Assembly (NCBI GenBank): GCA_964352015.1
Contig: CAYGPU010000002.1
Span: 46,419 to 110,418 of the forward strand
Reading direction: 5' to 3'
Source of the DNA: an uncultured Marinicella sp.
GTDB lineage: Bacteria > Pseudomonadota > Gammaproteobacteria > Xanthomonadales > Marinicellaceae
DNA length: 64,000 bases
The notes under the pieces are model-generated. The model searched no databases. It was not told the DNA's origin and saw nothing but the letters and a program-made list of their open reading frames with translations. Position 1 is the first letter of the stretch, and every line of letters begins with the position of its first letter. Below, in pieces: positions 1 to 64,000 of this stretch. The translations under genes and the position numbers were made by a program.

Positions 1-276
1 CTGGGAAATTCAGCCGTTAATGTTCAGGTAACAGACCCTGAGTTTGTTGATCGTGATAACCGTGATTATCATTTGAATGCTGCCACCTCACCTGCGGTAG
101 ACTTCTGTGCACAGCCTTTGTTAGATGATGGTGTAAGCGATATGGACAATCAACAGCGTGGCTGGGATGATAATACCGTACAAAATTACCAAAACAATCC
201 GAACTACATTTATGATGCCGGTGCCGATGAAACATATGACAATGACGTTATTTTCAAAGATGGCTTTTCACTTTGA
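1..276 (+). CDS. 3' end of an exported-type protein (choice-of-anchor-Q-like tail) ending DVIFKDGFSL; truncated by the window edge
   Basis: Frame 1 is open from base 1 to TGA at 274-276: ...TDPEFVDRDNRDYHLNAATSPAVDFC...DAGADETYDNDVIFKDGFSL. The DPxF..D.HL..SPAxD...D.GAxE pattern is typical of choice-of-anchor Q regions. Confidence 0.7.
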   Translation: MGNSAVNVQVTDPEFVDRDNRDYHLNAATSPAVDFCAQPLLDDGVSDMDNQQRGWDDNTVQNYQNNPNYIYDAGADETYDNDVIFKDGFSL

Positions 277-397
277 AATGCTGTGGAATCATAAAATGGT
301 GCCGGGAGTGGAGCGAAGCCAATACATAAATCAGTGTTACTTAAGAGAACAGCCAGATTAAGTTATCTGGCTGTTTTTATAACAAAACTGGTGATGC

Positions 398-2419
398 TTA
401 ATTAACCACAGGAGCCTCAAAACCATTGCGGTATATTAAATCATTGCCTACTTCGCAACTGACATCAATATCAGTCACATCGGCGCTGTTTATGCTTGAA
501 GTGGCGTTGATAATCTGACAAGGCTGAATCGGGTTATTGGGTAGCAGGTCGAATTCAATATCATAGCTTTCAGTATGGACCAATGGTGTGTTGAAAACAT
601 AAGCACCATTTTCGGTGATGATCTTGTCATCCGCGCCCATATTGGTCAGAACAAAGTAATTCCCAGCTAATAGCCCATTGACAGTACCGCCAATGAAATA
701 GATGTTTTCAAAGGTGTAATTGTTGTCATTGGTGCCGACTACACTGTTGCTTGTCATTGAGTTACCTGGCAGATCAGTAATACCTGCGGTGATAAAACCA
801 AACGCAATGCTGCCATTAAATTCAACCAAATTAGCCCCGCTGAATTCAACATCATAAGTTGTTGGTGAGGTGGTGGTGGTTTGGATGTTATTGATTGCGC
901 TGGGATTGTTGCTGAAAAAATTACTGCTTTGCACGTTGTTAACGGGTTCGGTAAATGTGTACCGCAGGGTTACACTATCCGCAGATGTCGGGCTGGTAGC
1001 GGGGTTCAATCGAGTAACAGATTGCAGTAATGGAGCAACAGCATCCACCAGAACATTGGCAGTACTGCCTATTGCATTTAAATTTATGTTGGCATCAAGT
1101 CCACCATTGCTGGTGATTGTTCCACCATTAAGGCTGAGCGAATTGATGGCTATACCATCGCTGTCAAAATCACCAGATTGAATTGCATAGTTGAAGGTTA
1201 AAACACCACTGCCGGAGCCGTTTTGATATGCTGCCAATACATTCACAGAACCGATGGTGACTGAAAGAGCTGGGTCTCCATTGACAGTGACATCCTTACT
1301 GAACTGAACTGAGAAATTGAGGTTTTCATTGAGTATGTATGTGTCTGAGGCTGGTACATTAACCATGCTTACAACAGCAGGTACAGCTGTGATATTTAAA
1401 GTGGCCAGATAATTTCCATTGCTGTTTTCTACACCATCATTGACTTCAAAGCTGAATGAAGTATTGGTAGTGCCATTTTGGATGTATTGTAAATTACCGG
1501 CATCTAGGTTTGCTTTTGAAACCATGTCACCATTGTTGAGTTGTTCGCCGGCATTGAAGGTATCGCTGTTGTTAGCGTCCACATACAGTGTGCCTGCCAG
1601 GGTTGTTGATGAGACCAAAACGTGGTTAATTGGATCGGCATCGCCATCGTTGTATGAAAAATCTGCGGTTGAAAATATGTATGTTTGTCCTTCGGTCGGG
1701 TTGGCGGTAAAGCTTGTGGCCGTTGGCGGGACATTCGGTGTGCCAACACTTCGGATGCGAATGGCATTGAGGGTGGTATAGGTGCCTGCCGATAAAGTAG
1801 TTAATGTGATAGATCCATTGCTGGGTGTTACTGCATCCCAAGTCAACCAGTTGTTCAGACCATCAGTTGCGGTGTTCCAATCATCTCCTAAGGCGGTGGT
1901 GCCCAGTCTGTTGCTGTCAGCAAATTGTCCTGCGACTTTGAAGTCCGCAACACTTGGAAACAGTGTTTCAACAGCGACCAGGTCAATTGCATAGGTACTG
2001 CCATTACTCAAGCCATTGAATGTCACAGAACCATTGGTGACACTGTAAATACCATCATTGGCGGCGCCAACATTGAGCCAGTCAACATTGCCCGCTGTCC
2101 ACCCGCCTGAATTGTTACTGTCCACTCCACCCAGCGCATGGCTGAGTGTGGCAGCGCCAGTCACTCCAGTGTCATCATCAATCAGAGCAACATTGGTGTT
2201 TTGGTTGCTTTGGAGTGAGTTCCAGTTACCACCTGGGTTTTCAAATTGGCTGAAATCAATCAGATAAGTTTCACTGAATGCTGAGTGCGAAAGCATAAGC
2301 AGTAAAATTGTCATTACCAAGTTTGATAGGCACCGCTTGATAAAGGTGTGTGTTGTTTGAATCTGATTGAATTTGTTAGACTGAGATAGTGCAGTCGTTA
2401 ATGACATGCTGTTTTTCAC
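398..2419 (-). CDS. Modular secreted/surface protein (unknown N-terminal beta domain, cadherin/Ig-like domains, Y-x-IGGTV-x-GL domain, DLIYRNGFE tail)
   Basis: 673-aa ORF with a GTG start preceded by AGGGGA. Signal-like segment ...ILLLMLSHSAFS. Rich in Asn/Thr/Gly/Ser beta strands. Contains NVPPTA...ADFSYNDGD and V.VP..DTY...L.F.VQFS Ig-like modules. Confidence 0.8.
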   Translation of the reverse strand: MKNSMSLTTALSQSNKFNQIQTTHTFIKRCLSNLVMTILLLMLSHSAFSETYLIDFSQFENPGGNWNSLQSNQNTNVALIDDDTGVTGAATLSHALGGVDSNNSGGWTAGNVDWLNVGAANDGIYSVTNGSVTFNGLSNGSTYAIDLVAVETLFPSVADFKVAGQFADSNRLGTTALGDDWNTATDGLNNWLTWDAVTPSNGSITLTTLSAGTYTTLNAIRIRSVGTPNVPPTATSFTANPTEGQTYIFSTADFSYNDGDADPINHVLVSSTTLAGTLYVDANNSDTFNAGEQLNNGDMVSKANLDAGNLQYIQNGTTNTSFSFEVNDGVENSNGNYLATLNITAVPAVVSMVNVPASDTYILNENLNFSVQFSKDVTVNGDPALSVTIGSVNVLAAYQNGSGSGVLTFNYAIQSGDFDSDGIAINSLSLNGGTITSNGGLDANINLNAIGSTANVLVDAVAPLLQSVTRLNPATSPTSADSVTLRYTFTEPVNNVQSSNFFSNNPSAINNIQTTTTSPTTYDVEFSGANLVEFNGSIAFGFITAGITDLPGNSMTSNSVVGTNDNNYTFENIYFIGGTVNGLLAGNYFVLTNMGADDKIITENGAYVFNTPLVHTESYDIEFDLLPNNPIQPCQIINATSSINSADVTDIDVSCEVGNDLIYRNGFEAPVVN

Positions 2420-2796
2420 TTTGTGTCCCCTTTAATTTAATGATTGAAATTAATTATAAAACAGTAAGCAGTCTTAACGTAACTGGTGTAAATGACTTGG
2501 TTTGATTTTTTAAGGGTTTTTAGTGGGGAAATAAGAAATTATTTGGTATAAGAATCAACTGCATAAATGTTTTTTTATAGATATGTGGGTCTTTGGGTCC
2601 AACCCACTGCTGCGTAAAATGCCACGAATACTGAATATGACATGCTGAATATGACATGCCAGTCATCGCTTTAAAATCGCTTTATAAAATGTGAAGAGGG
2701 TTCTTCCAAGAAACGAATCAGGGACAGTCACTCCGTAGGAGTTTTTTTGCAAGCTCATCAGAGATTTACTGCAACTAATTTTGAGTAAAAAGTAAG

Positions 2797-2827
2797 GTAG
2801 CTTGGGCTGAATACAGCGAAGTCCAAC
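2797..2827 (+). repeat. REP-like palindrome with 5' GTAG tetranucleotide
   Basis: GTAG-C-TTGGGCT-(gaatacagcga)-AGTCCAA-C. Resembles GTAG-family REP architecture; only one copy seen in the window. Confidence 0.35.
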
Positions 2828-2865
2828 ATGAGATGTTTGGATTTTGAAGGTGTTGTGGAGTGCTG

Positions 2866-2894
2866 TGGAACCAAAGAATGTTGCCGGGAATGGA
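2866..2894. repeat. Distal att site: degenerate copy of the tRNA-Leu 3' end plus flank
   Basis: tggaaccaaagaatgttgcc-gggaatgga versus tggaaccaaagaatggtgcccgggaatgga at 8904-8933 (one substitution, one indel). Confidence 0.85.
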
Positions 2895-2997
2895 CGCTAA
2901 CTGATCGATAAGATATTGATTGTAAACATTAATAAAATTTATATTTAAAATATAACATCATTTGTAACAACAAAAATGCAGAGTGATAACTTATCTG

Positions 2998-3384
2998 TCA
3001 GGCTGGATAAGCATCAAGCCGGTTAATTTTGAATGAAATGCTTTCGCCCACAAGACGCTGGTCATTTGATGTGATCGGTGCTTCCAGAATGGCTATGCCA
3101 ACATCAACCGTAACATCGGGCGTAATACTGGTGATTATGCCATTGGCTTGATATTCCCAGCCTTTTATGTGGTTCAATGATTTGGTTCTATCCGGGTTGC
3201 CTGAAAACATGGTTTCCCAACTTTCTTCTTCTGAATACACGCCTACAGACAATTCAATTTCAATTTGCTGCTGTTTCTTTAACAGTTCTCCATAAAAGTG
3301 ATCCATAACAAAATATTGATTATTGTTAATTTCAATTGTTGCAATTAAGTAATCGCCTTTGGTTTCTTTGAATATTGCTATCAT
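2998..3384 (-). CDS. Hypothetical protein (small orphan, OB/beta-barrel-like)
   Basis: 128 aa; start overlaps the upstream stop (ATGA at 3381-3384); motif WETMFSGNP...GWEYQANG. Confidence 0.7.
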   Translation of the reverse strand: MIAIFKETKGDYLIATIEINNNQYFVMDHFYGELLKKQQQIEIELSVGVYSEEESWETMFSGNPDRTKSLNHIKGWEYQANGIITSITPDVTVDVGIAILEAPITSNDQRLVGESISFKINRLDAYPA

Positions 3385-3692
3385 TTTTCTTTTATGCCAC
3401 TTAAGAATCGAACAAAGTGTTTCAAGCCGATGGAAATACTATAAAAAATTAAGAATATGACAAATAAGCCCAGCAGAATACAGAAAACTGCTGATACATA
3501 GCTCATCCAATCATATGGAAAAGAAACCAATAATATTTTATAAAGTTTCCATGTCCAGCCAAAGCCAAATATCGGCAACGCAAATAATGCACTGAGCAAC
3601 ATGCCGATAAAAACGATTAATGATTGAAATCGATCTTTTGATGATAGCCTCTTGGCTTTTATGGCTTCCAGTTTGGCTTGATATTCATTCAT
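3381..3692 (-). CDS. Hypothetical two-TM membrane protein
   Basis: 103 aa with two hydrophobic segments; translationally coupled to the next ORF. Confidence 0.65.
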   Translation of the reverse strand: MNEYQAKLEAIKAKRLSSKDRFQSLIVFIGMLLSALFALPIFGFGWTWKLYKILLVSFPYDWMSYVSAVFCILLGLFVIFLIFYSISIGLKHFVRFLSGIKEK

Positions 3693-3713
3693 GTGCTATT
3701 CAAAAAATATTTA

Positions 3714-4016
3714 TTAGGTGGCAGTTGTGTGATCGAGTAGTACACCATCAATATCTAGTTGGTTAATGCATTTAAATATTATATCCTCGCTCAACTCTGA
3801 AACAACAATCATGTTGTTGCCATAATGAAGACGAACCTTAGTGCCATTGACGTAATCACCAAATTTATTAATCATATCCGGAGTAAGAAAGAAACAAAAC
3901 CTTTTTGAGCCATCATCGAATGTTATGTCAACTTCAACCGCATGGTCAGATTGATCAACGGAATCAATTATTTTTACATTTGAGCGGTTGAATTTATTTG
4001 ATTGCATTCTTGTCAA
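3714..4016 (-). CDS. Hypothetical protein (immunity-protein-like size and composition)
   Basis: 100 aa; overlaps the upstream ORF by 23 nt; motif EVDITFDDGSKRFCFFLTP...IVVSELSEDII. Confidence 0.6.
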   Translation of the reverse strand: MTRMQSNKFNRSNVKIIDSVDQSDHAVEVDITFDDGSKRFCFFLTPDMINKFGDYVNGTKVRLHYGNNMIVVSELSEDIIFKCINQLDIDGVLLDHTTAT

Positions 4017-4422
4017 GCTCCCATCGAGATGTATATTTGAAAATCAATTTAGATGAGTTACCTGATTGAACTGTCAAATCATTAACTAAGTTCACCACAT
4101 CTGGATCATCCCCGGCGCATGACCTATAAATCATTCTGATCATTCTATCTGCAATGGGTGAGATTTCAGATCGTCCATGTTCCCAATTTCTTATGGTGCT
4201 TTCGCTTATTCCAAGCACGGCTGCAAAAGTTGCCTGAGTGGCTTGAATATCGTTTCTGAGGTACTTAAATTCTTTGGGTGATAGTTTAGATCTCAGAGAA
4301 ATCATGTGACTGGCAATGGTGTAGTGCAAATTGTTAGGTTGGTCAACACTGATGCTGTCATCAATTTGATAGCCATTGGATAGCCAGATATTATCAAGTC
4401 CGCTTTCTGTGTAATGGTGCAT
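3994..4422 (-). CDS. XRE-family HTH protein, antitoxin-like (MqsA/HigA-type)
   Basis: N-terminus HYTESGLDNIWLSNGY plus HTH KYLRNDIQATQATFAAVLGISESTIRNWEHG. Confidence 0.8.
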   Translation of the reverse strand: MHHYTESGLDNIWLSNGYQIDDSISVDQPNNLHYTIASHMISLRSKLSPKEFKYLRNDIQATQATFAAVLGISESTIRNWEHGRSEISPIADRMIRMIYRSCAGDDPDVVNLVNDLTVQSGNSSKLIFKYTSRWELDKNAIK

Positions 4423-4432
4423 AGACTCTATC

Positions 4433-4729
4433 CTAAGAAATATCGGTTTCTTTCCTCATGAACACAAGGTGTTTCAAATGTTTCATTTTGTGTTCGGTGT
4501 TAACGAGAAACTCTTCTTTAATATTGTAATCTGGGAAATCGGAAATAATTTCAGTACCGGCTATTGATAAGGATTCCCAGTGTTTATCTTTGGATTGCTG
4601 AGAATCAAATATGCTTCTGACAAATATCATATTTTCTTTGGCTTCAACTGAAACTGCTCTTAATCCAACTGGCACTGCGTCCAATAAAGCCCTTTGTGCT
4701 GACAACCTTAAACTTGTATCTATATTCAT
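4433..4729 (-). CDS. Hypothetical protein (immunity-protein-like)
   Basis: 98 aa; SAQRALLDAVPVGLRAVSV...TEIISDF pattern; 10-nt gap to the HTH gene. Confidence 0.65.
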   Translation of the reverse strand: MNIDTSLRLSAQRALLDAVPVGLRAVSVEAKENMIFVRSIFDSQQSKDKHWESLSIAGTEIISDFPDYNIKEEFLVNTEHKMKHLKHLVFMRKETDIS

Positions 4730-4899
4730 AATTCAATTATAGCTTACACCGTCAGAAATTAACGGCGCAAAACCATGCTTTTTAGGTGTTTGAATTGTTA
4801 TGAAACCTGATGATACCATTTGCCTGAAAGTGTTTTAGTGTGGATATAAGAATATTCCTAAGCAACCGAATCGGTTTGATTTTAAGTCTGGTTTTAACT

Positions 4900-4909
4900 C
4901 CCCCCCCCC
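4900..4909. repeat. C10/G10 homopolymer
   Basis: Ten consecutive C residues in otherwise AT-rich intergenic DNA. Confidence 0.9.
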
Positions 4910-5045
4910 ATACAGTTCTGTTAACGTCACAATGCCAGATTCATTGATACCCATTGTTGCTTGACCATTACCAATCAGGTATTGGCTTATTTGTGTTATT
5001 AATTTTTGATACTATACTCTTAACCAAATTACTGAGTTAATTTAT

Positions 5046-5831
5046 ATGCCGTTTGTACAGAAAGTAAAAATAATAAAAGATAAACTGGATGATATCGACG
5101 AAACAGAAGTTGCTATGTTTTTTGATGTTGGGCATATTGCTAATGAAATCAATTCATTGAACAAACTTTTTTACTGGTCAACTTATGGGGAAAATGAAAT
5201 AGAACCTCATCACCAATGTAATACAACGTACTTGTGTATGTTTATTAGGTTGCTGTCTGGTAAGTTGAATGAAGCAAACGAGTATATTAAAAAGCACATG
5301 AACAGCAAACCAGAATTGAGGCAATATATAGGTCAATTTAGTGAAAAAGCAGTTGCGGCAAAAAAAGAAATCAACAAGTATTTCAGTCGCACTAACCCAA
5401 TTAATTCTTTAAGAAACAACCAATCATTTCATTACGGTAACGATTTAATTGGAAATCATAACGAAAAACTTGATGATGAGTTCGTTTTATATTTATCTGA
5501 AGATGATGGGAACAGTCTGTATTACCATTCTGAAGTAGTTAAACTGATGAAAATGATGGAATTGATTTCTTCAGATGATGTTAAGTGGGACAAAGTTGGT
5601 TTACATAAGATATTTGATTCATTGATCAAGGACGTTACCCGTCTGACACATCTTTTTATGGTCACTCTTACAGAGATAATGATTGTTTTTACAGATAAGC
5701 ATAATGATGCTTTTATCTTTGAAAAGGATCAATTATTGGTTGATAGAAATGTAATTTCATTAAAGGAATTTAAATTACCTTGGTTTTATTATCGTGATGA
5801 AAAACCATCTAGAAGTAAAGAGCATGAATGA
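5046..5831 (+). CDS. Hypothetical all-alpha protein with a HEPN-like R-x5-H motif
   Basis: 261 aa, helical composition, LRNNQSFHY motif; island cargo. Confidence 0.65.
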   Translation: MPFVQKVKIIKDKLDDIDETEVAMFFDVGHIANEINSLNKLFYWSTYGENEIEPHHQCNTTYLCMFIRLLSGKLNEANEYIKKHMNSKPELRQYIGQFSEKAVAAKKEINKYFSRTNPINSLRNNQSFHYGNDLIGNHNEKLDDEFVLYLSEDDGNSLYYHSEVVKLMKMMELISSDDVKWDKVGLHKIFDSLIKDVTRLTHLFMVTLTEIMIVFTDKHNDAFIFEKDQLLVDRNVISLKEFKLPWFYYRDEKPSRSKEHE

Positions 5832-6085
5832 TACTAAAATTAGTAAATAATTTCTGGAATTGAGCCGTACGTTTTTTTGGTTACAATTTTTTTTTGAAGT
5901 GGCGGCGCAAATTAATATTATTCAATCTGCAACCGCCACCAGTGTTACTTTTATATTTACGGTTATCTGCCCAACTAATCTGGGACACACACCTCAATCT
6001 ACAAATTCTTACATGCTCATCAGAGATTTGCCACAGATATTTCTAAGCCATTTGCTCAAAATAATGTTTTTACATGGAGTTTTGT

Positions 6086-7021
6086 ATGACTTTAGCCAGA
6101 AACCAACAGATTTGTGTCGAGGAAACACCGTATTACCACATTGTATCTAGATGTGTTCGACGCGCCTTTCTCTGCGGTAAGGATAAAGTATCAGGAAAGA
6201 GTTTCGAGCATCGCCGTGGGTGGCTCATAGATCGCATCAAACAAGTCACTTCTGTATTCGCTATTGATGTATGCTCTTATGCCATCATGTCGAACCATTT
6301 CCATATTGTCCTGCGAGTTAATTCAACAAAGGAATGGAACGCCACCCAGGTACTGATGACTTGGTGTTCATTGTATTCACTTCCAGTGCTGTGTGATCGT
6401 TATCTAAAAGGTGAAATTGAGACCGAAGCTGAACTCAGGCGGGTGAAAGAATATGTCGCTGAATACAAAACCAGGCTGATGTCTGTTTCTTGGTACATGA
6501 AGGCGATTAATGAATACATTGCTCGGATGGCCAATGAAGAGGACAAATGTTCTGGGCACTTCTGGGAGTCCAGGTTCAAGAGTCAAGCCTTGCTTGACGA
6601 AAGGGCATTATTGACCTGCATGGCTTACGTTGATTTGAACCCTATTAGAGCTGCTATGGCAAGAGACTTGAAAGGATCTGATTTCACTTCAATCAAAGAG
6701 CGTATTGAAAACAATTCGACTTGGCTTTCTGGCTTTGGTAAAGACGATAATGACCTGCCCTTTTATCTGTCTAACTACATCAATCTAGTTGATGAAACAG
6801 GCCGTTGTTTACGTGGCGATAAAAGAGGTTTTATTTCTGAAAAAACAGCCAAAACCATTGATGAAATTGGTATCAATCCTGATGATTGGTTAGATGAGCT
6901 CAAAGGCTTTAAATCTATCGGGTTTTCGGCTGTAGGAACCGCTGAACAACTCAAAGAATATTCAAAGAAAACAAAACGCAAATGGACCCTAGGAATTAAG
7001 CTCAAACCCGCTCTGGAATAG
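6086..7021 (+). CDS. HUH/Y1 transposase (IS200-like / REP-associated tyrosine transposase type)
   Basis: YYHIVSRCVRRAFLCG, YAIMSNHFHIVL (HUH), HFWESRFKSQAL and YVDLNPIRA motifs. ATG at 6086 follows GGAG; the ORF track starts at 6074. Confidence 0.9.
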   Translation: MTLARNQQICVEETPYYHIVSRCVRRAFLCGKDKVSGKSFEHRRGWLIDRIKQVTSVFAIDVCSYAIMSNHFHIVLRVNSTKEWNATQVLMTWCSLYSLPVLCDRYLKGEIETEAELRRVKEYVAEYKTRLMSVSWYMKAINEYIARMANEEDKCSGHFWESRFKSQALLDERALLTCMAYVDLNPIRAAMARDLKGSDFTSIKERIENNSTWLSGFGKDDNDLPFYLSNYINLVDETGRCLRGDKRGFISEKTAKTIDEIGINPDDWLDELKGFKSIGFSAVGTAEQLKEYSKKTKRKWTLGIKLKPALE

Positions 7022-7712
7022 CCTAAAACCGCTAAAAAATCCATTAGCAGATTATGTCTGCAATCGTTCAACTCGAATTGAATCTGTCAAATCCACTTCA
7101 AAACCAATCTCACCTCTGACCTAATCACCTATCTAGTGAATTAGTAGCTCAAATCAGTTATTTTTTAATCAGAAACATCACTTAAAAGTTAGTTTGTGGA
7201 TTCTATGTAATGCATGTCCTAGATTAGTTATAATGACCTGCCCTTTTATCTGTCTAACTACATCAATCTAGTTGATGAAACAGGCCGTTGTTTACGTGGC
7301 GATAAAAGAGGTTTTATTTCTGAAAAAACAGCCAAAACCATTGATGAAATTGGTATCAATCCTGATGATTGGTTAGATGAGCTCAAAGGCTTTAAATCTA
7401 TCGGGTTTTCGGCTGTAGGAACCGCTGAACAACTCAAAGAATATTCAAAGAAAACAAAACGCAAATGGACCCTAGGAATTAAGCTCAAACCCGCTCTGGA
7501 ATAGCCTAAAACCGCTAAAAAATCCATTAGCAGATTATGTCTGCAATCGTTCAACTCGAATTGAATCTGTCAAATCCACTTCAAAACCAATCTCACCTCT
7601 GACCTAATCACCTATCTAGTGAATTAGTAGCTCAAATCAGTTATTTTTTAATCAGAAACATCACTTAAAAGTTAGTTTGTGGATTCTATGTAATGCATGT
7701 CCTAGATTAGTT
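6747..7712. repeat. 483-bp direct tandem duplication (6747-7229 and 7230-7712)
   Basis: Both copies run from ataatgacctgccc to cctagattagtt and appear identical by eye; the duplicated shadow ORFs are offset by exactly 483. Confidence 0.95.
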
Positions 7713-8280
7713 CCTTATTTTTAAGTACCTTTGCTGCAGCAAGTAAACGTTCTCTTTCGCTGTCATTTAAATATCTGATACGGCCTTTGGGTTCAGTGGG
7801 TCTGCTTACCTTGATCATTGGTGATTTATCTAGCCATTCCCATTCATTTACTGCAATTTTGTAAACAGGCGAGAGAGCAGCCATGTACCGAACTACTGTT
7901 GATGTTGAACGTTGTTTTCCATTCTTCATTTTCTCGGTAAGTAACAACTCTTTCACTTCAGATATTTTTTTAGCGGTTACATCAAATAACCTGAAGTCAC
8001 CCAGTTCATTTTTCCATCTGTTAAGCTGCATTTTTTGTTTGGCATAACTTTTGGGCTTGTTGTGCAATTCGGTTTGAATGTATCGGTCAATCATATCGGC
8101 AAATGTATGACGTTTTGATTCAGCTTCTTTCAGGTGCTTACCGTCTCTTATTTCTGATTCACGCTTAGCAGCCCAAACTTTCGCATCTGTTTTTCGATTA
8201 AATGTAGCTGATTCGGTGGGATGTCCTTTGAGGCGGATCTTAACCTGGTATGTGTTACCTCTTTTGATTATGGTAGCCAT
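7702..8280 (-). pseudogene. Tyrosine recombinase/integrase, C-terminally truncated
   Basis: N-terminal arm domain MATIIKRG...SATF.RKTDAKVWA and a core-binding domain, ending RIRYLNDSERERLL...KE. Sequence switches to the duplicated block at ~7712, before any catalytic R-H-R-H-Y residues. Confidence 0.85.
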
Positions 8281-8281
8281 C

Positions 8282-8599
8282 TCAGTCTATCTTCAAGTGT
8301 GATTTGATTAAATCGTGGATGCGTTCAAAGCCCTGCAAGCTGCCAGTGGTTTGACGAACTTCGAAAGTGTCACCATCGGTCATTAGTTCGGCTTCACACT
8401 CATGGGCCTTAATTGGAACCCATGCACAGACTTCAAGACCAAAACCATTTTTCCATCCTGTGTTTTTAACGGTGATTGAACTATGACTGTCTAAATGACT
8501 TAGTACATCTATAGCAACATCCATGGCATATTCGCCTGGTGTGCAGATGTTTAGATACTTTAAGTGCGGACTGCCTGTGAGTTGTATGTTTGCTGACAT
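8282..8599 (-). CDS. Hypothetical protein directly upstream of the integrase
   Basis: 105 aa; its stop is 1 nt from the integrase ATG (TGA-G-ATG). Confidence 0.55.
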   Translation of the reverse strand: MSANIQLTGSPHLKYLNICTPGEYAMDVAIDVLSHLDSHSSITVKNTGWKNGFGLEVCAWVPIKAHECEAELMTDGDTFEVRQTTGSLQGFERIHDLIKSHLKID

Positions 8600-8715
8600 T
8601 CTTAATGATTCTATTCAGTAATGGAATTAATTATATAGTACAACTAATGGTAACAAGTGGTAATAAGGGATAAAAAATCCCTTTTATAATTACGTATATA
8701 GTTATTTAAGGGTAA

Positions 8716-8838
8716 TTTGGGACAATAGAGGGACGTTGGTATTGTAAAAGGCAGCATTTTGTCTTTTTTTAAGAGGTTTTCACTTGTTACCAAGAATGGT
8801 TGGTATTTATGGGTTATTGTCCCAAAACTGTACCCAAA
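8716..8838. other. Putative integrase arm-binding sites
   Basis: 12-bp inverted pair tttgggacaata (8716-8727) / tattgtcccaaa (8815-8826), plus the adjacent direct variant tgtacccaaa, ~80-190 bp from the att core. Confidence 0.4.
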
Positions 8839-8903
8839 GGTGAAAGTGGTCAGTTTTTGAGTTTGGGTCGTGGAGTAGGTGTTGCCGCCTTAAGTTGTTG
8901 ATT

Positions 8904-8933
8904 TGGAACCAAAGAATGGTGCCCGGGAATGGA
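8904..8933. repeat. Proximal att site overlapping the tRNA-Leu 3' end
   Basis: Partner of 2866-2894; covers the last 17 nt of the tRNA and 13 nt downstream. Confidence 0.85.
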
Positions 8934-9003
8934 ATCGAACCATCACGGTATTTCTACCGGGGGATTTTAAGTCCCCTGCGTCTACCAATTTCGCCACCCG
9001 GGC
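8917..9003 (-). tRNA. tRNA-Leu(TAA)
   Basis: GCCCGGG acceptor stem, anticodon loop CTTAAAA, long variable arm, GGTTCGATTCC T-arm, encoded CCA. Confidence 0.97.
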
Positions 9004-9258
9004 TTTTTTGCTGGCTCATGCTTCGTGAGTTCAGCAATCTCTGCGTCGAAACTTCCTTAAGCACATGCGTGCATGCAGAAGTTGTCTCCTTGATCTTGCT
9101 AACCTCACTGTGCATGAGCCTAGCAAAAAACTTTCCTTTTGATGATTGCTTATTGAAAGCATCATATCCTGCGTCGAAACTTCCTTAAGCACATGCGTGC
9201 ATGCAGAAGTTGTCTCCTTGTCTCTGCTAATCTCAAAAAACCCTGAGCTTAGCAAAAA
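9004..9258. repeat. Composite repeat: two identical 52-bp cores (9041-9092, 9169-9220) with three related hairpins (9004-9037 inverted, 9096-9130, 9225-9258)
   Basis: Core ctgcgtcgaaacttccttaagcacatgcgtgcatgcagaagttgtctccttg occurs twice; hairpin consensus ttgct-a-x-ctca...tgag-x-tagcaaaaa. Confidence 0.85.
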
Positions 9259-9388
9259 TTCCTTTGGCTGTTTTCAATTGAATCTTGAGATTCTGTTGAA
9301 AACGGCTTTGTATTTTAGTTTAAAAATATGTGCTGTAAAAGGTTTTAATTCTTTTAGTTCACATGTTAATTAAACGCCATTTAAAACA

Positions 9389-9462
9389 TGGAGGCTGAAC
9401 CCGGAATCGAACCGGGGTACACGGATTTGCAATCCGCTGCATCACCACTCTGCCATCCAGCC
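9389..9462 (-). tRNA. tRNA-Cys(GCA)
   Basis: GGCTGGA acceptor stem, anticodon loop TTGCAAA, GGTTCGATTCC, CCA end. Confidence 0.97.
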
Positions 9463-9566
9463 AGCGCCAGTTTTAAAGGGTCTTTCTTTCGAAAGTTGGG
9501 TTATTCTCGCTAATTATGAGGTGCAAATCAAGCATCTTTGCACATCTAGTAATCAGTAGAAAATAA

Positions 9567-9598
9567 AAAGGGCTGTAAATGTTGTGTTTACAGCCCTT
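9567..9598. other. Stem-loop in the tRNA-Gly/tRNA-Cys spacer
   Basis: aagggctgtaaa-tgttgtg-tttacagccctt, a 12-bp perfect stem. Confidence 0.6.
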
Positions 9599-9606
9599 CA
9601 AAAATC

Positions 9607-9681
9607 TGGAGCGGGAAAGGAGGCTCGAACTCCCGACCCCAACCTTGGCAAGGTTGTGCTCTACCACTGAGCTATTCCCGC
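9607..9681 (-). tRNA. tRNA-Gly(GCC)
   Basis: GCGGGAA acceptor stem, anticodon loop TTGCCAA, CCA end. The pgsA-Gly-Cys-Leu order matches E. coli pgsA-glyW-cysT-leuZ. Confidence 0.97.
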
Positions 9682-9759
9682 TTAGAGGGTGCACATTTTA
9701 GCTTTAATGTGTTTATTGTCAAATAATTTTTCACAGAATTGGGTAATTATTTTTATGCT

Positions 9760-10314
9760 TCACGCTTTCATTAATGGCCAAGCTGCTCTGAGGTACTCGT
9801 ACATAGAATAAAGCGTTAGGCCTGCGGCGACATAAAGCAACACCAAACCTATGTTATACACCGGAATAAACCACAAGTCGGCCTCATAAAGTAGAAAGCC
9901 AATGGCGGTCATTTGGAACACGGTTTTAATTTTGCCTATCATGGCCACATTCACAGCACTGCGTTTACCCAGTTCTGCCATCCATTCTCGTAACGCTGAA
10001 ATGGTGATTTCTCGCCCCACTATGACTGTGGTGGCGATCACCATGAAAACAGTTGGGTGGTCTTGTAGTAAGATAATCAGTGCGGTGGTGACGGTTAATT
10101 TATCGGCCACAGGATCTAGGAATGCACCCAGTTTCGATTCGGTTTGGTATTTTCTGGCGAAGTAACCATCGAGAAAATCGGTGATACTGGCTGCTACAAA
10201 CACCCAACATGCCACAAACCTCGACCATTCAAAGGGCAAGTAAAAAAACACAATCATTACCGGAATCAGTGCCACTCTGAGTAATGTTAATGTATTGGGC
10301 AAATGTTTTATCAT
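9760..10314 (-). CDS. pgsA: CDP-diacylglycerol--glycerol-3-phosphate 3-phosphatidyltransferase
   Basis: PNTLTLLR, TDFLDGYFARK and GAFLDPVADK motifs. Likely start MIKHL at 10314 (ORF track starts at 10350). Confidence 0.95.
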   Translation of the reverse strand: MIKHLPNTLTLLRVALIPVMIVFFYLPFEWSRFVACWVFVAASITDFLDGYFARKYQTESKLGAFLDPVADKLTVTTALIILLQDHPTVFMVIATTVIVGREITISALREWMAELGKRSAVNVAMIGKIKTVFQMTAIGFLLYEADLWFIPVYNIGLVLLYVAAGLTLYSMYEYLRAAWPLMKA

Positions 10315-10442
10315 GAGTTTATTTTTTATAGGTAAGCCTATTTTAACCACCCAAGCGGTAAAATGTTGGCATAAATTAATAAGTTAACAACAATTAACTT
10401 AAATATTTCCAACCAAATTATCTTTCTTTGCGTCTATGTGAC

Positions 10443-11000
10443 ATGAAATCTGAAAAAGTATACATCGAATATTTGGTTTTAAAAGCTCAAGCAGGAGAAA
10501 AACTACCAGCGGAGCAGCAGGTGGGCGATCAATTGTTCTTCACCTTGCGACCTAAAATCAAAGCATTTGTATTGAAGATATTGGGCAGTCATGAGGCGGT
10601 GGATGATTGTGTGCAAAACACCCTCTTAAAAGTTTTTGGTAAGTTGAAGCAGTTAAAACAGGTCAAAGCGGTGCATACTTGGCTGTATCGAATTGCTTAT
10701 TCAAGTTGTATGGACCATTGTCGAAATCAATGCTCAAAGACTGATACTGAAGCCGAAGCGGTTGCTGATTTGTCTGAGTTGGATCAACAGCTGGATGTCA
10801 AAACTGCAATCGCCAACCTGGCTGAAGCTCAACAAGCCATCATCTTTTTATTTTATTACGAAGGTTTCACTGTGGCTGAAATGGCCTCTATCTTGAATCA
10901 ACCGGCTGGCACCATTAAATACCAGTTATTTATGGCCAGGGAACAAATCAAACAACAACTCATTCAAACCAATCTAGCGGAGTCTAACCATGAATATTGA
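10443..11000 (+). CDS. ECF sigma-70 factor
   Basis: Region 2 (VDDCVQNTLLKVF...TWLYRIAY) and region 4 (FLFYYEGFTVAEMASIL..PAGTIKYQLFMAR). Confidence 0.9.
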   Translation: MKSEKVYIEYLVLKAQAGEKLPAEQQVGDQLFFTLRPKIKAFVLKILGSHEAVDDCVQNTLLKVFGKLKQLKQVKAVHTWLYRIAYSSCMDHCRNQCSKTDTEAEAVADLSELDQQLDVKTAIANLAEAQQAIIFLFYYEGFTVAEMASILNQPAGTIKYQLFMAREQIKQQLIQTNLAESNHEY

Positions 11001-11367
11001 TGAACAAATCAAACAAGCTTTAAGCGAAGAAGTCAAAGACATCAAGCACAACAACGATGTCATCGACGCCAATCCTTTTAAACAAATGAAGGCCAGTTTC
11101 AGTGGGAAAATGGGTTGGATATACCTGTTGGTGATGCTGTTTTCCACGCTGTTTGCTGTGGGTATGGTGTATTGTGGTTTCCAGTTTTACTATGCCCAAG
11201 AAACCAAAGAGTTAATAGGTTGGGGGATTGGCATCATTGTTTTGGCCTTGTTCACTCAGATCAGCAAAATGTGGTATTGGTCTGAAATGGGTCACAACCG
11301 GGTGATTCGTGAAGTCAAAGTCTTAGAGCTGCAAATTGCACTGATGAACGAAAAACTTAACCGCTGA
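10990..11367 (+). CDS. Two-TM putative anti-sigma factor (DUF6768-like)
   Basis: Overlaps the sigma stop; two TM helices; KMWYWSEMGHNRVIREVKVLELQIA tail. Family name is from memory. Confidence 0.7.
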   Translation: MNIDEQIKQALSEEVKDIKHNNDVIDANPFKQMKASFSGKMGWIYLLVMLFSTLFAVGMVYCGFQFYYAQETKELIGWGIGIIVLALFTQISKMWYWSEMGHNRVIREVKVLELQIALMNEKLNR

Positions 11368-13188
11368 TCATAAATATAAATTGCCAGTCACCACAAACTC
11401 AACCGCGATGGGCGCCTCAAGATTGTTGGCTTCAATGTCAGCTTGGTGGTAATCACAAATCAACTTGGCAATATACAGGCCCAGACCCAAATGTGGTTCT
11501 GGGTCTTTTTTGTGTCTGAACGAGGTCAATGAGTCAAACAGTTGGTGGCGTTTTTCTGTTGGAATTTGAGAGCCGGTATTGATCACTTTCAGTTGGTAAT
11601 TCTCGTTTTCATGGCTCAGCAGTAATTTTATTTGATCTGACTCAGTGGTGAAGTCCAATGCATTTTGTAGTAATTTATCAATCATTTGAGCCATCAACTC
11701 CTGTGAACCCTTGATCATGATTGGACCTGTGCTGCCATAAAAACTGATGTTTTTGGCTTGTGAGCGATAACCTTGGGTTAACTCATTGAGTAATTGATTG
11801 AAGTCAAAAATTTCAGGTTCAGTTTCAGCAATCACCTGTTTTAATTGGCTCAGGGCGCTCAATTGGTTCAAGATGAATTTCAATCGGTGGTTGGCATTCA
11901 ATGCCCGCACAACAAACTCATTATCAGGCTGTTCCATTTGCAGGTTTTCCAATGACGTGTGCACAATGCTGATGGGGGTTTTCATCTCATGTGACAGTCG
12001 ACTGCCCAATTGTTTCAGGTAATCTGTGTAGTCGTTGATTTGGTGCAATAAACCAGACATGCCCCGGGATAAGTCACCAATCTCATCTTGTGCCTGATTA
12101 GACGGTAATGCAGTGTGGATTTGACCTTGATCGTCTAACACGGTTTGTAGGTTTTTGTTCAGCCGTTTGATGCGCCATGCCAGCACCAGTGCAAACAAAA
12201 AATAGGCCAACAATAAAACCAACGCGATGATAAAAATCCACAATACTGAACGGATAAAAGTCTGAATCAAGGCGGCTTGAGCGGCATTGTGTTTAACGGC
12301 TAATTCAATTTCACCGGCATTAAAAGCTTGGTTGACACGCTGGCCAAAAAAATGACTGCCATCGGCTTGACTTTGATCAAAAGCCAGCTCATAAATCAAC
12401 TCAGTCACCCAGTTGCTGTCAGGCGGTACAGACTCGGTTTTTTCGGTTTGGTAATAAGTTCTGCTTTGTGAGTCTTGTAATTTTATGCCGCCATCTTCAG
12501 GCGTGATTTGTTGCAAAAACGCTTGCCAGTGAGGCTGTGGCTTGAATATGGCTTGTAATTGAATCTGATCACTGTCTTGATGCCCTGTGGCATAAGACGT
12601 CTCTGGACTTGTGTGGTTGATGGCGACCAAGCCCAGGCGGTTTAATTGCTGACTCATGAGTTCGATTTCAACTGCATAGCCCGAGGCGGTTTCATGCCAG
12701 TAAGCTTGGTAGTTATTTTGGCTGAAGGGTTTGGGTACCGGTCCTTCTGCTTGGCGATTGATGGTCAGTTTAGTGATGCCGCGCGCTTCACCCACAGCAA
12801 CCATGAGGCGGTCGCCAGTTTGATTGGGGTTGGCGTAAATGCTGTTGTCTAAAACCTCAACCCATAAATACCACTGTTGTTGATGGCTGCCCAGCTTGAA
12901 TTTAAATTCAGGTGTGACCTCATACCACGGCACTTCAGTCCATTCATTGGGGTTGCCGTCTGCTCTCACATCAGCGCTTAAAACTGATGGAATCAGGCCG
13001 GTTAATTCATCCGGTCGGTCTGAATTGAATTGTTGGACGCTGTTGACAATCAGTTGTGCCTGATTGGCTGCCGCTTCCAGCATGTTGTTTTGAAAGGTTT
13101 GGTTCAAAGATTTAAAAGCTTGCCACACCACCCAAGGGAAACTGAGGCTAAGTACAGCAATGAGGGTTATTTGCCATTTGAGTTTCAT
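11368..13188 (-). CDS. pdsS: Sensor histidine kinase, PdsS-like (proteobacterial dedicated sortase system type)
   Basis: N-terminal TM, large periplasmic domain, HAMP, YTDYLKQLGSRLSHEMKTP H-box and HLGLGLYIAK G-box. Confidence 0.75.
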   Translation of the reverse strand: MKLKWQITLIAVLSLSFPWVVWQAFKSLNQTFQNNMLEAAANQAQLIVNSVQQFNSDRPDELTGLIPSVLSADVRADGNPNEWTEVPWYEVTPEFKFKLGSHQQQWYLWVEVLDNSIYANPNQTGDRLMVAVGEARGITKLTINRQAEGPVPKPFSQNNYQAYWHETASGYAVEIELMSQQLNRLGLVAINHTSPETSYATGHQDSDQIQLQAIFKPQPHWQAFLQQITPEDGGIKLQDSQSRTYYQTEKTESVPPDSNWVTELIYELAFDQSQADGSHFFGQRVNQAFNAGEIELAVKHNAAQAALIQTFIRSVLWIFIIALVLLLAYFLFALVLAWRIKRLNKNLQTVLDDQGQIHTALPSNQAQDEIGDLSRGMSGLLHQINDYTDYLKQLGSRLSHEMKTPISIVHTSLENLQMEQPDNEFVVRALNANHRLKFILNQLSALSQLKQVIAETEPEIFDFNQLLNELTQGYRSQAKNISFYGSTGPIMIKGSQELMAQMIDKLLQNALDFTTESDQIKLLLSHENENYQLKVINTGSQIPTEKRHQLFDSLTSFRHKKDPEPHLGLGLYIAKLICDYHQADIEANNLEAPIAVEFVVTGNLYL

Positions 13189-13227
13189 GGTTTGGGTGTG
13201 TGATTGATGTTATCTAGGCTCAACTGC

Positions 13228-13944
13228 TCAAGGTTTCCAACGGTAGCCCATGCCATGCACCGTGTCAATCTGATCAAAACTTGAGTCGGCTTTTTGGAAT
13301 TTTTTTCTGATTCGTTTGATGTGTGATGTGATGGTGCTGTCATCCACATAGACATTGGCATCTGACATCAGTTGATCACGGGTTTTAACCTGTCCTGGGT
13401 ATCGTGCCAAAGATTGCACCATCCAAAATTCAGTGACGGTTAAGTCTATCAGTTGTTGTTGCCAAAAAATTTGTAGGTTATCAAGCAGTATTCTTAACTG
13501 GCCATTTTCAATGGCAGACTCATCAGCTCCCGTCTGATTGGCTTCCTGGCGTCTGAATAAACTGGCCAAACGGGCCAATAAATGAGGCATGGATATGTCT
13601 TTACTCAAATAATCATCTGCGCCCAGGCGTAAACCTGAGACCACATCTATTTCATCGTCTCTGGCAGTCAACATTAATATCGGCAAGGTGGCTGATTGGT
13701 GGCGCAACATGCGACACAGTTCAAAGCCAGCATCAGCCTGATGTCCCAAGCCTACATCTAATATAACCAAATCAGGCAGCTGTTGAGCAAAATAGGTTTC
13801 AGCCTCAGCTTGGTTGCTGATGCCAGTGGTCAGGTATCCATGCTTTTCTAATGTGGCTTGATAATTGGCCAATAAATCGGCTTCATCCTCGACGATAACA
13901 ATCTGTTTGGGCTTCATGGGCTTGAAATTATTCGATTCATTCAA
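13228..13944 (-). CDS. pdsR: OmpR-family response regulator, PdsR-like
   Basis: IVEDE, LPDLVILDVGLG..DAGFELCR, GLRLGADDYLSKDIS.PHLLARL..LFRR and TITSHIKRIRKKF motifs. Confidence 0.8.
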   Translation of the reverse strand: MNESNNFKPMKPKQIVIVEDEADLLANYQATLEKHGYLTTGISNQAEAETYFAQQLPDLVILDVGLGHQADAGFELCRMLRHQSATLPILMLTARDDEIDVVSGLRLGADDYLSKDISMPHLLARLASLFRRQEANQTGADESAIENGQLRILLDNLQIFWQQQLIDLTVTEFWMVQSLARYPGQVKTRDQLMSDANVYVDDSTITSHIKRIRKKFQKADSSFDQIDTVHGMGYRWKP

Positions 13945-14336
13945 TTAATAGTAAATTATTGACAACTTTTGTGGTCAAACATTCGGAATTGTTACATTCA
14001 TTGTATAATGTTCCGTCTTCAATTGAAATCAAAGTGTACATTAACCCAGCAGCGTATTACCATGATTTCAGGGCCATGAGAAAACTTCCTATCAAGGTGT
14101 AGCTTGCAATTAACGGTCATGCCATTGATAAAAGCCACAACACTGAGTTGGCGAGTTCTTATGACCCCTAACTGATTGAATTTACTGGAATTAGTCTGTG
14201 CCAGATTGTCCGTAGATATGGTTGTCAGCACTTGATATAGAGTGGCTTAATCTGCGAGCTGATGCCTTGCTAGAAGCAATCTGGCTGAGACTGAAATTTA
14301 TGGTAATATGCTGCTTGGTCAATAAGATAATTAGAC

Positions 14337-16841
14337 ATGAGGAAGTTCTTAAAATTTACCTGGTTCATGACCAAACTTGGCTTGTTATTTGCTTTGTTGG
14401 GTGTGGTTTTTGTTTATGCTCTGTATAAATACTACGAGCCAGAACTGCCTTCAGTTGAATCCATCAAAGAGTATCGTCTGCAGGTGCCTCTGCGGGTTTT
14501 TACTGAAGATGGTAAGCTGATTTCAGTGTTTGGTACCAAAAGACGCATACCTGCATCGATTGACCAAATTCCACTGCAAGTTAAACAAGCTTACATAGCA
14601 GCAGAAGACTCAAGTTTTTATTCACACCCTGGTTTTGACATCAAAGGCATCCTTCGTGCGGTTTGGCAAATCGTAACCACTGGTGAAAAGCAGGGTGGCG
14701 GTTCAACCATTACCCAACAATTAACCCGCAATGTGTTTTTAACTTTAGATCAGACTTGGACGCGAAAAATCAAGGAATTGTTCTTGGCGGTTAAATTGGA
14801 ACGCACCATTTCCAAAGATGAAATTCTTGAGCTGTATTTAAATAAAATTGCTTTGGGTCACCGTTCTTACGGCGTGGCTGCGGCAGCTGAAGTGTACTAC
14901 GGCAAAACTTTAGATGAATTAACGCTGGCACAGTCTGCGATGTTGGCTGCACCACCCAAAGCACCCTCAAGAATCAACCCCGTTACCAGCCCAGAACGTG
15001 CTTTGCAGCGAAGAAATTACGTGTTGGGTCGAATGTTAGAGCTGGGTTTTATTGACCAACAACAACATGATGATGCGGTGACAGAGGTGGATGAAGCTTA
15101 CGTGCATGAACCGGTGGTTGAAGTCAGCGCGCCGTGGGTGGCTGAAATGGTCAGAACAGAAATGATTGAACGTTATGGTGATAATGCTTATACCGATGGT
15201 TACGATGTAATCACCACCATTCACTCTGAGAAACAACTGGCTGCTGAATTGGCTTTACAACAAGGTTTACATGCATACGATCGAAGACATGGTTATCGCG
15301 GTCCGATTGAACGCTATGATTTGTCAACATTGCATACCGTCAGTACCACTGTTAAAAATCAAAGCGATACTGCTGATGCCCAAGTGGTTAATTTAGAAAC
15401 CATCACTGAAGCTTTGAACGGATTTCCAAAACCTGCAGGTTTACAAGCGGCATTGGTGTTGGAAGTTGATGCTGAACATGCAGTGGCCCGCTTGGGTGAT
15501 GGACAAGACGTTGCTCTGGTGTTTGAAACCAGTCAATGGGCAGTGCCTTATATTGACAATTACCGTGTGGGTGACAAACCAAAAGATTTGACAGAAATAC
15601 TTAAGGCAGGTGATGTGGTGATGGTCAAGCGGGGTGAATCAGGTGAGTTTGAACTCAGTCAAATACCTGCGGTACAAGGCGCGCTGGTCAGTCTGCGCCC
15701 GGATGATGGTGGTATTTACGCACTGGTCGGTGGGTTTGACTATTACTTAAGTAAATACAACCGGGCCACTCAGGCCAAACGCCAGCCTGGTTCAGGGTTT
15801 AAACCGATTGTATATTCGGGCGCTTTAGAGCATGGCTTGAATGCAGCCAGTATCATCAACGATGCGCCGATTGTGTTTGAGGATGATCAGTTAGAGCGAA
15901 CTTGGCGACCTGAAAATTACAGTGAAAAATTCTTTGGCCCGACCCGTTTGCGAGAAGGCATTGTGAGTTCAAGAAACCTGGTTTCGATACGGGTACTCAG
16001 AGATATAGGTATTCGCAATGGGCGCAATCATATTTTGAAATTCGGCTTTAATCCTGATGACGTCCCCAGTGACTTATCGATTGCTTTGGGCAGTCCCAAT
16101 GTGCCCATTATTGACATGAGCCGGGCTTTTTCTGTGTTTGCCAATGGTGGTTATTTGATTCAGCCTTATTTAATTAATAGCATCACCAATCAAGCTGGTG
16201 ATGTGGTCTTTAAAAGTAATCCTGTCCAGGTTTGTTCTGACTGTCCAGAACCAACAGCCTTGGCCATGGATCAAACCAGTGAAACAGATGAGTTCGTCGA
16301 ATCAGATTTACAAAATTTAACCGCAGATCAAGGCTTGGCCATTGATGAAAATCAACCGGTTACCATCAAGCCTGCACCCAGGGTGATACCTGCTGACAAT
16401 CAATTCATTGTTGAAACATTCATGAAAGACGTGATTACCCGAGGCACTGGTAATAAAGCCATGGTCTTAGAGCGTCGTGACTTGGCGGGTAAAACCGGTA
16501 CCACCAATGATCAAATGGATGGCTGGTTCAATGGTTATCAACGCAATGTGGTGACCAATGTATGGGTGGGTTTTGATACCCCGCAACCGATGGGTCGTGG
16601 CGAAGTGGGTGGTCGTGTCGCTTTACCTATATGGATTGATTACATGAGGGTGGCGTTGGCCGATGAGCCTGCTTACCAAAGACCCGTTCCTCCAGGCATC
16701 ATTTCAGCCAGAGTCAATGCCGAAACGGGTAAGTTGCTACAACCTGGTGACACCAGTGGCTTGTTGGAATATTTTAAGGTAGGCCAGTTGCCAGAGGAGT
16801 CAAGCACTGAAGACAATCCAGATTATGATGATTTGTTTTGA
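14337..16841 (+). CDS. mrcA: Penicillin-binding protein 1A
   Basis: Transglycosylase motifs EDSSFYSH, GGSTITQQ and RKIKE; transpeptidase motifs SGFK, SRN and KTG. Confidence 0.95.
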   Translation: MRKFLKFTWFMTKLGLLFALLGVVFVYALYKYYEPELPSVESIKEYRLQVPLRVFTEDGKLISVFGTKRRIPASIDQIPLQVKQAYIAAEDSSFYSHPGFDIKGILRAVWQIVTTGEKQGGGSTITQQLTRNVFLTLDQTWTRKIKELFLAVKLERTISKDEILELYLNKIALGHRSYGVAAAAEVYYGKTLDELTLAQSAMLAAPPKAPSRINPVTSPERALQRRNYVLGRMLELGFIDQQQHDDAVTEVDEAYVHEPVVEVSAPWVAEMVRTEMIERYGDNAYTDGYDVITTIHSEKQLAAELALQQGLHAYDRRHGYRGPIERYDLSTLHTVSTTVKNQSDTADAQVVNLETITEALNGFPKPAGLQAALVLEVDAEHAVARLGDGQDVALVFETSQWAVPYIDNYRVGDKPKDLTEILKAGDVVMVKRGESGEFELSQIPAVQGALVSLRPDDGGIYALVGGFDYYLSKYNRATQAKRQPGSGFKPIVYSGALEHGLNAASIINDAPIVFEDDQLERTWRPENYSEKFFGPTRLREGIVSSRNLVSIRVLRDIGIRNGRNHILKFGFNPDDVPSDLSIALGSPNVPIIDMSRAFSVFANGGYLIQPYLINSITNQAGDVVFKSNPVQVCSDCPEPTALAMDQTSETDEFVESDLQNLTADQGLAIDENQPVTIKPAPRVIPADNQFIVETFMKDVITRGTGNKAMVLERRDLAGKTGTTNDQMDGWFNGYQRNVVTNVWVGFDTPQPMGRGEVGGRVALPIWIDYMRVALADEPAYQRPVPPGIISARVNAETGKLLQPGDTSGLLEYFKVGQLPEESSTEDNPDYDDLF

Positions 16842-16950
16842 ACTGTGTGCTTGTCTTCACATTATTGATAATCTATGCAACTATATTAATCCCAGTGGGC
16901 TAAAATAAAAAACTAATTTTTATTCTGTTTGAGTAACGTGTTTACGCATC

Positions 16951-17520
16951 ATGTTTAACCATCAAGTGACCGCATTGTTAAACCAATCCAATCTGGGTGA
17001 TGCATCAGCGCTCGATGATGTTTATAAAATTCTCTATCAAGACATCAAAGCGATTGCTGGTTTTCAGTTGCAACAAATCAAAACAGGTCAGACCATCACC
17101 CCAACTGTGTTGGCCCACGAATGTTACCTTAAAATGTATCAAACTGAGCGGTTGACAGTCGAAAACCGGCGACACTTTTTGAATTGTTTGGCTCGAGCTA
17201 TGCGGATGTATTTAATCGATGTATTGCGTGCCAAAAACAGTCAAAAAAGGCAGGCACAACACGTCGCTCATGGACTGAATGAGTTGGTCGGCACTGAGGA
17301 TGTTTCATACAACTTGATAGAAATCGACTTGGCTTTGAATAAAATTGAAAAAATCGACCAACAATTGGCAGAAATCTTGCACCATAAACTGATTTTTAAC
17401 TTAACTTTCAAAGAAATTGCATCGGTATTAAGCCTGTCAGAACGGCATGTGATGCGTTTATGGAAGCAAGCAAAAGCCATGTTAACTGTCATGTTAAGTG
17501 ACACCGTTTCTGATGAGTGA
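16951..17520 (+). CDS. ECF sigma factor of the kinase-associated type (ECF43-like)
   Basis: TITPTVLAHECYLKM motif, R.HFL...ARAMR..LID; overlaps the kinase gene start. Confidence 0.85.
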   Translation: MFNHQVTALLNQSNLGDASALDDVYKILYQDIKAIAGFQLQQIKTGQTITPTVLAHECYLKMYQTERLTVENRRHFLNCLARAMRMYLIDVLRAKNSQKRQAQHVAHGLNELVGTEDVSYNLIEIDLALNKIEKIDQQLAEILHHKLIFNLTFKEIASVLSLSERHVMRLWKQAKAMLTVMLSDTVSDE

Positions 17521-20383
17521 TATCTCGATAAATCAATGGAAACAAGCCAACGAGGTCTACAAGGACCTTTTGGATTTGACGGTTGGTGAGGCCATATCTG
17601 AGCTTCATGGCATGCAAGATTTGTCAGATGAGGTTAAGAGCTTGGTGTTGGCTTTGGTCAGCTCAGGCAGTCAATCCAGTCAGTTTTTTAAACAGCAAAT
17701 TGGCAGTTCATTTCAGCCACCCGAATGGCAACAGTCAATGTATGCTGTCGGCGATGAACTGGGTGAATATAAGATTACCGGAGAGTTGGGTCATGGTGGT
17801 ATGGCCAGTGTTTATCAGGCACAAAGAAAAGACACTGAAAAGCAAAAGCCGGTGGCCATTAAAGTTTTTAATCGCACCCAATTAACCCCCATACTACTCA
17901 ACAGATTTGCGGTTGAGCAAGAGATTTTGGCAGGTTTATCTCATCCTCATATAGTTAATATGCACCATGGTGGCAGCAGTCAGTCAGGTGCGCCATATAT
18001 AGTTATGGATTTGATTGAACAGGCTCAGGACATAGATGATTACTGTCAATCTAATGCAGTAGGGCAGCGTGAAATCATTCAATTTATACTTGCTTCAGCT
18101 CACGCCATTGCCTATGCACATCAAAATTTAATCGTTCACCGTGACATCAAGCCTTCTAATTTATTGATAGATGTCAATCAACAGTTAAAGGTGGTCGATT
18201 TCGGTATAGCTAAACTGATGGGGCAGCAGGATGCGCCACAAAAAACCACCATTTTAGCCCTCACGCCCTCTTTTGCTGCGCCGGAACAAATCAATTCTGG
18301 ACAGATTTCTGTTACCACCGATGTATTCTCTCTGGCTGCAGTCTTGTTATCACTTTTAATCAAAGCCTTACCGTTGCCTGAAGACCGGTTGCTTAAATCA
18401 TGTGCCAATGATCAAGCGCACATCGAACAGTTGCTTAAGTTAAAAATAAAAGACAAAGACTTGCGGCATATTTTGAACCAGGCATTACAGCAAGACCCGC
18501 ACAAGCGTTACCGCAATATGGATTTGTTTGCGCAAGATTTAACAGCTTGGTTGGCACGAAAACCTGTCCAAGCTACCCCTGACTCTTGGTATTATCGCAT
18601 CAGTAAATTTGCGCAGCGCAGAAGTGCTTTATTTGCTGCTTTGACTGCGCTGTTGGTGATGTTTTTACTTGGGGTTGTGTTGCTGGGTTGGCAGGTGGAT
18701 AAAACCCAAACTGAAGCCAGGAAAGCCAATGAGGTTAAAGATTTCATGTTAGGGGTTTTTTCAGTGGTTAATCCCGATGAGGCCGTTGGTGAAAAAATTC
18801 TGGCTAAAGATCTGTTGTCGCAAGCCTTTGCGGAAATACAAGCCAAGGATTTTCAAGACTCAGACAGCAAGGCAGAATTACTGGTGGCGATGGGTCAAGC
18901 GCAACTTCAGTTGGGTTTGAACCTATCAGCCAGTCTATCATTTTCCGCTGCCTTGAAACTAATGCCTGATAATGTATCGGCGCAATTGGGTGAACTGAAA
19001 ATCTTGGTTGGTAATGATGATTTTCAAGCTGCCAGCTATAAAATAGACCTACTTGAGGGTTTGTTAACAGTGGATGATTCTCTTAAAGCCGACTGGTTGT
19101 TACTGAAAGCCAAGCTGGCTATAGATCACAACAAAGACTATGACTTGGCTCGTAATCAAACTTCTCAAGCACAAGAAATCTTCTTCGCTGAACAAAACTT
19201 TAAGGGTTATTTAACTGCTGCCAGACAATTGGCCAACATCATGTATATACAGTCCCAACCAGAGGCAGCAGCCAGTTATTTAGAGCAACAGTTGGCATTC
19301 GCATTACAGTATTTTGCACCCACACAAACCGTGGTCATGGCGATTAAAAATGATTTGGTTGAACTGTATAATGATGTGGGTGATTACCCTCAGGCCAGCA
19401 GGCATTCAAGACAATTGATTGATGACGTGATTGCGGTTATGGGTGATAAACATCCTTTTCTTATCCAGGCTTACCTCAGTCAAGCTGGTACCCAGCGAGC
19501 GACCGGTGAACTGGCTGCTGCTAAACTCAGTGCCAACCAAGCACTTTCACTGTCCAAAGAGTTGAATGGCGAGAAACATGAGTCCACTGCCAGAGCCATC
19601 AATTTCATTGCTGTTTTACATTATGTAGATGGTGAGATTGAGCTGGCTTTAGACAACATGCAGCTGGCAGCTCATTTGTTTGAACAAATTCTCGGTGATG
19701 ATCACCCTGAAACATGGGATGTTAAAACCAACTTAACTGCGTTACTTAATATGTCAGGTCGTTACGATGAGGCCATTGCTACAGTCGAGCCGGTGTATCA
19801 AAAACAAGTGGCTGTCTTGGGAGCAGGTCATAAATCAACCATTTATTCACAAACCATATTGGCCAGGTTGTATGGCGATGTGGGTCGTTTGTCAGAAGCG
19901 CAAGTTTTGGCTGAAGACATGCTATTCCAAGCCATTAATGAGTTAGGTATGGCGCATCCATTGACAGTTGGTGGACACTTTACCTTAGCAAAAATCTACC
20001 AGTACCAAGGTAAGTTTGACGCCGCCATTAAGCTGATCAATACCGTCATCAACAGCGAAAGCTGGGATGACAACAATGAACGTGCCATTGGCGCCTATAA
20101 CACCTTGGCAGATTTGTATCTGGATGAGGGTGACTTAAGTTCTGCAATTGATTTTAAGGAAAAAAGTCTGGCTGTGGCAATCAATCTATTGACTGAGGAT
20201 TCCCCCAGGGTTTGGGGTCAAATGTTGAACAACCTGGAATTGTATTTGACCTTGAAAAATTCCGAAAAAATGGATGACTATATCACCAAGTTGGCTGAAG
20301 TCTTTAATCAAAATGAAGTGGTTAGTGAAAAGCTGTTAACGAGATTTGAGCAATTAAAAGCAGATGCTGAGGGTATCAATTGA
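17513..20383 (+). CDS. Hanks-type Ser/Thr kinase with TM segment and TPR ectodomain
   Basis: GHGGMASVY, VAIK, HRDIKPSN, DFG and APEQ motifs; TM near residue 390; tandem TPRs. Likely start MSDIS at 17513. Confidence 0.92.
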   Translation: MSDISINQWKQANEVYKDLLDLTVGEAISELHGMQDLSDEVKSLVLALVSSGSQSSQFFKQQIGSSFQPPEWQQSMYAVGDELGEYKITGELGHGGMASVYQAQRKDTEKQKPVAIKVFNRTQLTPILLNRFAVEQEILAGLSHPHIVNMHHGGSSQSGAPYIVMDLIEQAQDIDDYCQSNAVGQREIIQFILASAHAIAYAHQNLIVHRDIKPSNLLIDVNQQLKVVDFGIAKLMGQQDAPQKTTILALTPSFAAPEQINSGQISVTTDVFSLAAVLLSLLIKALPLPEDRLLKSCANDQAHIEQLLKLKIKDKDLRHILNQALQQDPHKRYRNMDLFAQDLTAWLARKPVQATPDSWYYRISKFAQRRSALFAALTALLVMFLLGVVLLGWQVDKTQTEARKANEVKDFMLGVFSVVNPDEAVGEKILAKDLLSQAFAEIQAKDFQDSDSKAELLVAMGQAQLQLGLNLSASLSFSAALKLMPDNVSAQLGELKILVGNDDFQAASYKIDLLEGLLTVDDSLKADWLLLKAKLAIDHNKDYDLARNQTSQAQEIFFAEQNFKGYLTAARQLANIMYIQSQPEAAASYLEQQLAFALQYFAPTQTVVMAIKNDLVELYNDVGDYPQASRHSRQLIDDVIAVMGDKHPFLIQAYLSQAGTQRATGELAAAKLSANQALSLSKELNGEKHESTARAINFIAVLHYVDGEIELALDNMQLAAHLFEQILGDDHPETWDVKTNLTALLNMSGRYDEAIATVEPVYQKQVAVLGAGHKSTIYSQTILARLYGDVGRLSEAQVLAEDMLFQAINELGMAHPLTVGGHFTLAKIYQYQGKFDAAIKLINTVINSESWDDNNERAIGAYNTLADLYLDEGDLSSAIDFKEKSLAVAINLLTEDSPRVWGQMLNNLELYLTLKNSEKMDDYITKLAEVFNQNEVVSEKLLTRFEQLKADAEGIN

Positions 20384-20967
20384 TGCCCGATCAGCCATCA
20401 ATTATTTTGGCATCCGGTTCAATATATAGAAAGCAGCAGTTGCTTTCACTGGGTATTCAGTTCACTGTCCAAAGTCCAGGTGTCGATGAAACTGCCATGG
20501 TCAATGAAAAACCAGCTCAAATGGCTCGCCGCTTGGCTCATTCCAAAGCAATGAAAGTTAAGACTCAGAACCCAACAGCTTGTGTGATAGGTTCAGATCA
20601 AGTCTGTGCTTTTGGGCAACAGGTTTATGGTAAACCCGGGACGGTTGAGCAGGCCATAAAACAGTTGGAAACATTTTCCAACAACTGTGTCGAATTCTTT
20701 ACAGCCTTATGCGTTCTCAATGATACCGGGCAGCCACTGGTTCACGTAGATGTCACTCAGGTCAAATTTCGTGCTTTAAGTACACAGGAAATCAAGCGGT
20801 ACATTGAAACTGAACAACCTTTTGACTGTGCCGGAAGCTTTAAAGTGGAATCATTGGGCTTGAGTTTATTTGAATCTGTGAGCACAGAAGACCCCAGTGC
20901 ATTGATGGGATTGCCATTGATCAAGCTGTGTGAATATTTGCGTTTCAGTGGTTATCAAATACCGTGA
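20380..20967 (+). CDS. yceF: Maf-family nucleotide pyrophosphatase (YceF type)
   Basis: ILASGSIYR, IGSDQV, GKP and CAGSFKVESLG motifs. Confidence 0.88.
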   Translation: MMPDQPSIILASGSIYRKQQLLSLGIQFTVQSPGVDETAMVNEKPAQMARRLAHSKAMKVKTQNPTACVIGSDQVCAFGQQVYGKPGTVEQAIKQLETFSNNCVEFFTALCVLNDTGQPLVHVDVTQVKFRALSTQEIKRYIETEQPFDCAGSFKVESLGLSLFESVSTEDPSALMGLPLIKLCEYLRFSGYQIP

Positions 20968-21019
20968 ACCACTGATGATAATTCTGTGGCTCACGAATTA
21001 ATGGACTGAAACTGATTAT

Positions 21020-23074
21020 TTAAAAGCCATCTGCGAAAATAATATCGCTGCATTCAGCGATTTGTTCAGCTGAAACTATAACGTGGAAACGGGCCAATTC
21101 CTCCATGGCTTCGCCACCTTGATTAAATACCCCCCATTGCCCCCTGGCTTGGTTGTAATACACACCAGTTTTATATGGGTAGACAATGCCACTGTCATAA
21201 GTGACTTGGAATTGAGCACATGGCGAGTTATTTAACAATGGGTGATCAATCAAGGAGGAATCTATCAAGATATTGGCATCGCTGGTTCTATGTATAAAAG
21301 CATTGGCACTGCTTGCTTGATAATAAACGTTGAATTTAGACATCCATGGCATGTCGATGAAATTAGAGTTGTATATGTTCCATCGGCCTGTAAAAGGATT
21401 ATAAAATACACCCACAGGGTTGTCATTGTAAAGCCCTTCCCAGAGTTGAGTGACTGATAATATTGCGTTGGGGTTGTCGTTCAGGCCGCTGCGGTCTAAT
21501 TCGGTGAAGCTTTCAGAGGCTGAAATCGCATCCTCAGCCGTGTGGACATAATTTTGGCTGCTGGGGGCTGGATTCCACACATTAAATGCGGCATTTGTGT
21601 CCATTTGAGTGAGCTGGTCCTGGTTGAAAATTATCCATGTTGGGTCATTTCTATAAATCCCTGGGTTGGCATCATTGTATACGCCGTTAAAAACATCTTT
21701 TCCATTAGGATTTAAATTTTGCGTGATTTGTATTTTGGCAAACTCTTCAGCGTTGATGGCAGTATTTTCTATGGCGTTGAGGGTATTCGGATTACCTTTT
21801 AAAAAGTCTAATGTGCGCATATCACCGGCTTCATAGGCACCAATGTCTATAGCAACACCACCTGAACCCGGGTTGCCATTTTTTATTCTGACTAAGCCAT
21901 CGGCATCAATCAGAGGAACACTGGCTACTGCAAATAGTGCCAAACCATTACCTGCTTCAATGGCCGGTGAGCCAGGATTTAATCGAGCATTGGTTAAACT
22001 TTTAATCTTCGGATTATCAGCGATAAAGTTAGGCCCAGTGATGTAATCAGGGTCACTTAATTCATTGTTAAAAAACAAGTTGTTGTCGTTAACGATATTG
22101 ATGGTGCTGTCAGATAAGCTGTAAAAATTTAGGATAACTGGAGCACCACTTAAAGCCACAATATTATTGTACAGCTGAACGTCAAGTTCGCCAGAGCCTG
22201 TTTCTTGAAAATTAAACCCATCAAAGGCATTGATTATGGTGTTATTAATGGCATTTATTGCAAGTTGTCCAGCAGCAACTTCAGCCATGAAACCTCGGTA
22301 ATCATCGTCTATTTGATTGCTGTAAGTGGCATTGTGGGCAAAATCAATCCTGCTGCTGCCAGTCGATTCGGTGCTTTTATTAATGTACACGCCTGCAGTC
22401 CCGCCACCAATCAATGTATTGCTTGATATATCCAGATCTAAGCTACTTTCAGATATCCCATAAAGCCCAATACCAACAGATGCACTGCCTATAGATTTAA
22501 TCTGATTGTTATAGATTCTGCCTGTTATTTTGGATGTAGATGGGCTGTTAAAATTTCCACCATTATTGATTGAGATACCTCCATTGCCACTGCCGATATA
22601 ATTGATTTGATTGTAAGCTATGTTGAGTTCTAATTGATTTTCGCCCCCCAAGTTGTTGACTCTAAGTGAGCTAGATGGCAGAGAATTCTCAATAATGTGG
22701 TTGTTGATTATGTTTAGTTTTGTGCTTTCACCAGGAGAATTGCGAGCTATATAAGAGATTCTTCCACTGCTGAGTGTTAACCCTGAAATGGTGACCTCTA
22801 AATCGCCCTGTGAAGTACCAGAAATATCAATCACATTTCCTGCGGAGAACACGGGTTTAAAACCAGTGCCAGCGACAAGTGATATGCCGTTGCCGGTAGT
22901 CAATGATTCATTTATCGGTCCATTGGTTCGTATTTCAATCACCTCACCTGACGAAATGGCCTCAGCACAGGCCGTCAATGTGGTGTTACACGGGGCACTT
23001 GTGTCGGGCCAAATAACCACCGCCGCGCTGAAATCAGCGTAAACAGTAAGGGCAAATATAATTATATATTTCAT
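21020..23074 (-). CDS. Secreted parallel beta-helix protein with choice-of-anchor-Q-like region, three tandem ~80-aa C-terminal repeats and DIIFADGF tail
   Basis: Signal-like N-terminus, Asn-ladder beta-helix repeats, SPAIEAG...DADG...DIGAYE, and repeated H...IDHP.LNN.P.A...VT...GV.Y...W.IFNQ units. Confidence 0.85.
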   Translation of the reverse strand: MKYIIIFALTVYADFSAAVVIWPDTSAPCNTTLTACAEAISSGEVIEIRTNGPINESLTTGNGISLVAGTGFKPVFSAGNVIDISGTSQGDLEVTISGLTLSSGRISYIARNSPGESTKLNIINNHIIENSLPSSSLRVNNLGGENQLELNIAYNQINYIGSGNGGISINNGGNFNSPSTSKITGRIYNNQIKSIGSASVGIGLYGISESSLDLDISSNTLIGGGTAGVYINKSTESTGSSRIDFAHNATYSNQIDDDYRGFMAEVAAGQLAINAINNTIINAFDGFNFQETGSGELDVQLYNNIVALSGAPVILNFYSLSDSTINIVNDNNLFFNNELSDPDYITGPNFIADNPKIKSLTNARLNPGSPAIEAGNGLALFAVASVPLIDADGLVRIKNGNPGSGGVAIDIGAYEAGDMRTLDFLKGNPNTLNAIENTAINAEEFAKIQITQNLNPNGKDVFNGVYNDANPGIYRNDPTWIIFNQDQLTQMDTNAAFNVWNPAPSSQNYVHTAEDAISASESFTELDRSGLNDNPNAILSVTQLWEGLYNDNPVGVFYNPFTGRWNIYNSNFIDMPWMSKFNVYYQASSANAFIHRTSDANILIDSSLIDHPLLNNSPCAQFQVTYDSGIVYPYKTGVYYNQARGQWGVFNQGGEAMEELARFHVIVSAEQIAECSDIIFADGF

Positions 23075-23153
23075 AGTGTTTCCATGATGTTTAGAGTGTA
23101 TATCTATTAATTCGTATCCCCACCAAAATTTATGACAAAGCCATGCGATTTAA

Positions 23154-23338
23154 TTGAGGTTTTTACCCATAAAAGGTGTCGCTTTGAACATTAAGTTCAT
23201 CAGTGACTGCTTGCAATTGGTTTGGTGTGGTTGTTGATGGAGGCATCAGCGCAAAAGAGGCCAAGCCGAAACTTTCATTACAAGTGGGTGGCTTATTTAT
23301 AAAACCCAAGATCCAGCAAGAATTAATATTCAAATTAA
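23154..23338 (+). pseudogene. Deleted remnant of the 5' end of the CPBP gene (paralogous to 25676-26027)
   Basis: Colinear near-identical blocks (ttgaacattaagttcatcagtgact, gcttgcaattggtttggtgtggtt, ggcatcagcgcaaa, aaacccaagat.cagcaagaattaa) with internal deletions. Confidence 0.85.
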
Positions 23339-23356
23339 CGTTTTACAACGACCTAG

Positions 23357-23641
23357 AACACCTTGACTGACTTGTGTTTTGAACAGGGTGATGTCGACAA
23401 AGCCACAGAACTCGGGGACAAAAGCTTCTAAGCTTTGATAGATGTTTTAGGCATGGAAGCGCTAAGAACTGTGTTTCAAATCACTAAAACTGGACTTTAT
23501 TATTTAACCATCAATGAACACGAAAAAATGTAAGACTATATTTCAATGGCAGCACAAAGCATGTAAAACAATGACATACAGTTCATTTAAGATCAATTAA
23601 ACACTTTAAGTGAACTGATTGAGAAACAATTAAATGAATGA
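23357..23641 (+). pseudogene. Remnant of the TPR C-terminus of a Ser/Thr kinase paralogue
   Basis: Manual translation NTLTDLCFEQGDVDKATELGDKSF*ALIDVLG...YYLTINEHEKM*DYIS aligns with the kinase tail NTLADLYLDEGDLSSAIDFKEKSLAVAINLL...LYLTLKNSEKMDDYIT. Contains in-frame stops. Confidence 0.7.
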
Positions 23642-23791
23642 CTTTTCTCGGCTTACTCTGACTCGCAGCACTGTGTGCTGAGAACGATAACATGATACAT
23701 TGAGCCGCTTAACTGCTGCATTTAAGTGCTCACCAACTGCCGAGAGCCTTCAATGGCATGTAGACTCACGGTTCGATTCAATTAATCTCAA

Positions 23792-25596
23792 TCATTCAAA
23801 ATCATCAGCAAAAATCAAGTCGCCGCTGCACTCCTCTATTTGTTCAGCTGACACGATGACGTGAAATTCAGCATTATTGGCCATGTCTTCAGTATTTTGA
23901 TTGAATATGCCCCATTTGCTATTCAAGCCTTCATAGTAAACCCCAAGTGGGTGTGTATTGATGGTCAAGCCTACATGGGTTACTTGAAATTGTGCGCACG
24001 GTGTATTGTTAAGTAACGGGTGATCTATGTAGGTGATTGAAGCAAGCGTATTGGCAGTAACTGCTTTGTGTACAAATGCATTGGCGCTGGCTGTTTGATG
24101 ATACACATTGAATTTCGCATTCAGCGGCATGGCAGTTAAATTACTGTTGTTGATGCGCCATTTGTTTTGGAAAAGGTCGTAAAAAGCACCGACTGGGCTG
24201 TCATTGTAGACGCTACCTGCGCTTGAATCCCAAAGTTGAGTGACAGATAAGATGGCATCAGGCTTGTTATTCAATCGACTGGCGTCAACTTCTGTTGAGC
24301 TTTCAGATACATTGTTGGCGGTGTGTACAAATGTAAAGTTAGAAGGGGCTGGGCTCCAAACATTGAATGCGGTTCCCGGCGTCATCTGAACAAAATCCTG
24401 ATTAAATATGCTCCAGGTTGTTGAGGGGTTAAATACACCGAAATTTGAGTTGTTGTAGGTACCCGAACCGCCGTTATTGGGGTTCCAGTTATGCATAACC
24501 TGCAGGTTGGGGTTGGCTTGATTGTTGATGTTTTGATTTTCAATACTGTTTACGTGTGTATTGGTGTTTTGGAATGTATCTAATATACGTATGTCACCAG
24601 TTTCATAAGCGCCGATGTCTACTGAAGCACTGCTGGCCAACATATCTCCTTTTTTAACTCTCAGTAAACCATCCGCATCGATTTCAGGACACCAGAACCG
24701 CTTTCCTGAAAACTGAAGCCATCGTAAGCGCCGATAACGGTGTTATTGATTGCATTGATTTCAAGTTCTCCTGATGATACTTCCGTTACCAAGCCGCTGT
24801 AGTCGCTATCAATTTGATTGCTGTACATGGCATTGTGAGCAAAGTCAAAATCACTGCTGCCAGTTGAGCCTGCTATTTTTTCTATGTACACAGCAGCAGA
24901 CTCACCGCCAGTAATTACATTGCTAGATACATCTAAATTTGAAGTGTTGGCAGAAAATTCATAAATCCCTATACCTACAGATCCCGCTCCATCTACATCG
25001 ATTTGATTGTTATAAATTCGTCCGGTCATATGACCCGAACCAGGAATAAGGGGGTTGTCAGTTCCATTTAAGATAGCAATAGCTCCAGGCTTTTGGATGT
25101 CATTTGGAACTAACTCGAAAGTGTGTTGAATTCGGTTGAATGCAATGTTGAGGTTTACATCACGACCATATGTATTGACGACAAATAGTGAAGAGTCATT
25201 GGCAGTGCTTACTGTCATGTAATTGTTGGTGATGTTGAGGGTGGTACTGGAGCTGGTGTCAGTAGAGCCCCTGTATGATATGTATGCACCAGTAAAATCC
25301 ATGCCTGAAACAGTAATGACTACATCAGTTGTGGATGAATCATTAACCAACAAAGCTGAGGAGTTGGTGAATAATGGTTTGTATCCTGTGCCTGCTACCA
25401 GTGATTTAGCATCAGGTAAAACGATCACATCCTCGATGGCATCATTTGAACGTATTTCAATAGTCTCACCTGTTGGGCTGTCACTGATGCAAGCTTGTAA
25501 AGTGGTGTTACAAGGGGCGACTGTGTTGGGCCAAATAACCACCGCCGCGCAGAAATCAGCGTAAACAGTAAGGGCAAATATAATTATATATTTCAT
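23792..25596 (-). pseudogene. Paralogue of 21020-23074 split into ORFs 24661-25596 and 23792-24643 by a frameshifting internal deletion
   Basis: After GSG the sequence jumps to PEIDADGLLRVKKG...DIGAYE in another frame; about 90 codons present in the intact paralogue are missing at ~24690. The C-terminal ORF ends DLIFADDFE. Confidence 0.8.
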
Positions 25597-25675
25597 AGTG
25601 TTTCCATAATGTTTAGAATGTATATTTATTAATTCGTAATCCCACCAAAATTTATGACAAAGCCATGTAAGTTAA

Positions 25676-27109
25676 TTGAGGATTTCAGCCGTAAAAGGTC
25701 TCGTTTTGAACATTAAGTTCATCAGTGACTTTCTGTGCCTGCTTGCAATTGGTTTGGTGTGGTTATTAATGGTGGTTTTCTCCCATCAATTTGTCAGCCA
25801 ACAATTCAATCAAAACAATCAACAAAAATTTAATCAAATACAGCAACAAAGTTGGCATTTGAACTGGCCATTACTGGCAAAGTCGGAATTGGTTGATAGT
25901 TTTGTGGCAGATTGGCAGGTTGTTGATGGCGGCATCAGCGCAAACGTGGCCAAGCCGGAACTTTCATTACAAATGGGAGGTGCATTGATAAAACCCAAGA
26001 TTCAGCAAGAATTAAAAATCAAATTAATGGTCAGTCAAGCCATGGAGGCTAAGGGAACTTTTAAACTGGAGTTTTCAGATCAACTTCAACAAATTTACTA
26101 CCTATCTGATGAATTACAAGTCTCGGATTTGAGACATGTGATTGATTTAAATGCTTTGCGCTGGAAAATCGTTGGCCACAATGCCGCTGATTTGGAGGGT
26201 GAGTTTATAACATGGTCAAACATTCAAGTATTGGATGCCTTGGTGATTCGTTTCTATTTCCCTGAGGCCACTGAGTTAAAACTCGGAGGTATTGAGCTTA
26301 ACCAAACGCAGGAAAATCAATGGTCCAATAAGCCACAAGTCAATTGTCAATCGGTTGCACTCTCTGCAAAAACATGTTTGGTTACCAATCAGATGCGCTA
26401 CTTAGACATCCAACAAAATAGATCAGTCAGCAATCAATTAATTAGCTTTCAAATCATCAGTGGCTTACCTGCATTAACTTGGTTGCTACTTGCTGCTGGA
26501 TTAATGATTTTAACTTGGCTGCTCAGGTTTGATTTCAATCAAGTTACTGTATTTGGTTTTGTCGGAATATTTATTGGAATTGGATTAATTCATCACAATT
26601 GGGTTACCGTATACTTAAATTACATCCGATGGCCACTGTTGCTATTGATGCTTGGGCTGTTATGGCAACAAAGACAGTATATAAAATGGCCATCAAACCC
26701 AGCTAGGCCAGTTTGGGTGTTCACCGGCATCATTATTTTGCTTTTGATTGGTCTAAATCCCAGCGCTATAAAGTTCCAGTTATTATCAGATATACCACAG
26801 TATCTTTTGTGGGCTTGGGTTCAACAATTATTGATTGGACCATGGGTCAGTGGTTATCTATTCAGACAACTGAATGTTTCTAAAGGGTCAGTGGCTTGGA
26901 TTGTGGCTGTGCTGTTTTCTGGTATCCATGCACCCAATCATGTGTTGATGGTGGCTACGTTATTGGGTGGTTTTGCTTGGTCATATGCTTGGCTTAAATA
27001 CCAGAACATGTATGCCAATGCATTTTCACATGCCTTATTGGCCTTGGTTTTTTATCAAGTTATGCCCGATGCATGGTTGGGATCGGCCAGAATCGGCGTA
27101 TTTTTTTAA
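25676..27109 (+). CDS. CPBP (CAAX/Abi) family intramembrane protease-like protein with a large periplasmic domain
   Basis: N-terminal TM, ~250-aa soluble region, then multiple TMs with WVQQLL, FSGIH and HALL (degenerate CPBP motifs). TTG start is uncertain. Confidence 0.7.
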   Translation: MRISAVKGLVLNIKFISDFLCLLAIGLVWLLMVVFSHQFVSQQFNQNNQQKFNQIQQQSWHLNWPLLAKSELVDSFVADWQVVDGGISANVAKPELSLQMGGALIKPKIQQELKIKLMVSQAMEAKGTFKLEFSDQLQQIYYLSDELQVSDLRHVIDLNALRWKIVGHNAADLEGEFITWSNIQVLDALVIRFYFPEATELKLGGIELNQTQENQWSNKPQVNCQSVALSAKTCLVTNQMRYLDIQQNRSVSNQLISFQIISGLPALTWLLLAAGLMILTWLLRFDFNQVTVFGFVGIFIGIGLIHHNWVTVYLNYIRWPLLLLMLGLLWQQRQYIKWPSNPARPVWVFTGIIILLLIGLNPSAIKFQLLSDIPQYLLWAWVQQLLIGPWVSGYLFRQLNVSKGSVAWIVAVLFSGIHAPNHVLMVATLLGGFAWSYAWLKYQNMYANAFSHALLALVFYQVMPDAWLGSARIGVFF

Positions 27110-27122
27110 GACAAATAAAGCT

Positions 27123-27695
27123 TCATGCTTTTAACTTTTTGGCTATTCTGGCAATTCTTTTACCTTGGGCTAAACACAGTTGTTTTTCATTCTGATCAAT
27201 GCCGCGGTTAGACTCCATTTCTGCCCAATGCGTTGCGCCATAAGGTGACCCACCTGATTGGGTATAGAGTAAGGATTTTTCAGAATAGGGCAAACCGACT
27301 ATCACCATGCCAAAATGAAGCAGGGGAATCATCATGTTGATTAAGGTGGTTTCTTGACCACCATGTAGTGATGAAGCGGTGGCAAAAACACCGGAGGGTT
27401 TGCCTTCCATGGCGCCGGAAAACCACAGGTTGCCGGTGGTGTCGATGAATTTTTTTAAGGGTGAAGCCATGTTGCCAAAATAACTCGGGCTGCCCAAAAT
27501 CAGGGCATCACAGTCAATCATATCTTGTTCAGTGACTAGGGCATCATTGGGTCTTTCGGCATCAGGTAAATCAGATTCAACTGTTCTGAGCATCGCTTCG
27601 CAACCGTCCACAGACTCAACACCACGAGCCATCAGACGGGCCATTTTTTGTGTGTTACCACGTTTAGAATAATATAAAACCAGAACTTTAATCAT
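27123..27695 (-). CDS. wrbA: NAD(P)H:quinone oxidoreductase WrbA
   Basis: LYYSKRGNT, GSPSYFGNM, SSLHGGQETT and GGSPYGA motifs. Confidence 0.92.
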   Translation of the reverse strand: MIKVLVLYYSKRGNTQKMARLMARGVESVDGCEAMLRTVESDLPDAERPNDALVTEQDMIDCDALILGSPSYFGNMASPLKKFIDTTGNLWFSGAMEGKPSGVFATASSLHGGQETTLINMMIPLLHFGMVIVGLPYSEKSLLYTQSGGSPYGATHWAEMESNRGIDQNEKQLCLAQGKRIARIAKKLKA

Positions 27696-28044
27696 TGAAT
27701 AGACTCAATACATTTTCAGGTGGGCGGCCCACAACAGCATGGCCGTTATAGGATACGATGGGTCGTTCCATGACTTTGGGAAATTGGCATAATTTTGTTA
27801 TCAATTCAGTTTCACTCAATGCCGTGTCAGCGAACCCTTGTTGCTTATAGTCATCTTCAGCTGTTCTCAGTATATCTCTGATACCTGAGTTTAATTCAGT
27901 CAACAAGTCTTTGATTTGTGATTCACTTGGTGGGTTTTCCAAGTACTTAATTACGCTAAAATCAGCTTGTTGTTGTTCCAAAATGGCCAGAGTGGCTCTT
28001 GATTTAGAACACCTTGGGTTATGGTAAATGACAACTTTAGACAT
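27688..28044 (-). CDS. arsC: ArsC (glutaredoxin-type arsenate reductase) family protein
   Basis: YHNPRCSKSR, ERPIV and GRPPE motifs; likely start MSKVV at 28044. Confidence 0.88.
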   Translation of the reverse strand: MSKVVIYHNPRCSKSRATLAILEQQQADFSVIKYLENPPSESQIKDLLTELNSGIRDILRTAEDDYKQQGFADTALSETELITKLCQFPKVMERPIVSYNGHAVVGRPPENVLSLFND

Positions 28045-28197
28045 GTGGCAGTGGTTTGATAAGGTCAAATAAAGCGGCTATTTTACGTTATAATGCGTGA
28101 ATTGTCATGCCAAGAACCTTCACGCGCAGAACTTGTCATTTCATGCAAAGTAAACATCCAATCCATAGGCACATGTTATAGGTCCAGCTAAATTGAT

Positions 28198-28467
28198 ATG
28201 AGTAAACACGCAGAAACAATATTAAAAATTGAGTCCTTGTTAATCGATTGGGGTGCCTCTGATGTTCAGGTTATAGACAACAGTCATTTGCATGTAGGGC
28301 ATGCTGGAGCCCAGTCTGGTGGTGGTCATTTTGCCGTGCAAGTCAAGGCCAAAGCCTTTCAGGGCTTAAGTAGAATAAAAAGTCACCGTTTGGTTTATCA
28401 GCAGCTGGATGAATTGTTTGCCAATGGATCAATTCATGCGCTGGAAGTTGATGCTGTTGCTGTTTAA
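28198..28467 (+). CDS. bolA: BolA-family protein
   Basis: SHLHVGHAG...GHF...F.GLSRIKSHRLVY...IHAL. Confidence 0.9.
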   Translation: MSKHAETILKIESLLIDWGASDVQVIDNSHLHVGHAGAQSGGGHFAVQVKAKAFQGLSRIKSHRLVYQQLDELFANGSIHALEVDAVAV

Positions 28468-28525
28468 TCAACGCAACCACTTAACCTGTCTAACCCAACG
28501 GTCTGAATAAAAAATCAACAATCAA

Positions 28526-29341
28526 TTGAAGAAAATCATGTATAAAATACTGTTCACATTATCAATCCTGTTGTCTTTAGGGGCCTGTAAGCAATCGACC
28601 GATGCCGCGATAAAAGATGACTCTAAAGTGCTTGCCACAGTCGGTGATTATCAGCTGACTGAAGCTTATTTGACTGCATTCTTAAGCACTCAAGGCATGC
28701 CTCAGCCCACAGAACAACAACTGACCCAAGGGCTTGATGCAGTGATCAAACAAATGTCCTTGGTTCATCAAGCCAAACAAGCTGGTCTGACCTTAACTCA
28801 ACAACAGCTTTTTGAAATTGAACAAGCCAAACACCGTGCCCTGGCTCAAGCAGCCATTAACCAGCACTTGGCCAGCAACCCGATTTCCGATGCTGATATT
28901 CAGGCAGAGTACCAACGCATTACTGAACAACTGAAGGGAGAAGAATACCATGTCAGACATTTGTTGTTTGAAGACGAAGTTGAAGCTTTAGGCGTTTTAG
29001 ATCAAATCAAAGCTGGAGAAAGCTATGAGAATGCTGAAACAGTCTATCTTATGGCCAATCCTCAAGTAAAGAATGTGGGTGACATTGGTTGGGTGAATAT
29101 CATGCAAGTACCAGAGGTTTTCCGATTGCCATTGCGATCCATGCAAGCAGGTTCAGTCCATCCCAGAACCTTGGTCAGTCAGTTCGGGGTACATGTACTT
29201 TTTCTTGAGGGCAAAAGGCCGTTGGTGGCTCCGGCACTTGAAACTGTAGAAGCAGGTATTCGCCAAACTTTAAGGCAACGAAAAGTTGATCGCTACCAGC
29301 AGTTGGCTGTTATAAAAGCCAAGGCCAAAGTTGTTGAATGA
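28526..29341 (+). CDS. Parvulin/PpiC-type peptidyl-prolyl isomerase lipoprotein
   Basis: LGAC lipobox; EYHVRHLL, GDIGW and SQFGVHV parvulin motifs. Confidence 0.85.
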   Translation: MKKIMYKILFTLSILLSLGACKQSTDAAIKDDSKVLATVGDYQLTEAYLTAFLSTQGMPQPTEQQLTQGLDAVIKQMSLVHQAKQAGLTLTQQQLFEIEQAKHRALAQAAINQHLASNPISDADIQAEYQRITEQLKGEEYHVRHLLFEDEVEALGVLDQIKAGESYENAETVYLMANPQVKNVGDIGWVNIMQVPEVFRLPLRSMQAGSVHPRTLVSQFGVHVLFLEGKRPLVAPALETVEAGIRQTLRQRKVDRYQQLAVIKAKAKVVE

Positions 29342-29367
29342 AAGGGTAGATCATGTATTTTGGACAT

Positions 29368-29394
29368 AAAAAAAGCCTCATCAGAGGCTTTTTT
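29368..29394. terminator. Bidirectional intrinsic terminator
   Basis: aaaaaaagcctc-atca-gaggctttttt between convergent genes. Confidence 0.85.
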
Positions 29395-29409
29395 GGTTTT
29401 ATACTGAAG

Positions 29410-31224
29410 TCAGTTCAAATCCATGAAGCTGCGAAGTTGTTCGGAACGACTTGGGTGGCGCAGTTTTCGCAAAGCTTTGGCTTCAATTTGACGGATGCGT
29501 TCTCGTGTGACGTCGAACTGTTTACCCACTTCTTCTAATGTGTGGTCTGTGTTCATGTCGATACCAAAGCGCATACGCAACACTTTAGCCTCACGAGGTG
29601 TGAGTCCAGACAACAAGTTGGTTACGGTGTTGGTAAGACCATTTGCGGTGGTTGATTCCAGTGGTGACAGGATGTTGCTGTCTTCAATGAAATCACCCAA
29701 GCTTGAATCTTCATCGTCTCCAATGGGCGTTTCCATGGAAATAGGCTGTTTGGCAATTTTAATTACTTTACGTACTTTACCCACCGGCATTTCCATCACT
29801 TCAGCAATTTCTTCCGGTGTGGCTTCACGCCCTTTTTCTTGTAACAACTGACGTGAAACACGGTTCAATTTATTGATGGTTTCAATCATGTGTACCGGAA
29901 TACGGATGGTTCTGGCTTGATCTGCAATTGAGCGCGTGATGGCTTGACGAATCCACCAAGTGGCATAGGTTGAAAATTTGTAGCCTCGGCGGTATTCGAA
30001 TTTTTCTACCGCTTTCATCAAGCCGATGTTGCCTTCTTGGATTAAATCCAAGAATTGTAAGCCGCGGTTGGTGTACTTTTTGGCAATCGAAATCACCAAA
30101 CGCAAGTTGGCCTCAATCATTTCTTTTTTGGCACGTCTTGACTTGGCTTCGTTGACCGTTACACTGCGGTTAATGGCTTTGATTTCTGGTATCAATAATG
30201 CGTAAGCTTTTTCAATTCTGACCAGTTTATTTTGTAGCGCAATGATTTCGTCTTTGTAGATTTCTAACATGGTGACTGAGTCACCACCTTCTTTAATGCG
30301 GTTATCCACCCAGTTTAAGTCGGTTTCGTTGTTCATGAATGAACGAATAAAAACTTGGCGTGTCAGTTTGCACTGGGTAACGGCGATATCAAGGATGCGC
30401 CGTTCTATTTTGCGTATTTGATCTTGTGAAGATTTAACATCAAAAATGATGTCTTGCATGGTAATCGGTGCAAACTTAAATTCCACCAAAATGTCTGCAA
30501 TCTGACGCATGTAATTCTTTTGTTTTTTATCACCTATGCCTGATTTTTCAACTGATTCAGTGAATTTATTGTAAAGTTTTTGTACGGCTTTAATGCGGTT
30601 GGCAACACCTTCCATATCTAAACCTTGGTCAACTTCCTCTTCTTCCTCTTCATCTTCATCAACTGGGTCAGTGGGTTTCTTAACTTTTGGAATGACTGCT
30701 TCTGTGTGCGGGTCATATATAGATAAAATGAACTGTTCAATTTTCAAATCTGAATTCAACATGTCTTGGTTGTATTCGAGAATGGTTTTAATGGTTTGCG
30801 GAAACAGAAAAGTTGATTCCATGATTAAATGGTCACAACGCTCAATTCTCTGTGCAATGGCAATTTCGTCTTTGCGTTCTAACAATTCGACGGAACCCAT
30901 TTCACGCATGTACATTCTGACTGGGTCAGTGGTTCTTCCAATACTGGGGTCCACAGCAGACAACACCGCTACGGCTTCTTCCGTGGCTGTGTCATCATCT
31001 TCTTTGGCTGTCGAGTCATTGAGGATGATACTGTCTTCATCGGGTGCTTCCTCAAGAACTTGAATGCCCATGTCGTTAATCATTTGAATGATGTCTTCGA
31101 CCGAATCTGTTTCGATGATGTCATCAGGTAAGTGATCATTTACCTCGCCATAAGTGAGGTAACCTTGCTCTTTACCCTTGAGAATCAATATTTTGATTTG
31201 AGAAGTTTGTTTTTCCGTTGCCAT
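29410..31224 (-). CDS. rpoD: RNA polymerase sigma factor RpoD
   Basis: [43 protein letters not shown] and [23 protein letters not shown]. Confidence 0.99.
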
Positions 31225-31234
31225 ATTTTATTTT

Positions 31235-32932
31235 CTACTGGTTGGTTTTCTGGCGCAGTAATTGCACCAAAGCTTGCTTTTCAGCATTGTCTAAGCCTGA
31301 TTGCATTTGTTTGTTTCTTAAACGTTCAATTTCAACTTTTGAGGCCAATTGATTGAGGTAATTAATTATATCCTCAAACTCCAAGGTTTTTTGCTCATCA
31401 TTTAAGTGATCATGTAATCGCATCAAATGACCCAAATAAGGACTGTAATCTGAATCCCTGAAATGTTCTAACATTACCGCTGATTTGATTTGGGGGTTGT
31501 GGCGTTGAATTTCAACGATTTTATCAATTATTTCAACACCTTTAAATGATAATCTGCTTAAGTTGAGCTCATTGGGTATATTTGCACATAAATGCGGCGC
31601 ATTTAGCAACAATCCAATCAACTTTCTGAGTGGATTATCTCCTGTGGGTCGTTTTTCGGTGTGGGTGGCTTTTGGTTTTTCATTTATCGACAGGGCCATG
31701 CCTGAAATTTCGCTGATTTGTTGCCCCATCATCTTTTTAAAACTGCCTTTGGGTAATTGATTGAGGTAAGGTTTAGCCTTTTCAAGCAACTGTGCTTTGC
31801 CATCAATGCTGTTAAGGTTGGTGTTGCGACTGATGATTTGCAATAGAAAATCAGATAGAGGGGTGGCCTCGCTGACTGCCTGAAGAAACGCTGTATTGCC
31901 TTGTTGCATCACAAAGCTATCTGGGTCTTCCCCTTGAGGCAAGAATAAAAAATCAATTATTTTGTGATCAAGGTATAAGGGCAGTGCGGTGTTAAGTGCT
32001 TTTTCTGCCGCTTGAACGCCGGCTGAATCACCATCAAAACAAAACACAATGCGGTCCCACACTTTAAACAAAGCACTGATGTGTTGTGACGAAGTGGCCG
32101 TTCCTAAGGTCGCCACAGCATTGCAGATGCCGTGCTGGTGCAGCGCAATCACATCCATATAGCCTTCAACTACCAGGATGAATGATTCATTGCTGTGTTT
32201 GCGTGCCAAGTGTAAGCCGTACAATTCATTGCTTTTATGAAACAGATCGGTTTCGGGTGAGTTCAGGTATTTGGGCTTTTGTTCTGCTTCTACGGCTCGT
32301 CCGCCAAAAGCAATGACTCGACCACGTTTGTCATGTATCGGAAACATCAGACGGTTGCGGAATTTATCATAAGTCCGCTGCTGATCATTCTGCGTGGTCA
32401 GGCCGGTGCGTTTCAACAGCTCATGTTCGCTTGAGTCAAATCGCTTGATCAATGCGTCCCACTCGTTCAATGCATAACCGAGTTGAAATGTCTTGCAGGT
32501 TTCGCCCGTGATGCCGCGATTTTTCAAATATTCAATGACATTCAATGCAGTCTTTAACTGTTGTTGAAAAATGCGAGTGGCTTTTTCTGTGACAGCGTAT
32601 AAGTTGGTTTTAGGTTTGTGTTCGCCGTGAGTGGCTGAGCTGGGTACTTGCATGCCAGCTAACTGCGCCAAATCCTTAACTGCATCAACAAAATCCAAGC
32701 CTTCGTATTCCATCATGAAGCCAATGGCGCTGCCGTTTTTGCCACAACCAAAGCAATGATAAAATTGTTTTTGTTGACTGACGGTGAATGAGGGTGTGTT
32801 TTCCGAATGAAATGGGCATAAGCCTGAATAGTCTTTGCCAGATTTTTTTAACTGCACACGAGCAGCAACCACATCATGAATGTCAATGCGATCTAATAAA
32901 GTTTCTATGAACTCGTTGGGTATGGATGCCAC
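31235..32932 (-). CDS. dnaG: DNA primase
   Basis: CPFH...CFGC zinc finger, KYLNSPET, VEGYMDV and TOPRIM FDGD. Confidence 0.98.
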   Translation of the reverse strand: MASIPNEFIETLLDRIDIHDVVAARVQLKKSGKDYSGLCPFHSENTPSFTVSQQKQFYHCFGCGKNGSAIGFMMEYEGLDFVDAVKDLAQLAGMQVPSSATHGEHKPKTNLYAVTEKATRIFQQQLKTALNVIEYLKNRGITGETCKTFQLGYALNEWDALIKRFDSSEHELLKRTGLTTQNDQQRTYDKFRNRLMFPIHDKRGRVIAFGGRAVEAEQKPKYLNSPETDLFHKSNELYGLHLARKHSNESFILVVEGYMDVIALHQHGICNAVATLGTATSSQHISALFKVWDRIVFCFDGDSAGVQAAEKALNTALPLYLDHKIIDFLFLPQGEDPDSFVMQQGNTAFLQAVSEATPLSDFLLQIISRNTNLNSIDGKAQLLEKAKPYLNQLPKGSFKKMMGQQISEISGMALSINEKPKATHTEKRPTGDNPLRKLIGLLLNAPHLCANIPNELNLSRLSFKGVEIIDKIVEIQRHNPQIKSAVMLEHFRDSDYSPYLGHLMRLHDHLNDEQKTLEFEDIINYLNQLASKVEIERLRNKQMQSGLDNAEKQALVQLLRQKTNQ

Positions 32933-32976
32933 GATCTGTTACGTGGATTTGAAGGTAATTATAAGGCCAAGCTGGT

Positions 32977-33420
32977 TTATGACAAAGCCGCCTTGACTAT
33001 TTGACTGACTTGACCCATGTCTGCTTGACCAGCCACCTTGGCTTTGGTTAATCCCATGACTTGTCCCATGTCTTGCATGCCGCTGGCACCAGTGTCAGCG
33101 ATGATGGTGTGAACGATGTCAGTCACCTCCTCGGTAGATAACTGAGCAGGCAGGTATTTTTCCAGGGTATCAATTTCAGTCAGTTCCTTCTGTTGTAAGT
33201 CTTCTCGGTTGGCTTGAGCAAACTGTTCAGCGGCGTCCTTGCGCTGTTTAATCATTTTTGTCACAATCGAAAGCACATCAGCATCGCTGAGTTCCCGGCG
33301 TTCATCAACTTCAATTTGTTTGATGGCAGCGGTCAACATGCGAATGGTGCCAAGGGTTTCTTTGTCCTTGGCTTTCATGGCCGCTTTCATGTCATTAATG
33401 ACTGTGGTTTTTAGTGACAT
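32977..33420 (-). CDS. GatB/YqeY domain protein
   Basis: DMKAAMKAKDKETLGTIRML...KQRKDA..QF...R.DL; lies between rpsU and dnaG. Confidence 0.92.
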   Translation of the reverse strand: MSLKTTVINDMKAAMKAKDKETLGTIRMLTAAIKQIEVDERRELSDADVLSIVTKMIKQRKDAAEQFAQANREDLQQKELTEIDTLEKYLPAQLSTEEVTDIVHTIIADTGASGMQDMGQVMGLTKAKVAGQADMGQVSQIVKAALS

Positions 33421-33490
33421 GACTATTTCCTTACTCTTGATGCTGGTTTCGATGACAGGTGAATTGTTTTGAATCTTTTAGAAATTCAAA

Positions 33491-33703
33491 TCAATACATT
33501 CTGCGTGGAATGCCTTCTTTAGCAACCCTTCTTTGTAAACGCTTAACTGCAGCAGCTTTTTTGCGTTTTCTTTCTTGGGTTGGTTTCTCGTAATACTGAC
33601 GTTTACGTGACTCTGCTAATACACCGGCTTTTTCGCAGGCGCGTTTGAAACGTCTTAATGCGAAATCAAACGGTTCGTTGTCTCTAACTTTTACACTAGG
33701 CAT
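33491..33703 (-). CDS. rpsU: 30S ribosomal protein S21
   Basis: [21 protein letters not shown]...[18 protein letters not shown]; GGAG RBS before the ATG at 33703. Confidence 0.98.
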
Positions 33704-33991
33704 AAGTTTGTTGTCTCCAAATGGTTGCCTTAAAGGCTGAATCTGTGTGTTAAAGCGGCTCAAAAAGCTGCTCGGAAAAAGACCGCGTATTTTAAGGCTT
33801 TTGAAGTTAATTGCAAAGGTAAAATCAGTTTTTTTTGAGGGGCGCTCAAAAGAGCACAGCTGACAGGTGTTTTCAGTCTATTGGACTGGTACTTGAGGAC
33901 CCTGCAATACAGTGGTATTGTATGCTCAGATAAATTAAAATCAAGCCCACCGATGGGGCGCCAATGAACACCACAATAAACAGGTTTTTTT

Positions 33992-34675
33992 ATGTCTGAA
34001 CTCAGCAATAGGTATGAGCAAGTTAAACTTCGAATTAAAACGGCTGCACAGCAGGTCAAAAGACAGGTTCCACCTGTTTTATTGGCTGTCAGTAAAAAAC
34101 ATGGTGTGGATAAAATCAAGACTTTGGCTGCTGCAGGACAGCGAGACTTTGGTGAAAGCTATGTTCAGGAGGGGGTTGAAAAAATCAGCCAACTGAAAGA
34201 TTTGTCATTGGTTTGGCATTTCATAGGCCCCATTCAGTCTAATAAAGCCAAACAAATTGCCGAGCACTTTGACTGGGTTCATTCTGTGGATCGGCTTAAA
34301 GTGCTTAAACTCTTAAACCAACACCGGCCAGATGACCTGCCACCATTGAATTTACTGTTACAGTTAAAAGTAGGTGATGAAGAAAGTAAGTCAGGTGCCA
34401 GTTATGATGAATTATTCGAGCTGGCCAAATTCGCCAATGCATTAAATCACGTTGTGCTCAGGGGGTTGATGTGTATTCCGCCTCCGAGCGAAGACTTCAG
34501 TGAGCAGTGCGGTTATTTTCAACAGGCAAAAAAGGTATTTGAGGATTTGTCAGCCCAATACAGTCAAGTGGATACCTTGTCTATGGGCATGAGCGGTGAT
34601 TTAGAAGCGGCCATCCAAACCGGCTCAACAGTGGTCAGGATTGGAACCGATCTCTTCGGTCCCAGACCTATCTAA
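33992..34675 (+). CDS. yggS: PLP homeostasis protein YggS
   Basis: LLAVSK, FGESYVQE, WHFIGPIQSNK and LSMGMSGD motifs. Confidence 0.96.
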   Translation: MSELSNRYEQVKLRIKTAAQQVKRQVPPVLLAVSKKHGVDKIKTLAAAGQRDFGESYVQEGVEKISQLKDLSLVWHFIGPIQSNKAKQIAEHFDWVHSVDRLKVLKLLNQHRPDDLPPLNLLLQLKVGDEESKSGASYDELFELAKFANALNHVVLRGLMCIPPPSEDFSEQCGYFQQAKKVFEDLSAQYSQVDTLSMGMSGDLEAAIQTGSTVVRIGTDLFGPRPI

Positions 34676-34688
34676 AATCTGTGAGTAA

Positions 34689-34928
34689 TCAGAAAACTGT
34701 CCAGTTCATTTTCCACCAATCCAGAAATTCATCAAAATCAACTTGTTCATTTTGATCAACATCAATGGTGGCAAAACCACGTTCGGCATTGTCACGACTG
34801 GCCTCTGGTGCCAAAACTTTCAGTAGTTGGGTGAACTCATCTATGTCAATGAGGCCGCTACCGTCTTTATCAAAGAAATCGAAGTGATCTTTGATTTCCG
34901 CTATTTCTTCTGAGCTAATATCTGACAT
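34689..34928 (-). CDS. Small two-EF-hand calcium-binding protein
   Basis: Loops DKDGSGLIDIDE and DVDQNEQVDFDE; 79 aa. Confidence 0.85.
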   Translation of the reverse strand: MSDISSEEIAEIKDHFDFFDKDGSGLIDIDEFTQLLKVLAPEASRDNAERGFATIDVDQNEQVDFDEFLDWWKMNWTVF

Positions 34929-35142
34929 GTGTTTTAATGGTTGTAAATTAATACCGCTATTATATCGCTAATTGATTTTATTTTGCAGCTAATTAGCCTG
35001 ACATTCCTTATCTGAAGATGGTTACAAATTTAGTCGATTCGTGTATTGAAAGACCGCTGGCTTATAACCTCGTGAAATGGGTTGTATTATCCCACTGGAT
35101 TAATATGTTAAAATCGCGCCACTTTTTTGAATGGAATGTATC

Positions 35143-36234
35143 ATGGGTTTCAAATGTGGCATCGTTGGCCTTCCTAATGTAGGTAAATCGACTTTATTCA
35201 ATGCTTTAACCAAAGCTGAAATTGCAGCCGAGAACTACCCTTTTTGTACCATTGATCCTAACGTCGGTATTGTGGAAGTTCCAGATCCTCGGCTGGGTCA
35301 ATTGGCTGACATAGTCAAGCCGCAAAAAACCATTCCTACCACCATGGAATTTGTCGACATCGCAGGTTTGGTTGCGGGGGCTTCAAAAGGAGAAGGTTTG
35401 GGCAATCAATTTTTATCACACATCCGGGAAACTGATGCCATCGCACATGTCGCCAGGTGTTTCGAAGACGATGATGTGGTTCATGTCGAAGGTAAAATCA
35501 ATCCATTGTCTGACATTGAGACCATCAACACCGAACTGGCTTTGGCTGATTTAGAATCTGCGGAAAAGTCACTGCTCAGAACACAAAAGAAAACACGTTC
35601 AGGCGATAAAGATGCGGTTAAAAGAGCTGCCATCTTAGAGAAAATAGTCAATCATTTGTCTGAAGGTTGGGCGTTAAGGACATTGGAATTAAGCAAGGAA
35701 GAGTGGGAAGCCGTCAAGGAATTCAGCTTCATCACTGCCAAACCCATGATGTATATAGCCAATGTTGATGACCAGGGTTTTGCAGACAACCCCCTGTTAG
35801 ACCAGCTCAATGAATTCGCTGCTACTGAAGGCGCATTGGTGGTTCCAGTTTGTGCTGCCATTGAAGCTGAAATTGCATTATTGGATGAAGAGGACAAGGC
35901 TGAGTTCATGGCAGAGATGGGCTTGCAGGAAGCGGGATTGAATCGAGTGATCAGGGCAGGTTATGAATTGTTGGGTTTGAACACGTACTTTACCGCTGGG
36001 GTAAAAGAAGTACGGGCTTGGACTTTTGTTCAAGGTGCCACAGCACCACAAGCAGCAGGTGTGATTCATACCGATTTTGAGAAAGGCTTTATTCGAGCTG
36101 AAACCATGGCTTTTAACGATTTTATTCAGTACCGAGGTGAGTCTGGTTGTAAAGAAGCCGGGAAACTGAGGTTAGAAGGCAAGGAATACATCGTTAAAGA
36201 AGGTGATGTGCTGCATTTTAGATTCAACGTTTAA
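35143..36234 (+). CDS. ychF: Redox-regulated ATPase YchF
   Basis: [32 protein letters not shown] and TGS domain ending FRFNV. Confidence 0.98.
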
Positions 36235-36257
36235 CCAAGCCAGTCTTTTTTGAAGAT

Positions 36258-36295
36258 AAAAAAGCTCAGGACAGATGTCCCGAGCTTTGGTTTTA
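36258..36295. terminator. Probable intrinsic terminator
   Basis: aaaaaagctc.ggac-agat-gtcc.gagcttt between convergent genes. Confidence 0.7.
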
Positions 36296-36323
36296 AAGTT
36301 TTTGTTTCAGTGTTTGATTTAGT

Positions 36324-37622
36324 TCATTCAAAGCCATCAATAAAAATGATGTCAGAATAATTCCCATCTGTAATTTGGATCACTGTTGAGGAAGTTACGA
36401 AATATAAATTACCTTGTTCGTCTTCGCCAAATGATCTGACGTTTCCTGGCGCATTAAACAGCACCTCTAAGTCACTCCAAGTGCCAGCATTATTAACACT
36501 CCAGAAAACTTCACCCGTGCAAAAGTCGCCATACAGGTAAGTACCCTGCCAGGTGTCTTCAGGACCTCGATACGGGAACCCCCCAATGACAGAACATCGA
36601 CCTGAGCTGACATAATCGATGATCGGATCAACTGCGTTGACAACGGTACAACTTTGGCCAGGGGTTTGGATGAAGCCTTCCCGGCAAACCCAACCGTAAT
36701 TTTCACCACCTGTTGAAGTGGCTGGTTGATAATCAACTTCTTCGCGTGCGTTTTGGCCCACATCGCCGATGAATAAATCTCCTGTGTCGCGATCAAAACC
36801 CCATCGGTAAGGGTTTCTTAGGCCCCACGCCCATATTTCGCCACAATCATTGTTGGCGTTGCTGAACGGGTTGCTGGCAGGGATGCCATAGTTAACCCCT
36901 TCTCCACAGGCGTCGCTGACATTAACTCCAGGGTTGTCCACATCTATACGAATCATCGACCCCAGCAGCGCCCTGGAATCATCATTGCCATCAAAGGCAG
37001 CATCAGCAGTACAAGAAACGGTATTTACGATGTCATCTGGGTCTTTGGTTTGACCGCGATTACAAGGATCATCACCACTGCCGCCGTCACCCATGCCAAT
37101 ATACAAGTAGCCATCAGCGGGGCCGAAGTGTAAATCACCGCCATTGTGGTTACTGAAGTCTTGATCAATACTGATGATTTTAAGGCTTGAGTTTTGATCA
37201 GCCACATTGGCATCACCAGTGCTGACAGAATACCTGGCAATGATGGTATCACCCGATGTATCGGTGTAGTTGATGTAAAAGAAACCATTGTTTGCATAAT
37301 TGGGATGAAAAGCCAATCCCAATAAACCTTGTTCACTGCCGTTACTAACTAAGGAGGAAACATTTAAAAAAGGCGTTTCCAAAGTGGCACCGTTTTCGAT
37401 GATTTTTACTCTTCCGCTTTGTTCAACTACAAACAGTCGGTCGCTGCCATCGCCTGCGTTTCTCACTGCGACTGCACCTGAAAAACCGCTCTCAATGGTG
37501 GTTAATACTGGGTCGAGAGGCGCAAGGGTGCCTGCGTGAGAGAATGTTGCAACTGCAAACATTGATAAAGCCATGGTTAATGGGCGGGTGTAAGATTTAA
37601 ATATGTAATTTTTTAAAATCAT
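36324..37622 (-). CDS. PQQ-dependent sugar dehydrogenase (GSDH family beta-propeller), secreted, DIIFIDGFE tail
   Basis: RLFVVEQSG, EQGLLGLAFHP, NHNGG.L.FGP.DGYLYIGMGDGG, GLRNPYR and DVGQNAREEVD motifs; signal peptide. Confidence 0.92.
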   Translation of the reverse strand: MILKNYIFKSYTRPLTMALSMFAVATFSHAGTLAPLDPVLTTIESGFSGAVAVRNAGDGSDRLFVVEQSGRVKIIENGATLETPFLNVSSLVSNGSEQGLLGLAFHPNYANNGFFYINYTDTSGDTIIARYSVSTGDANVADQNSSLKIISIDQDFSNHNGGDLHFGPADGYLYIGMGDGGSGDDPCNRGQTKDPDDIVNTVSCTADAAFDGNDDSRALLGSMIRIDVDNPGVNVSDACGEGVNYGIPASNPFSNANNDCGEIWAWGLRNPYRWGFDRDTGDLFIGDVGQNAREEVDYQPATSTGGENYGWVCREGFIQTPGQSCTVVNAVDPIIDYVSSGRCSVIGGFPYRGPEDTWQGTYLYGDFCTGEVFWSVNNAGTWSDLEVLFNAPGNVRSFGEDEQGNLYFVTSSTVIQITDGNYSDIIFIDGFE

Positions 37623-37631
37623 GTTGTTGTT

Positions 37632-38087
37632 TCACTTAATTCGTTTTACTTTAACACTTCTGTTGCCATCGCCTTTTAACTGCCAAGAACCCATCATGCC
37701 AGGTTCAATGGTAACTAACTGGCGGCCGTCATTTTTCAGGAAAATTGAACCGCTTGAAATGCGTTTCCAGATTTGGCCATTATCTAGCTCATAATAAGTG
37801 TCACCTAATTTGTCATCATAAGTTTTTTCTAATTTCGCTCTGATTTCACGCCTGTCAGTGCCTTGCCTTCTGGCCTCAAAACCAGCCTCTCGTTCTCTGA
37901 TTTTACGGTCAATTTTGGCTTGTTCATTACTGATCCAATCATTCAGAGCATTCAGTTCAGTTGTTGATAATTTGTTCAACCCAGTGAGTTGCTTTTCTTC
38001 TTCAGTCATTTGACTTAAATCAGGAGATTTAGCTACCACAACAGAACAGGTTGAAAGTATTAACATCAAGAACAGCTTTTTAGTCAT
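37632..38087 (-). CDS. Hypothetical secreted protein
   Basis: Signal peptide MTKKLFLMLILSTCSVVVA; GLNKLS..EL..LN.WI and YELDNGQIWK motifs. Confidence 0.75.
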   Translation of the reverse strand: MTKKLFLMLILSTCSVVVAKSPDLSQMTEEEKQLTGLNKLSTTELNALNDWISNEQAKIDRKIREREAGFEARRQGTDRREIRAKLEKTYDDKLGDTYYELDNGQIWKRISSGSIFLKNDGRQLVTIEPGMMGSWQLKGDGNRSVKVKRIK

Positions 38088-38300
38088 AAAATTACTCAAT
38101 TTAAGAAGCAGACAAATATACAACAATCTTGACTCGATTTCGCTGAAATATTGCTTATCCGGTCACAAAAGTAGTTATTTTTTGATGAATTAATGTTTGT
38201 TATAACAAACTTTTAACACCATAAATTAAAAAAACAGTAAAATGCAAAGCAGAAAACCACAAAAAGAAAAAACGTAACTCAATCAATAGGTAACAAAGTA

Positions 38301-40205
38301 ATGATAAAAAACAAAATTGTTTCGACACGATTGCTGCTGTCAATCGGCTTTATGATGTCGGTACAACTTTCTCATGCTGTGAAGTTGTCGATAGATAATT
38401 CAACTCCAATCAATTTATCTGCTGACGTTAATTATGTCATTGCAGATCAAGTCATAGAATTCAGTTCTGCTGACCCTGTCATTTGTCGAAAGCTCAATGC
38501 CACTGTTGGCGCTTTGAATGCTGAGATCATTGATCCAAATGGTGACGGTCTAGTTATGCCGTTATTACAAAACGTCAGGTACAACGTGCCTTCGCAAACA
38601 ACCAAAGCCAATATTAACAATCCCAGTGGTGTTTGTGTAACTAAAAATAACAGCACATTTAATGACATCATATTCAACAATGCTTTTGAACTCGAAGTGC
38701 CGACATTCACTTACCAGGGTTTAAGTGATTTGGTTGTCAGAGGGCAATCCTTGGACTACCAAATCAGCATTGAAAACCCCAATAACCAGGCGCTGATGTT
38801 TGATTTGGTCGAGTATGTCTCAACCAATTCAATTACAAACAGCGCTTACTTCGAAAGTCTAGATCTGTGGCAATGTCTCAGTCACAATGTGGCGGGTGTA
38901 GATTGTAACGAAGACAATGCCGATAATCGCTTGTTGAATGCTTCAATTCCGGCTGGTCAAACGGCGCTGATTGATGTGTCAAGAACGGTTGGCTCATCAT
39001 CTGTATTGGGTCAATCAATTGAAATTTTGACAGCCATGTTCATTAAAAATGGTCAGGGTGAGATTATTGGTACTGAAGTCATCAGTCATCAGCCGACTGT
39101 GGTTAACAACAATGCACCAGTTTTGGTGTGGGCTAACAGCGCTGATATTGATTTTATAGAAGATGAAAATCAGCCGCATACTTTGAGTTTTGATGTCTTA
39201 GACAGTACCGGAGTTGATGTAAGCCCTGGTTACTTAGCAACTGCCATTGGAGCAGTGAATGATAAGTTAGATATAGATGGCATCAATGTGGTTGAAAATG
39301 ACCCAGGCGAATATACGGTGTTTTTTGATGTCACGCCAAAAGCCAATCAATTCACTTCTGCAGGTAATACTGAGACAATATTCGTGCAGATTGAAGATGA
39401 ATTCAATGCGTCTTCTAATTTATTGATGCTGGCAGTGAATATAGAGCCCATCAATGATGCACCAAGTTTTACGCCCACTTGTCTTGATTTCACCATCAAC
39501 CCAACACCCGTGGGTGGTGAAACTGAAATCACTTGTAATGTCAGCAATGGTGTCAGTAGGGCCACTTGGAATTACTCAGATTTTATTGCTGAAATTTCAG
39601 CCGGTGGCCTGAATAATGACACTGAAGACAATCAAAGTGTTATTTTTGAAGTAAATCCACTTTCAGGCCTTGCTCTTCAGGGTCCCATAACTATTGGTAA
39701 TGATCCAGGTACATTTATTCAAAATGATTTGGAGTTGATACTGGCTGATGGTGCCAGTGGTTCAGGAAGTTTTGAAATCCGTGCAATAGATAATGGTACG
39801 CCTGTAGGTGAAACCGATGTGTGTCCAGCTTTGACTTTCAGTGACCATTGCAACACATCAGCATACAGCCAAGAAATTGTGTTCAATCTTTTGGCGCCAG
39901 TTTATTTTGTCAGTGGTACCATTGATGATTTACCCGATGGTGATGAGCTGGGTGTTCGTTTATTTGAAGCGGGTACCAATAACCCATTGGGTGGGAATTT
40001 GTTGGTTGCAGGTTCAGGTATAAGTGGTGGTCAGGCGATTGATTTTTCATTCCCCCAAGCACTGAGCAATGGTGTGAATTATGATGTTCAAATCACCATT
40101 TCTCCGCTCAACAGAACCTGTACAATTACCGATGGAGCAACAGGCACCATCAACGACATGAACGTCAACGATTTGGTGATTGACTGTGAGCCCAATCCCA
40201 ATTAA
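38301..40205 (+). CDS. Secreted multidomain (cadherin/Ig-like) protein with an internal DIIFNNAFE motif
   Basis: Signal peptide; NNAPV and PINDAPSF cadherin-like linkers; C-terminal Y-x-VSGT domain like that of 398-2419. Confidence 0.82.
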   Translation: MIKNKIVSTRLLLSIGFMMSVQLSHAVKLSIDNSTPINLSADVNYVIADQVIEFSSADPVICRKLNATVGALNAEIIDPNGDGLVMPLLQNVRYNVPSQTTKANINNPSGVCVTKNNSTFNDIIFNNAFELEVPTFTYQGLSDLVVRGQSLDYQISIENPNNQALMFDLVEYVSTNSITNSAYFESLDLWQCLSHNVAGVDCNEDNADNRLLNASIPAGQTALIDVSRTVGSSSVLGQSIEILTAMFIKNGQGEIIGTEVISHQPTVVNNNAPVLVWANSADIDFIEDENQPHTLSFDVLDSTGVDVSPGYLATAIGAVNDKLDIDGINVVENDPGEYTVFFDVTPKANQFTSAGNTETIFVQIEDEFNASSNLLMLAVNIEPINDAPSFTPTCLDFTINPTPVGGETEITCNVSNGVSRATWNYSDFIAEISAGGLNNDTEDNQSVIFEVNPLSGLALQGPITIGNDPGTFIQNDLELILADGASGSGSFEIRAIDNGTPVGETDVCPALTFSDHCNTSAYSQEIVFNLLAPVYFVSGTIDDLPDGDELGVRLFEAGTNNPLGGNLLVAGSGISGGQAIDFSFPQALSNGVNYDVQITISPLNRTCTITDGATGTINDMNVNDLVIDCEPNPN

Positions 40206-40223
40206 TACCCTATAGTTAAGGAT

Positions 40224-40251
40224 AAAAGCAGCTTAACGGCTGCTTTTTTTT
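40224..40251 (+). terminator. Intrinsic terminator
   Basis: aaaagcagc-ttaacg-gctgctttttttt. Confidence 0.85.
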
Positions 40252-40260
40252 ATTTTAAAA

Positions 40261-40911
40261 ATGACCCCTGAACGCTTCAAAAAATTAAACCAAGTGCTGC
40301 AAACCAGACAGGCTGATTTAACTGTGGTCATGGATTGGGTGCATAAACCGCATAATTTTAATGCCATCATCCGCTCCTGCGATGCTGTGGGTGTGTATGA
40401 GGCTCATTATATTCCGGTTAAATCTGGTTATCGGCCGTTAACAAACACCGCCAAGGGTTCACAAAAATACGTCATGGCACACAAGCATGAAAACTTTGTT
40501 TCAGTGGCCAAGGATTTGAAAGCCAAGGGATATCAATTATTGGCTGCGCACTTTACTGACCAAGCTGTTGATTACCGAGAGGTTGATTACACCCTACCAA
40601 CTGCGGTTGTAATGGGTGCTGAGTTGGAGGGTATGTCTCAAACAACTGCAGATGAAGTGGATCAACACATCATCATACCCATGCAAGGCATGGTTCAGTC
40701 TTTGAACGTTTCGGTGGCTTGTGCATTGATTTTATATGAAGCGCAACGACAACGTCAGGCTGCCGGAATGTATGACCGTCAATCTTTAGATCAAGCTGCT
40801 TATGAGCAAACCCTGTTTGAATGGTGTTGGCCCAAAATTGCAGCCTTGTGTCGCAGCCAAGGTAAACCCTACCCAGCATTAGATGAATTTGGTGAGTTCA
40901 TCAGTTTTTGA
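40261..40911 (+). CDS. trmH: tRNA (guanosine-18 2'-O)-methyltransferase
   Basis: RQADLTVVM..VHKPHNFNAIIRSCDAVG, VDYTLPTA and IPMQGMVQSLNVSVA motifs. Confidence 0.93.
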   Translation: MTPERFKKLNQVLQTRQADLTVVMDWVHKPHNFNAIIRSCDAVGVYEAHYIPVKSGYRPLTNTAKGSQKYVMAHKHENFVSVAKDLKAKGYQLLAAHFTDQAVDYREVDYTLPTAVVMGAELEGMSQTTADEVDQHIIIPMQGMVQSLNVSVACALILYEAQRQRQAAGMYDRQSLDQAAYEQTLFEWCWPKIAALCRSQGKPYPALDEFGEFISF

Positions 40912-41861
40912 AACCTGTCATTATTGCGTATTTGATCCAATGCATATGGAATGGGTTGAATGGACAGTTCTTTATCACCTGCCAAATCATACCACCTGTG
41001 TGATAAAGACTGGATATACCTTAAATGCTTGGGATTTCGCACGTACTTTTGAGCCAACAGGCTCACCCTCACAGGGCTGCTGGCACATTCATTCATCATA
41101 TTGATGCTATCAGCTGTGACGAATAAATGCTTGGCTTGCTTCAACAAGGCTTGATAAGGATTGGCTCCATCCTGTTGATTGAACCAATAAGTATCATCTG
41201 TTTTTAATAAGGTTTTGATTCTATTCAGTGCGGTTGGATTAAGTCTGGGAGAGCCACAAACCGAAATGGTTTGTGCTGGGTAAAGTTGTCGGATTTTTTC
41301 TAGTTCCATTGGCAAACCCTGGTGTAAATAGTCGTTTGCTGGGTTGCCAATAATCACAGCAATGGTCTGTTTCTGTGTTGCTGTTTTTTCGGTGGTCTCA
41401 AACCAGTGTGGACTGAAGGGGTGAATGCTGCCTGTAAATGTGATGATATTAGGACCGGTTATTTGATCATGTTCTGGAATCAGTAACATATCATATTTGT
41501 TGGCGCGGTCTTTGGGGTTAAGTATTTGAATGTGTTTAAGCTCAATGGCAGCTTTTCTGTATCTTTGGGCTATGTATTTGCCAACCGCTGCTGCTTTTCT
41601 GCCGGTACTGATGATAAGTTGAGGTGGGTGGTTAAAGTCTGGTTTCTGGCTTTGCCATTGATAACCATATTGAAAGCCGGGCATGACTCTGGGGGCCAAA
41701 GTTTCCCAAGGTTGAAGCAGGTTAAATTTAATTAGACTGGTATTGATGGCTAAACTTTGGGCTAAAGTCATGCTTTGAATTTCATGACCTTTTTGCCCCT
41801 CGGATAACACCCAGCATAGATTTACTTTATTCAAAGGCATACACAGTTTATAATACCCCAC
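40869..41861 (-). CDS. ELM1/GtrOC1-family protein (GT-B-like)
   Basis: LSEGQKGHEIQS, IISTGRK, IQILNP, PEHD, NPYQALL and VTADSINMM.E motifs. Confidence 0.82.
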   Translation of the reverse strand: MGYYKLCMPLNKVNLCWVLSEGQKGHEIQSMTLAQSLAINTSLIKFNLLQPWETLAPRVMPGFQYGYQWQSQKPDFNHPPQLIISTGRKAAAVGKYIAQRYRKAAIELKHIQILNPKDRANKYDMLLIPEHDQITGPNIITFTGSIHPFSPHWFETTEKTATQKQTIAVIIGNPANDYLHQGLPMELEKIRQLYPAQTISVCGSPRLNPTALNRIKTLLKTDDTYWFNQQDGANPYQALLKQAKHLFVTADSINMMNECASSPVRVSLLAQKYVRNPKHLRYIQSLSHRWYDLAGDKELSIQPIPYALDQIRNNDRFQKLMNSPNSSNAG

Positions 41862-42134
41862 TCATTGTATTAACCCGTTAGCATAATACAAGCCTTTCAG
41901 GGATTTTAGGCGTCCCCTGAGTGGGTCCTGACCAGGCAAGTTTGGATATTCTGTTGAAACCAGCGACAGCCGCAAAAACCTTCTGGATTTTTTATGCAGG
42001 ACAGGATTTGGTTGTTGTAAAAACTGTTCAGCAGGGTTTGTGAAGTCTAACCACCCATCGGATGATTGTTGTTGAGCGAGACAGCCAACTGACTGATGAA
42101 TTGTATTTTAGTGAATTGAATTTTAGGATTGATT

Positions 42135-42317
42135 ATGAACCAACAAGCCGCCAACACCGAAAAAGTTTATTACGTGAAATCCAGCGATTTACCCATTTCT
42201 TGTCCGGGCAAAGACATGGCTGTGTGGAATTCGCACCCCAAAGTATTTTTACCGATTGAAAAAACTGGCGAGGCTGTTTGTGAGTACTGCGGCGCAAAAT
42301 ACATTTTGAAAGATTGA
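42135..42317 (+). CDS. CHCC-type zinc-finger protein
   Basis: LPISCP...HPKVFL...CEYCG (C-H-C-C); AGGA RBS before the ATG at 42135. Confidence 0.88.
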   Translation: MNQQAANTEKVYYVKSSDLPISCPGKDMAVWNSHPKVFLPIEKTGEAVCEYCGAKYILKD

Positions 42318-42362
42318 GTCATCATTAAACCACCTACATTTTGTCTGCTATGTTGAGCATTC

Positions 42363-43505
42363 ATGCTGCCTGATTCGCCAACCAATTCAGTCACACAATT
42401 AACCATCATGCAAGTCTTGCCTGCCTTGAAAGTAGGTGGGGTCGAGCGCGGCACGGTTGAGTTTGCGATTTATTTGAAACAACAAGGTCATCGGCCCATT
42501 GTGGTCTCAAGTGGCGGTCCGCTGGTGAATGAATTGTCAGCACGTCAAATTACTCACATCACCTTAAACGTCAATAAAAAATCTCTCAGCACATTAAGCT
42601 CAGTCAAAAAACTTAACCGCTTATTAATGGATTGGCAGGTGGATGTGGTTCACGCCCGTTCGAGAATACCGGCTTGGCTCAGCTATTGGGCCATCAAGCG
42701 GATTAAATCATCTGCCAAACCAAAGTTTGTCACCACTTTGCATGGTTTACACTCAGTAAGTCGTTACTCTTCAATCATGGCGCGAGGAGACGCTGTGATT
42801 GCAGTCTCGGCCACTGCCAAAGCTTACCTTGAGCAGCATTTCAGTGAATATTTAAAATCTGAACCTAGACTTATTTTCCGTGGTATTGACCGACAGTTTG
42901 CTTATGGGCACCAAGCTGATTCAACTTGGTTGTCAGGTTTTCAGGTCAAAATCGAAGCCACAGAAAACCTCAAAACAGTGTTGATGCCGGGTCGGTTAAG
43001 CCCAATTAAAGGTGTTGAACACCTGGTTGCTTGGCTGGAATCTACGCCTCACAGCTGTAAACTTTTGTTGACAGCTGATCATGATGAGTCCAACTACAGT
43101 CTAAAAATTAAGCGGTTATTCGATCAACACGGACTGACTGATCGAGTTGTTTGGTTGGGTATTGAGCGTCACATGGCAGATTTGTATGCCAGTGTGGACG
43201 TGGTGGTTTCGGTGAATAATAAAGCGGAGAGTTTCGGCCGCACCGTTTTGGAGGCCTTATCTGTTGGAACCCCAGTGGTGGCCTTTGCCCAGGGTGGGGT
43301 TGCAGAAATCATGTCTGAACTGTTTCCTCAAGGGCAGGTGACTGTTGGAGATGATATTCAACTCGCTCATCGAATTGATGATTTTCTGACGGAAGCGCCA
43401 ACCGTTAATCCGCATCAACAATTCAGTAACCAATCGATGTTTGAAAAAACCGTCGCAGTTTACCAACAATTGATTGCCGCCAAAAATGTCAATCAGAGGG
43501 GCTGA
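42363..43505 (+). CDS. Glycosyltransferase family 4
   Basis: GGVERGT, VHARSRIPAW and ESFGRTVLEAL motifs. Confidence 0.92.
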   Translation: MLPDSPTNSVTQLTIMQVLPALKVGGVERGTVEFAIYLKQQGHRPIVVSSGGPLVNELSARQITHITLNVNKKSLSTLSSVKKLNRLLMDWQVDVVHARSRIPAWLSYWAIKRIKSSAKPKFVTTLHGLHSVSRYSSIMARGDAVIAVSATAKAYLEQHFSEYLKSEPRLIFRGIDRQFAYGHQADSTWLSGFQVKIEATENLKTVLMPGRLSPIKGVEHLVAWLESTPHSCKLLLTADHDESNYSLKIKRLFDQHGLTDRVVWLGIERHMADLYASVDVVVSVNNKAESFGRTVLEALSVGTPVVAFAQGGVAEIMSELFPQGQVTVGDDIQLAHRIDDFLTEAPTVNPHQQFSNQSMFEKTVAVYQQLIAAKNVNQRG

Positions 43506-43510
43506 ATAAG

Positions 43511-44755
43511 ATGCCTGAAACTCAAAACAAAAGCAATCATCTGAATACAACGCGTGATGATTTAAACCGCAGTCAATTCGCCGTAGTCACTTTGTTGGTG
43601 GCAGTTATTGCCTTGTTACCATTTGGGCGACTGTCCGAAATTCCCATCATTGTGTTGATGCTCTGGGGTCTGGTGTTGTTGTTCAGGTGGTTCAAAATCC
43701 TGACTGGACTTAATGGTTTTAAGCCATTAACTTGTGCTTTTTTGGCCTATTTGGCGCTGACTTCAATTTCGGCGTTTGATTCATATTGGTCTGAAAAAAG
43801 TTGGTTGATTGCGCTGGCATCACTTCGATTTTACTTAATGGGCTTGGTGGTGATTTATTATGCCAACACTGCTTTATTGCAGCAGGTACTTAAGTGGACC
43901 ACTGTTTTGATGGTTGTTTGGGCGGTTGATGCCTTGATTCAAAGCATTGTTGGACATAATTTACTCGGCCAAAGCTCATACCCAGGTAGGTTAACCGGGA
44001 TGTTTGGTCAAAATGTTAAATTAGGCCCAATGCTGGCTTTGATGTTGCCATTGGTGATGATTCAGATGTGTTGTTATCAGGCTTGGCTGCGTTGGCTGGT
44101 GGTGGCGTTGATGGTGCTGGCGATCTTACTCAGTGGCACGCGATCAGCCTGGTTGATGATGGGCTTTGGTTTGATCATGTTTTGGTGGCATCACGTCAAA
44201 GGGCGGCGTTGGTTGTTAATGTTGAAAACCGTAACATTAACCCTGCTGGCAATGGTGGTGTTGTGGTTTAGTTCGAATGATTTTCAACAACGCATGGACC
44301 GTTCCTTGGTTTTATTGCATGCCGATGCACATTCCATTGATTTTGCTTTAGCTGACCGCTTACCGATATGGAAAACCGCCATCAATATGTATGTCGATCA
44401 TCCAATCAATGGTGTAGGCGCAAGGGCTTTTCGACAGGTTTATACCCAGTATGCAGAACCTGGAGATGTTTGGGTGGCTCAAGCCGGCGGAGGCTTACAT
44501 GCCCATCATTGGGTGTTGGAGCTGTTGGCAGAAACTGGTACCATTGGATTAATCCTGATGTTGTGGTTAATGGTGGTGGTGATACGATACGTAAACACAG
44601 ATTTTCGAAGTGATGGGGTGTGGCCTTTTGCGGTGGCCTTGATGGCGGCCATGTTACCGGTAATTTCTCTGTATTCATTGTTTGCATCATTTTGGTCAAT
44701 TTGTTTGTGGTGGTTGTTAATTATGCTGATTGCTGGAGTGAAAAAAGATGTCTGA
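43511..44755 (+). CDS. O-antigen ligase (WaaL/Wzy_C) family protein
   Basis: Multiple TMs; LSGTRSAW, R..IW..A..M...HP..GVG and HAHH...ELLAETG motifs. Confidence 0.88.
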   Translation: MPETQNKSNHLNTTRDDLNRSQFAVVTLLVAVIALLPFGRLSEIPIIVLMLWGLVLLFRWFKILTGLNGFKPLTCAFLAYLALTSISAFDSYWSEKSWLIALASLRFYLMGLVVIYYANTALLQQVLKWTTVLMVVWAVDALIQSIVGHNLLGQSSYPGRLTGMFGQNVKLGPMLALMLPLVMIQMCCYQAWLRWLVVALMVLAILLSGTRSAWLMMGFGLIMFWWHHVKGRRWLLMLKTVTLTLLAMVVLWFSSNDFQQRMDRSLVLLHADAHSIDFALADRLPIWKTAINMYVDHPINGVGARAFRQVYTQYAEPGDVWVAQAGGGLHAHHWVLELLAETGTIGLILMLWLMVVVIRYVNTDFRSDGVWPFAVALMAAMLPVISLYSLFASFWSICLWWLLIMLIAGVKKDV

Positions 44756-45569
44756 GTCACCCTCCAAGTCATTAAAGAAATCCCCTGCACAGTCAGCAGT
44801 TAAGACGCCTGTGAGTGCGGTGATAACCTGTTTCAACTCTGAAAAAACCATCGCCAAGTGTTTAACCAGTCTGGCATGGGCAGATGAAATCATCGTGTTG
44901 GATTCTTTCAGTGAAGACCAAACCATTGAAATCATTCAACAACTGAGCGAAAGTTTAAATATGGAAGTGAAGTTAAAACAACAGTCTTTCAAAGGCTTTG
45001 CCCAGCAAAAGCAAGACGTGATTGATATGGCGCAATATGATTGGGTGATGCTGCTGGATGCTGATGAATGCTTAACCCCTAAAGCCATCAAAAAAATCTG
45101 TCGGTGGCAAGATAAAGTACCCCAAGCCGATGGTTATAATTTACCTCGAGTAGAATGGGTGTTTTGGCATTGGGCGCATCCATGGGTTAAGCGCAATGAA
45201 TTCATTCGCTTGTTCAATCGGCATAAGTCAGTCATGAGTCAGGACTTAGTGCATGAATCGATTCAAGTCGATGGCTTGGTTAAAAGGCTGTATGCGCCGT
45301 TCAAGCATTATGGTGAGACGTCAATCCAAGTAAAGTTGGAAAAAATCAATCGCTATTCAGCTTTGGCTGCGCAGCAAAAGTTTAATCGTGGCAAACGCTG
45401 CAGTGCGCTGCGTCTGTTTTTGTATCCGGTGTTTTATTTTTTTCGCCAATATTTCATCAAGCGGCAAATATTCAATGGTGTGGCTGGGGTCATCAATGCC
45501 ACATTGAACAGCTACTATGCTTACCTGAAATACGCTAAATTGTATGAACTACAGCAAAAGAAAGACTGA
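44748..45569 (+). CDS. Glycosyltransferase family 2 (LPS core, KdtX/WaaE-like)
   Basis: LDSFSEDQT, LDADE and VHE motifs. Confidence 0.9.
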   Translation: MSESPSKSLKKSPAQSAVKTPVSAVITCFNSEKTIAKCLTSLAWADEIIVLDSFSEDQTIEIIQQLSESLNMEVKLKQQSFKGFAQQKQDVIDMAQYDWVMLLDADECLTPKAIKKICRWQDKVPQADGYNLPRVEWVFWHWAHPWVKRNEFIRLFNRHKSVMSQDLVHESIQVDGLVKRLYAPFKHYGETSIQVKLEKINRYSALAAQQKFNRGKRCSALRLFLYPVFYFFRQYFIKRQIFNGVAGVINATLNSYYAYLKYAKLYELQQKKD

Positions 45570-46446
45570 TTTTCAAGTTGCTATCGGTCAATGGCTGGCC
45601 AGGCGTAAGCTGACCACTCAGATGCGCATCGGGCGCATGCTTGGTAGGCTGTTCTATTACCTGCCGAATAAACGAAAATCCATAGCTCGAACTAACATTG
45701 AGATTTGCTTTCCACAACATTCAAAAGCGCAAGCCAAAAAATTGTTAAAGCAAAACCTGTTATCTACTGGGCAAGGGGTGGTTGAGATGATGGCGGCTTT
45801 GTGGACTGCTGAAGAAAAAGTGCAAACCCGGTTTGATGTGATTGGTTTGGAACACTTACTTGAGGTGTTGCAATCAGGACAAGGGTGTTTGATGCTCAGT
45901 TGTCACACCACTTCTATCGAGTGGGGTATCAGAGGTTTAAACCACCAGCTTAAACAACTCAAAAGGCCAGTCGGTCATATGTTGGCTCGACAACATAACA
46001 ATAAATTGTTGGAGGCCCACCTAGAACAGGCGAGGCTGGCATTTGTTGAAAAGCTGATTGATAAAAAGAATGTCCGCAGCCTACTGGCATCGATTAAGTC
46101 AGGCCATCCAGTTTATTATGCACCCGACCAGAATTTTTCCTATCAAGTTAAGTTTACGGATTTTTTTGGTCGACCAGCTGCCACCACCACAGGTACGCAC
46201 AAATTGGCACAAAAGGGCGTTAAAATCATTCCTTGGTTTTGTTTCAGAACCGGTCCTTGTCAATGGCGGATTGACATACTGCCCGAAATGCAACAGTTGG
46301 CCAGGTTAAATGAAGCAGAGGCTTCAGCACATATCAATCAATTATTTGAACAACAAATCAAGCAACACCCAGAACAATACCTGTGGGTGCACCGCCGCTT
46401 TAAGAATCAACCTGAAGGCTTGCAAAACCCATATCTATCAAAGTAA
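45544..46446 (+). CDS. lpxL: Lipid A biosynthesis acyltransferase (LpxL/HtrB family)
   Basis: HTTSIE (HxxxxE), YAPDQ, FFG and PEQYLWVHRRFK motifs. Confidence 0.88.
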   Translation: MNYSKRKTDFQVAIGQWLARRKLTTQMRIGRMLGRLFYYLPNKRKSIARTNIEICFPQHSKAQAKKLLKQNLLSTGQGVVEMMAALWTAEEKVQTRFDVIGLEHLLEVLQSGQGCLMLSCHTTSIEWGIRGLNHQLKQLKRPVGHMLARQHNNKLLEAHLEQARLAFVEKLIDKKNVRSLLASIKSGHPVYYAPDQNFSYQVKFTDFFGRPAATTTGTHKLAQKGVKIIPWFCFRTGPCQWRIDILPEMQQLARLNEAEASAHINQLFEQQIKQHPEQYLWVHRRFKNQPEGLQNPYLSK

Positions 46447-46691
46447 TTGATTGCGAGGAAAACAAAACAATTATGTCATTTCGAGTAGTTATGTCCGTTG
46501 AAACTCACCGAACAGCGTATTCTGTGCAGTCCACAAGTAATGATGCAGCTAGGAATCAATGAATTATGATAATATTAAGCTGTGCATCATTGCGTCAATA
46601 GTGCTCACTTAATCGAAAAGTTTGGCTTGTCATATGAGGCTTGGTGAGGGTTTGAGTTGTGCGGTGTATTTTAATTTCTGGAGGTTGAACA

Positions 46692-47084
46692 ATGAGTGAC
46701 GAACAAGAGATAAGAGATTTATTTAATAATTGGATAAAAGCCACCACTGAAGGGGATTTACAATTGGCTCGTCAATGCATAGCGGATGACGCGGTTTTTT
46801 TGGTGCCTGGGGTTGGGGAGATGGACAAAGAAACATTTGCTCAAGGAGCTGCGGGAGGCTCACCCGAGGACTCTCCGATTGATTTTGACCTCGATAGCAA
46901 GATTCGTGAAGTTAAAGTGTTTGGTGACCAAGCCTATCTGTGGATTGAATCGACCCTATTATGTGCTCCTAAAAATGGCGACCCAGCCACGAAAATGGCG
47001 GGGCATTCCCTTTCTGTTCTGGCCAAGCTTGAAGGTCGCTGGCAGATATTTCGAGATGCCAATACCATGACAGTGGTTGAATGA
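46692..47084 (+). CDS. NTF2/SnoaL-like (DUF4440/YybH) protein
   Basis: IRDL...W..A...GD.......DDAVFLVPG...GRWQI.RD pattern. Confidence 0.8.
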   Translation: MSDEQEIRDLFNNWIKATTEGDLQLARQCIADDAVFLVPGVGEMDKETFAQGAAGGSPEDSPIDFDLDSKIREVKVFGDQAYLWIESTLLCAPKNGDPATKMAGHSLSVLAKLEGRWQIFRDANTMTVVE

Positions 47085-47232
47085 GTGAACATAAAAGAAT
47101 GTTCAAGTACGTTCTGCTTGCAAGCTGTCCCCGCCGAATCAATCTCTGCATAACTCAAAAATAATCTGCACAGTGATATTAATACTTGAGCTTGATACAA
47201 CAAGCAATGACAAGCTGAGAAATTGTTAAACC

Positions 47233-47892
47233 ATGAATAATGATAAATTTCGACAGCTGATTGAAGCAGCTGACCTAACAGCGCTGAAGGCTGAACTGGC
47301 CTCCAAGCCTGAATGGGCCAATCAGAGCATCTCCTGGTACCTCAATCAGTCCAATCAATCGGATCCGCTGCATTATGTTTGTGCCTGTGTGTTCAATGAC
47401 TGGCTGGTAGAAGCCCAAGCAACTGAAGTGGCGAATCTGCTGATTCAGCATGGGGCGTTGATTGACGGGACACCAGGCAGAGAAAGCCCGTTGATTGGAG
47501 CCACTTCGCTGGGTGTTGAGACGGTGGCCAAGTTACTGATTGATGCCGGAGCCAAGTTGGAATCAACTTCGGTTTTTGGGGCAAGAGCTTTGCATTGGGC
47601 AGCTTCAGTGGGCCTGCCATCGACAGTTGAATTGCTTATTCAACAAGGTGCTGAGATTGAGGCAAAATGTACAGAGTTTGCCTCAACACCTTTGTTTTGG
47701 GCGGTATTTGGATTTGGCCCCAATGGCCCGAATAAAAAAAGGGATCCACTTGGTGCAGCGCACATGTTGCTTGAGGCTGGGGCCGAGGTTCATACCACCA
47801 ACAAAGAGGGTGTTTCTGCGCTAGAATGTGCACAAATGGCAGCTTCTAATGAAATGTATGAGCTGTTGTTGCGATATACCAATCATTTATAA
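47233..47892 (+). CDS. Ankyrin-repeat protein
   Basis: Repeats PLHYV, SPLIGA, ALHWAA, TPLFWA, with LL..GA. Confidence 0.88.
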   Translation: MNNDKFRQLIEAADLTALKAELASKPEWANQSISWYLNQSNQSDPLHYVCACVFNDWLVEAQATEVANLLIQHGALIDGTPGRESPLIGATSLGVETVAKLLIDAGAKLESTSVFGARALHWAASVGLPSTVELLIQQGAEIEAKCTEFASTPLFWAVFGFGPNGPNKKRDPLGAAHMLLEAGAEVHTTNKEGVSALECAQMAASNEMYELLLRYTNHL

Positions 47893-47925
47893 AGGCACTG
47901 ACGGCTTGAGTTTGGTTGAAACAGC

Positions 47926-48627
47926 TTACTTCCAACTACAAGCTGCAATCACCCCAATCAAGGCGCAATGGATTTTGGTGCCATATTTTGTGGTGAAGGT
48001 TTTGCTGATGGTGATTTTATCAAAGAATTTCTCAATGCTGCCATCCAGCCCTTCGGCATAAAATTTCATTTGTAGTTTGGGTTTATCCACCGACTCATCT
48101 AAGAAGGGTATATCTGCCAACCAATCCTGTATTTCTTGATTAGGGATGTAAAAATCTGTCGCAGGTCCAGTACGGGCTTGGAATTCAGCGGGAATATCAA
48201 CAGAAGTCCTTTTCTTGATCATCAATAACACATCTCCTGCACTGACGTCAGAAGGTGAGTTACGCAGGATTTCGACCGGTTGAGTTGATAATGGTTCTGT
48301 CCTTGGTGTTTCAACAGGTTCGGATTCAACAGGAGTGTCTTCAATCAAAGAAGGTGGTTGATTAGGTATTTCTACAGGTGATTCATCAATGGCTGGTTGC
48401 ACTGGGGGTTGAACGATCGGCATGCTGTCAGGCTTGTCATCAGCAATGAGTTGGGGTTCGATCAACTCCAATTCAATGACCTGAGTGGACGCAAACAAAT
48501 CCAAGCGCCAAGGCTTGGGTAACAACAAAAAAGCCACAATCAAAAACGCAGGAATAAAAGCATGTTTAATCCAGTGCTTAAGTTCAGTGTGGCTGTGCCA
48601 ATTAGTTTGGTTGGTTATGGTGTGCAA
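47926..48627 (-). CDS. Hypothetical single-TM protein with a Pro/Glu-rich linker
   Basis: TM near residues 22-37, proline-rich spacer, C-terminal TKYGTKIHC...CSW. Confidence 0.7.
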   Translation of the reverse strand: MHTITNQTNWHSHTELKHWIKHAFIPAFLIVAFLLLPKPWRLDLFASTQVIELELIEPQLIADDKPDSMPIVQPPVQPAIDESPVEIPNQPPSLIEDTPVESEPVETPRTEPLSTQPVEILRNSPSDVSAGDVLLMIKKRTSVDIPAEFQARTGPATDFYIPNQEIQDWLADIPFLDESVDKPKLQMKFYAEGLDGSIEKFFDKITISKTFTTKYGTKIHCALIGVIAACSWK

Positions 48628-48717
48628 GAATGGTCAAATTATTCAATGCACACATTATAATTGAGGCCCGTTAAGCAGATGTAAAGTCAGGGATATGAAT
48701 AGCCAGTTTTTTGCTGC

Positions 48718-49161
48718 TTATAGTTTGATGTTAAAAAACTTGAACACCACCCAAGCAGGGCCAATCAACAGAAATTGTAGGTCTTTAAAAAATGAAGGTC
48801 GTTTGCCTTCGATGTGGTGGCCAATGAACTGTCCCACCCAAGCCACCACAAAAACCACCACGGCGATGATGAGCAATGGCCAACCCAATGATTCCAGCCA
48901 ATAATTTAGCCACAGGCAGGCCGCAGAGAAAACCAGCATGGTGGCAAAGACTCTAAAGCTCTTGATCAGGTAATACAGCATCAATAAGGCCAGGCTGATA
49001 ACTGCTAGATTCATCATGAAAGGAATTTTAACCACCCACAATGCGGCAGAAATAGACCAGAAAATCAGTGGCACACAGACATAATGAATTAATTGATTGG
49101 CGCGGTTGAGGTGTGACTTGTGGTATTCAGTCATCAAGTATTTCATCGATTCATTGTGCAT
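48718..49161 (-). CDS. DUF962/Mpo1-like membrane protein
   Basis: EY..SH.N..NQLIHYVCVP, QFIGHHIEGKRPSF and LLIGP motifs. Confidence 0.9.
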   Translation of the reverse strand: MHNESMKYLMTEYHKSHLNRANQLIHYVCVPLIFWSISAALWVVKIPFMMNLAVISLALLMLYYLIKSFRVFATMLVFSAACLWLNYWLESLGWPLLIIAVVVFVVAWVGQFIGHHIEGKRPSFFKDLQFLLIGPAWVVFKFFNIKL

Positions 49162-49184
49162 AATTTAAGCTCCAGTCATTTAAT

Positions 49185-50069
49185 TTATCCGGTAAAGTCT
49201 TTGCCGGTGATTCTGCGGTAAGCCTCTTGGTATTTTTCAGCTGTTTTATTGATCAATTCCTGCGGAACATGTGGCCCGGGTGCCTGTTTATCCCAGTCCA
49301 AGGTTTCCAAGTAATCTCGGATGAATTGTTTGTCATAACTTTCTGGGCTGCTGCCAACTTGGTAATTGGCTTGGTTCCAGAACCTAGATGAGTCAGGGGT
49401 TAATACTTCATCCATCAACACCAGGTTGTCATCTTCATCCAGTCCGAATTCAAATTTTGTGTCAGCAATGATGATACCATTGTTTAACGCGTGTTGACTG
49501 GCTTGACGGTATATTGCCAATGAGACACTGCGAAGCTCCGTTGCGCGTTCAGTGCCAATCAGGTCGGTCAATTGTTGGAATGAAATGTTTTCATCGTGGT
49601 CTCCCACCTGGGCTTTGGAAGATGGGGTGAACAAGGCTTCGGGTAATTGTTCGGCTTGTCGAAGATTTTCAGGTAATTTAATACCACAGACTTCGCCGCT
49701 GCTTAAATAATCTTTCCAGCCTGAACCAATGATATAACCCCTGACAATCGCCTCACAGGGCAGAGCTCGTAACTTTTTAACCACCACTGCACGTTGAATT
49801 AAGTCATTATTCGCAGTCGGAATGACTTGTGCCACTGGTATTTCAGTCAGGTGATTCTTTATAATAGGACGCATCATTTGGAACCAAAAATTCGAAATTT
49901 GAGTCAATAACGCCCCTTTGTGCGGAATGGCATCAGGCAAAACCACATCAAAGGCACTGAGGCGGTCACTGGCGACCATCAGCAAGTGTTGCTCGTCGAT
50001 CTGATAGACATCCCGAACTTTACCTTGGTGGATGCGTTTGAATGGAATTTTTGGTGATTCAGTTTTCAT
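49185..50069 (-). CDS. purC: SAICAR synthetase
   Basis: GKVRDVY, SDRLSAFD, ADTKFEFG, DEVLTPDSSRFW and DKQFIRD motifs. Confidence 0.97.
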   Translation of the reverse strand: MKTESPKIPFKRIHQGKVRDVYQIDEQHLLMVASDRLSAFDVVLPDAIPHKGALLTQISNFWFQMMRPIIKNHLTEIPVAQVIPTANNDLIQRAVVVKKLRALPCEAIVRGYIIGSGWKDYLSSGEVCGIKLPENLRQAEQLPEALFTPSSKAQVGDHDENISFQQLTDLIGTERATELRSVSLAIYRQASQHALNNGIIIADTKFEFGLDEDDNLVLMDEVLTPDSSRFWNQANYQVGSSPESYDKQFIRDYLETLDWDKQAPGPHVPQELINKTAEKYQEAYRRITGKDFTG

Positions 50070-50144
50070 GCGTGGTGCAAAATGTGCGATGCAGCTATTT
50101 TAGCTATGGATAAAGGCCTAAGCAAACAAATATAGGTTAATTAT

Positions 50145-50948
50145 ATGGGTATTATCATAGGCGGTATTCTGGGATTTAAGTTTGGTAGTTATCCTGGCAT
50201 GCTGTTGGGCGCTTGGATAGGTCATTGGCTGGAACGTCAATTGACGGGTAAGTCAAATGTCAGTCAGCAAAAGGAAATCCAAGAAAGCTTTTTTAATGCC
50301 TTGTTTCTGACCATGGGTAAACTGGCTAAAGTAGACGGCAAGGTATCGTCCTCTGAAATTGAGCGAACCGAAGGCATCATGCGACACATGAATCTGACTG
50401 GAGAACTGAGGCAGCGCGCCATCAGTCTATTCAATCAAGGTAAAGAAGATGGCTTTGATATAGACCCTGCATTGCGACAGTTTGGGCAATTCGCCCGCAG
50501 GTCACTGTCGTTGAAACAAATATTTTTAGAAATGCTGGTCGATGTGGCCGAAGCCGATGGCGAAATTTCGGCGGCTGAACAGACATTGATAGAACGCACC
50601 TGTCAGTTGATTGGCTATCCTGTACAGTTGTTGATTGCGATGATGAAAATGCGGGGATTCGCTGCCACAGGTGGTGGTTATCAACATCAGTCACACAGCA
50701 GCCGCCAGCAACAAAGCCGTCGTTCGGTCAATCGCCAATCACCATTCAACCCGTACCAAGTTTTAGGTGTTGAACAAAACGATGACAAAGCCACCATTCG
50801 CAAAGCCTATAAGCGGTTGATGAGCCAACACCATCCGGATAAGTTGGTGTCCAAGGGCTTGCCACCAGAAATGATGAAAGTGGCTGAAGAAAAAGCCAAG
50901 CAAATTCAGTTGTCATGGGAAAAAGTCAAAGATTTAAAGGGTTGGTGA
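50145..50948 (+). CDS. djlA: Co-chaperone DjlA
   Basis: N-terminal TM, TerB-like domain (AKVDGKVS..EI) and C-terminal J domain with HPD. Confidence 0.92.
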   Translation: MGIIIGGILGFKFGSYPGMLLGAWIGHWLERQLTGKSNVSQQKEIQESFFNALFLTMGKLAKVDGKVSSSEIERTEGIMRHMNLTGELRQRAISLFNQGKEDGFDIDPALRQFGQFARRSLSLKQIFLEMLVDVAEADGEISAAEQTLIERTCQLIGYPVQLLIAMMKMRGFAATGGGYQHQSHSSRQQQSRRSVNRQSPFNPYQVLGVEQNDDKATIRKAYKRLMSQHHPDKLVSKGLPPEMMKVAEEKAKQIQLSWEKVKDLKGW

Positions 50949-51009
50949 TGTTGACATTCTCAAGCGGCAATGACAAACTCAAGGTTTATCCTTTTACCCC
51001 ATTTAAACC

Positions 51010-51693
51010 ATGACTGATATCATCATTGCGCCGTCTATTTTATCCGCTGACTTTGCCCGTTTAGGAGAAGAAACCGAGGCTGTACTGGCTGCTGGTGCTG
51101 ATTGGGTACATTTTGATGTGATGGACAACCATTATGTGCCTAATTTAACCATTGGACCTTTGGTGTTAAAGGCCTTGCGAAACTATGGCATCACAGCACC
51201 GATTGATGTGCATCTGATGGTCAAGCCGGTGGATCGTATCATTGGTGATTTTGCTCAAGCCGGGGCCAGCATCATTACTTTTCACCCCGAAGCCTCTGAA
51301 CACATTGACCGTTCTTTGGCTTTAATTAAAGAACAGGGCTGTCAAGCGGGTTTGGTGCTTAACCCTGCCACGCCAGTGCATGTTTTGGAACATGTGATGG
51401 ATAAGTTGGATGTGATATTATTGATGAGTGTTAACCCCGGTTTTGGTGGGCAATCATTCATTTCCAGTACTTTAGATAAACTCAAAACTGTCAAGCAGTT
51501 AATCACAACATCAGGTCGTGATATTCGCCTCGAAGTTGATGGTGGGGTGAAAGTTGATAACATTGGTACCATTGCCCAAGCAGGTGCAGATACTTTTGTG
51601 GCAGGATCAGCCATTTTTAATACCGAAGATTATGCCAAAACCATCACCAATATGCGTCAAATGATTCAGCAGCAATTCAGCCAAGTGAGTTAA
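51010..51693 (+). CDS. rpe: Ribulose-phosphate 3-epimerase
   Basis: [36 protein letters not shown] and EVDGG motifs. Confidence 0.98.
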
Positions 51694-51702
51694 ACTGTAA
51701 GC

Positions 51703-52143
51703 ATGAAAACAATCGCGTGTCTTATTTTGCTGTGCCTCCTCAGTTTCCAAGTTGAAGCTGAAGCTGATGATGGTGTCAGTCTGAATGATGCGGTCAACCA
51801 GGTGAAGACCGAAGGCAGGGTGTTGTCTGCTAAAACCATCAATGGACGGCATGAAATCAAAATATTGACTCCCAACGGGACAGTTAAAACCATCAACAAA
51901 AAAGCGGCTAACCCGAATATAAAAATCAAACCTCCAAGACCAGAGTTCTACAACAACGGTGGACAGTCAATGCGTGATCGCAAACAGAATCCAGCGATTC
52001 CAGATCGTTTTAACCGCCAACAAAAAGTCATGAAGCTCAATCAGCGTCAACTGAATAGGAGCACATTGGATTTGCAGCCCATGACCAAAGACAGAAAAGC
52101 CAAGAGCAGAAAACCAAACAATAAAAAAGATAAAGACAATTAA
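51703..52143 (+). CDS. Secreted PepSY-like protein
   Basis: Signal peptide, SLNDAVNQV...GRVLSA...IKILTPNG; precedes a two-component pair. Confidence 0.7.
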   Translation: MKTIACLILLCLLSFQVEAEADDGVSLNDAVNQVKTEGRVLSAKTINGRHEIKILTPNGTVKTINKKAANPNIKIKPPRPEFYNNGGQSMRDRKQNPAIPDRFNRQQKVMKLNQRQLNRSTLDLQPMTKDRKAKSRKPNNKKDKDN

Positions 52144-52146
52144 ACC

Positions 52147-52824
52147 ATGCGCGTATTATTGATTGAAGATGATGACAACCTCAGAAATACCCTGATTAAA
52201 CGTTTTGAGGAAACAGGCTATGTAGTGGATGCTGCAGACAATGGCGAAGATGGCCTGTATAAAGGCAAAGAATATCCAGCTGATGTGGCGGTGATTGATT
52301 TGGGTTTACCGCGAATTTCGGGTATGGAAGTGATTCAAACCTTACGCCAAGATGGGGTGGAATTTCCTATTATTGTATTAACCGCACGTGGTTCATGGCA
52401 AGACAAAGTCATGGGATTGGATGCCGGTGCTGATGACTACTTGGTTAAACCATTTCACTTTCCTGAATTATTGGCACGTGTTAATGCCTTGGTCAGACGG
52501 TCTACAGGTAATGCCACCCCTGAAATTGCCTGTGGTGGCTTAACCATGAACATGAGTTCACAAGAAGTTAAAGTTTCCGGTCAGACCCTTGATTTGACGT
52601 CTTATGAATACAAGGTGTTGGAATATTTACTTCACCATCAAAACGAAGTGATTTCTAAAACCACTTTGACTGAACACATTTATCACCAAGATTATGACCG
52701 AGACAGCAATGTTATTGAAGTTTTTGTGGGGCGTTTGCGCAAGAAACTGGCAGGCATTGATCCTGAAACTAAATACATTGAAACCTTGCGTGGCCGAGGT
52801 TACAGAATGCGCTCAATTGACTGA
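52147..52824 (+). CDS. PhoP-like response regulator
   Basis: DLGLP, LTARGSWQDKV.GLDAGADDYLVKPF and SNVIEVFVGRLRKK motifs. Confidence 0.92.
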   Translation: MRVLLIEDDDNLRNTLIKRFEETGYVVDAADNGEDGLYKGKEYPADVAVIDLGLPRISGMEVIQTLRQDGVEFPIIVLTARGSWQDKVMGLDAGADDYLVKPFHFPELLARVNALVRRSTGNATPEIACGGLTMNMSSQEVKVSGQTLDLTSYEYKVLEYLLHHQNEVISKTTLTEHIYHQDYDRDSNVIEVFVGRLRKKLAGIDPETKYIETLRGRGYRMRSID

Positions 52825-54186
52825 TTGATGGCTTCTGTGACTCAAAGTGTGTCACTGACAAAACGGGTTTTGGTCACCTCAAGTGTGGCTTTGTTGTTTG
52901 CCTTAGGGGCCATTGGTCTGGTTATGGACCAGGCTTTCAAAGAAAAGACCTTGCATCTGGTTAAGGAACGACTGGAAAGCTATGTGCTGGCCATCATATC
53001 TAACACCGAAGTTCAGGGTGATACATTAATTTTTCCAGAATATTTTCCTACCCCAAGAATGGAACAACCTGGGTCAGGCATGTATGCACAAATAATCGTT
53101 GGTGAACAACAGTGGGAATCACCATCGGTTTTGGGTCAGGAATTGCCAGAATTTGCCGCAGTTGAGGTGAATGAAAGGGTTTTTGCTGCGCCTGTTGAGT
53201 TCAATGGAGAACTGTTGTTCAGGATGAGTCAAGGCTTTACCTTAGAAGGAGAAAATGGTTCCATAGAATTGACTTTAGCGGTGACTGAACACGCTGGAAA
53301 CTTTTATCGTGAGTTGGCTGAGTTTGAAGAAAACTTATTGACCTGGTTGGTAGCCATCAGTTCTATTTTAGTTTGTGTGCAATGGATTATCATGTATTGG
53401 GCTACCAAGCCTTTGAAAAAGTTAATGTCAGATTTGTTGCGCTTAGAAAAGGGCGATGAACTAATATTTTCAGAAGACTATCCCAGTGAGTTAAGGGGCT
53501 TGACCACCAGCTTAAATCGATTGATTGAAAACGAAAGAAATAACCTGTCTCGCCAACGCAGAACCTTGGGCGATTTGGCGCATTCTTTGAAAACACCGCT
53601 GGCTGTTATTCATTCGGAATTAGAGAACAATGGAGTGGATAAAGAGTTGATTCAACAGCAAGTCATGAATATGAATGAAATTGTTGCGTACCAACTCAAA
53701 CGAGCTGCGGTTGCCGGTCATCGTACATTTGTAACTGGTGTGCCGGTGATTGATGTGCTGGATAAAATCATCAAAACCTTGAAGAAAATACATCCCAATC
53801 GGAATATTCAAGTACACACGCAAATAGCCCCTGGCGCCGAATTTTATGGTGAAAAAGGTGACTTGATGGAAGTGCTGGGAAACCTATTGGAAAACGCCTT
53901 TAAATGGTGCGATCAAAACATCGATGTGTTGGTTAAAACCTTGTATATGGAAGGCCGGAAAAGAACTGGTTTGGTGATTGAAATAAGCGATGACGGCCCA
54001 GGCATTCCAGTCGGAAGACGGCTCGAATTACTGAAGCGGGGTGTCAGAGGAGATGAACAAGTCAAAGGTCATGGCATTGGTCTTTCAATCGTTACAGACA
54101 TTGTGGAATCTTATCAAGGTGAGTTAGAAATCAAGACCCATGAAACACTCGGAGGTGCTTGTTTCAAAGTGATTCTTCCTCCTTAA
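52825..54186 (+). CDS. PhoQ-like sensor histidine kinase
   Basis: Two TMs; DLAHSLKTPLAV, GNLLENAFKW, DDGPG and GHGIGL motifs. Confidence 0.92.
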   Translation: MMASVTQSVSLTKRVLVTSSVALLFALGAIGLVMDQAFKEKTLHLVKERLESYVLAIISNTEVQGDTLIFPEYFPTPRMEQPGSGMYAQIIVGEQQWESPSVLGQELPEFAAVEVNERVFAAPVEFNGELLFRMSQGFTLEGENGSIELTLAVTEHAGNFYRELAEFEENLLTWLVAISSILVCVQWIIMYWATKPLKKLMSDLLRLEKGDELIFSEDYPSELRGLTTSLNRLIENERNNLSRQRRTLGDLAHSLKTPLAVIHSELENNGVDKELIQQQVMNMNEIVAYQLKRAAVAGHRTFVTGVPVIDVLDKIIKTLKKIHPNRNIQVHTQIAPGAEFYGEKGDLMEVLGNLLENAFKWCDQNIDVLVKTLYMEGRKRTGLVIEISDDGPGIPVGRRLELLKRGVRGDEQVKGHGIGLSIVTDIVESYQGELEIKTHETLGGACFKVILPP

Positions 54187-54226
54187 AACCTGCCATATTG
54201 ATTATAAAAATGAACTGAATTAAATC

Positions 54227-54988
54227 ATGAAAAAACTTTTAGACATCATGCAAAAACTGCGTGACCCAGATTGCGGCTGTCCTTGGGATATAGAACAAAC
54301 ATTTTCCTCTGTAGCTCCTTATACCATTGAAGAGGCCTATGAAGTGGCTGATGCCATAGAGCAGCAAGACATGATTGGGCTGCAGTTAGAGCTCGGAGAC
54401 TTGTTGTTTCAAGTGGTTTTTCATGCGCAAATGGCCAATGAAGCAGGACATTTTGATTTCAATGATGTGGTCAACACAGTCAGTGATAAGATGATCAGCA
54501 GACATCCTCACGTGTTTGAACCCAACTCGCCGCGTTTAACAGCCGAACAACAGACTGTCGCATGGGAACAAGCTAAAAGTAAGGATAAAGACAGTGTGCT
54601 TGATGGGATAGCGAACAACCTACCTGAACTGCTCAAAGCGGTTAAGTTGACCAAATATGCAGCCGTTACTGGCTTTGACTGGCCAGAGGTCAGCCATGTA
54701 TTCGATAAATTGGATGAAGAAACTGCTGAACTTAAAGAAGCCATTGGCGAACAAAATGCTGAACACATTGAAGAGGAGTTGGGTGATTTATTGTTCGTAG
54801 TGGCTAATTTAGCCAGACACTTGAAAGTTGATCCTTCATCGGCATTGCGTAAAGCAAACCATAAATTTGAAAGGCGGTTCAGGGCTGTTGAAAAGTTAGC
54901 TAAGGCACGTCAGCCTAAAAAAGAAAACTTTGACCTGAAGGTTCTGGACGAACTCTGGAATCAGGTCAAAGTTGAACTCAAACAATAA
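54227..54988 (+). CDS. mazG: Nucleoside triphosphate pyrophosphohydrolase MazG
   Basis: GCPWD.EQT, EEAYEV, ELGDLLFQVVFH and a second MazG domain. Confidence 0.96.
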   Translation: MKKLLDIMQKLRDPDCGCPWDIEQTFSSVAPYTIEEAYEVADAIEQQDMIGLQLELGDLLFQVVFHAQMANEAGHFDFNDVVNTVSDKMISRHPHVFEPNSPRLTAEQQTVAWEQAKSKDKDSVLDGIANNLPELLKAVKLTKYAAVTGFDWPEVSHVFDKLDEETAELKEAIGEQNAEHIEEELGDLLFVVANLARHLKVDPSSALRKANHKFERRFRAVEKLAKARQPKKENFDLKVLDELWNQVKVELKQ

Positions 54989-55006
54989 AATGTATAATCA
55001 GAATGA

Positions 55007-55276
55007 AGTATGCCTAAAGTGTGTGTGTGTGAAAGACATACCATCTTCGTCAGTTAAGAATTAGGTATGCCTAAAGTGTGTGTGTGAAAGGCATACCATA
55101 TTCGTTACATTTTCAAGTTCTTATAATGAGCTTTAAATAAAATATCGCGGCTCTGGTTCGTTATTATTACTCCCTCTTCTTCTTGAATTGAAACAACTCA
55201 TAGGTTGTTCCTTCTTCAACAGTCATGTGACAAATAACTTCCATGTGTGTGTAGTGTGTAATGAAGTTATTTGTCA
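55007..55276 (-). ncRNA. Candidate structured 3'-trailer RNA: three stem-loops with CA-rich loops
   Basis: Hairpins at 55007-55042, 55064-55097 (9-bp stems, (CA)5-6 loops) and 55228-55276 (14-bp perfect stem, ACACACTACACACAC loop). Stem variants are G.U-compatible only on the minus strand. Confidence 0.45.
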
Positions 55277-55291
55277 TCATTGACATATGGT

Positions 55292-55993
55292 TTATTGACT
55301 TGATTCTGCAGCACAAGTCAATAATTGATCGTTAATGTAAATTTCTATATCAGCTAGATTGGTGTTTGCGTTCGCTGTGTTTTGAATGCCGAAAGCCAAA
55401 CCATTTTTACAATTTAATTCAAGCTGTATGGTGGTCGTTGTATTCACTTCTTGCTCGACGAGTAAGCCGCCACCAGTTCCTTCTCCAGTTGCATCAGTTG
55501 ATTCACCACCTGTACCTTCACCAGTTGCATCAGTTGATTCGCCACCTGTGCCTTCACCCGTAGCATCAGTTGACCCGCCACCTGTTCCTTCACCCGTAGC
55601 ATCAGTTGACCCACCACCTGTTCCTTCACCAGTGGCATTTGGAGTAGACAATTCAAGTAAGCTGTTTTTTGCAATCAATTCAATGTTTCCTTGAATGACG
55701 AAACCCTCGACAAAAACAGCTTCATTATTTAACGTATATATGCCTTTTACATATTGTTGATCGGTAGTATATAAACGGATTTCTGCAGCAAACAGGGTGG
55801 GTGCAAAAAGACTGAAAAGTAAAGAAATCATTAACAATCTGAACCTGTTCAACTGACTAATCCCTGTACCTTCAGTTTCGGCTGATCTAGAAATGCCTGT
55901 GCCTTCTGTTTCGGCTAGAGATTGAACCATGCAGGTTCCTTCGCTTTCCGCTATATGAGAGATACCAGTACCTTCAGTTTCTGCAAATTTCAT
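55292..55993 (-). CDS. Secreted protein with AETEGTG leader repeats and an ATGEGTGG[G/E]STD tandem array
   Basis: GGAG RBS upstream of ATG 55993; four leader motifs precede RFRLLMISLLFSLFAPTLFA|A; five internal units; two Cys in the C-terminal part. Confidence 0.85.
   Translation of the reverse strand: MKFAETEGTGISHIAESEGTCMVQSLAETEGTGISRSAETEGTGISQLNRFRLLMISLLFSLFAPTLFAAEIRLYTTDQQYVKGIYTLNNEAVFVEGFVIQGNIELIAKNSLLELSTPNATGEGTGGGSTDATGEGTGGGSTDATGEGTGGESTDATGEGTGGESTDATGEGTGGGLLVEQEVNTTTTIQLELNCKNGLAFGIQNTANANTNLADIEIYINDQLLTCAAESSQ
55466..55636. repeat. 36-bp coding tandem repeat (~4.75 units)
   Basis: Unit ccacctgt.ccttcacc.gt.gcatcagttga..c. on the + strand. Confidence 0.95.
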
Positions 55994-56025
55994 TTTATGC
56001 TCCAGATTTATTATTAAGTGTTATG

Positions 56026-56862
56026 TTATTCTTCAAAGTAAAACAGACCTAAACCAATTCTTGATTCATGTTTTGGTACCTGAATCGATTCATATTTTTT
56101 TTCAATGGCCTCAAACTCAGGATAAAAGGTGTTGTAATAATGATGTTTTAATAATTCATTCACTTCAATTCTGAATTGTTTTTTGTGTTCTTTAGGGATT
56201 TTTATAGAAAATAAATTACTTTGAAAGTTAGTGTCTTGCTCATGTTCAAAGTTATGTTCAATGGTATTGGTTATTCGGTTAATGGTGTTTGCTGCAACTT
56301 CTATTTTTGTTGGATTGGTTGAGCTTTTCGGAATGAATGTTCTGTTTATCAGATAAACTTTGTCGCCTCTGACTTCAACACACTTTGAAAGAATTAAAGC
56401 ATCTAAAACCGGACCGTGACTGATGTTTTTACCAAATTTCTGTGTCAAAGTTTCAAAAGAAAGGCCTTTGCCACTTCTTTTAAGGGGTACTGGTTTGCCC
56501 TTTTTTTCACAGAAAGGAGGGTGAGAGTACCAGTGATCTAAAATATTGCCTTCTCTGGAGCGATTCTGTTCAATCCAATCTATTTCAGTTGAGTTGCTTT
56601 TGAGTATTTTTGAAACCTCTCTTCGATCCAGTCCAGTCTGATAAGCAATCGATGAGATCTTTCCTCGACTGTTTTCCGATTGCTCGTTGATGTATTTTTC
56701 CGCTTCCTCAATAAACAGTTCTTTCACCAAGGAGTGGAATGAATTGAACTCAACCTTTTGTTTCACTAATATCCTTACCAATGGTTGCAAGCATGTTTTA
56801 ATAAAACCAAGCCAATAGACATTGAATGACAAGTTGTTAGTATTGGGTAATATTTGTTTCAT
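56026..56862 (-). CDS. DUF6502-like protein with an N-terminal HTH-like segment
   Basis: LQPLVRIL...F..LVKELFIEEA...ISSIAYQTGLDRREV...L..W...P...G.P..L...G...SFE.L... pattern. Family name is from memory. Confidence 0.72.
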   Translation of the reverse strand: MKQILPNTNNLSFNVYWLGFIKTCLQPLVRILVKQKVEFNSFHSLVKELFIEEAEKYINEQSENSRGKISSIAYQTGLDRREVSKILKSNSTEIDWIEQNRSREGNILDHWYSHPPFCEKKGKPVPLKRSGKGLSFETLTQKFGKNISHGPVLDALILSKCVEVRGDKVYLINRTFIPKSSTNPTKIEVAANTINRITNTIEHNFEHEQDTNFQSNLFSIKIPKEHKKQFRIEVNELLKHHYYNTFYPEFEAIEKKYESIQVPKHESRIGLGLFYFEE

Positions 56863-57569
56863 GATTCATATCCTTTATCAAAAAACCAACCTTGAAAGTT
56901 TTTATAGCCTTGTTTCAGGCCCAAATCAAAGTCTTTTTGAGTTTCCACACCTTCAAGTACGGTGTTGATGCCCATTGATGCGGCAAATTTTGCCAGCCCA
57001 TGGGTAAAAGATTCGGTGTTGTTGTTTCTCGAGAGGTTCTGATTGGCGACCTTAATCACATCAATCAGTCCCATTTGTAGTAATTCCCAGTGAGCAAACC
57101 CAGAGCCAAAATCATCTAAGGCCATCCAGCCACCTTTGGATCTGAAATATTGGAGTAATTCTATGGCACTTGAACCCAATGGTGGCATGGAATGAATTTC
57201 AACTATCTCTATACATATTGTGCTCGGATCAATCATTTGACTATCAATCATAGACCTTAAGTTTGTCCTGAATTCATGACTGAGTAGGCTGATTGGCATC
57301 AAATTAACACTCAAGCGATTGGGCTGCTTGGTCTCCAGTATGTGAGGCAGTTGATTGAATATATTTATATCCAAATCAACTTTTTGTTGTGATGTGAGTG
57401 ATTTAAAGAAATGCTCAACATTGATATGCCCAAGCAAGTGTTGTGGCCTGTAAAGCATTTCAATCCACCTTTGACTGTTCATGTCAGCACCCACTATATG
57501 CTGAAATTGGAATCCCAATTTCTGGCTGATAGTGGTTTTGAATGCTGCTAAATTCATAAACATGGTCAA
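56859..57569 (-). CDS. Stand-alone EAL-domain protein (putative c-di-GMP phosphodiesterase)
   Basis: EML (EAL), SVNL, EIVE, LDDFGSG, IKV, EGVET and QGWFF conserved; no GGDEF or sensor domain. Confidence 0.9.
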   Translation of the reverse strand: MTMFMNLAAFKTTISQKLGFQFQHIVGADMNSQRWIEMLYRPQHLLGHINVEHFFKSLTSQQKVDLDINIFNQLPHILETKQPNRLSVNLMPISLLSHEFRTNLRSMIDSQMIDPSTICIEIVEIHSMPPLGSSAIELLQYFRSKGGWMALDDFGSGFAHWELLQMGLIDVIKVANQNLSRNNNTESFTHGLAKFAASMGINTVLEGVETQKDFDLGLKQGYKNFQGWFFDKGYES

Positions 57570-57768
57570 GATTGAACAGGTTTATTATAGACTGACAAAT
57601 CTATGCCTGTAAACAGTTATGTGAAATAAATAATAAAATTTATGTTTTACGGGGCTTTTGCTTTGCTTGATGTGTTGTAATGAAGTGCGGCTGTGATTGC
57701 TTGAAAGTCAAGTATGGCTGGCGAATCGTGATGTTTAGGCAACCTTAATAACGGTGGTTGTTTGGTGT

Positions 57769-58209
57769 TTAGTTGGTTTGAGTTTGTAGGTAATCTACAA
57801 TTGATTGATTGGCTTCTGGTAGTTGGTATTGAGTTAAATCAGTTTTATTCACCCACTTCATGGCTTGATTTTCGGCGGCGCATACCTTTGGATCAGGGTT
57901 GATTTCGTGAAATACCAGTAATTCAACAGTCAAAGATGAATAGTCATGGTGGATTTGTAGAATTTGTTTGGGCGTTGTGATGGCGTAATTCAATTCTTCT
58001 ATTGATTCCCGCTTTAAAGCTTCGATGGCGGATTCGCCCATATCAATTTTGCCGCCAGGAAACTCCCAAAAACCTGCCAGGTGTTGGTGTTTTTTTCTTT
58101 GTGTTAATAAAATGTCGCCTTGGTTATTTTCTAACACCAAGACGACAACTTTTATAACCGATGAGCTGGATTCTTTAGCTGGGGTGTTCAGCTCAGGCGC
58201 CCGTGACAT
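57769..58209 (-). CDS. mutT: 8-oxo-dGTP diphosphatase (Nudix)
   Basis: [28 protein letters not shown] Nudix box, downstream of secA. Start is uncertain. Confidence 0.88.
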
Positions 58210-60923
58210 TGTTTGTATTTTTTGCCAGAGCCGCAAGGACATGGATCATTTCTGCCGACCTTTTCGCCGTCTCTGATAAAGGTTTCGACTTTTTCAGCTT
58301 CAGGTTGCTTGGACTGAGATGGAGATTGGTGTTGGAAAGTTACATTTTGTTCTTTTTTGTGTTCTAAGGCGCTGACATCTTGTTCCTCTTGAACTTTAAC
58401 TCGAGAAATGATTCGAGTGGTTTCATATTTAATCTTATCCAGCAGGTCTTTAAACATTTCAAAGGATTCACGTTTGTATTCTTGAATCGGCTGTTTTTGC
58501 GCATGTGAGCGAAGGCCTACACCTTGACGCAAATGATCCATTTGAGCCAAATGTTCTTTCCACAATTGATCAAGGGTGTTGAGGTAGGCGGCTTTTTCAA
58601 AATGGCGCATAACTTCACTGCCCGTCATGGCTTCTTTTTCTTTGAAGAAGCGATCAATGTGGTCATGAATTTTATCAGTTAAGCCATCATCATCAAGATC
58701 CTCATCACGTTCTAATATCCGTGATATGTTGATGTCAATGCCGAATTCAGTTGACAGAACACGTTCAAGTTGTGGTATTTGCCACTGTTCTTCAACACTT
58801 TCAAGCGGTACATGCTGACGAATTACATTTTCAAACACTTCTTCTCGGGTGTCTTCAATATAATCGCCAATTTCATTGGCTTCTAACAAGTCAGTTCGTT
58901 GTTGATAAATGACCATTCTTTGGTCGTTCGCTACATCATCGTATTCAAGTAATTGTTTGCGGATATCAAAGTTATGCGACTCTACCTTTCTTTGGGCGTT
59001 TTCAATGATGCGGGTGATCCACTTATGTTCAATGTATTCATCCTCTTTCATGCCGAAGCGTTTCATGTTATCCATCATTCGACTCTGGCCAAAAACGCGC
59101 ATCAAATTGTCTTCCAGTGAGATGTAGAAGCGCGATGACCCAGGATCACCTTGGCGTCCAGCTCGACCTCTTAACTGGTTGTCGATACGTCTTGATTCAT
59201 GCCTTTCAGTACCAATTATGCGCAGTCCACCGTTGTCTAAAACCATTTGATGACGGACTTTCCAATCGGCTTTCAATTGTTCTTTTTCAGCATCACTGAT
59301 TTGACCTTTGCCATCAATTTCAACCGCTAAATTACCACCCAATACAATGTCAGTACCGCGACCAGCCATGTTGGTAGCGATGGTGATGGCGCCTGGTAAA
59401 CCGGCTTCAGCAACTGTTAAGGCTTCCCGTTCGTGTTGTTTGGCGTTCAACACATTGTGTTTGATTTTTTGTTCTTTCAGTTTATTGGATAAAAACTCAG
59501 ACACTTCAATAGATGCGGTTCCAACCAGCACAGGTTGTTTGCGTTCATAACATTCTATAATGTCTTCAATGATGGCATCGAATTTAGCTTTTTGACTGAA
59601 GTAAACCAAATCTCCTGCATCTTCTCGAATCATCGGCTTGTGAGTTGGAATCACAATAACTTCTAATTTGTAAATGGTTTGAAATTCATAGGCTTCAGTA
59701 TCGGCAGTACCTGTCATTCCTGATAATTTAGGATACAGCCTGAAGTAGTTCTGAAATGTGATGGATGCCAGGGTTTGGTTTTCTTTTTGAATTGGAACAT
59801 TTTCTTTGGCTTCAACTGCTTGGTGTAATCCGTCTGACCAACGCCTGCCTTCCATGGTTCTGCCAGTGAATTCGTCAACAATCACAATCTCGCCTTGTTT
59901 GACAATGTAATCGACATCATTTTCGAATAAATGATGTGCTTTAAGCGCTGCACTGACATGGTGCATCAGTGAAATATGCTGTGAGTCATAGAGCGACTCA
60001 TCGGCTCCCATCAAGCCATTCTTTTTCAGCAGGTCTTCGGTGTTTTGCATACCTTGTTCTGTGAGAAAAATTTGTTTTGATTTTTCATCGACTGAGAAAT
60101 CACCATCAGGCTCGGGAATACTTTGTTTATTCAGTATGGCTTGACTGATTTCTTTCTGATCAGGTTCAGTGGTGGCACGTTGTAAAAGTGGAACTATTTT
60201 GTTGATGCGGTTATAAATGTCAGGTGATTCATCCACTTGTCCAGATATGATCAGTGGTGTTCGGGCTTCATCAATCAAAATTGAGTCAACCTCATCGATG
60301 ACTGCGAAAAATGGCTCGCGTTGTACTTTGGCGTCTAAGCTGAAAGCCATGTTGTCGCGCAAGAAATCAAAACCCAATTCATTGTTGGTTGCATAAGTGA
60401 TGTCACAGGCGTAAGCCGCACGCTTGGCTTCATGGGTTAAGTTGGGAACTACCACGCCCACACTCATGCCTAGGAAATTATACAAAGGCTCCATCCACTT
60501 GGCATCACGACTGGCTAAGTAGTCATTGACAGTTACAACATGAACACCCTCACCAGCCAAAGCATTGAGGTAAGCGGGTAGGGTACACATCAATGTTTTA
60601 CCTTCACCGGTTCTCATTTCAGCAATTTTTCCACGGTGCAACACAATGCCACCAATCAATTGAACATGGTAATGACGCATTTCCATGGTTCGTACCGAGG
60701 CTTCTCTGACCAAAGCAAATGCTTCAGGAAGTAGGTCATCAAGTTTTTCACCTTGAGCCAATCGGTCCTTGAAAGCTTGTGTTTGCAGAGGAAAGTCAGC
60801 ATCATCTAATGCTTGGTACTTAGGCTCTAAAGCTTCGATTTGATCGGCGATTTTATCAAGTTGTCGAATGTAACGTTGGTTTCTGCTGCCGAATACTTTG
60901 GTGAATAGTGAGTTTTTAGCCAT
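58188..60923 (-). CDS. secA: Protein translocase subunit SecA
   Basis: [37 protein letters not shown] and C-terminal [18 protein letters not shown]. Confidence 0.99.
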
Positions 60924-60988
60924 AATCTAATTTGTTTGTGCATCCTGAATAAAACAATGTGGTTTCAATCAGGTGAGATTCAAGTAAA

Positions 60989-61020
60989 AGGGCAAATAAA
61001 AGTGAATTTATTTGCCCTTG
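60989..61020. other. Stem-loop between the M23 gene and secA
   Basis: aagggcaaataaa-agtgaa-tttatttgccctt, a 13-bp perfect stem. Confidence 0.6.
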
Positions 61021-61042
61021 AAAATAATATTTAGTTCAAATG

Positions 61043-61972
61043 TTAAGAATTAACGAAGGGCAATGGATTAACCTTATGTCCATTCTTCAGTATTTCAAAA
61101 TGTAAGTGTTCAGAAGTGGCGCGTCCGGTTTTGCCCATCACCGCAATGGCCTCTCCAGCCGAAACCTTTTGTCCCAATTGCACATGGATCGATTCGGCAT
61201 GAGCATAGCGTGTCATGAAGCCGTTACCATGGTCAATTTCGACCATTTGTCCGTATGAGCTGCGTTTCCCAGCCCAGACCACTACGCCATCAGCAGCAGC
61301 CAGAATGTCTGATTGGTAGCCACCAGAGTAATCCATACCAGGGTGATTGGCTTGCTGGCCTGTAAATGGATCAATGCGTTTACCATAATAAGATGAAATC
61401 CAGCCTTTGGCTAAAGGCATGACATGTGGTGTGGCACTGTGGTCAATGTCTTGTTCGTTTAACAGTTGGGTCAAAACATTGAAATTTTCTTGTTGTTTGA
61501 TGAAGTTATCTTCTAGGTTGAATAGGTTGGCGTAAAGGATTTGCGGGGTGTTGAATTCGCCAGTGAGCTCAAGTTCAGCACCACCTATACCGGGCTCTTC
61601 GCTTAAGTTGAATTCATCTTGATTGATGTCAGTTACCTCAGTCAAACGACTGCCCAATGCATTTAATCGGGTAGATTGAGCCATCAATTTACCAATTTGT
61701 AAGGTCATTGAATCAATGTCGTTTTGAACTGATTTTTTGTGTTCAACCAGTTCTTGTTGACGCAAATCAACCAAAGCTTGCAATTCTCTGATCTTAGCTT
61801 GATCACCGTTTGAGTCTGCTAAAAAGAACTTTCCAAATATAGCACCGCTGGTCAGAATCAATAAAACAAGAACCGTTGCGGCTGCAATTATTTTAAATTT
61901 GACACGTTGATCACTCAGGGCGTATTGAACAATGCCGGTTTTCTCGTGTTTGATTATTGTAAATTTATTCAT
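61043..61972 (-). CDS. M23-family peptidase
   Basis: TM plus coiled coil plus HPGMD / YAH / HLHFE LytM motifs. Confidence 0.92.
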   Translation of the reverse strand: MNKFTIIKHEKTGIVQYALSDQRVKFKIIAAATVLVLLILTSGAIFGKFFLADSNGDQAKIRELQALVDLRQQELVEHKKSVQNDIDSMTLQIGKLMAQSTRLNALGSRLTEVTDINQDEFNLSEEPGIGGAELELTGEFNTPQILYANLFNLEDNFIKQQENFNVLTQLLNEQDIDHSATPHVMPLAKGWISSYYGKRIDPFTGQQANHPGMDYSGGYQSDILAAADGVVVWAGKRSSYGQMVEIDHGNGFMTRYAHAESIHVQLGQKVSAGEAIAVMGKTGRATSEHLHFEILKNGHKVNPLPFVNS

Positions 61973-62016
61973 AAAAAAAACTTGCTTACTTCATTTATTA
62001 AGATTCAAATATCCTG

Positions 62017-62325
62017 ATGCGAAAATCAAAAGGATTTCATTCCATCACCGCCAGTATCGCTCAGGATAAAAGTTTATCTGGGCTGATACACCGTGCCAAC
62101 CAGCTTAAAAAGCTGAACGATGAACTTCAATTGCGTTTACCTGTACAAGTCAGAGGCATGTGCCAACTGGCTAATATCAAAGGCGAAACAGCTGTTTTCA
62201 TATGTAATACGCAAATGGAAGCCAGCAAAATTCGTATGTACAGCCGGAGCATTTTACAGACAATGCAGGAAGATTTCAAAATATCTGTCAAGAAACTACA
62301 GTTAAAGGTTGAATTAAAGCGCTGA
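62017..62325 (+). CDS. dciA: DciA (DUF721) family protein
   Basis: Size, helix followed by LANIKGETAVF...ASKIR; position divergent from M23-secA. Confidence 0.72.
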   Translation: MRKSKGFHSITASIAQDKSLSGLIHRANQLKKLNDELQLRLPVQVRGMCQLANIKGETAVFICNTQMEASKIRMYSRSILQTMQEDFKISVKKLQLKVELKR

Positions 62326-62448
62326 AATCGACGACTTGGCTACTGATTGACCTGCTGGTTCTTGGGTAAAGTTATTATCAGCGATAGTGCTGACTTGTCT
62401 GAACTGTCAGTTTATAATGCTCAGCTACCCTACAATATAAATCAGTCT

Positions 62449-63264
62449 ATGAATTTAGAAGCTCAAATTAATACCGCTTGGCAAGCCAAATCCAGCCTCA
62501 GCGCAGTCGAACTCAAAGCCCAATATGGTGCAGCCATTGAACAGGTTTTAATCGGTCTTGAGACAGGTCGATTGCGTGTCTCTGAACCGAAAGGTGAAAC
62601 TTGGCAGGTTAATGAATGGTTGAAAAAAGCGGTGTTGTTGTACTTCAGCATAGCTGAAAATCAAGTGATGGCTGGAGCCACACATAATTATTGGGATAAA
62701 GTGCCGTGTCGTTTCAAAGACGCCACTGCAGAAGAATTTCGTCACACGGGGGCCAGAGTGGTACCACCTGCTACCATACGACGCGGTGCTTTTCTGGGCA
62801 AAGGTGTGGTTTGTATGCCATCGTATGTCAATATTGGTGCTTATGTTGATGAGGGCACAATGGTTGATACTTGGGCTACAGTCGGTAGCTGCGCACAAAT
62901 TGGTAAAAACGTTCACTTATCCGGAGGTGTGGGCATCGGCGGCGTGCTTGAACCTTTGCAGGCGGCGCCCACCATCATTGAAGATGGTTGCTTTATCGGT
63001 GCCCGCAGTGAAGTGGTTGAAGGGGTGCGGATTGGTAAAGGCAGTGTCATCTCAATGGGTGTGTTCATTGGTATGAGTACCAAGATATATGATCGTGAGA
63101 CTGATGAGATCAGTTATGGTTATGTGCCCCCGGGTTCGGTGGTGGTGTCTGGAACTTTGCCGGCTAAAAACGGCAAGTACGCTTTGGATTGTGCGGTCAT
63201 CGTTAAAAAAGTTGATGAAAAGACTCGATCCAAAACCTCGATCAATGAGTTGTTACGATCATGA
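62449..63264 (+). CDS. dapD: Tetrahydrodipicolinate N-succinyltransferase
   Basis: [27 protein letters not shown] and [11 protein letters not shown] motifs; likely start MNLEA at 62449. Confidence 0.97.
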
Positions 63265-63560
63265 TTATTTATGGTATCAAGAATTGTGACAAAGTCAGGG
63301 CTGCGCTCAAACAGTGTCAACTTGATGGCGTCAATGCTCAGCTACATGACTTCAGAGTAGATGGTATTGATTTAAATTTAGTCAACGCCATGCTGAAAGA
63401 CATTGAGATGTCAGCATTGCTCAATAAAAGAAGCACCACTTGGAAACAATTGGATGATGCTAGCAGGGTTGGCATAGACTCCACCTTGTTGGTAGCACAC
63501 CCCACTTTAATCAAACGGCCAGTTATTTTCAATGACGGTCATTACCGAATAGGATTGTAA
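63261..63560 (+). CDS. Spx/MgsR/ArsC-family protein (YffB-like)
   Basis: [18 protein letters not shown] and PTLIKRPV motifs. Confidence 0.88.
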
Positions 63561-63563
63561 GCT

Positions 63564-64000
63564 ATGCAACCTGAAGTCATCACGTTAGCCAAGCAATTGA
63601 TTGAAAAACCATCTTACACGCCTGACGATGCCGGTTGTCAACCGTTGCTGATGGATCGCTTAGGTGGCCATGGATTCCAAGGTGAACACCAGCGTTTTGG
63701 TGAGGTGGACAATGTGTTGATGTGGCATGGTGATCAAGCAGGCCCTGCTTTGATGTTTTTGGGTCATACCGATGTGGTACCACCTGGAGATTTAAAGGCC
63801 TGGAGCCACGATCCTTTGTCTGCACATGTTGAGTCTGGCATGTTATATGGCAGGGGTGTGGCTGATATGAAAGGTTCGATTGCTGCGATGGTTTTGGCGA
63901 TGGAAAAGTTTGTTGGCCAATACCCCAATCACCCAGGTAAAATTGCTTTGATGCTAACCAGTGATGAGGAGGGTGTTGCACTTGATGGGGTGAGGAAATT
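63564..64000 (+). CDS. dapE: Succinyl-diaminopimelate desuccinylase, 5' part (runs off the window)
   Basis: Manual translation MQPEVITLAKQLIEKPSYTPDDAGCQ...GHTDVVP...GRGVADMKG...TSDEEG. Confidence 0.95.
   Translation, partial: MQPEVITLAKQLIEKPSYTPDDAGCQPLLMDRLGGHGFQGEHQRFGEVDNVLMWHGDQAGPALMFLGHTDVVPPGDLKAWSHDPLSAHVESGMLYGRGVADMKGSIAAMVLAMEKFVGQYPNHPGKIALMLTSDEEGVALDGVRK

Follow-up and report, generated by a model that had tools for sequence, protein, structure and literature searches.

Why do exported proteins of otherwise unrelated build, encoded within a single 64,000-nucleotide stretch of DNA from an uncultured Marinicella sp. (the whole of which is called the window here), end in nearly the same few residues? 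The original prediction described five such tails on exported proteins of four architectures, and proposed a sorting or anchoring signal, with type II secretion (T2SS) as one possible route. We show that a nine-residue peptide, D-x-I-F-x-D-G-F-E, ends many exported proteins in this Marinicella-like bacterium and its relatives, and we consider what such an ending may be for.

Results

All five tails were found at the predicted coordinates and on the predicted strands, and signal peptides are present in 5/5 tail-carrying window proteins, in agreement with the signal-like starts noted earlier. The first tail, DVIFKDGF (244-267, plus strand), is followed by SL and a stop codon and closes an ORF at the left end of the window (1..276, plus strand), which is the 3' end of a 643-aa GGGI-type repeat-rich protein; the complete form, signal peptide included, was recovered on another contig (L203). 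No NCBIfam model scored above threshold for this protein, in which a choice-of-anchor-Q-like stretch, resembling by eye the motif of the 684-aa protein described below, comes right before the tail. On the minus strand, DLIYRNGFE (416-442), followed by APVVN and a stop codon, ends a 669/673-aa exported Cadherin_3-like protein (398..2419), and DIIFADGF (21023-21046) ends an exported 684-aa beta-helix protein (21020..23074), which carries choice-of-anchor Q and DUF7452, has a fold similar to pectate lyase and terminates in AEQIAEC-S-DIIFADGF directly before the stop codon. DLIFADDFE (23795-23821, minus strand), also directly before a stop codon, belongs to ORF 23792-24643, and here the earlier reading is corrected: the 684-aa gene has a tandem paralogue that is split in two (23792..25596, minus strand), and this ORF is its C-terminal piece, 24661-25596 being the N-terminal one; identity is 51% across the N-terminal 305 residues. 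As the left-end protein is moreover choice-of-anchor-Q-like by eye, the four architectures hold only loosely. The gene next to the paralogue pair (25676-27109) encodes an Rce1-like membrane protease of the CPBP type. The fifth tail, DIIFIDGFE (36327-36353, minus strand), stands directly before the stop codon of a 432-aa exported PQQ-dependent glucose/sorbosone dehydrogenase (36324..37622, minus strand). A sixth copy, NDIIFNNAFE (38664-38690, plus strand), lies at about residue 122 of a 634-aa exported protein (38301..40205, plus strand), behind an N-terminal domain of ~95 aa; the C-terminus of this protein is without the tail, and its last domain shows a weak relationship to that of the Cadherin_3-like protein. 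It is because of this copy, internal rather than terminal, that the range originally reported ran to 38690.

The recurrence of the motif in the window is far above chance, which is excluded as an explanation: translated in six frames, the window matches the pattern D.[IL][FY].[DN][GDA]F 6 times, where 200 first-order Markov randomisations gave 0.02 matches on average, and near-stop copies number 5 against 0.005 in the same randomisations. Five of the six copies are terminal, 0-6 residues before a stop codon. Tagged ORFs make up 5 of the ~62 in the window, and, as predicted, the motif is missing from all ~54 ORFs for cytoplasmic or inner-membrane proteins (Fisher p = 9e-6). The DNA encoding the tails varies at synonymous positions, and the likeness is therefore at the protein level. 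The predicted lack of a transmembrane (TM) helix or basic tail was also confirmed, and neither Pfam nor NCBIfam has a model over the tail, even when isolated tails were searched at E <= 10; no PDB chain and no paper was found for it.

Retention of the tail is high in two families. Full-length DUF7452 orthologues keep it in 31/31 cases, at identities as low as 28%, and it stands at the same position in 118/120 of the closest dehydrogenase homologues (91 short, 27 long). When the dehydrogenase family is sampled by representatives at 50% identity, the C-terminal slot holds a DGFE tail, an ending like a T9SS CTD, a PEP-CTERM or a dockerin (by eye, with no model matches), or nothing. A DGFE tail is also present in an ExeM/NucH nuclease, and Shewanella-type ExeM has a GlyGly-CTERM signal at the corresponding C-terminal position. 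The carriers, Sec- or Tat-exported, comprise beta-helix proteins with choice-of-anchor Q domains (which often precede the tail), cadherin-like proteins, PQQ dehydrogenases, proteases and the nuclease, and the view of the tail as a modular add-on on unrelated exported proteins is supported.

Across 185,579 species genomes scanned, the short tail is mainly found in Lysobacterales, Marinicella and Wenzhouxiangellaceae, with some other Gammaproteobacteria, bearing out the Xanthomonadales-like concentration mentioned in the original prediction. Among the matches listed in this unbiased scan, 61 of the 75 from these gammaproteobacterial groups lie 0-9 residues from a stop codon, and in the same loci ~15 additional non-seed tails are terminal, as against ~2 chance-like internal matches. 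Among the 119 matches listed there is no motif from Vibrio or E. coli, and the single Pseudomonas match is internal and chance-like. The tail is thus mostly C-terminal, as described earlier, but rare copies directly follow a signal peptide or lie between domains, so that the motif does not need a free C-terminus; in L119 the motif occurs in tandem. The motif is followed by a variable 0-6 residues, the last being mostly E, D or another non-aromatic residue (among the short-tailed dehydrogenase homologues E is last in 31/91, with extensions in the rest), and tail relatives end in G, D, N, P, TP and similar.

Acidobacteriota have a 21-residue form, IFxDGFESGDTxAWSxxxP, and in Chloroflexota the motif is strand 1 of an unannotated domain of ~207 residues. 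This domain, found in Chloroflexota and Vicinamibacteria, starts with D.IF.DGFESGNLSAWS, ends with FFDAFESRR..YIGP, and in secreted Chloroflexota proteins usually stands last. The tag corresponds to domain profile positions 1-9 in its short form and 1-19 in its long form; long tags match positions 1-19 at an E of about 1e-5, and short and long forms swap at the same position in orthologues. With so short a motif, the case for homology of the 9-residue form to the domain depends on this positional equivalence via the long form. The tag is not an isolated invention, since it equals the first 9 residues of both the 19-21-residue Acidobacteriota tag and the Chloroflexota domain strand. No full-length domain (1-207) is encoded in the window, where the jackhmmer profile matched no ORF and the remaining ~190 residues are absent, and sequence comparison gave no relative of the domain in Pfam or the PDB. 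A Sedimenticola lipoprotein carries the domain from profile position 12 onward, with strand 1 missing, together with three SLH repeats, and its gene lies ~10 nt downstream of that for a Tat-exported DUF1501 protein ending in DEIFSDGFED. This strand-less form turned up in one lineage only among ~115 domain copies, and nowhere in ~0.5 Mb of gammaproteobacterial loci.

In AlphaFold models the bodies of the carriers fold confidently, and neither long nor short tails are packed as a strand. The 684-aa protein has a mean pLDDT of 88, but its last ten residues average 36, with values <50 at residues 679-684 and no secondary structure at 677-684; long-form tails reach a pLDDT of 53-68, and the PQQ dehydrogenase is modeled as an all-beta soluble fold. 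Low tail pLDDT would be equally expected of a functionless appendix.

A recurrent neighbor of the tagged genes, missed by the original prediction, is a pair encoding a putative ECF43-type sigma factor and a Ser/Thr kinase. As candidate associated context in the window, an ECF sigma gene (PF07638; 16951-17520, plus strand) adjoins a membrane Ser/Thr kinase gene (17498-20383, plus strand), whose product combines a kinase domain at the N-terminus, a single TM helix and a C-terminal TPR region of ~560 aa; the TPR part is presumably periplasmic, because the single TM helix stands behind the kinase domain. An ECF sigma gene adjoining a Ser/Thr kinase gene was also found in L122, L012, L010, L022, L035, L046 and L057, and the DUF7452 gene is flanked by the pair from Marinicellaceae to Tahibacter. 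The kinase is the commonest untagged family beside tagged genes in the neighborhood census (10 loci), and a more sensitive search detected ECF and/or kinase genes in 9/70 gammaproteobacterial and 5/20 Acidobacteriota-like tag loci, with none in 10 Chloroflexota loci, 19 chance-hit loci and 358 kb around in-cis domains, controls that come from other phyla. Tagged genes are often immediate same-strand neighbors of the pair (L035, L050, L063, L041, L122), and in L122 they stand on both sides of it. ECF43 members lack DAED in sigma-2.2 and have a phosphorylatable (S/Q)TTA motif there (PMC8999054, PMC13147305); at this position the sigma factors read STTA in L122, NTTA in L012 and TPTV in the window. 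The tail may be linked to these membrane kinases, the pair being a candidate reader or regulator rather than a proven part of the system.

Discussion

The modularity of the tail, its lack of a TM helix and basic end, its concentration in a few lineages, its shared slot and its unpacked state together fit a recognition tag that is read in trans. Our leading explanation, to which we would give somewhat less than an even chance, is that sorting or anchoring depends on recognition of the tail in trans as a short linear tag, and that the tail derives from a detached domain strand. The sorting or docking tag of the original prediction stands as far as a modular, exported and unpacked add-on is concerned, in a slot shared with sorting-module-like endings; its function, i.e. 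the existence of a partner, the identity of that partner and the sorting or anchoring outcome, is what we infer. Carried at the end of mature, mostly extracellular-type proteins that are exported by Sec or Tat, the tag would mark a shared post-export fate, either outer-membrane passage or retention on a surface scaffold. It would have originated as the first beta-strand of the ~207-residue domain, intact in Chloroflexota, of which the first 19-21 residues would be left in Acidobacteriota and the first 9 in Lysobacterales, Marinicellaceae and Wenzhouxiangellaceae. Physically, the free flexible tail would likely pair with its partner by edge-strand pairing (beta-augmentation).

The tail could instead be a signalling ligand, bound in its exposed state by the TPR domain of the ECF43-paired Ser/Thr kinases, much as the TPRs of PEX5 bind a C-terminal SKL signal or DegS senses the C-termini of outer-membrane proteins for sigma-E; transcription of the neighboring tagged genes would then respond to exoprotein traffic or accumulation. 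The recurrence of kinase and ECF genes beside tag loci, against their absence from the control loci, the conserved pairing with DUF7452 and the flanking tagged genes, the probable periplasmic location of the TPR region, and the STTA and NTTA motifs of L122 and L012, though not the TPTV of the window sigma factor, are consistent with this. The periplasmic TPR domain of PknS, an ECF43 kinase, has no known ligand, and Xanthomonadales account for 343 of the 1032 ECF43 members (PMC13147305). Tagged proteins, however, far outnumber kinases (in the window, 5 tagged genes to 1 kinase), paralogous kinases could not be told apart by a generic tag, the negative-control loci were drawn from other phyla, and adjacency would be just as expected if neighboring exoprotein genes were simply under the control of ECF43/kinase pairs. 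We therefore regard a ligand role as unlikely.

Quite unlikely, in our estimate, is a vestige or passive end, either left after repeated loss of the ~207-aa domain or serving without a partner as a linker or cap for folding or protease resistance. It would account for a motif that equals the first residues of a usually last domain and for tails predicted to be flexible, and no partner or machinery for the tail was found among the loci analyzed. Yet it is implausible that dozens of unrelated families were independently truncated at the same residue, retention in distant DUF7452 orthologues and nearly all dehydrogenase homologues speaks against a passive remnant, as do copies directly behind signal peptides and in tandem, and a capping role is without support because AlphaFold does not pack the tail on the body. 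That a maturation protease or a modifying enzyme recognizes or processes the motif, the tail being removed or modified after export, is improbable: the variable extension after the motif, the tandem copy in L119 and the CPBP gene beside the paralogue pair would suit it, but that gene is not kept beside orthologues of the pair and no conserved cleavage-type residue follows the motif. The least probable is a specific T2SS signal, for which the predicted link finds no support in tag loci: the carriers are Sec/Tat-exported proteins of diderm bacteria, many of them extracellular-type enzymes, but T2SS is widespread in Gammaproteobacteria and yet Vibrio and E. coli yielded no match among the 119 listed and Pseudomonas only a chance-like one, the neighborhood census showed no association with T2SS genes, and it is well established that T2SS recognizes folded substrates and no linear signal.

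More speculatively, and with little probability in our judgement, the detached strand on a large share of the exoproteome could act as a broadcast signal, captured by the TPR domain of ECF43 kinases or by an envelope-anchored domain lacking strand 1. In the former case ECF43-associated kinases would gain a long-sought ligand, and exoprotein traffic would be under sigma-E/DegS-like surveillance; in the latter, the system would be one of split-domain, donor-strand anchoring.

Like the tag read in trans that we favor, the LPXTG/sortase, PEP-CTERM/exosortase, GlyGly-CTERM/rhombosortase, MYXO-CTERM and IPTL-CTERM systems use a short C-terminal signature on signal-peptide proteins of unrelated architectures, lineage-restricted, in the same slot in homologues and often behind choice-of-anchor domains. 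Those signals comprise a hydrophobic TM helix and a basic cluster, whereas the DGFE tail has neither in the 0-6 residues after the motif and can follow a signal peptide or sit between domains. No recurrent sortase-like neighbor occurs in ~0.5 Mb of tag loci, and a sortase-, exosortase- or rhombosortase-type signal is ruled against by the missing TM helix and basic end and by the lack of a curated model match. The T9SS CTD is likewise a C-terminal add-on on diverse secreted enzymes, with similar-looking endings (by eye) in the same dehydrogenase slot, but it is a folded beta-sandwich of about 70-100 residues, in a system best known in Bacteroidota; the tail has 9 (or 21) residues, unpacked, in other lineages, and its 9-residue motif, unstructured in AlphaFold and with no Pfam match, is not a T9SS CTD. 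Type I secretion signals go without an N-terminal signal peptide and usually with RTX repeats, whereas all carriers have Sec-type signal peptides (Tat in Sedimenticola). The BAM beta-signal is a terminal aromatic residue closing a beta-barrel; the carriers here are beta-helix, PQQ dehydrogenase and cadherin-like proteins whose last residue is usually non-aromatic.

Possible likenesses are dockerin-cohesin pairs and donor-strand complementation in chaperone-usher pili, in which a terminal module or strand binds a partner or completes its fold. The tail has no Ca-binding dockerin repeats, and the acceptor candidate is from one lineage, on sequence grounds; as for a donor strand, the tag equals strand 1 of the domain, and Sedimenticola has a strand-lacking copy beside a tagged gene. 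PTS1-SKL/PEX5, Hsp70 EEVD/Hop and OMP YxF/DegS-sigma-E also use a short terminal peptide on many proteins, and the neighboring kinases similarly offer TPR domains, probably periplasmic and paired with an ECF sigma. Unlike those signals, the motif can be followed by further residues, and in place of the protease cascade of DegS-sigma-E, sensing would fall to a Hanks kinase with an ECF43 sigma factor as its target.

Results

Motif copies and carrier proteins in the window

All five C-terminal tails on which the original prediction was built were confirmed in the window sequence, namely DVIFKDGF, followed by SL and the stop codon (244-267, + strand), DLIYRNGFE, followed by APVVN and the stop codon (416-442, - strand), and, each directly at the stop and on the - strand, DIIFADGF (21023-21046), DLIFADDFE (23795-23821) and DIIFIDGFE (36327-36353). 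A six-frame scan identified a further copy, NDIIFNNAFE (38664-38690, + strand), at about residue 122 of a 634-aa ORF (38301-40205), which lies behind a small N-terminal domain and is therefore internal. Chance is ruled out as the source of these copies: 200 first-order Markov randomisations gave a mean of 0.02 where the window has six, and five of the six are no more than 6 residues from a stop, where 0.005 would be expected. Roughly one ORF in 12 carries the motif. Synonymous positions differ among the DNA segments encoding the tails, so their likeness has been selected at the protein level, and a DNA-level repeat or recombination junction as the origin of the tails was discarded on the same ground.

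The carriers differ widely in architecture. The first is a 643-aa protein with many GGGI-type repeats, cut by the left end of the window but with a clear signal peptide in a full copy from another contig; its C-terminal stretch resembles a choice-of-anchor Q domain by eye, with all models below threshold. The others are a Cadherin_3-like protein (669/673 aa; 398-2419, - strand), a 684-aa protein combining a choice-of-anchor Q domain with DUF7452, modelled as a pectate-lyase-like beta-helix (21020-23074, - strand), a split tandem paralogue of the latter (ORFs 24661-25596 and 23792-24643, - strand), and a 432-aa PQQ glucose/sorbosone dehydrogenase (36324-37622, - strand). About 100 middle residues are gone from the split paralogue (23792-25596) and its reading frame shifts, making a pseudogene or an assembly error probable. 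All five carriers have signal peptides, which were assigned by visual inspection or with a rough measure of hydrophobicity. Among approximately eight signal-peptide proteins in the window, the three lacking the motif are small, and two of these are lipoprotein-like; none of the ~54 other ORFs has it (Fisher p = 9e-6). Within the window the motif is confined to exported proteins. In the DUF7452 proteins and the last domain of the cadherin-like protein, a conserved Cys precedes the tail by 2-5 residues (21047-21061, 23822-23836 and 443-460); a disulfide closed by this residue probably marks the end of the folded domain, with the tail free beyond it.

Elsewhere in the window, a small island of short ORFs (2998-9700) adjoins genes for tRNA-Leu, tRNA-Cys and tRNA-Gly (8917-9681), and two of its ORFs resemble, by eye, a truncated integrase (7702-8280) and a transposase (6074-7021). 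It also contains a 300-nt direct repeat without mismatches (6747-7046 and 7230-7529) and a second repeat of 89 nt (9019-9107 and 9147-9235).

Distribution and conservation of the tail

The back-translated pattern DxIFxDGFE was searched in one genome per species, covering 185,579 species, and each of the at least 119 matching stretches was translated in frame. Among the matches listed, a short tail lying 0-9 residues from the stop was found in 39 of 44 from Lysobacterales (Dokdonella, Rudaea, Tahibacter, and Lysobacteraceae and Rhodanobacteraceae MAGs), 5 of 8 from Marinicella, 3 of 3 from Wenzhouxiangellaceae and 14 of 20 from other Proteobacteria, and in none of these groups did a longer conserved extension follow the terminal short form. 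A long form, IFxDGFExG(3-5 residues)W, was present in 18 of the 20 listed matches from Acidobacteriota-like genomes and 14 of the 15 from Chloroflexota; nine of the listed Acidobacteriota-like proteins end exactly 12 residues past the E (…ESGDTSAWSxxxP, then stop). Listed matches in the remaining lineages were scattered and chance-like. Among the sampled genomes of Lysobacterales and Acidobacteriota the tag is widespread, and non-seed copies at the same loci comprised ~15 further C-terminal tails versus ~2 chance-like internal matches. In a Marinicella locus (L119), the ORF ending at the seed match has its tail duplicated in tandem (DLIFKNGFESDIIFKDGFE, or ...LPDLIFKNGFESDIIFKDGFE, up to the stop). 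The motif is not strictly C-terminal, given the internal copy in the window and rare copies directly behind signal peptides, as in locus L121 (MKVLLLLLLLCGSFAANS-IFVSDFEAS) and in L043 and L118.

Conservation within families was high. The 684-aa protein had 31 full-length orthologues, including that of Tahibacter harae, and every one ends in …C-x-D-[ILV]-I-F-x-[DN]-[GDS]-F-[ED], down to 28% identity. For the dehydrogenase, the 120 closest homologues, picked up through the propeller and not through the tail, carried the short form in 91 cases, the long form in 27 and neither in 2, with the consensus D-[LIV]-I-F-x-[DN]-G-F-E followed by 0-5 residues. Since the two forms interchange at one position in orthologues, we treat the short form as a truncated long form.

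A C-terminal slot and a related domain

Neither full proteins nor isolated short and long tails gave a Pfam or NCBIfam match over the tail, no PDB chain matched either form, and no account of it was met in the literature searched (DGFE strings, choice-of-anchor, IPTL-CTERM and Xanthomonadales C-terminal motifs). Across 149 representatives of the dehydrogenase family (50% identity clusters), the C-terminal slot is occupied by DGFE tails, by other endings or by nothing; the other endings, classified by eye, resemble T9SS C-terminal domains, PEP-CTERM or TM-plus-basic tails, and dockerin repeats. An extracellular nuclease of the ExeM/NucH family in Tahibacter (locus L122, 3203-6193) terminates in DILFQDGFEE at the position where Shewanella-type ExeM has a GlyGly-CTERM signal. 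Very often the tail is preceded by a choice-of-anchor Q domain, and the choice-of-anchor family owes its name to the fact that the anchors behind it differ from lineage to lineage. That the tail and other C-terminal modules replace one another in position is what chiefly argues for sorting or anchoring as its role. The L121 genome, which encodes tagged proteins, also has a 1066-aa protein (12328-15528) with an IPTL-CTERM-like end (PTLSWLGYLLLTCAVAGMVLRRPRKLRSQ, by eye), indicating that sorting signals with a helix apparently coexist with the DGFE tail.

Nor is the motif without relatives. In Chloroflexota and Vicinamibacteria, D.IF.DGFESGNLSAWS opens a ~207-residue domain ending in …FFDAFESRR..YIGP, usually located behind Pro/Thr linkers as the final domain of secreted proteins (loci L097, L053, L054, L014, L020, L081, L079 and L125-L202), and the long tails of Acidobacteriota match its jackhmmer profile at positions 1-19 only. 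The domain has neither a Pfam model nor a PDB relative detectable by profile search of PDB sequences, where this profile and that of the long tag gave chance matches only (ArtA 'PPDVIFRDGF', SWD1, pediocin). A metagenome scan yielded ~115 copies, nearly all with strand 1 in cis, the exception being Sedimenticola, and apart from Sedimenticola jackhmmer did not find the domain in the window or in gammaproteobacterial loci. Two Sedimenticola genomes have an operon (L101, 4296-6885; L029, 4494-7086; the same as L123 and L124) that encodes a DUF1501 protein exported by Tat and terminating in DEIFSDGFED; ~10 nt downstream of its gene starts that of a lipoprotein (…SVLAC/STAAWS…; L101, 5623-6885) with a domain matching profile positions 12-207, followed by three SLH repeats. 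As the match begins at position 12, exactly the DGFE strand is missing. A homology search with this strand-less domain returned zero matches and did not recover the query itself. From these sequences, the pair is compatible with a tag that would complete an anchored acceptor, in one lineage only.

Our preferred reading, with a little less than even confidence, is that a terminal tag, derived from the detached first strand of the 207-residue domain, would be read in trans and give exported proteins a shared destination past the inner membrane. The AlphaFold2 model of the 684-aa protein (31 orthologues) has a confident body (mean pLDDT 88), and its tail, past a helix at 669-676, has no secondary structure, with residues 679-684 below pLDDT 50 and a last block averaging 36. 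In a model of a long-form dehydrogenase (115 sequences), most blocks of the body exceed 90 and the tail, without strands, lies at 53-68. Strongly conserved yet unpacked on its own protein, the tail has the properties that a motif read in trans would have.

Alternative readings

Another candidate role comes from the gene neighbourhood. In gammaproteobacterial tag loci, no untagged family recurs as often as a membrane Ser/Thr kinase whose kinase domain is followed by one TM helix and by ~550 residues that contain TPR repeats; the single helix after the kinase domain would place the TPR part in the periplasm. Its usual partner is a PF07638 ECF sigma factor of putative ECF43 type, a type marked by an STTA-like sigma-2.2 motif (PMC8999054); the sigma factors of L122 and L012 read STTA and NTTA at this place, that of the window TPTV. 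Kinase or sigma genes of this kind were found in 9 of 70 gammaproteobacterial and 5 of 20 Acidobacteriota-like tag loci (loci with such genes include L010, L012, L022, L032, L035, L041, L050, L063 and L085, and L045, L046, L057, L084 and L118), and in none of the Chloroflexota loci, the chance-hit loci or 358 kb around in-cis domains, these controls being from other phyla. Tagged genes of several families are often immediate neighbours of the pair, which in the window (16951-20383) adjoins the 684-aa gene, an arrangement alike in Tahibacter (L122, 6349-9809). One third of the known ECF43 members come from Xanthomonadales, and what binds the periplasmic TPR domain of PknS, the ECF43 kinase of Xanthomonas citri, is not known (PMC13147305). 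The recurrent placement of tagged genes by these pairs suggests a candidate ligand for a signalling family lacking a known input (PMC13147305). We consider it unlikely that the DGFE tail serves as the ligand of the TPR domains.

That the tail is a vestige or a passive end appears decidedly unlikely. A structural-cap role was rejected, the predicted tail being left free on two different folds.

A processing site is a highly improbable function for the tail. Divergent from the paralogue pair, the window encodes a polytopic membrane protein of 477 aa (25676-27109, + strand) whose C-terminal domain is an Rce1-like CPBP protease; as a general processing partner it was dismissed, since the L121 and L122 orthologues lack it as a neighbour. 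The proposal of a short beta-strand tag is partly borne out. Its suggested link to type II secretion found no support, and a specific type II secretion signal is very improbable.

Discussion

Terminal sorting tags are a bacterial means of addressing proteins past the inner membrane. If the DGFE tail is read in trans, it would allow the surface and secreted proteome of the carrier lineages, many of which are uncultured, to be predicted at once, and the link between tag and domain, together with the strand-less Sedimenticola copy, represents a possible case of a domain split into tag and acceptor. To our knowledge, all known terminal sorting tags include a membrane helix or are a whole domain, whereas the DGFE tag consists of nine residues with no helix, and a tag of this kind would point to an undescribed recognition system.

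Follow-up and report, generated by a model that had tools for sequence, protein, structure and literature searches.

The window analysed here is a stretch of 64,000 nucleotides of Marinicella DNA that contains two convergent genes separated by a spacer of 303 nt (54989-55291). The spacer follows a minus-strand gene (55292-55993) encoding a repeat protein of 233 aa. This protein carries four copies of AETEGTGIS, a hydrophobic segment and five copies of STDATGEGTGG, and no family match to it was found in Pfam or NCBIfam. Upstream of the repeat-protein gene lie the genes for a DUF6502 protein (56026-56862), an EAL-domain protein, a NUDIX protein and SecA. The gene order EAL-DUF6502-repeat protein is kept across homologous loci. 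From the other side, the spacer is reached by the plus-strand gene mazG (54227-54988), which encodes a nucleoside triphosphate pyrophosphohydrolase (PF03819, E 4.7e-44) and is preceded by a two-component system. The closest genomes belong to Marinicella (Marinicellaceae, Lysobacterales). The MazG of the window shows 79% identity to the protein of a Marinicella MAG and 73-77% to those of M. meishanensis and M. litoralis, and biofilm metagenomes contain DNA near-identical to the window. A first-pass annotation of this DNA had reported hairpins with CA-repeat loops downstream of the repeat-protein gene, in what is here treated as the candidate 3' UTR of that gene. Their position was given correctly. 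The framing has to be changed, as the region is the entire spacer between two convergent genes and all four reported hairpins lie inside it.

The four hairpins were all found on the minus strand where the annotation had placed them. In operon sense the first is H1 (55222-55284), which starts 7 nt past the stop codon of the repeat-protein gene. It consists of a perfect 14-bp stem (55263-55276 with 55228-55241) and an apical loop of 21 nt (55242-55262, AUUACACACUACACACACAUG). The base of H1 is extended by GUCA..UGAC, the 3' strand of which is the conserved CAUGAC. H2 (55190-55211, minus strand) is an 8-bp hairpin (GGAACAAC/GUUGUUUC) that outer pairs extend to about 55185-55219. It had been said to need G.U pairing, and it contains a single wobble, G55210.U55191. 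H3a (55064-55097, minus strand) has a 9-bp stem (GGUAUGCCU/AGGCAUACC) and a 16-nt loop (UUCACACACACACUUU, 55073-55088). H3b (55007-55042, minus strand) is a tandem duplicate of H3a at an offset of 55-57 nt, with an 18-nt loop (one CA extra) and two wobble pairs. The substitutions in H3b form these wobbles (U55036.G55013 and G55042.U55007) on the minus strand only, as had been claimed, and give A.C mismatches on the plus strand.

H2 and H3a are linked by a mostly single-stranded core (55117-55187, minus strand). The core reads UUCAAGAAGAAGAGGGAG-UAAUAAUAACGAAC-CAGAGC, followed by an 18-nt AU loop and GCUCAUUAUAAGAAC. It includes GAGGGAG (55170-55176), AAUAAUAA (55161-55168) and a mini-hairpin of GAGC (55150-55153) with GCUC (55128-55131), and can be summarized as the purine- and ARN-rich motif AAGAAGAGGGAG-UAAUAAUAA-CAGAGC. 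The fold of the minus-strand spacer reached -68.1 kcal/mol (z = -4.3), with none of 100 shuffles as good, and the plus-strand spacer gave z = -2.6. The stems of H1, H2 and H3 are predicted to be paired, and the CA loops and the AAGAAGAGGGAGUAAUAAUAA tract are predicted to be unpaired. Since the CA repeats cannot pair with anything inside this RNA, the loops would be held out as single strands. Within the 64-kb window exact (CA)5 is confined to this spacer, and hardly any run of (CA)>=4 lies outside it in some 180 kb of Marinicella sequence.

The 3' part of the spacer has features of a transcription terminator. H3a and H3b are enclosed in a domain named T1 (54979-55113, minus strand), with a basal stem of AAAAUGUA (55106-55113) and UACAUUUU (54987-54994) and a U-rich tail (AUUGUUUG, 54979-54986) that reaches into the stop codon of mazG (54986-54988, plus strand). 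The 3' end of mazG also contains, on the opposite strand, a further hairpin, T2 (54917-54973, minus strand), with a 13-bp stem (54961-54973 with 54926-54938) and a structured 22-nt loop, followed by UUCUUUUUU (54917-54925). T2 is antisense within the last 72 nt of mazG, seventy nt beyond T1. In MFE folds of every homolog, the basal stem of H3 is followed by a run of 4-7 U, and H3 looks like a terminator because of this stem and its U-tract. The layout of a stable stem followed directly by a U-tract was found for T1 in all homologs and for T2 as well. T1 therefore looks like an intrinsic terminator and T2 like a second terminator-like hairpin. A consensus terminator scan of 54500-56200 called neither of them, with loops of 16-24 nt here versus the 3-8 nt expected. 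Both resemble intrinsic terminators in layout and position. They differ from a short GC hairpin in their large loops, internal loops and total length of 80-135 nt, and T2 also in lying within the coding region of the opposite strand. The apparent terminator role of H3, T2 inside mazG, the purine-rich core and the convergent-gene setting were points absent from the first-pass annotation.

Homologous loci were gathered from isolates, MAGs and metagenomes via MazG and DUF6502 homologues and the core DNA pattern. This collection comprised 16 further Marinicella loci, besides the window and its identical Logan copy. A homologous spacer was present wherever the operon faces mazG, that is, in every syntenic Marinicella locus obtained (MazG identity 61-94%). 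The architecture of the window is shared by 13 further distinct Marinicella loci with MazG identities of 70-94%, which form the main clade. In operon sense, the order in this clade is stop codon, H1, a variable H2, core, H3 and U-tract. H1 has the basal sequence GUC(U/A)AUG...CAUGAC, an AU-rich stem of 14-16 bp and the loop (U)UACACACACAC-U-ACACACAC. The core reads AAG.AGAGGGAG.AAUAAUAA..AAACAGAGC, then an AU-rich loop and GCUCAUUA..GAAC. The H3 loop is UUUCACACACAC-G-CACACACACUU, and the U-tract that comes after H3 runs into the stop codon of mazG. In three loci (L056, L058 and L066) a single shorter hairpin stands in place of H1 and H2, with the loop AGCUCACACACA in L058.

A distant clade is formed by M. 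rhabdoformis (L065) and GCA_030430025 (L083), with identities of 61% for MazG and 48% for DUF6502. The exact core is gone in both. Their spacers contain two to three long hairpins with the basal sequences AACGUUUAUGGUGG/CCACCAUAAACG and 16-nt apical loops containing CUCACACAC, separated by a AAGAAGAAGG / AAGAAGAAGGUAGUAAC linker (fold z = -6.3). Synteny breaks down in Marinicella sp. W31 (L064), where the neighbourhood of mazG lacks the element. At the end of mazG, T2 is missing in L064, in L065 and in other genera. Where T2 is present, alifold gave 16 pairs; two loci have CUGG/CCAG in place of CUGA/UCAG, and G.U pairs form on the minus strand only.

The homologous loci were used to examine covariation in sets of 12-15 phylogenetically related sequences. 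Pairs were counted in hairpin-centred alignments (A2 and A3), which were preferred over a MAFFT alignment of core and H3 (A4) because the latter misaligns some 3' arms. In the 15-sequence alignment of H3, RNAalifold called 13 pairs, 11 of which had changes on both sides (47 compensatory cells). The paired fraction of cells was 92.3%, compared with 34-45% when the partners were slid, and no column shuffle out of 500 matched the observed value. H1 has 21 pairs with 97.9% of cells paired; six of these pairs are compensatory, and most of the compensatory changes stem from the divergent stem of the window alone. H2 is a hairpin in every H1-bearing homolog and is built from at least six unrelated stem sequences (z -1.7 to -4.9). 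G.U or U.G cells outnumbered A.C or C.A cells by 33 to 3 in H3 and by 9 to 1 in H1, giving 42 to 4 in total, so the selected structure lies on the minus strand of the window. In these few and related sequences, the asymmetry bears out the operon-sense strand assigned at first. The annotation had also argued that the loops are not microsatellite noise, and the homologous loci agree: the hairpins are kept and their stems differ and covary, with CA-type loops throughout. We are highly confident that the element is a real, selected structured RNA of the minus strand.

Palindromes in the spacer of convergent genes are also what a DNA-level element would present, such as a REP/BIME-like palindrome, a cruciform or a recombination site. 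The strand-specific wobble bias, however, indicates that the selected molecule is single-stranded. The element is moreover confined to a single locus: no second copy was found in the window or its flanks, the metagenome scan with the core pattern returned matches only at this locus type, and plasmids and phages gave no match. REP/BIME, MITE and other mobile repeats were ruled out by this single-locus occurrence across the window, flanks, metagenome scan, plasmids and phages. A small protein gene has the same standing. All H1-bearing loci contain an ORF that starts from the conserved CAUGACU (AUGACU ORF, MTVEEGTTYELFQFKKKRE in the window), and a small ORF over H2 (MTV/IEE...FKKKRE) seemed conserved between the window and L001/L054. 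It was rejected because other loci give 5-38 codons, other frames or none. The AUGACU-initiated ORF shifts in frame relative to the core, is absent from L056, L058 and L066, has no SD sequence, and has its AUG buried within the basal stem of H1. Neither the conserved length and frame nor the ribosome-binding site of a small protein or type I toxin was found. A DNA-level element or a small protein gene is thus extremely improbable as an explanation of the spacer.

Selection extends to the unpaired parts of the element. The 60-nt core of the window is 74-90% identical to that of other species, compared with 70-80% for mazG overall and 48-59% for its third codon positions. CA runs are always present in the loops, with lengths of 4-9 repeats across species, and their single interruptions (U in H1, G in H3) are conserved. 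One DNA run carries a 2-nt deletion (one CA) at 55019, so slippage does occur. These observations bear on whether the element is nothing other than a compound bidirectional terminator, or a 3' structure that stabilizes the mRNA, with neutral CA tracts and a core that serves termination or stability in cis. The location between convergent genes, the U-tracts that follow the H3 basal stem and T2 in every homolog, and a CA length that varies between species, between the two copies of the window and within the population all fit such a structure. The conserved interruptions nevertheless argue against free slippage of neutral tracts. The CA runs in H1 and H3 have outlasted the near-saturated silent sites of mazG and persist even in the distant clade, where the otherwise unrelated spacer still bears them. 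Termination does not need a single-stranded core of 70 nt, which is better conserved than the flanking coding DNA, and any terminator comes only after H1 and H2. The wobble bias denotes selection on one strand only. A role in termination or stability alone is therefore unlikely, and the CA loops are likely to be functional recognition elements.

The number of CA loops has changed repeatedly. There are two to five per locus, which arose by tandem duplication of hairpin modules. H3 is present twice in the window, L066 has a second H3-type hairpin with diverged stems, and most other loci have a single H3. L065 and L083 have two or three repeat hairpins. The largest expansion is that of L069, in which a unit of 293 nt is repeated 3.4 times and followed by a canonical unit, giving four H1 units and five CA loops in the locus. 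In each extra unit, H1 is accompanied by a degenerate form of the final 110 nt of the gene, by a different H2 and by a core that has diverged. A covariance model of H3 (R1) scored H3 at 47-83 bits and H1 at 24-44 bits in the main-clade loci searched (62.9 bits for H3a and 24 bits for H1 in the window), and it found nothing outside the main-clade Marinicella loci among the sequences searched. The conservation of the loops together with their multiplication points to multivalent recognition.

The annotation had proposed an RNA, and the spacer was indeed found in metatranscriptome assemblies of several studies, in some cases joined to upstream genes; these contigs are unstranded and may include DNA carry-over. 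In run X21 (METATRANSCRIPTOMIC WGS, its kind guessed to be RNA), the sole contig on a stretch of 701 nt corresponds to 55078-55250. Three oligo-dT sediment runs also gave contigs on this stretch. A contig of 1573 nt from X15 comprises the repeat-protein gene, the spacer in its single-H3 form and 79 nt antisense to mazG, and its end corresponds to 54914, 3 nt beyond the U-run of T2. In X23, which carries the L082 variant, a contig of 1907 nt covers upstream coding sequence and spacer at a depth of 17, versus 1-6.5 on mazG. Adapter-flanked fragments of 103-119 nt, with ends that are possibly assembly artefacts, cover the core in X25. An assignment of strand from the adapter orientation in X25 was dropped, as it can be interpreted only with the library chemistry.

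The origin of the transcript was also considered. A consensus scan of 54500-56200 found no sigma-70-like promoter. TTGACT/TATAAT-like strings were inspected by hand as parts of a promoter belonging to the element itself and were rejected for their wrong spacings. An extended -10-like sequence (TGAAATAAT) was seen only in the extra units of L069. The simplest reading is that the spacer is a 3' UTR, because H1 lies so close to the stop codon and there is no promoter-like site. It is placed as a 3'UTR-derived sRNA would be, on the sense strand between the stop codon and the operon terminators. The 3'-derived structured RNA with CA-rich loops that had been suggested at first thus stands as the best reading of the locus, given the position of H1 and the assemblies contiguous with upstream genes.

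The convergent arrangement allows for a cis-antisense module, in which the (CA)n loops kiss (UG)n loops of the convergent transcript and couple mazG to the EAL-DUF6502 operon. The two transcripts would overlap because T2 is inside mazG and transcripts of mazG must enter H3, with no plus-strand terminator ahead of it. The antisense position of T2 is specific to the element-bearing clade, and the RNA contig across the spacer and 79 nt of mazG agrees with such an overlap. A search of the 64-kb window and its flanks, from a genome of about 4 Mb, found no (UG)n partner except the complement of the element itself, which is thus the only (UG)n near it. The structure, however, is selected on the minus strand only, and its wobbles become A.C mismatches on the plus strand. 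Kissing loops normally have 5-8 nt, and the (CA)n loops exceed this size. The conserved core would be left unexplained, and in L064 mazG sits elsewhere without the element. We regard a cis-antisense module as highly improbable.

The element does not correspond to a described RNA family. At gathering thresholds, the 4227 families of Rfam 15 gave no match to the spacers of the window and five homologous loci, and a permissive scan (E<=10) of Rfam gave only noise of 11-21 bits. Full-text searches of the literature returned neither an account of this element nor one of a regulatory RNA from Marinicella or Marinicellaceae. The first-pass annotation had invoked CsrB and RsmZ, which likewise are multi-hairpin RNAs that repeat a loop motif and vary in their number of modules. 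Their defining GGA loop motif is missing here. GGA is absent from all loops (UUCACACAC..., AUUACACAC...), and one AGGGAG occurs only in the unpaired core. Because no loop carries GGA, a CsrB-type RNA is excluded and the analogy falls. Another multi-loop RNA is sX13 of Xanthomonas, which has three stem-loops with C-rich apical loops (PMC3771888). The likeness to sX13 lies in several stable stem-loops with the same short apical motif and in a host of the same order, Lysobacterales. The differences are loops of (CA)n (16-24 nt) here versus CCCC, a 3' UTR between convergent genes versus the polA locus, the extra purine-rich core and the lack of sequence similarity. Each locus has two to five hairpins, every one of which bears a CA run in its loop, and covariation supports the stems; the analogy is one of design only. 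RsaE/RNAIII-type sRNAs also carry their recognition motif in apical loops, which are C-rich in their case (PMC12195097).

Other known RNAs resemble the element in their position or in its core. SroC (a sponge of GcvB), CpxQ and OppZ/CarZ likewise come from the 3' end of an operon, whose terminator they share. In contrast to these, the CA tracts of the element are in hairpin loops and are much longer, and no homology was detected. In CrcZ, Hfq has been shown to bind AAN/A-rich repeats (PMC6890931). The core AAUAAUAA and (AAG)3 fit the AAnAAnAA or AAN-repeat Hfq sites of CrcZ/CrcY (PMC6890931). CrcZ has five or six such tracts, whereas one or two are found per RNA here, and the repeated element is the dinucleotide repeat CACACA rather than an ARN motif. 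A CrcZ-type sponge has at least five AAnAAnAA motifs, and each unit of the element contains one AAUAAUAA and one (AAG)3-4 tract. We class the element with multi-loop regulatory RNAs or 3'UTR sRNAs, among which its loop code is new.

The binding partner of the RNA was sought among its neighbours and among known regulators. The annotation had suggested the DUF6502 protein as a ligand. An AlphaFold model of this protein contains an HTH and a winged helix (pLDDT 79.5, pTM 0.37). In Foldseek its best match was HetR (E 4.9e-3), followed by the winged-helix domain of SelB and CRP/FNR domains, none of them at E<=0.001, and no sequence relative was found in the PDB. This candidate is not supported: nothing apart from adjacency ties it to the RNA, and the model leans towards DNA binding. 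Searches for complements of the purine core gave matches at chance level only. No homolog of E. coli MazF, Hfq, CsrA or ProQ was found by tblastn in the window or the Marinicella loci, which cover less than 3% of a genome.

We propose that the minus-strand RNA would be transcribed with the EAL-DUF6502-repeat-protein operon as its untranslated 3' end, and that a stable fragment could possibly be released from this transcript. From 5' to 3', the RNA would be composed of H1 with its (CA)n-U-(CA)n loop, H2, the ARN-rich core, one or two H3 hairpins with (CA)n(-G-(CA)n) loops, T1 and the back-up T2. On the combined evidence of placement, conservation and loop number, a 3'UTR-borne structured regulatory RNA that displays several CA loops in a multivalent manner is the account that we favour, with some reserve. 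Of the possible ligands, GU-rich RNA is the one preferred in it: the CA loops might pair with such RNA, serving either as seeds or as a sponge. The GU-rich seed of GcvB has been shown to pair with CA/ACA-rich single strands (PMC3879156). That the ligand is a GU-rich RNA, and not a protein or the ribosome, is put forward tentatively and is somewhat unlikely. The ARN-rich core and the U-tail of the terminator could form a platform for a chaperone of the Hfq type, as in 3'UTR-derived sRNAs; by resemblance of motifs, Hfq may be involved.

E. coli MazF cuts RNA at ACA, a triplet that recurs in overlapping copies along the CA repeats of the loops. The CA loops and the SD-like GAGGGAG could serve as a binding platform, by which the RNA would act as a sponge or decoy of a protein or of the ribosome. 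Candidates for the bound factor are S1, the 30S subunit, an ACA-specific endoribonuclease of the MazF type, Hfq or another RNA-binding protein. For the endoribonuclease, the loops would be a decoy or a site of regulated cleavage. It is characteristic of titrating RNAs that a repeated motif, here a dinucleotide, is displayed several times and multiplied by duplication. Several RNA contigs and one adapter-flanked fragment end within the H3 loop, but ends in CA runs are also expected from repeat-length polymorphism. CA repeats and ACA enhancers have been reported to bind ribosomes and to boost translation, with S1 as the suspected factor (PMC5934652, PMC3879156), and the effect of CA-rich sequences was termed 'puzzling' (PMC5934652). 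The resemblance of the core AAUAAUAA and AAG repeats to the Hfq sites of CrcZ (PMC6890931) would fit Hfq as the bound factor. On the other side, no start codon follows the SD-like element, and mazF, hfq, csrA and proQ were not detected in the small part of the genome covered. A protein or ribosome platform is rather doubtful as the function of the RNA. A bolder version, in which the (CA)n loops are ACA arrays that titrate, or are cut by, S1/30S or a MazF-type RNase and their valency evolves by duplication, is improbable. If it were true, such a sponge or decoy, at the end of a c-di-GMP-related operon and opposite mazG, would couple that operon to global translation or to an RNA-cleavage stress response.

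The proposed 3'UTR-borne RNA is of wider interest for several reasons. It is unusual for hairpin loops to consist of a dinucleotide repeat that is selected throughout a genus in which the stems covary. CA repeats are familiar in other settings as tracts that lack structure, bind ribosomes and enhance translation, and as targets of GU-rich sRNAs such as GcvB. Of general interest are also a terminator-like hairpin that compensatory changes preserve within the 3' coding sequence of the opposing gene, and the growth of RNA valency through tandem duplication. If the loops of the Marinicella element are a recognition code, they would provide a compact natural system for finding what reads CA/ACA single strands in bacteria.

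The putative structured CA-loop RNA lies on the minus strand in the spacer between the EGTG-repeat gene and mazG, and a second terminator-like hairpin, T2 (54917-54973, minus strand), lies within the mazG codons for NFDLK...NQVKV. T2 is terminator-like for the strand opposite mazG and is maintained within a coding region. The compensatory nucleotide changes in T2 alter the amino acids of MazG as well, as in the homologous locus L060, where K/N has become D/D.

The CA loops themselves vary in length. One biofilm-metagenome contig (run X4) lacks 2 nt, a single CA unit, in the loop of H3b (the tandem copy of hairpin H3a) at 55019; the source population is thus polymorphic for the length of this repeat, in the manner of a microsatellite. 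CA loops are also recurrent start and stop points of RNA-library contigs and of adapter-flanked fragments (4475-4593 of locus L082; 55078 and 55250 of the window). These ends could reflect cleavage in the loop, or merely assembly breaks at length-variable repeats.

The EGTG-repeat gene (55292-55993, minus strand; repeats at 55468-55647) encodes a protein with four N-terminal AETEGTGIS repeats, a hydrophobic segment, LLMISLLFSLFAPTLFA, and then five STDATGEGTGG repeats, each encoded by 36 nt. Its orthologues carry SNSDGTG or ATDEGTGG repeats in place of these types, and the protein matched no family in Pfam or NCBIfam. The ends of several metagenome contigs fall within or close to this gene or the adjoining spacer.

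Elsewhere in the window, a plus-strand ORF of 146 aa (51703-52143) immediately upstream of a response-regulator gene has no Pfam or NCBIfam match; a gene of 133-147 aa was called at the equivalent position in all Marinicella loci. A minus-strand tRNA cluster, Leu(taa), Cys(gca) and Gly(gcc), occupies 8917-9681. By tblastn, hfq was not detected in the Marinicella loci. In many alphaproteobacterial loci retrieved with the MazG query (L007, L010, L014, L018 and others), the same method placed hfq about 2 kb downstream of mazG (E about 1e-20).

The DUF6502 protein (gene at 56026-56862, minus strand) was modeled with AlphaFold (pLDDT 79.5, pTM 0.37). In the model, a helix-turn-helix surrounds the invariant IAYQTGLDRREVSKIL, and residues 136-171 form a winged helix. 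Foldseek ranked HetR, a DNA-binding regulator, first (E 4.9e-3, prob 0.99); SelB winged-helix and CRP/FNR domains came next. The protein is probably a transcription factor, its gene adjoining that of an EAL phosphodiesterase.

In locus L069, a 293-nt unit is tandemly repeated 3.4 times (11069-12052; 95% identity). Every unit comprises the degenerate 3′ end of the repeat-protein gene, a CA-loop hairpin of the H1 type and a diverged version of the core, the purine-rich stretch that is conserved between H2 and H3 in the main clade. What is left of the gene now forms a tidy hairpin with UUAUUU directly after it, and an extended -10-like TGAAATAAT is present in every unit. The L069 units may be independent paralogous sRNA genes.

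What the first reader, a model, noticed from the sequence alone, without database searches (positions are those of the whole stretch)
55292..55993. Protein carrying the same EGTG motif on both sides of its signal peptide
Seen: nine EGT[G/C] motifs. Four lie in an acidic 46-aa leader before the signal peptide (AETEGTG x3, AESEGTC) and five in an ATGEGTGG[G/E]STD array inserted in the mature domain. The leader copies use different synonymous codons (e.g. GGT ACT GGT / GGC ACA GGC / GGT ACA GGG), so the peptide rather than the DNA appears selected. A good RBS supports the long start. Known: signal n-regions are normally short and basic, and repeated short motifs are hallmarks of multi-core RiPP precursors, PTM acceptor sites and arrest or recognition leaders. 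Inference: EGTG is a recognition or modification motif read in the cytoplasm (leader) and displayed or released outside (array).
Basis: partly seen in the sequence, partly recalled or inferred. Interest (0 to 1): 0.72.

Follow-up and report, generated by a model that had tools for sequence, protein, structure and literature searches.

The report
Secreted GTG-repeat protein with HetR-like regulator
A marine bacterium (Marinicella) makes an exported protein that carries the same short peptide motif both before and after its export signal, and it is always encoded next to a regulator whose predicted fold best matches HetR, the cyanobacterial regulator that is switched off by similar short peptides, so the pair may be a peptide-signalling system not described outside cyanobacteria.

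Summary
The ORF at window 55292..55993 (- strand, 233 aa) has four E[TS]EGT[GC] copies before a classical Sec-type signal peptide and five ATGEGTGG copies in a disordered loop of a small disulfide-containing beta domain.

- **Family:** 58 of 61 family representatives carry at least one motif copy before the signal peptide. These include a distant branch with a different flavour (IEKNGTG / IERDGTG leaders, xGNGTG arrays).
- **Selection:** the motif is the best-conserved part of the protein, and copies differ only at synonymous sites.
- **Neighbour:** every locus with enough flank also encodes a DUF6502 (PF20112) protein next door. This holds for Marinicella and for at least six unrelated metagenomic lineages (GC 33-52%).
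- **Fold:** the AlphaFold model of DUF6502 has HetR as its only full-length PDB match (Foldseek prob 0.97-0.99, TM about 0.4). No sequence-level homology is detectable.
- **Parallel:** HetR is inhibited by RG[ST]GR peptides, and PatX is a Sec-exported precursor of one of them.

My best reading is that xG[TS]Gx is the ligand motif of the adjacent HetR-like regulator, supplied from a PatX-like exported precursor. The copies before the signal peptide would give a cytoplasmic pool. This is inferred, not shown. No maturase, glycosyltransferase or arrest-peptide context is conserved. I found no literature on the family.

The parts
55292..55993 (-). Gene for the 233-aa xGTG-repeat preprotein: leader, signal peptide, then a split beta domain with an internal array
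   Evidence: Searches give the ORF. Searches give the homologues, and the alignments.
56000..56003 (-). Shine-Dalgarno GGAG, 6 nt before the ATG at 55993..55991
   Evidence: Read directly from the sequence.
55856..55993 (-). Acidic, disordered leader before the signal peptide (aa 1-46). It has three AETEGTGI copies (aa 4-11, 27-34, 38-45) and one degenerate AESEGTCM copy (aa 15-22).
   Evidence: AF2 gives pLDDT below 50 for residues 1-40. The motif columns are invariant in the family.
55787..55855 (-). Sec-type signal peptide core (aa 47-69): n-region LNRFR, h-region LLMISLLFSLFAPTLF, c-region F-A-A with predicted cleavage before E70
   Evidence: The hydrophobic maximum starts at aa 53, and the 8 residues before it carry a net charge of +2. 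AF2 predicts a helix at 48-61. An A-x-A-like site is conserved in the alignment. No SignalP-type tool was available, so cleavage is judged by rule.
55643..55786 (-). First half of the mature beta domain (aa 70-117, four strands; conserved LRLYS..YVKGIY...FVEG)
   Evidence: AF2 predicts strands 71-109 with pLDDT about 80-86. Conservation is shown.
55470..55638 (-). Array of five ATGEGTGG[G/E]STD units (36-nt tandem repeat), forming a disordered loop inserted in the beta domain
   Evidence: TRF result. AF2 pLDDT is below 50 for residues 112-184. A relative lacks one 36-nt unit (also P0002).
55295..55462 (-). Second half of the beta domain (aa 178-233, three strands) with the conserved Cys195/Cys227 pair
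   Evidence: AF2 predicts strands 187-220 with pLDDT 83-88. C227 is nearly invariant and the L[ND]C cysteine is conserved.
56026..56862 (-). DUF6502 (PF20112) protein, 278 aa. It has an HTH (ISSIAYQTGLDRREVSKILK), a predicted HetR-like fold, and is the proposed reader of the motif.
   Evidence: Pfam E 9e-28. AF2 pLDDT 79.9. The top four Foldseek hits are HetR. A DUF6502-type gene is adjacent to the xGTG gene in all loci examined.
56859..57569 (-). Stand-alone EAL-domain protein (probable c-di-GMP phosphodiesterase). It is the first gene of the operon in Marinicella and overlaps DUF6502 by 4 nt.
   Evidence: Pfam EAL E 4e-25 and NCBIfam phosphodiesterase hits. Synteny is shown.
57584..57613 (-). 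Sigma-70-type promoter TTTACA-18-TATAAT (11 of 12 matches) for the EAL-DUF6502-xGTG operon
   Evidence: One search finds the site. Both boxes are conserved across loci.
57558..57583 (-). 26-bp imperfect dyad AAACcTGtTCAA-tc-TTGAcCAtGTTT directly after the -10 box, inside a 36-nt block that is invariant or nearly so in 15 loci. It is a candidate operator.
   Evidence: Searches show 0-5 substitutions while the flanks are fully diverged. 20 of 26 positions are self-complementary, and random 26-mers reach this with frequency about 1.5e-4. The distant module L008 has a perfect dyad CCTGTACA-N4-TGTACAGG directly after its -10 box.

Best explanation
The gene encodes the exported partner of a two-gene regulatory module, and the x-G-[TS]-G-x motif is the recognition element of that module. 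The adjacent DUF6502 protein would be a cytoplasmic, dimeric HTH regulator with a HetR-like architecture: an N-terminal DNA-binding unit, a middle winged-helix or flap region, and a C-terminal alpha-beta-alpha-beta hood-like region. It probably binds the conserved dyad at the operon promoter.

By analogy with HetR and its RG[ST]GR peptides (PatS, HetN, and the Sec-exported PatX), short peptides carrying xGTGx would bind the regulator and change its DNA binding. The preprotein would supply these peptides from two pools.

1. **Array pool.** The array sits in a disordered, protease-accessible loop of a small disulfide-bonded beta domain. It is exported by Sec and can be cut outside the cytoplasm into diffusible peptides. 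This is the PatX-like route. The leaderless relatives P0016, L011, L019, P0121 and P0128 use it alone.
2. **Leader pool.** The leader copies sit N-terminal to the signal-peptide core, so they stay on the cytoplasmic face. After signal peptidase I cleavage and signal-peptide degradation they would be released inside the producer. This would give a cell-autonomous signal proportional to synthesis and export of the precursor, or it would tether or titrate the regulator at the membrane.

In Marinicella the operon also carries an EAL phosphodiesterase, so one output is probably the c-di-GMP level.

**Shown here:** the motif anatomy, peptide-level selection, the signal-peptide architecture, the strict gene pairing across lineages, the fold match, the conserved dyad, and co-transcription in an environmental relative.

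**Inferred:** binding of the motif to DUF6502, proteolytic release, re-uptake, and the direction of regulation.
For: 1. **Motif conservation and selection.** The motif is invariant while the rest of the protein diverges to about 30% identity. Third codon positions vary freely, and Ser even switches between AGY and TCN codons. Within the gene, copies differ only synonymously.
2. **Architecture.** It is conserved in 58 of 61 cluster representatives, including a distant branch with IE[KR]xGTG leaders and xG[NDHS]GTG arrays. The shared core is therefore x-G-T-G on both sides of the signal peptide.
3. **Gene pairing.** All 14 distinct Marinicella-type loci pair a DUF6502-type gene with an xGTG gene, as do L008, L011/L012, L019, L020, L022 and L024. 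L021 fits by alignment of a truncated C-terminal ORF only, with no Pfam hit. GC ranges from 0.33 to 0.52.
4. **Fold.** The DUF6502 AF2 model (pLDDT 79.9) has HetR as its four best PDB hits. These are the only full-length alignments (312-318 columns, prob 0.91-0.99, E 5e-3 to 3e-2). The helix order, two long helices then an HTH at about residues 68-89, matches the HetR DNA-binding domain with its HTH at about 59-88 (PMC4649674). The C-terminus has the alpha-beta-alpha-beta order of the hood.
5. **Known biology of HetR.** It is inhibited by ERGSGR or HRGTGR peptides that add a beta strand to the hood (PMC4649674). PatX is a Sec-exported precursor that must be exported and cleaved (PMC12756182). 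The central G-[ST]-G is shared.
6. **Operator.** A conserved 26-bp dyad lies directly after the -10 box. A related perfect dyad occupies the same position in the distant module L008.
7. **Co-transcription.** RNA contigs span the DUF6502/xGTG junction.
8. **Export.** A conserved Cys pair and an A-x-A site support export of the mature domain.
Against: - **No sequence homology to HetR.** hhalign gives E 0.15 and probability 0.4. No DUF6502 member hits Pfam Peptidase_S48 or HetR_C.
- **Weak structural scores.** Foldseek TM-scores are only 0.38-0.42 with rmsd about 10 A. The fold match could reflect convergent helix and winged-helix packing.
- **Different motif chemistry.** Here the flanks are acidic or neutral (E-x-E-GTG-I), not the two arginines that HetR recognises. 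Only G-[ST]-G is shared.
- **No binding evidence.** No experiment and no co-folding was possible.
- **Missing components.** No peptidase or peptide importer is conserved in the module.
- **Limited independence.** All Marinicella loci share one synteny, so they count as roughly one observation of linkage. The independent support comes from about six short metagenomic contigs.
- **Motif flavours differ.** Leader (E-x-E-G-T-[GD]-I) and array ([DG]-[EDN]-G-T-G-G) are systematically different, which might mean two different readers.
Confidence: 0.5

Rival explanations
1. The motif is an acceptor site for a post-translational modification on Thr, such as O-glycosylation, phosphorylation or AMPylation. 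The enzyme would act in the cytoplasm before export, so copies on both sides of the signal peptide are modified. DUF6502 would only regulate transcription.
For: - A strictly conserved Thr sits between glycines in disordered segments.
- Cytoplasmic glycosylation before export is established for some autotransporters (general knowledge).
- One locus, L008, has a GT2 glycosyltransferase fragment divergently upstream.
Against: - No transferase or kinase is conserved next to the module in any other locus.
- M. rhabdoformis arrays have GSG and GPG in place of GTG.
- This reading does not explain why the only conserved partner is an HTH protein.
Confidence: 0.12
2. The array is a structural low-complexity element of a periplasmic or surface protein, for example a flexible linker, a Ca2+- or metal-binding loop, or a curli-like adhesive repeat. 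The leader would be a secretion-tuning extension that delays targeting, prevents folding or aggregation, or recruits a chaperone. The shared motif would reflect intragenic duplication.
For: - The array is Gly/Asp/Thr-rich and predicted to be disordered.
- Copy number varies from 1 to 14 and is polymorphic.
- Distant members show weak similarity to CsgB/CsgA, E 0.003-0.1.
- The window comes from a biofilm metagenome.
Against: - The leader motif is more conserved than the folded domain. It is kept by purifying selection at the peptide level in lineages where the DNA copies have long diverged.
- A linker or anti-aggregation tail would not need an invariant E-x-E-G-T-G-I.
- Minimal relatives consist of little more than a signal peptide plus motif copies (P0016; the 51-aa L011 peptide). 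That is hard to reconcile with a structural role.
- Linkage to a regulator is strict.
Confidence: 0.15
3. The leader plus signal anchor acts as a membrane tether that sequesters the DUF6502 regulator, in the manner of an anti-sigma factor. Regulated proteolysis of the uncleaved or cleaved signal peptide would release the regulator. In this reading the array has a separate extracellular role.
For: - The same pairing and topology evidence as for the main model applies.
- Multiple leader copies (1-6) would give avidity for a dimeric regulator.
Against: - Leaderless modules exist (P0016, L011, L019) and still keep the motif after the signal peptide.
- A conserved A-x-A site suggests the signal peptide is cleaved and short-lived.
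Confidence: 0.1
4. The protein is a multi-core RiPP precursor or a translational-arrest (secretion-monitor) leader.
For: - It has repeated short identical peptides.
- It lies near secA in Marinicella.
Against: - No maturase, RRE, YcaO, radical-SAM or protease-transporter gene is conserved in any locus.
- The gene lies downstream of secA in a separate operon with its own promoter and is the last gene, whereas known monitors precede the gene they control.
- Non-Marinicella modules are not near sec genes.
- The motif lies at the extreme N-terminus, not where a nascent chain would stall while its signal peptide engages Sec.
Confidence: 0.05

Closest known systems
HetR with PatX (also PatS and HetN) of filamentous cyanobacteria
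   Same: - A roughly 280-300-aa regulator with an N-terminal HTH unit, for which HetR is the only full-length structural match.
- A genetically linked small precursor with a Sec signal peptide.
- A short motif built around G-[ST]-G (RGSGR or RGTGR there; [ED]GTG[IG] here).
- For PatX, export and proteolysis are required (PMC12756182), and the peptide binds the HetR hood by beta-strand addition and releases DNA (PMC4649674).
- The leaderless relatives (signal peptide plus motif only) look like PatX in layout.
   Different: - No sequence homology to HetR.
- The motif flanks are acidic or neutral rather than Arg.
- There are many motif copies (1-14) instead of one C-terminal copy.
- The array is embedded in a folded beta domain.
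- Motif copies also sit before the signal peptide, which has no counterpart in PatX, PatS or HetN.
- The hosts are non-photosynthetic Gammaproteobacteria and unknown lineages that are not known to be filamentous.
- In Marinicella the module is linked to an EAL protein.
- The literature describes patX-hetR as confined to filamentous cyanobacteria (PMC12756182).
Enterococcal sex pheromones (cAD1, cCF10), cut out of lipoprotein signal peptides and sensed by cytoplasmic HTH regulators (general knowledge)
   Same: - The signalling information is carried in the signal-peptide portion of a secreted preprotein.
- It is released by signal-peptide processing.
- It is read by a cytoplasmic DNA-binding receptor.
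   Different: - There the pheromone is the hydrophobic core, it is exported, and the receptor belongs to the RRNPP family.
- Here the motif is a hydrophilic N-terminal extension expected to stay in the cytoplasm, and the partner has a different fold.
Multi-copy Phr/RRNPP propeptides of Firmicutes (general knowledge)
   Same: A Sec-exported precursor is encoded beside its cytoplasmic receptor, and some precursors carry several copies of the mature peptide.
   Different: The receptors are TPR proteins, the hosts are Gram-positive, and no motif copies precede the signal peptide.
Extended signal peptide region (ESPR) of autotransporters and TPS proteins (general knowledge)
   Same: A conserved N-terminal extension precedes an otherwise classical signal peptide.
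   Different: The ESPR is a single, different motif of about 25 aa on very large passenger proteins. It is not repeated, not acidic, and not echoed in the mature protein.

Membership tests
HetR/PatX-type regulator and inhibitor-peptide module | The regulator belongs to the HetR family by sequence (Pfam Peptidase_S48 PF03574 plus HetR_C PF18460) | tested here: not met
   HetR itself hits both families. None of 21 DUF6502 members does, even at E up to 10. hhalign of the DUF6502 profile against HetR gives E 0.15 and probability 0.4.
HetR/PatX-type regulator and inhibitor-peptide module | The regulator has the HetR three-domain fold (DNA-binding domain, flap, hood) | tested here: inconclusive
   The four best Foldseek hits are HetR chains with full-length alignments (prob 0.91-0.99, E 5e-3 to 3e-2). 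However, TM is only 0.38-0.42 and rmsd about 10 A. The model is a monomer, whereas HetR is an intertwined dimer.
HetR/PatX-type regulator and inhibitor-peptide module | The partner peptide carries RG[ST]GR | tested here: not met
   The motifs are [AS]E[TS]EGT[GD][ILM], IE[KR]xGTG and x[DG][EDNSH]GTG[GN]. Only the central G-[TS]-G is shared.
HetR/PatX-type regulator and inhibitor-peptide module | The precursor has a Sec signal peptide (PatX) and is genetically linked to the regulator | tested here: met
   A basic n-region, a hydrophobic core and an A-x-A site are found in the family. The gene is adjacent to DUF6502 in every locus examined.
HetR/PatX-type regulator and inhibitor-peptide module | The peptide binds the regulator and abolishes DNA binding | not testable with these tools
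   This needs ITC or EMSA, or multimer co-folding.
DUF6502 (PF20112), for the neighbouring gene | Pfam HMM match above the gathering threshold | tested here: met
   97.3 bits against a cut-off of 27, E 9e-28. Distant partners also match: L020 at 1.5e-15, L022 at 1.1e-18 and L024 at 3e-13.
Sec (SPase I) signal peptide | A positively charged n-region, a 10-15-residue hydrophobic core, and small residues at positions -3 and -1 | tested here: met
   Window protein: RFR, then LLMISLLFSLFAPTLF, then F-A-A|E. The 8 residues before the core carry a net charge of about +2 across 58 members. AF2 predicts a helix at 48-61. No dedicated predictor was available.
Multi-core RiPP precursor | A co-localised maturase or RRE-containing enzyme, and a protease or exporter | tested here: not met
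   No such gene appears in any neighbourhood. The only conserved neighbour is DUF6502.
Secretion-monitor arrest peptides (SecM, VemP, MifM) | Encoded upstream of the Sec/YidC gene it regulates and co-transcribed with it, with a C-proximal arrest motif | tested here: not met
   The gene is last in a separate operon downstream of secA-mutT. Modules in other lineages are not near sec genes.
Autotransporter/TPS extended signal peptide region | The conserved ESPR motif together with a large passenger and a beta-barrel or TpsB partner | tested here: not met
   Neither Pfam nor NCBIfam gives a hit. The protein is only 233 aa.

The most novel reading that the evidence does not exclude
A previously unrecognised, HetR/PatX-like peptide-signalling module exists outside cyanobacteria, in Marinicella and several unidentified lineages. 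One preprotein delivers the same ligand motif to both sides of the membrane. Copies before the signal peptide are released into the producer's cytoplasm as a by-product of export, giving a self signal. Array copies are released outside, giving a diffusible non-self signal. Both are read by one HetR-like regulator that controls c-di-GMP turnover. This would give HetR an evolutionary relative outside cyanobacteria. It would also be, to my knowledge, a new use of the n-region of a signal peptide as an information carrier.
Probability: 0.3. Interest if true: 0.9.

Novelty: new variant of a known kind. Interest (0 to 1): 0.78.

Why it matters
- **Origin of HetR/PatX.** HetR and its RG[ST]GR peptides are the textbook bacterial activator-inhibitor patterning system. 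The patX-hetR module is described as confined to filamentous cyanobacteria (PMC12756182). A structurally related regulator paired with a Sec-exported G-[ST]-G peptide precursor in heterotrophic marine Gammaproteobacteria would bear on where that system came from. It would also offer a simpler setting in which to study it.
- **Peptide signalling in Gram-negative bacteria.** Sec-exported peptide signals read by cytoplasmic receptors are rare in Gram-negative bacteria.
- **Signal-peptide n-region as a carrier.** A conserved, repeated, acidic motif N-terminal to a signal peptide contradicts the usual short basic n-region. It suggests that the discarded signal peptide can carry a message.
- **A testable hypothesis for DUF6502.** The family has no function and I found no literature on it. 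This work proposes a ligand, an operator and a partner gene.

Tried and rejected
**Searches that gave nothing.**
- Pfam and NCBIfam on the target protein returned only noise (TrAA12 at E 0.06, CsgB at E 0.003 on distant members).
- Rfam on 54900-58400 returned no hit, so the conserved leader is not a known RNA element.
- Foldseek of the target's own model gave only insignificant avidin- or FABP-like small beta-barrel matches (E at least 0.3).
- PDB sequence searches with DUF6502 and with its profile found nothing meaningful.
- Full-text searches for DUF6502, PF20112, ETEGTG, SESEGTG, IEKNGTG and HetR-like proteins outside cyanobacteria found nothing relevant.

**Searches with limited yield.**
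- The leader-only profile search returned just 3 proteins and, oddly, not the known family, probably because of bias filtering. It did yield the key hit P0016.
- The genome-contig scan found only Marinicella and one gammaproteobacterial MAG. The other 29 pattern matches were unconfirmed and could not be inspected.

**Links and hits rejected.**
- A sequence-level link between DUF6502 and HetR was not found. hhalign gave E 0.15, although its best local alignment is collinear with the hood. No DUF6502 member matched a HetR Pfam family.
- Several hits from the representative search are unrelated low-complexity or eukaryotic proteins: P0093, P0117, P0122, P0126, P0127, P0129-P0134, P0136, P0138-P0140.
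- An alternative downstream start was rejected. Many homologues have no conserved Met before the hydrophobic core, and the leader is conserved at the peptide level.
- An N-out signal-anchor topology was rejected. The basic residues lie on the N-terminal side of the hydrophobic core, an A-x-A site follows it, and the C-terminal domain has a conserved Cys pair.
- The secA neighbourhood was rejected as functional linkage. It is seen only in Marinicella, and the module has its own promoter.
Full report
**1. The observation**

The ORF at window 55292..55993 (- strand) encodes a 233-aa protein. Its parts, in order, are:
- **Leader.** MKF, then AETEGTGI, AESEGTCM, AETEGTGI and AETEGTGI spaced 11-12 residues apart (aa 1-46).
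- **Signal peptide.** LNRFR, a 16-residue hydrophobic core, and F-A-A|E.
- **Mature part.** It contains five ATGEGTGG[G/E]STD units, which match a 36-nt tandem array at 55470-55638.

In a six-frame scan of the 64-kb window, EGTG occurs only in this ORF. The three perfect leader copies differ from one another at 3-6 of 8 codons, all synonymous. The array motifs differ at 1-5 codons, all synonymous. A GGAG lies 6 nt before the ATG.

**2. The long start is real**

- In seven related loci an in-frame stop lies 6-16 codons upstream of M1, and the motif starts 2-3 residues after M1.
- Many homologues have no Met between the leader and the hydrophobic core.
- The leader is conserved as a peptide while third codon positions vary freely (GGT/GGA/GGC, ACT/ACC/ACA). 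Ser even switches between AGY and TCN codons at the same motif position.
- Metatranscriptome contigs from a roughly 92%-identical relative run without a break from the upstream gene through the leader. They come from oligo-dT libraries, and DNA carry-over cannot be excluded.

**3. The family**

The word-indexed search found 15 clusters. A profile search of 1.84 billion representatives found 68 hits, 46 of them at E up to 1e-10. After I removed obvious low-complexity and eukaryotic hits, 61 representatives remained.
- 58 of the 61 have at least one motif copy before the hydrophobic core. Leaders are 13-60 aa long with 1-6 copies, and arrays have 1-14 copies.
- In the family alignment the leader motif residues are invariant while mean column identity is about 40%.
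- A distant branch keeps the architecture with another flavour: leaders IERDGTG, IEKNGTG or IEKSGTG, and arrays EVNGDGTG, AEGNGTG, VTGNGTG, AEGHGTG or SYGSGTG. The common core is x-G-T-G on both sides of a signal peptide.
- Three small relatives have only a signal peptide followed by motif copies between two cysteines (P0016, P0121, P0128).

**4. Structure of the protein**

AlphaFold (14-sequence alignment, mean pLDDT 58) gives the following picture:
- The leader is disordered.
- The signal peptide forms a helix (residues 48-61).
- Four strands span residues 71-109 and three strands span 187-220, with pLDDT about 80-88.
- The array (112-184) is a disordered loop inserted between the two strand groups.

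Cys195 and Cys227 are conserved, which fits an exported, disulfide-bonded domain. Foldseek finds only insignificant small-barrel matches. Basic residues precede the hydrophobic core and an A-x-A site follows it in the family. The topology is therefore N-terminus inside, mature domain outside, with cleavage by signal peptidase I. This is inferred by rule, since no predictor was available.

**5. The neighbourhood**

In the window the gene is last in an apparent operon: EAL (56859..57569), DUF6502 (56026..56862, overlapping EAL by 4 nt), then the xGTG gene after a 32-nt gap. A strong promoter-like site, TTTACA-18-TATAAT, lies just upstream of EAL.

All Marinicella-type loci share the synteny M23 peptidase - secA - mutT - EAL - DUF6502 - xGTG, with mazG and a PhoPQ-like pair on the other strand. 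M. litoralis and M. rhabdoformis also have the protein, although the first search had missed both.

On its own this synteny counts as about one observation. The leader-only profile search found P0016, on a 2-kb metagenomic contig. The protein encoded beside it aligns over its full length with the window's DUF6502 (23% identity, pairwise E 2e-8). Further independent cases followed.
- The one distant DUF6502 in the database (P0080, 29% identity, in a different genomic context with RelB/ParE) is followed by a 51-aa peptide, MRKVIMFGFAALVLISTTAIA|SDTEGTGGES....
- All seven metagenomic DUF6502 relatives have an xGTG protein immediately downstream. One of them (L019) is a leaderless form with five PIGGDGTGA units.
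- In the IE[KR]xGTG branch, DUF6502 is adjacent in L020, L022 and L024, where it lies on both sides. It is probably adjacent in L021 and L023 as well.

GC content ranges from 0.33 to 0.52. The pairing therefore holds in every locus I could inspect, across several lineages.

**6. What DUF6502 looks like**

It has no signal peptide and carries an evident HTH, ISSIAYQTGLDRREVSKILK, with G77, D79, R80 and R81 invariant. The AlphaFold model from a 31-sequence alignment has pLDDT 79.9. Its four best Foldseek PDB hits are all HetR (4hri, 4yrv, 4izz), with probability 0.91-0.99, E 5e-3 to 3e-2 and 312-318 aligned columns. All later hits are partial winged-helix matches to CRP/FNR-type proteins.

The order of elements also fits the HetR description in PMC4649674.
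- Two long helices are followed by an HTH at about residues 68-89. In HetR the HTH lies at about 59-88.
- A mixed alpha/beta middle region follows.
- The C-terminal part has alpha-beta-alpha-beta order. Its two putative strands (NFQRNLYSIxIP and GLGxFYF) are the conserved segments, and they are coil in the monomer model. That is expected if they pair only in an intertwined dimer.

There are clear limits to this match.
- TM-scores are only 0.38-0.42.
- hhalign of DUF6502 against HetR is not significant (E 0.15), although its best local alignment is collinear with the hood.
- No DUF6502 member hits the HetR Pfam families.

I therefore treat the HetR-like fold as probable, and homology as unproven.

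**7. Why the HetR parallel matters**

HetR is inhibited by peptides built around RG[ST]GR.
- ERGSGR binds the hood domain by beta-strand addition and releases HetR from DNA (PMC4649674).
- PatX, the most ancient partner, has a Sec signal peptide, must be exported, is cut by the periplasmic peptidase PatP, and yields HRGTGR, which binds HetR (PMC12756182).

The present module has four matching features: a regulator whose only full-length structural match is HetR, an adjacent Sec-exported precursor, a motif with the same G-[ST]-G centre, and minimal members that consist of a signal peptide plus the motif. The same paper describes the patX-hetR module as found only in filamentous cyanobacterial clades. 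My searches found no report of a relative elsewhere.

**8. A candidate operator**

The 36 nt ATAATAAACCTGTTCAATCTTGACCATGTTTATGAA run from the -10 box into the first EAL codons. This block shows 0-5 substitutions in 15 loci whose promoter spacers are completely diverged. It contains a 26-bp imperfect dyad with 20 of 26 positions self-complementary. About 1.5e-4 of random 26-mers of the same composition reach that level. In the unrelated module L008 a perfect dyad, CCTGTACA-N4-TGTACAGG, sits directly after a TAGAAT -10 box and has a similar half-site. This fits autoregulation by a dimeric HTH protein. It is suggestive rather than conclusive.

**9. Mechanism proposed**

The xGTGx motif would be the ligand of the DUF6502 regulator.
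- **Array route.** The exported array, a disordered loop in a small stable domain, would be cut outside the cytoplasm into diffusible peptides. This is the PatX-like route, and the leaderless relatives use it alone.
- **Leader route.** The leader copies are part of the signal peptide's N-terminal region, so they remain cytoplasmic. After signal peptidase cleavage, signal-peptide degradation (SppA and RseP in E. coli, general knowledge) would release them inside the producer. Alternatively they would hold the regulator at the membrane while the precursor awaits export.

The leader flavour (E-x-E-G-T-[GD]-[ILM]) and the array flavour ([DG]-[EDN]-G-T-G-[GN]) differ consistently, so the two pools may act differently, for example as agonist versus competitor or immunity. 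In Marinicella the co-transcribed EAL protein has all the usual catalytic residues by inspection (E in the EML variant of the EAL motif, N, ExxE, DD, K, E, Q). This suggests c-di-GMP turnover as one output. Ligand binding, proteolysis, uptake and the sign of regulation are all inferences.

**10. Rivals**

- **Thr-modification acceptor.** This cannot be excluded, but no transferase is conserved, and some arrays have GSG or GPG.
- **Purely structural repeat with a secretion-tuning leader.** This does not explain an invariant motif under peptide-level selection, the minimal peptide-only relatives, or the strict pairing with an HTH protein.
- **RiPP or arrest-peptide readings.** These lack every contextual hallmark.
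- **Membrane-tether model.** This is a variant of the main model.

**11. Verdict**

The finding is real and is not an artefact. The family and its partner are uncharacterised. The best reading is a new variant of the HetR/PatX kind of regulator and peptide module, with a new twist: copies of the ligand motif ahead of the signal peptide. My confidence is about 0.5 that the motif is read by DUF6502, and about 0.3 for the full two-pool signalling picture.

Noticed in passing
window 57553..57588 (- strand); also L001-L018 at the equivalent position: A 36-nt block running from the -10 box into the first codons of the EAL gene has 0-5 substitutions in 15 loci whose surrounding promoter sequence is fully diverged. 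It contains a 26-bp imperfect dyad (half-site AAACNTGNTCAA). The distant module L008 has the perfect dyad CCTGTACA-N4-TGTACAGG at L008:618-637 in the same position relative to its -10 box.
   Followed up: partly
window 55000..55105: A 55-nt tandem repeat (1.9 copies, 88% matches) lies in the intergenic region between mazG and the 3' end of the xGTG gene. RNA and metagenome contigs of relatives differ here: one skips 73 nt, and others carry a GTGTGT insertion at 55075.
   Followed up: no
window 55505..55542: Array copy-number polymorphism. Contigs of a roughly 92%-identical relative lack exactly one 36-nt unit, and P0002 has 4 units instead of 5.
   Followed up: partly
window 55386..55694 (+ strand): A 102-aa ORF with PPVPSPVASVD repeats is simply the antisense reading of the array. 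I do not consider it a gene.
   Followed up: yes
window 56859..57569 (- strand): The stand-alone EAL protein has DDFGSG (canonical DDFGTG) in its loop-6 motif. This superficially resembles the array motif of some relatives (SDDGTGG). It is probably a coincidence, but the two proteins are co-transcribed.
   Followed up: no
L024:1-672, 744-1589, 1799-2629: In one metagenomic contig the xGTG gene (P0125) is flanked by two DUF6502 genes, one on each side.
   Followed up: no
L011:298-830 and L022:7644-8223: Non-Marinicella modules lie near RelB/ParE or ParD/ParE toxin-antitoxin pairs and small HTH genes. This hints that the module may sit on mobile or accessory DNA in those lineages.
   Followed up: no
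window 47926..48627 (- strand) and 51703..52143 (+ strand): Two ORFs (233 aa and 146 aa) have positional counterparts of similar length, without any Pfam hit, in the syntenic Marinicella loci L001 and L002. They are uncharacterised.
   Followed up: no
window 57769..58242 / 58188..60923 (- strand): By length and synteny with L001 and L002, these ORFs are mutT (NUDIX) and secA. The listed mutT ORF (first possible start) would overlap the secA 3' end by about 55 nt. The called mutT genes in L001 and L002 overlap secA by 22 nt.
   Followed up: no
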